Assembly: GCA_965205655.1 (NCBI GenBank)
Contig: CBDBIJ010000146.1
Span: 1-24,733 of the forward strand
Reading direction: 5' to 3'
Source: Candidatus Latescibacterota bacterium
Lineage (GTDB): Bacteria; Latescibacterota; UBA2968; UBA8231
DNA length: 24,733 bases
Below are positions 1 to 24,733 of the stretch, one piece after another (the first letter of the stretch is position 1; every line of letters begins with the position of its first letter). Under the pieces are notes generated by a model that searched no databases, had not been told where the DNA came from, and saw only the letters and a program-made list of their open reading frames with translations. The position numbers were made by a program, and so were the translations under genes.

Positions 1-297
1 GAGCGTCAGGCTGCGCGTCTTCTCCTTCTCCCGGGCCAGCACGGATGGCAGCTCCGCCAGGCTCAGCCGCTGCCGGTTGAGCTCGAGCCTCCCACCGCGG
101 TCGACGGAGGCCACCAGCTTCTTCTCCTCCACTATCGTCGACTCTCGCGCCTGGGGTAACTCCACCTTCAGAGTGTGAGGTTGCTTGAAGACGGTGGTGA
201 CCATGAAGAAGATCAGCAGCAGAAACACGCAGTCGATCATCGGCGTGATGTTGAGCCGCTCGCCCTCCAGATCTTCTTCTATTGTCGTGCGCTCCAT
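1..297 (-). CDS. exbD: ExbD/TolR family biopolymer transporter, second copy (3' end runs off the window edge)
   Basis: Not in the ORF track. Manual translation from ATG at 297, immediately after the TAG of the upstream exbD: MERTTIEEDLEGERLNITPMIDCVFLLLIFFMVTTVFKQPHTLKVELPQARES... It has the canonical ExbD/TolR TM motif with the conserved Asp and is open to position 1. Confidence 0.93.
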   Translation of the reverse strand, partial: MERTTIEEDLEGERLNITPMIDCVFLLLIFFMVTTVFKQPHTLKVELPQARESTIVEEKKLVASVDRGGRLELNRQRLSLAELPSVLAREKEKTRSLTL

Positions 298-717
298 CTA
301 GACCCCGCCCTCTTCCTTGGCAAAGGCGATGCCGGTGACATCCGCCTCCTTGGCGGCGTCCACGACGAGCACGACGTGTTCCTGAGCGCAGTCGGGATGT
401 CCCTGGATGATGATGTTCTCGTTGTTCGCCTCTTTCATGGCCCGCTTGAGCCGCGGCACGAGTCCGGCGGCGACCACGTCCTCGCCGCCGATCTGGATGC
501 GCCCCTGCGCGTCGATGTGGATGTTGACATCCTTCTTCTGCTGCTCCGTCGCCTCACTCTTGGCCGGCATATCCACGTCGAGCCCTTTTGCGTGGATGAA
601 GACGGTAGTGACCATGAAGAAGATCAACAGCAGGAAGACGCAGTCGATCAGCGGCGTCAGGTCGGGGTCGCCCTCCTCGGACAGCTCCCGGCGGATCCGA
701 TGGTGGACCAGCGCCAT
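298..717 (-). CDS. exbD: ExbD/TolR family biopolymer transporter
   Basis: PDLTPLIDCVFLLLIFFMVTTVF transmembrane motif with the conserved Asp, followed by a periplasmic domain ending ...VVLVVDAAKEADVTGIAF. The start overlaps the exbB stop (TGATG). Confidence 0.95.
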   Translation of the reverse strand: MALVHHRIRRELSEEGDPDLTPLIDCVFLLLIFFMVTTVFIHAKGLDVDMPAKSEATEQQKKDVNIHIDAQGRIQIGGEDVVAAGLVPRLKRAMKEANNENIIIQGHPDCAQEHVVLVVDAAKEADVTGIAFAKEEGGV

Positions 718-1463
718 CAGCTGCTCGCCTGCTCGTCGAGCTGTTTCTGCCCGACGACGAGGAGGCTGTTGACGAATGCCAGCCCGTACACCTCCAGCTG
801 GCCGCGAAAATGATCTGCCCGTCGCGCCAGGTAGCGGTAGACGACGATGGAGGGGATGGCGATGGCCAGGCCCGTAGCGGTGGTGACGAGCGCCACCGAG
901 ATGCCGCCGGCCACTACCTTGGGGTCGCCGGTGCCGGCGACGGCTATCGCCTCGAAGGAGGTGATCATGCCCAGGATCGTGCCGAAGAGTCCCAGCAGCG
1001 GCGTGATGTTGCCGATGGTGTTGATCACGACGAGGTGGCGGCTGAGAAAGGCCTTGCCGGCCTCGTCGGTCTCGAGGACGAGCTCGTCTTTGAGGTCGCC
1101 CAGCGACTTCAGTTTCAGCATGAAGTTGGACAGCGCTCCGGCGCCTGCCTGCTCCGACAATTGCGTTAGCTGCTGTTCCGTCCCCTGCATCTCGCGTCGC
1201 TCGAGCATGAGGGTGTCGAAGCGCTTGAGCAGCGAGGCGAAGATGTAGGTGAGCGGGCCGTTGCGCTCGCGGCAGTATTCGGCGACGGCTGCTTCACCTC
1301 TATCGACGAGGCATCTCTCTGCCTCTTCGAGGGTCCTCTGGGACTCCTCTGCGTCGGGCATATGGGCCATGACCCAGAGCCGTTCGAGGGCGTAGCCCAG
1401 CGCTGCCAGAGCACATAGCCCCAAAGGGATCATCAGGATGCCGCCCGATACCAGCGTTTCCAT
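717..1463 (-). CDS. exbB: MotA/TolQ/ExbB proton channel family protein
   Basis: N-terminal GGILMIPLGLCALAALGYALER, then TPLLGLFGTILGMITSFEAI and VVAGGISVALVTTATGLAIAIP. Start placed at ATG 1463 because AGGAG (1471-1475, minus strand) lies 7 nt upstream; the track start at 1526 is probably too long. Confidence 0.93.
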   Translation of the reverse strand: METLVSGGILMIPLGLCALAALGYALERLWVMAHMPDAEESQRTLEEAERCLVDRGEAAVAEYCRERNGPLTYIFASLLKRFDTLMLERREMQGTEQQLTQLSEQAGAGALSNFMLKLKSLGDLKDELVLETDEAGKAFLSRHLVVINTIGNITPLLGLFGTILGMITSFEAIAVAGTGDPKVVAGGISVALVTTATGLAIAIPSIVVYRYLARRADHFRGQLEVYGLAFVNSLLVVGQKQLDEQASS

Positions 1464-1668
1464 CGTCATTCTCCTGTCAACACGGTTGTTTTCACCCGCC
1501 TGTTTCTGAATCTCACGCTGCTGCAAGGGCGCAATATAAAGCCCTTTTCAAGCTGTGACCAATACTTTATTTTGCTGCGTCGGCCTGCGGCTCGCTTGAC
1601 TTGCTGATTCGTAGAAACCAAACTACCCCGGCGTACTGACTCAAGAGACTGCATCGGGTACGAACTCT
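1464..1668. promoter_or_regulatory. Divergent promoter region between exbB and the large plus-strand operon
   Basis: AT-richer non-coding gap between divergent genes. Minus strand: TTGGTC-N18-TATATT (1562 to 1533). Plus strand: TTGACT (1596-1601)-N17-CAAACT (1619-1624), a weak -10. Inverted repeat AAGGGC (1525-1530) / GCCCTT (1541-1546). Confidence 0.45.
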
Positions 1669-4600
1669 ATGGCTCCTTGGCTCATTATCACCGCCCTCAC
1701 CGGGCTCGTGATCGGTTCGCACTTCGTTCCCACACCTGACGAAGTGCAGGCCTCCTTCAAGCAGGCGCAAAGGTTCTACGCCGCCGAGGACTACGAGCAG
1801 GCGATAGAGACCTACGAGCGCATCAACCGGATCGAGAGCCCTCTTCTCTTCAGCTCAGAGATCACGACAGCGGTCGGGGAAATCCACGGTCCGATCCGGG
1901 AAATCGCCTTGTATCAGACCGGCAACAGCTATCTGAAAGACGCCCAGGAGAAGAAAGAGCTGGCGGCGCGCAGCCGGGATCCGCGGGCGCACCGAACGCT
2001 ACCGGGAACAGGCAACCGCCAATTTCGCTCAAGCGGCCACCTATTTTCGCCGCACCGAGTCGGAGTCGCTCACGCCAGGGCTTTCGGACCTCGCCCGCAA
2101 CCGGTTGGTCACCTGCCTCTACGAGAGTGGCGCTTACGACGAGACGGTCGAAGAGGGCCGGGTTTTCCTCGAGAAATACCCCGACAGCGGCTTCCGGGTA
2201 AACGTGCTCTACAATGTTGCCTGGGCCTACTTCGACGCCGAGCGCTATGCCGAAAGCATCGAAGCGTTCGAGAACCTCCAGCTCCATTTTTCCCACCGGA
2301 TACCGCGCTGATCGAGCTCAGTTCCAGATAGGCGAGGCCTACTTCAAGCAGGAACGCTATGCGGAAGCTGTCCCCGCCTACCAGAAGGTGGTCGACCGCC
2401 AGAACATCGGCCAGCTGAGCGAGCGCGAGCTGCTCAAGATGCGGCGCGAGAAGATGGCCGGCCTAGTCGACGAGACGGCCATCGAATTGGCGGCCAAGGC
2501 GCAGATCAAAATAGGCGACAGCCACGCCCGCAATGGCGACTCGGAGGCCGCGGCACAGGCCTATCGCAAAGTGATCGCCGCCTTTGCCCAGGAAAAGCGC
2601 CTGGTCTCTGAGGCGTATATCCGCCTGACCAAAATCTATACAGAAGCGGGAGACCGGGAGGGCGCCGTGCGCGCCTACCGCGAGGCCATCGACGGCAGCC
2701 AGGACCGGATTTTCCAGGCCGGCATGCAGTCTCTGCTGGCCCAATACCATTACGACAGCGGCGACTATCAGCAGGCCATTGCCGAGTACCGCCTCTACCT
2801 CGACGCCTACGGCGACGTGGCGGCGGCGGCTGGTCTCGCGGAGCCGTGGGCGCGCTATAAAATCGGCCGGGCCCATTTTGAAACGGCCGGACTCGAGGGG
2901 CCTGGCCCAGCGACCGGAGAGCGCCAGGGCCTCGTTTCTGAAGGCAATCGAGGTCTACGAGTCGATCGAACGGGACTATCCCCACGGCGAGCTGGCGGCG
3001 GCGGCGGTGCCGTTCAACATCGGCCTCTGCCACCAGCTGATTGGCGGCGAAGGAGCTGCGGTCTCCACGACCTGGGCGCTGGAGCGCTTCGAGGCCATCG
3101 TCGAGGATGGGATAGAGCGGGACTACGTGCGCAGCGCCCTCTTCCAGATCGGACGGATTCGCTTTGAGCGCGGCGACTATCGACCGGCCATCGAAGCCTA
3201 TGAGCAGATCCTGGAGGAATTCCCCGAAGACCCGCAGCTGCCCGGCGCCCAGTTCGAGCTGGCACTCTGCCACCGGGATCTGGGAGAGACAGCGACGGCT
3301 GTCACGACGTTTGACGGCATCGATTCGCAGTCGGAGCTGTTTGCCAAGGCCATGCTGGAGGCCAGCAAACCTGCTGGCAGCCGAGGGCGACCATGCGGCC
3401 GCCATCCAGGCGTTGGACCGGGGCCTGGCAAGTGTTAGTGCCGCGGCCGAACGGGCTCGGTTCTTCTATATGAAGGGCCGCACCCTGATCGAAATAGCCG
3501 ATTTCGAGGGCGCCGTCGGGGCGCTCAGTCAAGCCATCGACCTCACTGAGGATGACGTCGTTCGCGAGGGCGCCCTCTACGGTCGAGGTGTGAGCCTGCT
3601 CAAGCTCAGGCGCCTACCCGAAGCGGCCTCAGATCTGCAGGAGTTGGTGGACGGCGAAAACCCCGAGATGGCCGCTTCTGCCCCGCCGCATGCTGGGCCT
3701 CGTCCATCTCGAGATGGGGCGCGAGGAGGAGGCCATAGCGGATTACGAGTCGCTGGCGGCGGCCGCTGCATCCGAGCAGGAGCGCGCCGAACACCTGGCG
3801 GTCCTGGCGGAGCTCCACTACAGCATGGGGAATCTGGAGCTCCTCGAGTCGCTGTGTCGCGAGCTCATCTCCGCAGACATTCCCGACGAGCGCGGCGACC
3901 AGCCCTACACCCCGAAGGAGAAGGCCTACTTTCTACTCGGGGACGGCTACGGTCAGCAGAAGAACCTCGACGGCCTCGTGGCTACTTATCGCGAAGCGCT
4001 GGACAAATACCCCGACTCCTACTACGCCGGCGACATGCGCTTTGCCCTTGGTCAGGCGCTGTTCGACAGTGGCGATCTCGTCGGCGCGAGCGAGGTCCTC
4101 GAGTCCTATCTGCAGGGCGCACGAGAGACACTCCAACCGGCCGTACGGCTACTACTATCTTGGCTACGCTGTGTTCAACCTGACCCGCTTCGAGAGGGCG
4201 GCGCTCGTCTTCGGCGAGTTGGCCACGACTTACCCCGGCAGCGAGTTGGCGCCGGATGCGCTCTTTCGCGCTGGTGAGGCGGAGTACAATCTGGGCCGTT
4301 TCGACGTAGCGATGGACTCCTATCAGCGTCTTCTCGACGAATACCCCGCCGTCGATCTGGCGGACGACGCACTCTACAACAAGGCATGGTCACTGCTCAA
4401 CCTGGAGCGGGAAAAAGAGGCACTGGCAGGTTTCGCGCGACTTTCTTCCGAGTATTCTGAGAGTCCTCTTGCCGCCAACGCCCAGTTCACCATAGGCGAC
4501 TTCTTATATAATGAGAAGCGCTACGCCGAGGCTCTCGACGCCTACGAGGTAGTGCTGAAGCGCTTTCCCGACAGCAAAGTGGCTCAGAAAGTGCCGCCGC

Positions 4601-4932
4601 TGCTGGAGGATCTGCGCGAGGTCGTGGCCTATCAGACCTACGCCGACGTGGAAGCCGTCTTCGTAAAGGCGCTGGAGGCGCAGGACCCGGACCAGTTCCG
4701 CCAGGCCATAGAGGGGTTCGAAGGAATCGTGGATACGTATCCGGGCACCGAAAGCGAGATCGGGGCGCTCAGCAACATGGGTGTGTGCTACGAGTCCCTG
4801 GGCAATTGGAAGAAGGCTGTCGAAGCCTACGATCTGGTTCTGAGCCGCTTCGAAGGTGAGGCGGCCGAGCAGGTCGAGGCCTATCGCTTCGCTCGCATGC
4901 ACAAGGAATGGATCGAAACCACCCGCCTTTAG
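1669..4932 (+). CDS. Large periplasmic tetratricopeptide-repeat protein (CpoB/BamD-like TPR repeats), about 1085 aa after correcting six apparent +1 frameshifts
   Basis: N-terminal hydrophobic segment MAPWLIITALTGLVIG. TPR-like sequence continues across successive frames (FLEKYPDSGFRVNVLYNVAWAYF; AQFQIGEAYFKQERYAEAVPAYQKV; ALFQIGRIRFERGDYRPAIEAYEQILEEFPED; YPGSELAPDALFRAGEAEYNLGRF). Removing one base from each of six homopolymer runs (1985-87, 2287-91, 2897-2900, 3367-69, 3681-84, 4115-17) joins these into one 3258-nt ORF. Confidence 0.85.
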
Positions 4933-4948
4933 GCGGCTGGGAGAAATT

Positions 4949-6184
4949 TTGACGGATCGGCCCCCAACATCACGGCGGTTTTCTACACCGACGGACTTCC
5001 TGCGGCTGGAAGAGCTGGTGCGGCTGCAGCGACGGCTGACCTACACCGCCGGCGCTGTCGCCTTCGTGCTCCTGATGCTGCCTCTCGGCTACCTCGCCCT
5101 GCGCGACGTCGAGAAGAAAGCCCCCAAGCCGCCGGTGATGCACCTGGTGGTACGCAAGCCGCGCATGACCAAGCCGTTCGAGTTCCAGAAACGTAAGATG
5201 CCGAAGCGGCAGATGACTCGCGAGGTGCGAGCGGCCAAACCCCAGATCGCCCATCGGCCGCAAATCCGCCGGCCCGATCTGGTCGGAAAGATCCAGACCT
5301 TCCAGTTCGGCGTCGACACCGGTGCCGATCTGGGGCTGGAAGTCGTGCAGCCCGACATCAAGCGAGTTGCCATTGAGAGCCCCAAAGAGCCGAGTAAGCG
5401 GATAAGCATGCAGGAGGAGTTCCTCGATCTGGAGGCGCTCGATATCGGCCGCTACAAAGGCCTCGTCATCCAGGATCCGGCAGACAAGCAGAATATCACC
5501 GGCTTCGTCTATCTCGCCCTGGCCTGGGGTAACGATCTCAAGCCCTCCACACAGCGGGCCATCCACGAGCTCGTCGAGGCGATCAACAATTTCACCGATA
5601 TTCGCGCCGAGGTGGACGACCACCTCCTTCTCGACTCCCGCAAGATCTTCCGGGCGCCTTTCGTATACATCACGGCGGAGCAGGCCTTCGAGCCGACGGA
5701 ACGGGAAGTCGCCAACCTGGGGGAATACTTGCGCCAGGGGGGCTTCGCCTTCGTGGAGGCGATGAAGGAGCCCCGGACGCGTTTCGGATCCGTGGCGATC
5801 GAGTACACTCCGTCGGAGGCGTCGCTGCGGGAATTGCTGAAGAGTTCCCTCGGACGTGACGCGCGCTTCCGCGTGCTGCCAAAGGACCATCCGCTCTATC
5901 ACTGCTTTTACGACTTCGACGACGGCCCGCCCCCGCAGCGAACACACGATATCGTCCAGTTTGCCCGGGACTACAGCACTGAAAGACCGTTTCTGGAGGG
6001 GATTTACCTAGGAGATCGACTCGTCGTCGTGTTCTCGAACAAGGAGTACGGCCGGGCTTGGGAAAAGGAATTCCGCAATGAGCCGCAGCTGCAAATCGGG
6101 GTCAACCTGGTCGTTTTCTCCATGACCCAAAAGGGGTCCATCGCCCAGCAGCAGATCGATTTTTACACGGAGAAGACCAAGTGA
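4949..6184 (+). CDS. Membrane-anchored DUF4159 domain-containing protein with a Lys/Pro/Arg-rich linker
   Basis: TTG at 4949 with GGAG 5 nt upstream, just after the TPR gene stop. One TM segment (AGAVAFVLLMLPLGYLAL). The C-terminal region matches the DUF4159 pattern as I recall it (PFVYIT...EVANLGEYLRQGGFAFVE...LPKDHPLYHCFYDF...LEGIYLGDRLVVVFS...QIGVNLVVFSMT). Confidence 0.8.
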   Translation: MTDRPPTSRRFSTPTDFLRLEELVRLQRRLTYTAGAVAFVLLMLPLGYLALRDVEKKAPKPPVMHLVVRKPRMTKPFEFQKRKMPKRQMTREVRAAKPQIAHRPQIRRPDLVGKIQTFQFGVDTGADLGLEVVQPDIKRVAIESPKEPSKRISMQEEFLDLEALDIGRYKGLVIQDPADKQNITGFVYLALAWGNDLKPSTQRAIHELVEAINNFTDIRAEVDDHLLLDSRKIFRAPFVYITAEQAFEPTEREVANLGEYLRQGGFAFVEAMKEPRTRFGSVAIEYTPSEASLRELLKSSLGRDARFRVLPKDHPLYHCFYDFDDGPPPQRTHDIVQFARDYSTERPFLEGIYLGDRLVVVFSNKEYGRAWEKEFRNEPQLQIGVNLVVFSMTQKGSIAQQQIDFYTEKTK

Positions 6185-7428
6185 GGCGTTTTCGATTTCG
6201 GAGACCTATCAAGGGCTCGTGGAGCCTGCCCAGAGAGCTGGCGGTGGTCCTCGTGTGCGGGGTGACAGCCGGCTGTTTCCTCTTCCCCACGGCCATCAAG
6301 CGCGAGACCATCCTGACGCCGGTGGGAGGGGTGGGAGAGCTCTCCAGCGATGAGGAGCAGTACACCGTCCAGGAGAACGGCAACCTGTCCTGGGAGCTAT
6401 CTGGATTGCGGGTCGAGGTGGAGCATATGACCGACGAAAAACTCAACCATCTCTTCCCCGACGAATCGTCGCGTGGCAAATACTCGGCCAACCCCTACAC
6501 CTACGGCAACTGGATCGACACGCGGCTGGGCTACACGCCGAATCGATTCACCGTATTCAAAGTGAGTGTGTACAACCGCACATTCCCAAAGGTCTTGCTC
6601 AATCCCCTCGAAGTCGCACTCGAGACCGACCAGGGCCAGTTCCTATGGACTTATGGAATCACATCAGCCTCACCGCACGAGAATTTCGAGAACTACTACC
6701 GTTCCAGGCGCGGCCAGAGCGGCAACGAGTTCTATCGCTTCGAGCTGCGCATGGGGATGGTTCGCAGCTTCAACTATGAGTTGGACCAGCCCATTTTCAA
6801 GGGGGAGAACTACGGCGGCTATATCGTCTTCGATCCGGTGTACGCCGAAACCGAAAAGGTCGTTCTGTCCCTGAAGAACTTCGTGTTGCGCTTCGGCGCC
6901 TTCGACACGCCGGTGGAAACGCGGGATTTGCGTTTCGAGTTTGCGCACAGTGTGGAGGACCGGCAGATGGAGGACCTCATGGCCGGAGCCAGGGCGGAGG
7001 GAGCGTTGATGGTCTCTGAGAGCGGTCCCAGCCAGATCCATGGGAATCTGCCTGGGGACCGGACCCGCGATGCGGCTGCCATCCGGGCCACGGTGCAGCA
7101 ACGGCTGGCGGCGATCGATCGTTGCTTTGCCGAGCCGTTCGACAATGGCGAAGCCAGCGAGGGCCGCGTGGTGGTCCGTTTCACCATCGGGGTGGGCGGG
7201 GCCATCACCGACGTTTCCGTCACCGAGACGACGGTTGCAAGCGAAGACGTGGGCGACTGCATGGCTCGGGAGGTCGAGCAGTGGGGTTTCCGGCCCGTCG
7301 AAGTTGCCATCGCGCCGCAGACTGTCGATCCGGACGACCCCGGCGGTGCCCGCCGGCGGGCACCGCCGCCAAGGCCCTTGCCGGTCGTGGTGACCTACCC
7401 GTTCGAGTTCGCCGTGGCTTCGCAATAG
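6181..7428 (+). CDS. Probable lipoprotein with a C-terminal TonB-C-like AgmX/PglI-type domain
   Basis: GTG overlaps the upstream TGA. Lipobox-like VVLVCGVTAG-C (Cys codon 6274-6276). C-terminus AIRATVQQRLAAIDRCF...EGRVVVRFTIGVGGAITDVSV...VGDCMAREVEQWGF...VVVTYPFEF fits the AgmX/PglI C-terminal (TonB-C-like) pattern with its two Cys. Confidence 0.75.
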   Translation: MRRFRFRRPIKGSWSLPRELAVVLVCGVTAGCFLFPTAIKRETILTPVGGVGELSSDEEQYTVQENGNLSWELSGLRVEVEHMTDEKLNHLFPDESSRGKYSANPYTYGNWIDTRLGYTPNRFTVFKVSVYNRTFPKVLLNPLEVALETDQGQFLWTYGITSASPHENFENYYRSRRGQSGNEFYRFELRMGMVRSFNYELDQPIFKGENYGGYIVFDPVYAETEKVVLSLKNFVLRFGAFDTPVETRDLRFEFAHSVEDRQMEDLMAGARAEGALMVSESGPSQIHGNLPGDRTRDAAAIRATVQQRLAAIDRCFAEPFDNGEASEGRVVVRFTIGVGGAITDVSVTETTVASEDVGDCMAREVEQWGFRPVEVAIAPQTVDPDDPGGARRRAPPPRPLPVVVTYPFEFAVASQ

Positions 7429-7438
7429 AGAAAGCGCA

Positions 7439-9508
7439 ATGAGCCCCCATTCCCGCATTCGTCGCCGCATTGAATCCCGCATCCTGATAGTAGTCGGACT
7501 CTGTCTCCTGTGGCCGGTCCGCAACACCGGCGCTGAAGAGTGGTCGCAAAGTCAGTGGGAACAGACCGTCTACTACCGATTTTCATTCAAGGCTTCCGGT
7601 GACGCCGTCCTGCGCCTGACGGCGGTCGACTCTTACGAGGTCTTTTTCGCCGGCGAATCTTTGGGCACCAACGACGATTGGACCACGGTGAAGGAGTATC
7701 CGATCACCCTCGAAAAGACGAATCATGTAGGGGTGCGGGTGGACAACAGCGGCCAGGGCGCCGGCAGCGGTCTGCTCGCCGAGATCGTCGGTCCCGAAGG
7801 CCTGGTGTGGTCGAGTAGCACTGCCACCGTGAGCAAGGTAACGCCGCCGCTGGTGTGGTTCTGGACGACGGAGCCAGACGACAAGTGGCTCACCGACGGC
7901 CGCATAGCCACGAACCCGGCGTGGGGGCTCGTGCAGAGAGGGCAGCTCGATCGGAGCCAGCTCACTGGCTGGCGCGAGGACGAGTCGGGAGCCGAAGTGA
8001 TCGCCGCGTTTCCGGGCGATGTGGATGGCGGCCAGCCAGAGACTGGCCTGACCCTGCGAACGACCCGCGGAGAAAACCTGGCGACCGAGAAACCTGCCAA
8101 CCGCCCCGGCGCTTTCGACGGCCGCCATGGCCAGGGCTGGGTGATCAATCCCACCTCACTGAGCGCGGTGGCCCGCGTCGACCTGCTGCGCCCCCGGCTC
8201 GTCGGCGGGGTGCGGGTCCACTCCTTCGATCAGGCACAAACGCTGCGCGGCTACGGGGTGCAGGTGAGCAACCAGGGTTTCCGCTGGAGTGAGGTCGGGG
8301 TCGTGCACGGGAACGACCAAATACAGTCGGAGATCGCTTTCGAACCGGTCCTGTCGCGCTTCGTCCAGGTCATCGTCGCCGAGGTCGATCCAACAGACCA
8401 GGCTGCGGTGGCCGAGATTGAGATCTTCGGTGCGGGGGTCGCCCCCGAAGGCTCCTACGTGTCTCCGCCTCTGAACCTGGGTCAACGCGGCCAGCCGAAG
8501 GCCTTCGATACCGTGCGCTGGGTCGGCGAGCGTCCTGAGGGCACCGATCTGAGACTGCAGTTTCGCAGCAGCGACGACACGAACAATTGGAGTTCGTGGA
8601 GCGAGCCCATCGAAAGCGAGCGGGCCTCTCTACACGTCCCCGAGCCGCGGATCTGGCTACAATACCGGGCCGAGTTCGCGACTCAGCTCGAGGACGTGGC
8701 GCCTCGATTGGACAGCCTCATCATCGGCTTCAGCGACCGGTTCCCCGCGTCCGAGGCTAGGGCCTGGGTCGCGCCCAACGATGCCGTGCTGGGGCGTGAT
8801 ACGACCTTCACCTACAACTTGGCGCTCGATTTCGGTCCTGACGATCTGGGGGTGAAACGAGTGAGCATCGCCACGCCGAGCCAGGCGACTGTTTTGCGGG
8901 TTGACCCTCCGGAGGGAGTGGAAGAAGACGAGGACGCGAGGGTGACGAGAGGAGACCAGCTCGAGCTGACGTTCGCATCGCCGTGGACGGAATCGGGCAC
9001 CCTGACAGTAGATCTGCAGGCTCGTCTTCTGAGAGAGTCCTTCGCCTTCACGGCTCAGGTGTACGCCGGGGAGGAGGGGGTTTCGCTGGATGTGGAAGAG
9101 AGCGCGGGAAGAAATTCCTGGATGGTGCACGCCACCGAGATAGAGGGCCAGCTCCTTGACGGAGTCAGGGCTCGGCCCGCCATCTTCAGCCCCAATGGAG
9201 ACGGGGTCAACGAAGGGACAGTCGTGGAGTTTCGCCTGGCGCGAGTTGACGGCCTCCAATTGGTGGAGGTGGGTATTTTCGATCTTGGGGGCCGCCTGGT
9301 GCGGATGCTGACGGCGCAATTGGATGCGGGTGAATATGTCCGGCCCCTGGGGAACGGAGACGTGAGCGCACTGCCGGGATTCTGGGACGGTCTAGACGGG
9401 TCAGACCCGCCCAGATTGGTGCCGCCGGGGCTCTACCTGGCGCGCGTGCGAGTCCGCTTGGGGCGGAATGACGAAGTGCAGGTGACACCGGTGGGGGTGG
9501 TGTATTGA
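7439..9508 (+). CDS. Secreted multidomain protein: lectin-like beta-sandwich, discoidin (F5/8 type C) domain and C-terminal FlgD-Ig/CHU_C-like domain (paralogue 1)
   Basis: Signal peptide (ILIVVGLCLLWPVRNTGA). Discoidin-like ENLA..K...AFDG...W...VDL...YGVQVS.QG..W...F.PV.SRFVQV...VAEIEIFG. C-terminal IFSPNGDGVNE...IFDLGGRLVR...WDG...VPPGLYLARV. Confidence 0.8.
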   Translation: MSPHSRIRRRIESRILIVVGLCLLWPVRNTGAEEWSQSQWEQTVYYRFSFKASGDAVLRLTAVDSYEVFFAGESLGTNDDWTTVKEYPITLEKTNHVGVRVDNSGQGAGSGLLAEIVGPEGLVWSSSTATVSKVTPPLVWFWTTEPDDKWLTDGRIATNPAWGLVQRGQLDRSQLTGWREDESGAEVIAAFPGDVDGGQPETGLTLRTTRGENLATEKPANRPGAFDGRHGQGWVINPTSLSAVARVDLLRPRLVGGVRVHSFDQAQTLRGYGVQVSNQGFRWSEVGVVHGNDQIQSEIAFEPVLSRFVQVIVAEVDPTDQAAVAEIEIFGAGVAPEGSYVSPPLNLGQRGQPKAFDTVRWVGERPEGTDLRLQFRSSDDTNNWSSWSEPIESERASLHVPEPRIWLQYRAEFATQLEDVAPRLDSLIIGFSDRFPASEARAWVAPNDAVLGRDTTFTYNLALDFGPDDLGVKRVSIATPSQATVLRVDPPEGVEEDEDARVTRGDQLELTFASPWTESGTLTVDLQARLLRESFAFTAQVYAGEEGVSLDVEESAGRNSWMVHATEIEGQLLDGVRARPAIFSPNGDGVNEGTVVEFRLARVDGLQLVEVGIFDLGGRLVRMLTAQLDAGEYVRPLGNGDVSALPGFWDGLDGSDPPRLVPPGLYLARVRVRLGRNDEVQVTPVGVVY

Positions 9509-12500
9509 CCGCAATCACACACCGCAGGGCGACATTCGCGCCTCCGAAAACAACAGGCCTCAGCCGCTCTGCACCCTGGTGGACGCTGTCGCTGTTGCTT
9601 CTGTTGTGGGGTCAGCCAGCCGGCGTCGGGGCCGACGGCGAAGACGAGTACCTGGCTCTTTCCGAAGTTTTCGAGGCCCAACCCTTCCTGCGCGCCGACC
9701 GACCTACTTACAGCAACTTCGCCTGGGATACCTACGACCATCAGGCGGAGCACTCCTATTCCTTTCAGAATATCACGGGCGTCGGATTTCAGAACCGACC
9801 CCGGGCCTTCCACGGCCGGTTCGGCGACTATCTGATTACCGGCTATGACCTCTACTCCTGGCAAGAGAAGCGTCAGCCAGGGCTGATCGCCGGCAGTAGC
9901 CTCTTCAAGGATTGGACCTCCTGGCACTACGTCTTCGACCAGCTCGTTGTCGGCCACGACAGCCACGGCTCGTGGGGCTATAGCCTCATCGTCGGGGATG
10001 GCCTCATCGCCCGCCTGTCACCGCTGACCATGTCGAAGACGGACTTCAACGGCGCTCGCATCGACCTGTCGACGCCTCACTTCAAGTTCACGACGATGGC
10101 TTCCCGCATCGCCCGTCCGAACATCGAAGAAGATTGGCGCTACAACCGCAACACCCTCGACGAGCACACCATCAATTCGACCATGCTGCTTGGCAGCCGG
10201 GCACAGGCCGATCTCGGGGCTCTGCGGATCGGGCTCAACGGTGCCAATCTGCACGCCTTCCACGCCCTTGGCACGAACAACAGCATCAAGGGTGTGGTGC
10301 GTCCGGATCAGCCCCTGTTCGATATCCTCATCGTGCGCTTTACCGACGACTCGCCTGTGGACGGCGAGGGTGGGGCGCTCGTCCAGGACGTCGAGCTCAT
10401 CATCGACGGCGCACCCCGGCCGGACATCAGGCCCAGGGTGCTGCGCCACCGGGCCGACACGGCGACTCAGGTCGGCAAAAACCTCTCGAGCGGATTCCTG
10501 CCGGTCAATTACAACCTCTTCGGGGGGGCGCGCTACTACCGGAACGAGGAGATCCCCCTCTACGCCGACTATCTCTACCGGCTGGCACACGAGGATACCG
10601 ACTTTCTCATTTCTCTGCAGAACGGGGACAGCGGCTGGGTGGACAAAAACGGCAATTTCGTGGAAAAGAACACGAATCTCGAAGGGCTGCAGTCTACGTT
10701 TACCGTGGAATCGCCTGACCACGCCCTCGCCGCCGACGGCACAGATGTCCTCGTCTTCGTCTTCGATCTTTTTGGCGTGCCCAGTATGGAATCGGCTCGG
10801 ATCGAGGCCATTGTCGGCAACGACTACCGGGTGGAGGTCGCCAAGCTCTTCCAGTTCAGCGAGAAACCCGGCAACTTGGATGTGAAGTATCGCAGCACCG
10901 TCTACGAGACGGTGCTGCGCGCCGAGGGCAATGTGCGCGATCAGTCTAACGTCGAGCGAGTGGGTTTTGAGGTCGGCACAAACACCTCGATTTTCACCTA
11001 CAGCGCCGATCTGCACTTCGGTCTTCCGGGGCTCGAGATCAAAGGCGAGTACGCGCGCTCGGCCACCTTCGCCCGCTTCCCGGGCCATACCGAAGGCGCA
11101 CCCGACTTTCACAGCAGCCCGCGGTTCTCCAATAAAGGTTCGGCCTCTTTCCTCAACGGCACGAGCTGGTTCGGCCGCGGCCGCGTCGGTTTCGAGCTGT
11201 TCGCCATGAACCCGGACTTCACGACCGACATGGTCGCTCACGTGGCCCAGGAGGGAGGAAACCTTGGCTACGGCAGGGGGACCTCTCCCTTCAGCGGTCT
11301 GGACAACAGCACCATGCTGTGGCAGCTGGTTCAGGACAACGACGACGGGGACCGCTATCCGGATGTCCTTCTTGGCAACATCCTCGGCTCCCCGATAAGC
11401 GATGACGGCACCTTTCCGGGCCAGGACGCGGACAACGACGGCATCGTCGACACCAACCGCAACCTGAATCCGTTGCCCGACTACGAAGAGCCGTTCCTGA
11501 TGTACGACGTCGATCCCAACGACTTCGTCTACGGCATGGACCGCAACAACAACGACGAACCCGATATCCGCGAAGACGACTTCGATGTCGACTACCCCTA
11601 TGACCACGACCAGCGCGGCTACCACCTTTTCGGGCAGTACGACCCGACTCCGCACTGGACGGTTGGGGTTGGACGGCACGATGTGGAGGGCATCGCCAGC
11701 GGGGGGCGCAACAACTCCACCTATGCGCTTGTGACCTACCGGTGGCAGGGCCTCGAGCGGCTGCGGCAGGTCTTCTTCGAGAATCACCTCCGCCGGGTGC
11801 AGGACGATATCCCCGACGAGTACAATCGCTTCCGCGAGGACGTCGAAAGAACCTTTGATAGTCCGTATTCCACCAGTTTCACCGGCACGTACTACTCTCT
11901 CAGCCGAGACCCGATCATCGCACGGCAGGATTTGTTGCTCTACGAAGACAGCGACGTCAACGAGACCTACCTGGAGGGGCACTTCCGTCCCTGGCCCAGC
12001 CTAAACCTGGTGCAGAAACTAAGGCTGCGGCTCAACTGGCAGCAGGAGGGGCTCCAGCCCAGCGGCATCTTCCAGCGCGCTCGCCGGCTCGATCAGTGGA
12101 ACGTCGTCAGCCGTGCCGATTACACTCGTTACTGGGGCAGCCTGAAGATCCAGCCACAGTTCAAGTTCATGCTCTTGCGGCTGCAGGACCAGCGCGCCGA
12201 GCGCTCGCTGCGCTCGGAGGTGAGTCTCATCCCCATCCTGCGGGCCGAATACCCGCTCATGAGCCGCTCGACGCTCCAGGTCGGCATTCAGGGGATCGGC
12301 CCCTTCCCCTACCGCTTCGATGACCGGGTCGCCGGGCGCAACAGCTTCGAGCGCCGCACCAAGTTCGTGAACCTGACGAACCAATCGTCCTATTTCGGCT
12401 ACCAGCTCTTCACCATCATCGGACTCACGAGAGACAAGCAGGAATTCGACGACGAGTTTCAGACGTTCAGGGAATTCGACAGCTGGGCGTTCTTCATTCG

Positions 12501-12540
12501 CGCCCTCGTCGGCTTCAGCCAGTACGGAAGGCCCTTGTGA
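9505..12540 (+). CDS. Large exported hypothetical protein, putative outer-membrane beta-barrel with an Asp-rich Ca-binding-like insert (paralogue A)
   Basis: 1011-aa ORF with a TTGA overlap with the upstream gene. Signal-peptide-like WWTLSLLLLLWGQPAGVGA, many alternating amphipathic beta-strand-like segments, and motifs shared with 15088-17880 and 17885-20581. The gene call is solid; the barrel assignment is inference. Confidence 0.7.
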   Translation: MTAITHRRATFAPPKTTGLSRSAPWWTLSLLLLLWGQPAGVGADGEDEYLALSEVFEAQPFLRADRPTYSNFAWDTYDHQAEHSYSFQNITGVGFQNRPRAFHGRFGDYLITGYDLYSWQEKRQPGLIAGSSLFKDWTSWHYVFDQLVVGHDSHGSWGYSLIVGDGLIARLSPLTMSKTDFNGARIDLSTPHFKFTTMASRIARPNIEEDWRYNRNTLDEHTINSTMLLGSRAQADLGALRIGLNGANLHAFHALGTNNSIKGVVRPDQPLFDILIVRFTDDSPVDGEGGALVQDVELIIDGAPRPDIRPRVLRHRADTATQVGKNLSSGFLPVNYNLFGGARYYRNEEIPLYADYLYRLAHEDTDFLISLQNGDSGWVDKNGNFVEKNTNLEGLQSTFTVESPDHALAADGTDVLVFVFDLFGVPSMESARIEAIVGNDYRVEVAKLFQFSEKPGNLDVKYRSTVYETVLRAEGNVRDQSNVERVGFEVGTNTSIFTYSADLHFGLPGLEIKGEYARSATFARFPGHTEGAPDFHSSPRFSNKGSASFLNGTSWFGRGRVGFELFAMNPDFTTDMVAHVAQEGGNLGYGRGTSPFSGLDNSTMLWQLVQDNDDGDRYPDVLLGNILGSPISDDGTFPGQDADNDGIVDTNRNLNPLPDYEEPFLMYDVDPNDFVYGMDRNNNDEPDIREDDFDVDYPYDHDQRGYHLFGQYDPTPHWTVGVGRHDVEGIASGGRNNSTYALVTYRWQGLERLRQVFFENHLRRVQDDIPDEYNRFREDVERTFDSPYSTSFTGTYYSLSRDPIIARQDLLLYEDSDVNETYLEGHFRPWPSLNLVQKLRLRLNWQQEGLQPSGIFQRARRLDQWNVVSRADYTRYWGSLKIQPQFKFMLLRLQDQRAERSLRSEVSLIPILRAEYPLMSRSTLQVGIQGIGPFPYRFDDRVAGRNSFERRTKFVNLTNQSSYFGYQLFTIIGLTRDKQEFDDEFQTFREFDSWAFFIRALVGFSQYGRPL

Positions 12541-13016
12541 GAACCCGCCTTGGAATCGCCCTATGTCTGCTCGCCTTGGCCGGCTGCGGAGAGCCGGAGT
12601 ACCTGGACGTCGGTAAAGTGCTGAACAGGACAGAGACCGAGTTGGAGGCCACCTTCGGCAAGCCGGATACGTGGTCCAAGAAGTTTGAAAACGTCAATAT
12701 CCTGCAGTGGAAGAACATTGACGGAGACAGCACCTGGGTGTATCTCGTCGTGCGCGACAGTCTGTCCTGCTACGTGACCTTCTCCTTCAGGGGGATGGAA
12801 CCCTTCGATCAGAAGAAGGCGCTCGAGAAGCTTGGGATTGCGTGGCCGACGGCGGAGCCGCAGCACGAGTGGGAGAACGGCTCGAAGCGCTGGATGCCGC
12901 ATAATGCCTACGAGAAACTCGTCATCGGCAACAGGGAGAAACTCGTGTCGGTGGGTCTTGTGTACCCCTTTCTCGGCCCCGGCGCCGAGGAAAAGCTCGA
13001 CTGGATTAAGGACTGA
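12537..13016 (+). CDS. Small lipoprotein of unknown function
   Basis: MRTRLGIALCLLALAG-C is a textbook lipobox. Overlaps both neighbours (GTGA and TGATG). Confidence 0.85.
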   Translation: MRTRLGIALCLLALAGCGEPEYLDVGKVLNRTETELEATFGKPDTWSKKFENVNILQWKNIDGDSTWVYLVVRDSLSCYVTFSFRGMEPFDQKKALEKLGIAWPTAEPQHEWENGSKRWMPHNAYEKLVIGNREKLVSVGLVYPFLGPGAEEKLDWIKD

Positions 13017-15076
13017 TGAACGCCGCCAAAATCGCAATCGCCGTTGCTTTGTGGTCGGCCGGGAGCACTGCCGCCACTGAGAAGTGGACGGCCCGGGAGT
13101 GGCCGCAGACCGTCTACTACCGGTATACCTTCTCCGCACCTGCGTCGGGACGGGCGACCCTTCACTTGACTTCAATCGACGAGTACGAGGTCTTCTTCAA
13201 CGGTCGTTCCCTTGGCGAAGATGACGACTGGACGACGATGGATGAGTACGCGTTGAGCTTGGGGAATGGCGACAACGAGCTCGCCGTGCAGACGACGAAT
13301 CGCGGTCAGAGAATTGGCGCCGGTCTGATCGCCGAAATTCGTGACGAAGACGAAACCGTCAACCGCATCAGCAGGGCGGGCGGGGTGAATGAAGTGTGGC
13401 GCTGGACGGCCGAGCCTCAGCGAGGCACAGCGTGGCAGAGAAACGACGTCAATGAAGATCCGGCGTGGAGACCGGTACAGCTGGGGTACCTGGACCGGGA
13501 AGGCGTCGGGGGAGACTGGGAGGACACCTTGGGAGCCGAGGTGGTCGCCGGCTTTCCGGGAGGGATCGATATCGGGCGTCCCGAGGGCGGATTGACCTTG
13601 CGCACGGTTTTCGGCGAGAATATCGCCCTGGGATTCAGCTCGAGTAGACCGGAGGCATTCGACGGTAACGGCGACACGGCCTGGAAAATTCTCATCCTCG
13701 GTGGCAACATTTCCCTCGCCCGGGTCGATCTGGAGACCCGGCGTCTGGTCAGCGAGGTACGGGTGCTCACCCAGGGCAAGACGGCGGAGCAATTCGAAAC
13801 CAACAGCCTGCAGAGCTACGTAGTGGAAATCAGCGACGACGGGATTCAGTGGGTCGCGGTGCGCACAGTTACCGACATCACGGATTTCGAACAGACGGTT
13901 GCTGCGTTCGCGCCGTTGTTCACCCGTTTCGTCCGCGTTCTCTCCATATTGCCACAGCACAACGCCGCGGTCGCTGAGGTGCAGGTCTTTGGAGAGGGGT
14001 TCGCTCCCGACGGTCAGCTGCTCTCGGATCCCCTTGACCTGGGTCGGGCAGGTCAGCGCAAGAATTTCGACGGCATCCACTGGTTCGGCGACATCCCAGA
14101 GGGCACTTCCCTCTCCATTCGCTTCAGGAGCAGCGACAACGCAGATACCTGGAGCGGCTGGAGCTCGCCGATCACCGAGCGCGAGGCTGCGCTCCAGGTG
14201 CCCGAGCCCCGCCGCTGGCTGCAGTACAGCGTGGATATGGTTTCTCAATTCGAGGATACGGCCCCCCGGTTGGATAGCCTGACGGTCTTCTTCGGTGAAG
14301 AGGTGCCCGCCTCCGGGGTCAGCGCATGGGTCGTTCCCAACCGGGCGACCCTGGGAGTGGACACCGTGTTCACCTATACTCTCGATGCGACAATCGATAC
14401 TCTCGACGGCGACCTGGGCGTCGAGCGGCTGCGGATCGCCACACCGAGTCGGGCTCAAGTGGAGGAGATACGCTTGCCCGATGGTGTTTCCGTGGCCGAC
14501 ACTATCGCCTGGGGAGATGCCTTGGAACTCTACTTCGATCCGCCCTGGAGTAGCTCCGGGCAGCTGTCGATCGACCTGCGCGCGCGCTTATTATCGGGCC
14601 AATTCGAGTTTCGTCCGCAAGTGTTCGGCCTCGGCCTGGAAGGAGAGGTGGTTTCTCTGGATGGGGAAGAAGGCACGTCAGATGGGACGTGGACCGTGCA
14701 GGCCGACGATGTGCGGGAAGAGATTTTGAGCGCCGTGCGTGTCCGGCCCCCGGCATTCTCACCAAACGGAGACGGCGTCAACGACGGCACGGTCGTCGAG
14801 TTCATCCTGGCGCGCTTGAATCTGCCGCAGCGAGTGGAGATCGAAGTCTACGATCTGCGCGGACGCCGGGTGCGGTCATTGAACGCGGGTCTGCTGTCGA
14901 GAGGTGAATACGTCACACCGTCCGGGGGCGGAGACGTGTCCTTGCTGCCCGGATACTGGGACGGCAAGGACGACGCCGGCGACCTGGTGCCTCCTGGACT
15001 GTACGCGGTGCGGGTCAGAGCCCGCCTGGACCAGGGGGATGAAACCCGTACGAGAACGGTAGCCGTGGTCTACTGA
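13016..15076 (+). CDS. Secreted multidomain protein: lectin-like beta-sandwich, discoidin domain and C-terminal FlgD-Ig/CHU_C-like domain (paralogue 2)
   Basis: Collinear with 7439-9508 throughout (QTVYYR; DDWTT; GAEV.A.FPG..D.G.PE.GLTLRT..GEN.A; VPEPR.WLQY; ED.APRLDSL; FSPNGDGVN.GTVVEF.LAR; LPG.WDG; LVPPGLY; VVY terminus). Signal peptide MNAAKIAIAVALWSAGSTAA. Confidence 0.82.
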   Translation: MNAAKIAIAVALWSAGSTAATEKWTAREWPQTVYYRYTFSAPASGRATLHLTSIDEYEVFFNGRSLGEDDDWTTMDEYALSLGNGDNELAVQTTNRGQRIGAGLIAEIRDEDETVNRISRAGGVNEVWRWTAEPQRGTAWQRNDVNEDPAWRPVQLGYLDREGVGGDWEDTLGAEVVAGFPGGIDIGRPEGGLTLRTVFGENIALGFSSSRPEAFDGNGDTAWKILILGGNISLARVDLETRRLVSEVRVLTQGKTAEQFETNSLQSYVVEISDDGIQWVAVRTVTDITDFEQTVAAFAPLFTRFVRVLSILPQHNAAVAEVQVFGEGFAPDGQLLSDPLDLGRAGQRKNFDGIHWFGDIPEGTSLSIRFRSSDNADTWSGWSSPITEREAALQVPEPRRWLQYSVDMVSQFEDTAPRLDSLTVFFGEEVPASGVSAWVVPNRATLGVDTVFTYTLDATIDTLDGDLGVERLRIATPSRAQVEEIRLPDGVSVADTIAWGDALELYFDPPWSSSGQLSIDLRARLLSGQFEFRPQVFGLGLEGEVVSLDGEEGTSDGTWTVQADDVREEILSAVRVRPPAFSPNGDGVNDGTVVEFILARLNLPQRVEIEVYDLRGRRVRSLNAGLLSRGEYVTPSGGGDVSLLPGYWDGKDDAGDLVPPGLYAVRVRARLDQGDETRTRTVAVVY

Positions 15077-15087
15077 GACTGACACAC

Positions 15088-17880
15088 GTGCGCATTTCAG
15101 CGATAAAACCGCCCCTGCTCCTCTTCATGCTGCTTCTCGGTGCCCTTGCACCTTCCTTGGCGGGGGCGCAGTACCTCAACCGGGAATCCTATCCCCTCTG
15201 GACGAACGAGGAGTACGAAAATTACGCCACGTTCAGCTACCGCGATATGCGGCTGACCCGGCCGATCACCGGTGCGGGTCAGGGTAGTCCGAGTGGCGTT
15301 TTTCGGCTCGATGAGGAGCAGCGGGTGTACGATCCATTCGGCTTTACCTTGCTCAACGGCACAACCATCTACAGAACCGAGGAGTACCGCACACTGGCGC
15401 CCTTCGGGGGCAGCACCATCGCCAAGGGCGACATCTACAGAGACCTCTTTCAGAATCTCATCGTCACCAGCGATTCCCACGAGGGATGGGGCTCATCCGT
15501 CATCGTCGGTCGGGGGGTACTGGCCCGGATCAGACCGATGGTGCTGTCCCACTCGCAGATGAACGGCATCCGCTGGGAAGGGGACTCGCGGCGCAACCGT
15601 TTCTCGCTCCTGGGCTCCCGCATCTCTGATCCGCACCGGCTGCGGGTGACTACCCCTCTTACGCGTGATTTCGCGACCTACCTCTTCGGCCTGCACTGGG
15701 AGACCCAGATCGGCAGCGTGCTGCGGTTCAGCACCTCCTACGCCAACACTCACATCACCGATACCCTTCTAGAGAAGGGACGGGGCTCGTTCCGCAAAGG
15801 CGTGTTTCCGGTCGCTCTGTTGGAACCGCAGCACCTGTACGTGGCTGTGAGCGATGACTCACCCGAGGACGGCAACGGCGCCCGCATTCATGAAGTGGAG
15901 ATGTACGTGAGCGGCGAGCTCGCCGCCGCTCCACCGGAGATCCGCGGGATTGGCGATGTCCTGGCGGTGGGGCAGGAAAAGCTCCTGGTCTCGCCGAACC
16001 TGAGCCTGGAGAACCTCCCGCACGCTCGCGAGCGGCAGTCCTGGCTTCCGAAATCCGTCTTGTTCAAGAATCTGGCGACCGAAGTCAACCCGAAGAAGAA
16101 CTTTTTCCTGGACGGCGATGTCCTGGACGGAAGTACGGACGTGCTGGAGGCCGACGGCTTCGGCGCCGTCATCTATCGCTTCGAGGTGCCGGCCGATGCC
16201 GAGGACGTCTCTTTCCGCGCCCGGGTTTCAGGCGACTACGCCATCGATATCGGCGCCCCCATCCGTCGCCAACGCGGCACGCAGATCTGGGGTGACTGGC
16301 GCAACGTGGCGCGCGCCCGGGGCGACGGCGCGGAGGAGCCTCGCTGGGTCGAATTCGGGTACGGCTTTCCCACCGGACTCGAGCTCTACGGTGCCGAAGC
16401 CCATCTGCGTCTTTTCGGTTTCGACGTCCAGGGAGACTACAACGTCAGCACCCAACACCTCGTCTATCCCACCGACGAGGGTGGACGCCTGGACGACAGG
16501 GGTGTGGCCTACTCCTTGGGGGGCCAGCGCAGCTTCGCCCCCTCCCTGAGCGTCGGCTGGGAACTCTTCCGCGTGCCTCCCGACTACGAGACCTCGTTCA
16601 ACTACTTCAACGACGACGTCGGCGACGTCCGCAGGTTCGAGATGGTGGAGGACAACGACGACGTCGACCCCTGGCCGGACAGTTGGGAGCACGACGATCC
16701 ACTCGATTTTGAGAACTGGAGAGACAACACCATTGTGCCGGCCTCTGCCGTCGAGGAAAACATCTATCCGCCGACGAGTCGGGCCCTGGGCTTCGGCGTC
16801 TACCCGGGATTGGACGCCAACGACGACGGGGTCCCCGACACCAACGTCAACGCCAATATTGTCCCCGACTACCTTGAGCCGTTCCTGATGTACTTCGTCG
16901 AGTCGGACGACTTCGTATACGGTGACGACACGAACAACAACGGTGTGGTCGATGCGCGCGAGAACGATAACAAGCCGGACTACACCTACGAGCGCGACAG
17001 CAAGGGTCGCCATCTCTTTTTCGAGATCAAGCCTGTCTCCGGGCTCCGCCTGAGGCTGGGCGGCCACGATATCGACCAGCTCGCCGGCAGGGGCCGCAAC
17101 CGCTCCCTCTACGGCAAGGTCGAGTACGTCGAGAGCCTGACTCCTCGGCTGCATCTGGATCTGCGCCACCGCACCAAGCGGGTCCAGGACGACATTCCCG
17201 ACCCGACTTACCTCTATGTCCTGAGCCCCGAAGCGGCCAAGGCTGACAGAGGTCCGGCCCAGCGGGATATCAACTACCTCCTTCGACTCAGGCCCGATCC
17301 ACTCGATTTTCGCAATAGCCTGGCCAACCTGAGTTACGCGCGGTTGAGTTACGAGCCCATCGAGAGCCTCGATATAAGCACTACCTGGCGCTATGAGCTC
17401 AACCACCGAATCGAAGACACCTTTGACGACGGCGTGTCACAAGCGTCGGGCGACGACTGGTCCCTCGCCGCGGTTAACAAGGCGGACTACGCCTGGAACG
17501 TAGCGCCGAAAGTCGTCGTCACGCCGATGTTGAAGTGGAGCTACCGCCGTCAAGATTCGTCGGTGGCCGACGACACCCTCGTCGACGAGACGAACCTGTT
17601 TCCCATCGTGCGCGCCGATTTCCGCCCGACCGAACAGACCACGCTGAGAGCCGGCCTGCAGGGCTTCCCCTTCTTCAAGCACCGCTTTCGCAGCTCCGTG
17701 GCCCCGGAGCTCGAATACGACGCCTGGCATTACATCGTGGCCCTGCAGAACGCCAGCAACTACACCGGCTACCAGGTCAGCATGAACGTGGGCTTCCGCA
17801 AGTCGTTCAACGACTTCAAGGCCGAGGGTGCGGGCAAGCTCGAGATCTCGGAGTTCTTCCTCCAGGTGAGGACCAATTGA
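15088..17880 (+). CDS. Large exported hypothetical protein, putative outer-membrane beta-barrel with an Asp-rich insert (paralogue B)
   Basis: 930-aa ORF, signal peptide LLLFMLLLGALAPSLAGA-Q. Shares DS..GW, NG.R, DDSP.DG.G, DNDD.D, PDY.EPFL.Y, RVQDDIPD, ADY and QGFP motifs with paralogues A and C. Confidence 0.72.
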   Translation: MRISAIKPPLLLFMLLLGALAPSLAGAQYLNRESYPLWTNEEYENYATFSYRDMRLTRPITGAGQGSPSGVFRLDEEQRVYDPFGFTLLNGTTIYRTEEYRTLAPFGGSTIAKGDIYRDLFQNLIVTSDSHEGWGSSVIVGRGVLARIRPMVLSHSQMNGIRWEGDSRRNRFSLLGSRISDPHRLRVTTPLTRDFATYLFGLHWETQIGSVLRFSTSYANTHITDTLLEKGRGSFRKGVFPVALLEPQHLYVAVSDDSPEDGNGARIHEVEMYVSGELAAAPPEIRGIGDVLAVGQEKLLVSPNLSLENLPHARERQSWLPKSVLFKNLATEVNPKKNFFLDGDVLDGSTDVLEADGFGAVIYRFEVPADAEDVSFRARVSGDYAIDIGAPIRRQRGTQIWGDWRNVARARGDGAEEPRWVEFGYGFPTGLELYGAEAHLRLFGFDVQGDYNVSTQHLVYPTDEGGRLDDRGVAYSLGGQRSFAPSLSVGWELFRVPPDYETSFNYFNDDVGDVRRFEMVEDNDDVDPWPDSWEHDDPLDFENWRDNTIVPASAVEENIYPPTSRALGFGVYPGLDANDDGVPDTNVNANIVPDYLEPFLMYFVESDDFVYGDDTNNNGVVDARENDNKPDYTYERDSKGRHLFFEIKPVSGLRLRLGGHDIDQLAGRGRNRSLYGKVEYVESLTPRLHLDLRHRTKRVQDDIPDPTYLYVLSPEAAKADRGPAQRDINYLLRLRPDPLDFRNSLANLSYARLSYEPIESLDISTTWRYELNHRIEDTFDDGVSQASGDDWSLAAVNKADYAWNVAPKVVVTPMLKWSYRRQDSSVADDTLVDETNLFPIVRADFRPTEQTTLRAGLQGFPFFKHRFRSSVAPELEYDAWHYIVALQNASNYTGYQVSMNVGFRKSFNDFKAEGAGKLEISEFFLQVRTN

Positions 17881-17884
17881 GCTG

Positions 17885-20581
17885 ATGTCGAAAAGAATCC
17901 TCATAATGCTGACCATTCTGGGCGTCATGCGCCCGGCCGTCCACGGCGAAGGTGATCCCCGGCTTCTGGATCCGCATACCGCGGGGACGAGGCTCCTCCT
18001 CTACCGACCGGGACCTCTGACCTACGACAACTACGGCATGGAGAGCTACCGAGCGTGGCCGCGGAATATCCTGACCCGCCAGGCCAATCCGATCTACGAT
18101 GAGTTCGGCAGCTTTCTCGTCAACGGCGTCGAGGTCTACCGCATGCAGGAAACGAGGCGCTTCGACGATCCAATCGCACCCCTCAACGGCAGCCGCATCG
18201 ACAAGACTCCCAACTACGATAACTTCATGAACCGCCTGATGGTCGCCGACGACAGCTACAAGGGCTGGCAGACCAGGCTCATCATCGGTGACCGCATTCG
18301 CACCCACTTCTCGCCTCTCGTCCTCGACCTGGCGCAGCTAAACGGGGTGCGATGGGATCTGTCCAATCGGCACCACTCCTTCAGCGTCGTCTCCTCGCGC
18401 ATGGATCGCCCCGTCCACGTCGGCACCGAAGGCCTTGTAGGCACCGCCGCCTTTGCGGCCTACCTGCTGGGCGGTCACTGGCAGTGGCGCTGGCGCACCA
18501 TCGATATGAGCGCTTCGTACGTCAACCTCTTCCGCATCGACAGCCGCTCGCCGTCGGACTGGAACGGCATGAAGGGTCAGCTGCCCAACCGGCTCCAGCC
18601 GGTGGAACACCTCGTCGTGCGCTTCGATGACAGCTCCGTGCTCGACGGGGAAGGGGCTCGGGTGTTCGATGTCGACCTCTATCTCAACGGCGAGAAGCGC
18701 GACGACATCGTTCCCCTCGTTACGCTCCACAACGCGCAAGATCTCGACGTCTTCAACCAAAACGAGGCCGCATTCTTCCCGCAGCCCGTGCCCCCCTTCG
18801 TGCAGGTGCTCACGCGCCCTGAAAACTACCGCGCCGAACCGGAATCGGGCGGCGGCTACAGCGCAAACGCCAAGAACTACGTGCTCTTCTGGTTTGAGAT
18901 GCCCCAGGAGGAGGCCGTCGAGGAGGCCTCGTTCGAAGCCCTCGTCAGCGGCAATTACCGCATCGGAATCTCGGAGATTTACGCCCCCATTCCCAACTCG
19001 ACGAGTATCAAGGAGCGCAACCGGGCCACTTTCTACCAGGAGGTGGCCGGCTCTGAGGGCCGCGAGACCGCCGGTGCGGGCGTGCGCCGGGTGCGCTTCA
19101 AATACGGACGCCAGACCGGGGTCACCATAACGGATCTGCGAGTGGCGACCGACGTCAAGGGATTTCAGTTCAAGGCCGAATGGGCCCGCAGTCACAACTT
19201 CCTGCAGTACCCGATGAACGCTCACGCAGGCAACCGGCACGACCGCGGTGGCCACGCCTATTTCGTCAACGTGGAGCGCGAGCTGACCCCGCGTTTCTCC
19301 GCGGGAGGGGAGTGGTTCCGTCTCGAGCCGGATTACACCACCACCCTCAGCATCACGGAGATTGGGCTCGATGCGTATGACTCAGTCATTGGGGGGACGA
19401 CACCCGTCCGTCGTGTTCTGAACTATACGATGAATCTGAACACGGTCGACGACAACGACGACAAGGATCCCTTTGCCGACGACTTCTTCCTGATCAACCA
19501 CTCAGACAACAACGGCGTCTTTCCCGGGGTGGACGGCGACCAGGACGGCACCCCGGACACCAATCGCAACCGCAATGCCGTGCCCGACTACTTCGAGCCG
19601 TTCCTGCTTTACGACGTCGATCCGGACGACTTCGCCTTCGGCGATGACCTCAACAACAACGGCGTCATAGACGAACGCGAAAACGACGTGAAACCCGACT
19701 ATCCCTACGACCTCAACCGCGACGGCTACCACCTGTTCGGGCGCATCAGACCACAGCGGGGTCTCGAGCTGACCCTGGGCCGTTACGCCATGGAGGCGAT
19801 CCGCGGAGGCCAGCGCTCGAAGGTGTGGTATGCGAGAGGGGAGTACAATCGGCGCTTTGCGGGCTGGGGCCAGCTGCGGGCCGTGGATTTCCTCAAGCGC
19901 GTGAAGGACGATATACCCGACGACGTGTTTCGCTTTGGCGACCTGGCCAACTTCAACGTCTTCACCCCGAGAGGCATCACCGCTCCCTTCGTGGAAGACC
20001 CGCTCCTCATGCGGAACAGCCTGGTCAATACCGCCTATGTCGATTTCGGCTTCACCGGCTGGCGCAAGTTCTTCGCCGGTGCCAATGTCAAGTTCGACAC
20101 CAACCGACAACAGGATTCCCCACGAGGCGAAAACCTGATCCAGTTGTGGACCTCTGCTCTACGAGCCGATTACCGCTGGCGACTGGGCGAGGTCGAAGTG
20201 ACGCCGCGCTACAAAGTCATGTTTCGCAAACGCGACGACGACGAAGGCGTTATCCATCCGCTTTCAGAGGTCTTCACCTTCCCCATTGTCGTGGTCAACT
20301 ACAAATTCACCAAGAACAGCTGGCTGCGCGGCGGCATGCAGGGTTTTCCGGCAATACCCAGCACCTACCGCAATCTGGAGAACGACGACGTCGATTACGA
20401 CACCCGCGACTACATCCTCATGCTGGTCAACAGCTTCGTCTACTCGGGTTATGACATGGCTATGACTGCCGGTTACGAGATCCGCCAGCGAGACATGGTG
20501 AATCGCGCCAGGGCAGCCGAGGACATCGATTTCGAGCACTTCTTCATCCGCCTGTCCGTGGGCTTGGAACCGGCCGAATAA
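17885..20581 (+). CDS. Large exported hypothetical protein, putative outer-membrane beta-barrel with an Asp-rich insert (paralogue C)
   Basis: 898-aa ORF, signal peptide MSKRILIMLTILGVMRPAVHG. Same conserved motif series as paralogues A and B, ending in an amphipathic strand FFIRLSVGL. Confidence 0.72.
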   Translation: MSKRILIMLTILGVMRPAVHGEGDPRLLDPHTAGTRLLLYRPGPLTYDNYGMESYRAWPRNILTRQANPIYDEFGSFLVNGVEVYRMQETRRFDDPIAPLNGSRIDKTPNYDNFMNRLMVADDSYKGWQTRLIIGDRIRTHFSPLVLDLAQLNGVRWDLSNRHHSFSVVSSRMDRPVHVGTEGLVGTAAFAAYLLGGHWQWRWRTIDMSASYVNLFRIDSRSPSDWNGMKGQLPNRLQPVEHLVVRFDDSSVLDGEGARVFDVDLYLNGEKRDDIVPLVTLHNAQDLDVFNQNEAAFFPQPVPPFVQVLTRPENYRAEPESGGGYSANAKNYVLFWFEMPQEEAVEEASFEALVSGNYRIGISEIYAPIPNSTSIKERNRATFYQEVAGSEGRETAGAGVRRVRFKYGRQTGVTITDLRVATDVKGFQFKAEWARSHNFLQYPMNAHAGNRHDRGGHAYFVNVERELTPRFSAGGEWFRLEPDYTTTLSITEIGLDAYDSVIGGTTPVRRVLNYTMNLNTVDDNDDKDPFADDFFLINHSDNNGVFPGVDGDQDGTPDTNRNRNAVPDYFEPFLLYDVDPDDFAFGDDLNNNGVIDERENDVKPDYPYDLNRDGYHLFGRIRPQRGLELTLGRYAMEAIRGGQRSKVWYARGEYNRRFAGWGQLRAVDFLKRVKDDIPDDVFRFGDLANFNVFTPRGITAPFVEDPLLMRNSLVNTAYVDFGFTGWRKFFAGANVKFDTNRQQDSPRGENLIQLWTSALRADYRWRLGEVEVTPRYKVMFRKRDDDEGVIHPLSEVFTFPIVVVNYKFTKNSWLRGGMQGFPAIPSTYRNLENDDVDYDTRDYILMLVNSFVYSGYDMAMTAGYEIRQRDMVNRARAAEDIDFEHFFIRLSVGLEPAE

Positions 20582-20593
20582 GTCCCAAAAAAG

Positions 20594-22324
20594 ATGTTGC
20601 ACCTCGCGGGTCCGCTGCTCTTCGCGAGCCTTTCCCTCGCTCTCTGCGAGGTCGCGACCGCCAGTCTCCCGCGTTTCACCGACGTGACGAGTGCCGCGGG
20701 GCTGGAATTCCGCAACTGGTACGGCAACGACAACACCGTCACCATACTGGAGACGACGGGCTCTGGCGCGGCGTTCTTCGACTACGACGACGACGGCAAT
20801 CTCGATCTCTACATCGTCAATGGCGGTCTGGGGTTCGAAGGTCCGCGCTTCGAGGGCTTCCCGCGTGACGTGGCACCTCCCGCCGCCGGAACGGCCCCGC
20901 GCAACGCCCTGTTCCGCAACCGGGGCGACGGCTCCTTCGTCGATGTGACTGCGAAGGCCGGTGTCGGGCGTGCGGGGTGGGGTGCCGGCTGCGTGGCTGG
21001 AGACTACGACAACGACAACGATCGAGACCTCTATGTCACTTATTGGGGCCCGAATCAGTTTTATGAGAATGAGGGGGATGGCACATTCGCCGATGTCTCG
21101 GCCAGATCCGGCACCGATCACAGCGGCTACGGCGCGGCCTGCGCCTTCGGCGACTACGACAACGACGGCGATCTGGATTTGTTCGCCGGCAACTACGTGG
21201 AATTCGATCCCGAGACCACCATTCTTCCGGGGGAGCGTCGAGGCGACAAGATCGCCGTGACACGAGATGTGATCACCACGGCCGCGCCAGAGCTGTTCGA
21301 CCCCGAGCCGGACGTCCTCTATCGCAACGAAGGCGACGGCACCTTCGCCGACGTGAGCGCAGAGGCGGGCATCAACCGGGAGTTGGGCCGCGCTCTGGGC
21401 GCCGTGTTCTGGGATTACGACGGCGACGGCGACCAGGACCTCTACGTGGCCAATGATTCGTCACCGAACTTCCTCTATACGAATAACGGCGATGGGACGT
21501 TCGCCGAGGATGGCGCGCGCAGTGGAGTCGCCTACGATATGGATGGCGGCGCCGAGGGCAGCATGGGTGTGGCCGCCGGCGACATCGACAACGACGGCGA
21601 CGAAGATCTCGTGGTGGCCAACTACGAGGTGCAGACGGCCTCCCTTCACCGAAACGACGGCGGGGGCGCCTTTACGAATATCTCCCTCAACTGGGGTGTC
21701 TCTCGGACGACGATCATGCCGGTCCAGTGGGGGACGATTTTACTGGACTACGATCGCGACGGCGACAGCGATCTGTTCATGGCCAACGGCCACATCACCG
21801 CCGCTTTCGAAAAACACTACCCTCAGTTCAAGTACGGCCAGAGAAACCAGTTATTCCGCAACGACGGCGATACCTTCGTCGACGTGTCAGCGACCTCCGG
21901 CGAGGCCATGCGCACGGCGCGCTCCAGTCGAGGCACAGCCGTCGGCGACTACGACAACGACGGAGACGAGGACCTGTTCGTGGTCAACAAGAACGACCTC
22001 CCGAACCTCTTGCGGAACGACTCGGTCAATGACAATCACTGGCTCACGGTCCGCACCAGAGGCATCCGCAGCAACCGGGACGGCGTCGGCGCCAGGGTCC
22101 GGGTCGTGACCGGCGGGAGCGCGCAGATGCGAGAGGTGCGGGCCGGCTCGAGCTACTTGTCCCACAACAGCTTATGCGTATTCTTCGGCCTCGGAGCCGA
22201 GACGGTGGTGGACACCCTGCAGATCCGTTGGCCCTCCGGACATACCGAGACGATCGCCGATGTCGAGGGAAACCGGGCAGTGACCGTGCGGGAGGGCGAC
22301 GGCATCACCTCTGCCGAACCATAG
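20594..22324 (+). CDS. CRTAC1-family protein (FG-GAP/VCBS-like repeats plus C-terminal ASPIC/UnbV domain)
   Basis: Signal peptide, then FTDVT..AGL, seven D(Y/I)D.D(G/N)..DL repeats and RN.GDG(T/S)F.DV repeats. C-terminal NRDGVGARVRV...REVRAGSSYLSHNS...FGLG...LQIRWPSG. Confidence 0.92.
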   Translation: MLHLAGPLLFASLSLALCEVATASLPRFTDVTSAAGLEFRNWYGNDNTVTILETTGSGAAFFDYDDDGNLDLYIVNGGLGFEGPRFEGFPRDVAPPAAGTAPRNALFRNRGDGSFVDVTAKAGVGRAGWGAGCVAGDYDNDNDRDLYVTYWGPNQFYENEGDGTFADVSARSGTDHSGYGAACAFGDYDNDGDLDLFAGNYVEFDPETTILPGERRGDKIAVTRDVITTAAPELFDPEPDVLYRNEGDGTFADVSAEAGINRELGRALGAVFWDYDGDGDQDLYVANDSSPNFLYTNNGDGTFAEDGARSGVAYDMDGGAEGSMGVAAGDIDNDGDEDLVVANYEVQTASLHRNDGGGAFTNISLNWGVSRTTIMPVQWGTILLDYDRDGDSDLFMANGHITAAFEKHYPQFKYGQRNQLFRNDGDTFVDVSATSGEAMRTARSSRGTAVGDYDNDGDEDLFVVNKNDLPNLLRNDSVNDNHWLTVRTRGIRSNRDGVGARVRVVTGGSAQMREVRAGSSYLSHNSLCVFFGLGAETVVDTLQIRWPSGHTETIADVEGNRAVTVREGDGITSAEP

Positions 22325-22338
22325 AGCGATCTTATAGG

Positions 22339-23604
22339 TCAGGGCTCGGAGGGTTCGCGCGGCTTCGCGCCCGCGGGCTGTTTCGCGACCGTGGGAGGTT
22401 TTGCGTCCGCCTCGGGGTCCTCTCCCATGGCCCTGATCATCTGTTTGGCCAGTTCCTGCAGGTAGTAATCGTCGCCGATGCGCAGGATTTCTCTGTACTG
22501 GTGCAAGGCACCTTCCCGGTCGCCCTGCTCGCTCAGGAGGGTAGCCAGTCCCTGGCGGGGGCTGGCAAACTGTGGTTTCGCCCGGATAGCCTGGCTGTAG
22601 GCCATGGCTGCCCCCGAGAGGTCGCCCCGCTCGTGAAGGGTGGCCCCCAGGCTGTTGTAGGCCCGCGCGTAGCCGCGATCGAGACGGATCGCCTGGCCGA
22701 ATGCCTGTATCGCCCCCTCCGCATTCCCCTGCTCCTTGAGAGCCAGACCCAGCTGGTAGGGAATCACTCTGTGTTGTGGATCGAGCTGCCGGGCCAGGCG
22801 AAACGCCGCGATCGCACCGTCGCGATCGCCCTGCTCGACGAGAGTCATCCCGAGGTTGAGATGCGCCCTCCCGTGGCCGGGCTCGAGCCGGATCGCCTCG
22901 CGGTAGGATTCGACCGCCCCTTCGAAGTTCCGCTTGTGAAACTGCGCGAGCCCGAAATCGCTGCGCACATCGGCGTTCGTCGGATCGAGGCGGATGAGAG
23001 TATCGTACTGCTGCAAGGCGCCGTCCAGATCTCCTCGTAGAGCCAGGAGGCCGGCCAGGTGGTGTCTGGGACTCACATAGGTGGAATCGCCGCTTACAGC
23101 CCGACGGAAATGGAGGATCGCATCCTCCACCTCGCCTTTCTTTTCCAGGGCTAGCCCCAGGTTGTAGTGTGCGAGGACGTTCGTGCTGTCCATATGCATA
23201 CCTCGGCGATACGCCTGTATGCACCCGTCCAGGTCGCCCAGTCCGAAGAGTACGGCGCCCAGATCGCTGTAGGCCTGTGCATGGGTCGGATCGAGACGTA
23301 CGGCCTCGCGGTGATGGCGCAGTGAACCGGCTAGGTCTCGCTGATAGTAGAGCGCATTCCCTAAGTAGTTGTGAGCGCGGGAGTTCCGCGGGTCCAGGCG
23401 GATGGCCTGGCGAAGCTGACGGACGGCGCCGGCAAGGTCGCCTTCCCGGATCAGCGCCACACCCAAATCGACGCGCGTCGACACGCTCGCGGGGTCCCTT
23501 TCCAGGGCAGCGCGCAGGGCCTCGATCGCCGCGGCCGCCCGGGTCTGGGCCTCGGCGCATTCAAGCCAACCCACGAGCACGAAGATGAGATACGCGTAGA
23601 TCAT
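22339..23604 (-). CDS. Exported tetratricopeptide-repeat protein (about 10 tandem TPRs)
   Basis: Signal-peptide-like MIYAYLIFVLVGWLECAEA. Regular 34-aa repeats (AHNYLGNALYYQRDLAGSLRHHREAVRLDP; AHYNLGLALEKKGEVEDAILHFRRAV; AHLNLGMTLVEQGDRDGAIAAFRLARQLDP). Confidence 0.92.
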   Translation of the reverse strand: MIYAYLIFVLVGWLECAEAQTRAAAAIEALRAALERDPASVSTRVDLGVALIREGDLAGAVRQLRQAIRLDPRNSRAHNYLGNALYYQRDLAGSLRHHREAVRLDPTHAQAYSDLGAVLFGLGDLDGCIQAYRRGMHMDSTNVLAHYNLGLALEKKGEVEDAILHFRRAVSGDSTYVSPRHHLAGLLALRGDLDGALQQYDTLIRLDPTNADVRSDFGLAQFHKRNFEGAVESYREAIRLEPGHGRAHLNLGMTLVEQGDRDGAIAAFRLARQLDPQHRVIPYQLGLALKEQGNAEGAIQAFGQAIRLDRGYARAYNSLGATLHERGDLSGAAMAYSQAIRAKPQFASPRQGLATLLSEQGDREGALHQYREILRIGDDYYLQELAKQMIRAMGEDPEADAKPPTVAKQPAGAKPREPSEP

Positions 23605-23655
23605 CGGTTACGGTAAATAGATGCGTTTACACCGGCTCCGTCAACGGGATACGAG

Positions 23656-23670
23656 ACCAAAAATTTTGGT
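23656..23670. promoter_or_regulatory. Perfect inverted repeat, candidate operator
   Basis: ACCAAAA-A-TTTTGGT; its last base is the first base of the putative -35 hexamer. Confidence 0.45.
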
Positions 23671-23698
23671 TGCATTTCGGGTTTTCATTTCGTACTTT
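23670..23698 (+). promoter_or_regulatory. Sigma70-type promoter for the gene starting at 23800
   Basis: TTGCAT (23670-23675)-17 nt-TACTTT (23693-23698) in an AT-rich intergenic region. AGGAGG RBS at 23786-23791. Confidence 0.6.
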
Positions 23699-23799
23699 GT
23701 TTAAATCTCGGTGCGATTTCTATCATTAAACCAGGCGATTGAGGCTCGCAGCGAGGCGAGAGATCGCCATACTCCCTTACCGAATAGGAGGACTTAGGG

Positions 23800-24733
23800 A
23801 TGAAACGATTGCGCTTTTTCCTGCTGGGTGCAGCGCTGGCGCTGCCTTTCGCAGGCGGGGTATTTGGTGCGCCGTACAATGCGGGTCCAAACTGGACCTT
23901 AGCCAGTGGTGAAGCCGGAACCACGCCCCCGAATGCGACCACCGCGTTCCGCGCGGCCGGCGGACCCAATGGCGAGTCCTGCGTAGAGACGAGCGCCTGC
24001 TGGACCCTGCCGACGCGTTCCGGCGCTGCGAACATCGACCCGATGGACGTCACCATCGGCTTCGTGTCCTGGAGCGGCGGCTCGGTTGACATTCCCATCG
24101 AGCTCGATCAGCGCGGCCGCGTCTGGGTCATCATCTACGAAGCGAATGCTCCAGCTGGCATTGGCGGTCGAAACGGTGCCATCGATCGAAGGCAGGCTGG
24201 GCCCAAGCACGTGGCCACGACAGCCATGGTGATCCTCGAAGCTGGCAGCTCGACGATCACCTGGGATGGCAACAGGGCAGACGGCACTGCGGCCCCTGCG
24301 GGCAACTACATCTACGATGTGATGGCCCTCAATGACCTCGACGACCACGTCCTGGTCGGCCCGGGTCAGTCCTGGGCGTGGGGTGCCAGCTCGATCGATT
24401 ATCGCCTGGGCGAAGTGTGGGCGCCGTTCAAAGAAACACCGCCAGACCAGGTCTACTGGGGCGACATGACAAACGACTTCGTCGAGAACCCGACGGCTTA
24501 CGAGACCTATCAGATCACGGCCTTCGGTCCCGACGAGCCTCGGAACTATTCCGGCAATCAGCTCGACGATGAGAACTCGGACATCCACTGGACCAGCCGC
24601 AGTGACGACAATGAGGAGCTGGGCACGGTTGCCGGTATCCTCAAGCTGAACGTCAATCGTGCGAGCCTCACGCTCGATTGGGACGAGGGTTATGCCGACG
24701 CCGGCGTCGCCCCGGGAGTTCAGGGAGGCATCT
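23800..24733 (+). CDS. Secreted hypothetical protein with a FlgD-Ig-like segment (3' end runs off the window edge)
   Basis: Not in the ORF track. AGGAGG lies 8 nt before ATG 23800. Translation MKRLRFFLLGAALALPFAGGVFG-APYNAGPNW... is open to the window end and contains ITWDGNRADGTAAPAGNYIYDV, a FlgD-Ig-like motif. Confidence 0.85.
   Translation, partial: MKRLRFFLLGAALALPFAGGVFGAPYNAGPNWTLASGEAGTTPPNATTAFRAAGGPNGESCVETSACWTLPTRSGAANIDPMDVTIGFVSWSGGSVDIPIELDQRGRVWVIIYEANAPAGIGGRNGAIDRRQAGPKHVATTAMVILEAGSSTITWDGNRADGTAAPAGNYIYDVMALNDLDDHVLVGPGQSWAWGASSIDYRLGEVWAPFKETPPDQVYWGDMTNDFVENPTAYETYQITAFGPDEPRNYSGNQLDDENSDIHWTSRSDDNEELGTVAGILKLNVNRASLTLDWDEGYADAGVAPGVQGGI

Follow-up and report, generated by a model that had tools for sequence, protein, structure and literature searches.

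A probable ExbBD-linked, Ton-like machine with predicted giant barrels and tagged surface proteins, kept across much of Latescibacterota

Described relatives and the Latescibacterota locus

To our knowledge, motors of the ExbB/ExbD type have only a few known outputs, namely uptake of nutrients, maintenance of the outer membrane and gliding in Myxococcus. The TonB-dependent transporter is a 22-strand barrel with an N-terminal plug domain (PF00593/PF07715), and the GltA/B/H barrels are small, the giant barrels of the present locus being much larger. Agl-Glt/Nfs, with one TolQ-like and two TolR-like subunits, TPR proteins, a TonB-C-like domain and several outer-membrane barrels, has been presented as a group of versatile motors for transport at the cell surface (PMC3858216). 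The vWA-headed force transducers are described with the gene order TPR, tolQ-like, two different tolR-like genes and last a helix-linker-head protein without TonB-C (PMC12204202), and in type B T9SS loci a CTD gene for the cargo precedes the barrel gene of a PorP/SprF shuttle (PMC12618676). Latescibacterota are uncultured and have been described from genomes as polymer degraders (PMC4454575).

The window analyzed here, that is, the whole stretch of DNA under study, is the 24,733-nt contig CBDBIJ010000146.1 of assembly GCA_965205655.1 (Candidatus Latescibacterota bacterium). Its genes point to a probable ExbBD-linked, Ton-like machine with predicted giant barrels and tagged proteins; the cluster is kept across much of the phylum, and the parts very probably form one machine. 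No description of this system was found in the literature searched, in which few subscription journals were covered. The features of the window were:

1..297, minus strand: exbD/tolR-like subunit 2 (PF02472, E 4e-20), membrane Asp present, truncated by the contig start
298..717, minus strand: exbD/tolR-like subunit 1, 139 aa (PF02472, E 3e-25)
717..1526, minus strand: exbB/tolQ-like proton channel (PF01618, E 4e-27), true start likely near 1465
1669..4932, plus strand: giant TPR scaffold, 1085 aa without six single-base insertions, TPR families in all pieces
4949..6184, plus strand: candidate TonB-like transducer with one membrane helix, a Pro/Lys/Arg-rich linker and a DUF4159 head (PF13709, E 2e-29)
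6181..7428, plus strand: lipoprotein (Cys32) with Ig-like N-domain and TonB-C-fold C-domain (NF033768, 60.9 bits, cut-off 40)
7439..9508, plus strand: secreted discoidin (F5/8 type C) protein 1 (PF00754, E 8e-8), type-B-like C-terminal Ig domain
9505..12540, plus strand: giant barrel paralogue 1, 1011 aa, 28% identical to paralogues 2 and 3, of the type with numerous dispersed copies in certain genomes
12537..13016, plus strand: small lipoprotein, 159 aa, lipobox read directly, no Pfam match
13016..15076, plus strand: secreted discoidin protein 2 (PF00754, E 2e-8), type-B-like C-terminal Ig domain
15088..17880, plus strand: giant barrel paralogue 2, 930 aa, in orthologous regions directly 3' of a tagged discoidin gene
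17885..20581, plus strand: giant barrel paralogue 3, 898 aa, predicted ~24-strand barrel with two inserts
20594..22324, plus strand: FG-GAP/ASPIC-UnbV (CRTAC1-like) secreted protein (PF13517, PF07593)
23800..24733, plus strand: N-terminal half of a ~620-aa secreted protein, truncated by the contig end

Like Ton with SusC/SusD, the system has an ExbB/ExbD motor, with PF01618 and PF02472 matched above cut-off, and its tonB position is taken by a helix-linker-head protein; the operon also encodes a TonB-C fold, each motor goes with many barrels, and binding-type surface partners are encoded beside the barrels. Unlike in Ton, the inner-membrane head is DUF4159, and a lipoprotein carries the TonB-C fold; the barrels, with ~24 predicted strands and two inserted domains, have neither a PF00593 match nor a classical plug; and, in contrast to SusC/SusD, the partners are CTD-tagged discoidin proteins and the core includes a TPR protein of 1085 aa. 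The vWA-headed transducers share the gene order given above, but their head is vWA and their helix His is conserved (PMC12204202), whereas this TonB-type His was present in 21/36 DUF4159 homologues and missing in the window copy; giant barrels and tagged surface proteins are not named in their description. As in type B T9SS loci (PMC12618676), a type-B-like CTD gene lies directly 5' of a barrel gene, but the barrels here have ~900-1000 aa and no PF11751 match, and the motor is ExbBD. PF11751 was not found in the genome, in a search run without a control; SprA (TIGR04189), encoded outside this locus, was above cut-off, as were seven PorV-family genes (NF033709).

The earlier note had drawn a parallel with Agl-Glt, which stood for the motor composition but not beyond it. 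No Glt model reached its cut-off: the GltG model NF033760 scored 30.9 bits (cut-off 650) over the C-terminal 74 residues of the lipoprotein only, the GltJ model scored 16 bits (cut-off 450), and the three giant barrels gave no NCBIfam match. With the TonB-C fold on a lipoprotein and DUF4159 in the TonB position, the layout is not that of Agl-Glt. One TolQ-like and two TolR-like subunits are not specific to Agl-Glt either, since contig C37 of the same genome carries them in an ordinary exbB-exbD-exbD-tonB-like operon.

Gene content, assembly and predicted folds

The coordinates confirmed the earlier claim of an exbB-exbD-exbD cluster divergent from a ten-gene operon with gaps of at most 16 nt. 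Ten plus-strand genes run from 1669 to 22324, opposite in orientation to the minus-strand motor genes, with nine junction gaps of -4 to +12 nt; the TPR-DUF4159 gap measures 16 nt if the DUF4159 start is the TTG at 4949 (19 nt with a start 3 nt later). The products were assigned N-terminal signal peptides, lipoboxes or a single membrane anchor by visual inspection of the sequences. Pfam and NCBIfam searches of 20 window ORFs matched no TonB-dependent receptor, TolA, TolB or Pal family, which sets the locus apart from Tol-Pal and agrees with the earlier statement that receptor, TolB and Pal are missing from the window. The membrane Asp was read directly in the helices of both ExbD proteins (LTPLID and ITPMID), and the window genes fell below the TIGR equivalog cut-offs for exbB/tolQ. 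A promoter scan of 1400-1750 gave a single 9/12 site, pointing to exbB.

Contigs from other runs bridge the junctions lipoprotein-discoidin 1-barrel 1, barrel 1-small lipoprotein-discoidin 2 and barrel 2-barrel 3-FG-GAP, so that a misassembled gene order could be rejected there. The large TPR protein proposed earlier is real, though not a single open frame in this assembly, where six single extra bases (1985, 2287, 2897, 3367, 3681 and 4115) leave seven frame pieces. Because contigs of three of the four runs (X1, X3 and X4; two samples) lack these bases, the frameshifts are likely assembly errors; the fourth run, X2 (depth ~2), breaks into short contigs at the six sites. With the bases removed the frame comprises 1085 aa and no internal stop, and a single open TPR frame of at least 1081 codons was found in 10/10 orthologous regions. 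A pseudogene was rejected on these grounds. One TPR piece scored above the threshold of the YbgF/CpoB model, but this match reflects TPR repeats in general.

In distant families the DUF4159 gene directly follows exbB-exbD-exbD, i.e., it takes the tonB position, and this position together with the helix-linker-head build suggests that the DUF4159 protein would act as the TonB-equivalent arm. DUF4159 matches numbered 4-16 per genome in the family vs 1-2 in others. In the literature searched DUF4159 appeared only in a Pfam release note, and the system provides a first functional context for its membrane-anchored form. The predicted fold of the lipoprotein (pLDDT 88.8) resembled TonB-CTD structures (Z 7.2-8.0, rmsd 2.4-2.9 over 78-90 residues) and YcdA/MPT63-like ones (Z 6.8-8.1), while atlas matches to its N-domain were all below 0.9. 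The N-domain was present in 49/73 barrel loci, the TonB-C-type C-domain in 15/73.

The three large proteins, described earlier as giant barrel-like paralogues, are indeed paralogues (28-30% identity over ~900 aa), and Pfam and NCBIfam searches with them gave no match. Paralogue 1 has three further copies in the genome at 75-79%. Paralogue 3 was confidently predicted as a barrel by AlphaFold2 (pLDDT 86.2, pTM 0.87), with 23 long strands from residue 118 onward and at least one before it, a beta-sandwich insert (220-408) and an Asp-rich insert (481-611) within the barrel sequence, and low confidence at residues 14-64. Comparison by region identified the Asp-rich insert as the best-conserved part of the barrel. 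The claim that these are not ordinary TonB-dependent receptors held up, since no classical plug, TonB box or PF00593 match was seen in them and no close solved relative was found. SlpA (30 strands), MtrB and LptD (26) and ushers (24) share the same generic wide beta-barrel fold, but fold searches picked out no single known family: the best Foldseek TM was 0.27 (MtrB), the top row, SlpA (E 7e-9), had TM 0.19 and rmsd ~20, the best Z of 13.4 was shared with many small porins at 3-12% identity, and a PDB sequence search with the barrel profile gave no match under E 0.02. Weak SlpA_C matches in 5/10 homologues were below cut-off and covered ~100 residues. An atlas look-up returned unnamed Latescibacterota/Gemmatimonadota clusters (0.99) with no common Pfam among 30 matches, and the family comprised 402 clusters at 50% identity (E up to 1e-30). 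The system adds an unnamed barrel family to what is linked with ExbB/ExbD-type motors.

The discoidin proteins with C-terminal tags are likewise real. They share 47% identity, and their type-B-like tails score below the curated cut-offs TIGR04131 (14 bits for protein 1, cut-off 35) and TIGR04183; in protein 2, FlgD_ig and CHU_C were below cut-off and the tail alignment was conserved. Two CTD paralogues exceeded the Pfam CHU_C cut-off (43.7 and 28.9 bits vs 27). A complex prediction for the discoidin-2 CTD and barrel 2 (residues 48-930) scored 0.00 and carries no weight either way. Operon membership as first proposed required revision in its 3' part. The FG-GAP/ASPIC protein is without a C-terminal tag and looks accessory, occurring in 15/73 barrel loci and with 24 tblastn matches in the genome. 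The gene at 23800, beyond the operon as first drawn, is a conserved cluster member: homologues were found in 23/73 barrel loci and 5/20 dispersed-barrel regions vs 0/20 control regions, and full-length ones carry a T9SS-like C-terminal Ig domain (FlgD_ig twice, CHU_C). The 159-aa lipoprotein had a homologue in 13/73 barrel loci.

Distribution and synteny in Latescibacterota

The barrel and the lipoprotein were each detected in 24/24 family genomes and in 0/16 other genomes of the class, the giant TPR in 22/24 and 0/16, respectively. With the lipoprotein as marker, the system was found in 69/121 genomes and 10/14 families of the phylum, and not in four whole families. In eight near-complete genomes the giant TPR gene lay within 25 kb of exbB in 15/20 cases, vs 0.8 expected by chance (28/47 overall, fragmented genomes included). 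The exbB orthologues are likewise divergent from the cluster in G002, G008, G018 and G021, whereas distant families (41-59% G+C) carry a single collinear operon. In family f10 its order is CTD protein-PorV-like-barrel-barrel-TPR-small gene(s)-exbB-exbD-exbD-DUF4159-lipoprotein, complete in 3/5 regions, the other two being one gene short or truncated by a contig end; the order in f13 is similar. Motor and operon thus stay together across relatives, and this synteny and co-occurrence support the earlier proposal of a conserved ExbBD-linked envelope machine.

Barrel numbers range from few to dozens per genome, with many copies dispersed, while the core operon has two or three fixed barrel types. 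G008, assembled as one contig, has one giant TPR, one lipoprotein, two exbB genes and at least 22 barrel matches among 84 candidates, most dispersed copies being confined to a single chromosomal region rich in accessory genes. DUF6785 membrane proteins, which we take to be transporters, occurred in 5/20 dispersed-barrel regions of G008, whereas the control regions had none (6 of 127 proteins vs 0 of 141, Fisher p 0.011); other neighbours were sulfatases, rhamnosidases, BNR proteins and sensor-propeller regulators. Glycan and sulfate enzymes numbered 11/127 vs 5/141 proteins, which is no significant enrichment (p 0.12; one genome, categories post hoc). Barrel loci also held a PorV-like barrel (12/73) and SurA-like isomerases (19/73). 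Matches to ordinary TonB-dependent receptors numbered 13-24 in family genomes.

Uptake, export and other outputs

The earlier note did not commit itself to one function; the data gathered here favour uptake somewhat, and the main rival is export or display of the tagged proteins. We give import a probability of roughly 0.45, and what places it ahead is the occurrence of one scaffold operon with dozens of dispersed barrels, a ratio observed in some genomes. The ExbB-ExbD-ExbD proton motor would pull on the barrels and so import large nutrients, possibly glycans or other polymers, caught by the neighbouring tagged surface proteins. The TPR protein and lipoprotein would bridge the DUF4159 arm to the barrels, and the Asp-rich insert or the short N-terminal region would gate the pore in place of the TonB-receptor plug. 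The discoidin proteins would be secreted by the resident SprA translocon and then act as SusD-like catchers, docked on the adjacently encoded barrel. The F5/8 type C domains of the partner proteins and the DUF6785 proteins and catabolic neighbours of the dispersed barrels support import, and in F. succinogenes the TPR genes FSU_2397-2398 adjoin an exbB-exbD-exbD-tonB cluster (FSU_2400-2403) that is up on cellulose and has been hypothesized to import cellodextrins (PMC6851124). Against import stand the missing plug and TonB box, the retained ordinary receptors and C37 TonB operon, the window DUF4159 protein without its His, the non-significant count of glycan and sulfate enzymes and the confinement of most dispersed G008 copies to one chromosomal region; the fixed barrel types, PorV-like barrel and SurA-like isomerases fit protein handling equally well. 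Polymer import, if true, would be a second route to the job done by SusC/SusD in Bacteroidota.

More tentatively, the system may stand alongside Ton, Tol and Agl-Glt as an additional type of trans-envelope machine powered by protons, one that is old in Latescibacterota and has a transducer head (DUF4159), a giant barrel family and a short sorting tail of its own. Its barrels would have no plug, and a calcium-binding insert would gate them. Such a machine would serve as a dock for surface proteins of the T9SS type and would also carry macromolecules through the outer membrane, by a mechanism unlike TonB-box pulling.

Somewhat unlikely, though the strongest rival to uptake, is a machine for the export, folding or display of tagged proteins. 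In this reading the barrels would be oversized cognate shuttles or a second translocon for the type-B-like domain or a W-G-x-I-K tail, and ExbBD would replace GldLM, the energy source in Bacteroidota. The gene before a barrel (n=128) was a type-B-like CTD gene in 48 cases, another barrel in 48 and PorV-like in 11, and in this genome a barrel directly follows 8/12 type-B-like CTD genes, the layout of type B cargo and shuttles; most dispersed barrels, however, have no adjacent type-B-like gene, and the window CTDs miss the curated cut-offs. All 24 family genomes had the W-G-x-I-K tail, with 4-85 matches each, vs 1/16 others and 0/5 of f8, where the barrel was also not found. In this genome 8/12 tailed genes had a barrel or lipoprotein gene no more than 10 kb away, compared with 167/3764 genes. 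Yet f10, which has the system, showed the tail in 1/13 genomes, and the reading of tailed proteins as the obligate cargo was rejected. Barrel candidates and tails numbered 84 and 7 in G008 and 37 and 85 in G015, which also counts against export. In 25 related genomes the number of barrel candidates rose with that of tails (rho 0.52) and showed no such relation to that of lipoproteins (rho -0.07); we attach no weight to this, because a candidate count is no copy number and related genomes are not independent samples. Genes for SprA and PorV-like proteins occur, and GldM and GldN were not found in five genomes (no positive control). Export, if true, would bear on surface-protein handling in SprA bacteria where GldLM is not found. 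SprA occurred in 41/41 genomes, however, 16 of them without the system, which is therefore not a general requirement of SprA, and a role as its required motor was rejected.

Two further outputs are improbable. A machine of the Agl-Glt/Nfs kind, which would carry adhesins or polymers over the cell surface for gliding, adhesion or coat building, would fit the motor composition, the TPR protein and a lipoprotein C-domain above the AgmX/PglI C-terminal model cut-off, but the Glt scores are low, the TonB-C fold lies on a lipoprotein rather than an inner-membrane arm and is missing from most homologues, and motility poorly explains dozens of dispersed barrels among catabolic genes. Equally doubtful is Tol-like or S-layer-like maintenance or building of the outer membrane, with the barrels as calcium-stabilized structural porins akin to Deinococcus SlpA. 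The SlpA and YbgF/CpoB matches and the single lipoprotein copy in most f10 genomes are in its favor; the poor SlpA superposition, the sub-threshold SlpA_C matches, the missing TolB and Pal, the four families in which the system was not found and the variable barrel numbers count against it. An ordinary Ton motor lying by chance beside an unrelated surface-protein operon would agree with the divergent transcription here and with the 5/20 giant-TPR genes without exbB within 25 kb, but is largely refuted by the excess of TPR-exbB proximity and by the single collinear operon of distant families.

Organization and components of the locus

The window is one entire 24.7-kb contig of a 4.0-Mb genome that is 84% complete. 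Its main features are:

leftward from 1526, minus strand: exbB and two exbD genes (Pfam)
1669 to 22324, plus strand: run of ten genes, neighbours separated by -4 to +16 nt

This arrangement bears out the earlier note, which described a closely packed ten-gene operon diverging from exbB-exbD-exbD. Convergent on the operon, a minus-strand gene (22339-23604) encodes a 421-aa secreted TPR protein; similar TPR genes adjoin FG-GAP/ASPIC genes at other loci, and the protein is at most a candidate member of the system.

The giant TPR gene was spread over seven frames in this assembly. At six sites in the gene, contigs from three of four sequencing runs (two samples) had one base fewer, and in two of these runs a single contig spanned the whole gene without the extra bases; contigs from the fourth run broke at the same six sites. 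Without the six bases, the frame was stop-free and 1085 aa long, the length of the TPR orthologues. Because the extra bases were missing from three of the four runs and the resulting frame matched the orthologues, the breaks are read as assembly errors. Several paralogous loci of the same assembly were broken in much the same way.

The lipoprotein model (pLDDT 88.8) consisted of an Ig-like N-domain resembling YcdA/MPT63 by structure comparison, and a C-domain similar to TonB C-terminal domains (Z 7.2–8.0, rmsd 2.4–2.9), with weak Foldseek E-values of 0.002–0.09 for the latter. In the DUF4159 protein, a Pro/Lys/Arg-rich linker joins a single hydrophobic helix to the DUF4159 head. A helix His, often set in S-x-x-L-H, was present in 21 of 36 distinct homologues and absent from the window's copy and its closest orthologues. 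Elsewhere in the genome, contig C12 (9605-11398) encodes another DUF4159 protein, which is 597 aa long and has a TonB-like S-T-L-L-H helix; its gene is not part of a motor operon and has a TonB-dependent receptor gene nearby. The C-terminal Ig domain of both discoidin proteins carries a P-N-G-D-G-x-N motif and closes with V-x-V-x-Y; these domains bear a weak likeness to T9SS type B signals, and paralogues exceeded the Pfam CHU_C cut-off.

A family of large predicted barrel proteins

The three large proteins share 28–30% pairwise identity and matched no Pfam or NCBIfam family. Among 7999 scored candidates, 104 homologues were found, and their alignment was used to build an AlphaFold2 model of the third paralogue (pLDDT 86.2, pTM 0.87; residues 14–64 of low confidence). 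Between residues 118 and 894 the model displayed 23 long strands, preceded by shorter ones, suggesting a barrel of about 24 (24–26) strands. Two inserts separate strands, a beta-sandwich (220–408) and an Asp-rich stretch (481–611); counted back from a periplasmic C-terminus, both would lie in outer loops. The Asp-rich core was the most conserved part, with 30 of 97 positions at least 90% conserved, compared with 17 of 283 in the C-terminal part. It contains D-x-D-x-D-G motifs, of the calcium-binding type, and on this basis the stretch may bind calcium.

Foldseek gave a top TM-score of 0.27 (MtrB); by E-value SlpA ranked first, but with a TM-score of 0.19. A wide structural search yielded Z-scores up to 13.4, scattered over unrelated porins. 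A profile search of the whole sequence library returned 402 barrel clusters at E 1e-30 or better. In this genome, 19 profile matches were counted as about 16 genes. Barrel loci may also occur outside Latescibacterota: regions L075, L085, L090, L091 and L094 come from records that their submitters assigned to Zipacnadia, Nitrospinota, Myxococcales, Handelsmanbacteria and Planctomycetota, labels that may be wrong.

Conservation and relation to known systems

All ten regions chosen by best lipoprotein matches (8 genomes) held at least two barrels, the giant TPR, DUF4159 and the lipoprotein; a discoidin gene was present in eight, and two regions begin inside barrels. The motor was orthologous and divergent upstream in four and a more distant exbB-exbD-exbD downstream in three, and was not found within the fetched stretch in the other three. 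Custom profiles were applied to 73 barrel loci with 10-kb flanks, drawn from the best 80 of 658, some genomes giving several loci. They detected the lipoprotein in 49, giant TPR in 42, DUF4159 in 34, SurA-like isomerase in 19, exbB in 14 and PorV-like genes in 12 (isomerase and PorV profiles derived from this genome's own loci), and a TonB-dependent receptor in none. Among the 12 regions taken from six distant families, three showed the complete order (CTD protein, PorV-like, barrel, barrel, TPR, small gene(s), exbB, exbD, exbD, DUF4159, lipoprotein); four were near-complete or cut by contig ends, and five were satellite cassettes with no motor within the fetched stretch. In near-complete genomes, 15 of 20 giant TPR genes lay within 25 kb of exbB, versus 0.8 expected. 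The proposed synteny of motor and operon across relatives was upheld by this excess and by the order kept in distant families.

Two further loci of this genome were observed. A second motor locus (contig C143, 7279-14878; region L051) encodes a lipoprotein N-domain, PorV-like barrel, giant TPR, exbB, exbD and DUF4159; it is preceded upstream by an isomerase and by genes with the W-G-x-I-K tail, and is heavily frameshifted in this assembly. A lone exbB (C18, 20415-21158), 50% identical to the window's, has no adjoining exbD; a barrel fragment is located 14 kb away.

In a set of 40 relatives, the barrel and the lipoprotein were both present in 24/24 genomes of the window's family versus 0/16 from three sister families, and the giant TPR (18 candidates scored per genome) in 22/24 versus 0/16; because the compared genomes are kin, this contrast amounts to few independent events. 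Phylum-wide, the lipoprotein was found in 69 of 121 genomes (10 of 14 families). A search of 15 distant genomes found the barrel in nine; the others, without a match, were five genomes of one distant family (f8) and one small incomplete genome.

We regard this as a real, conserved and apparently undescribed envelope system that is proton-driven, includes a new barrel family and has a putative output. No description was found in the literature searched (few subscription journals, no supplements); the accessible part of PMC4454575 mentions ordinary TonB import alone for Latescibacteria, and that of PMC13543919 does not name them. The Ton system is nearest in way of working, judged from genes and models, but its TonB-C head on an anchored arm and 22-strand plugged barrel were not found at this locus. 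vWA-headed transducers, in the available part of PMC12204202, share the gene order but differ in the head, which is DUF4159 here. The parallel with Agl-Glt drawn in the earlier note was not supported beyond the motor, identity being rejected by the GltG test (comparison with the accessible part of PMC3858216).

SprA and PorV-like genes are present in the genome, but the window itself is not a T9SS locus. According to the accessible parts of the sources, T9SS was held to be restricted to Bacteroidetes in 2015 (10.1101/031039) and to occur possibly in other FCB phyla in 2024 (PMC11285876). Each of the 41 genomes tested within the class had a single copy of SprA (sprA-region coordinates C68:35174-41281 and C68:26728-28101 in this genome; L151:5626-6817), with a FliG-like gene nearby by Pfam match in the relative G008 and by resemblance in this genome. 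GldM/GldN were not found in five genomes examined, in a search that had no working positive control.

Probable output of the system

Import is the output we favour, with a probability of roughly 0.45. The genome G008 combines at least 22 barrels with a single giant TPR and a single lipoprotein, and this many-to-one ratio counted for import. DUF6785 membrane proteins occurred in 5 of 20 dispersed-barrel regions of G008 versus none of the control regions, as did the 620-aa tagged protein. Glycan and sulfate enzymes were commoner near dispersed barrels, not significantly so (11/127 vs 5/141, p 0.12; the scan covered 127 of the 133 ORFs in test regions and 141 of the 158 in control regions). Many dispersed copies lie in one part of the G008 chromosome (C1, 5.2–6.4 Mb; L131–L150), among sulfatases, sensor-propeller regulators and transposases, and in genera g3 and g9 barrel paralogue 1 has multiplied to dozens of stand-alone copies (49–84 candidates).

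Export or display of tagged proteins is a less probable output, to which several gene arrangements point. A type-B-like gene lay directly upstream of 48 of 128 barrels, and 8 of the 12 type-B-like genes in this genome were so placed, a layout like that of type B cargo and shuttle genes in the accessible part of PMC12618676. A W-G-x-I-K tail, by a profile drawn mostly from the window's own family, was found in 24/24 family genomes versus 1/16 others (f8, 0/5), and tailed genes cluster at system loci here (8/12, two of the 12 doubtful, versus a background of 167/3764). However, the distant family f10 carries the system, yet the tail was found in 1 of its 13 genomes. Import and export or display can both be partly true, the tagged proteins then serving as catchers that dock on the barrels. 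Surface transport and membrane upkeep are each improbable as the output.

At C5:30619-31527, C73:9499-10398, C91:27624-28526, C138:5592-6512 and C143:15050-24099, this genome encodes secreted proteins about 300 aa long whose last residues are T-A-V-E-x-x-S-W-G-x-I-K, one with a weak CBM9-like match. The ending resembles a short sorting signal, one that has no name. Tail matches numbered 4–85 per family genome.
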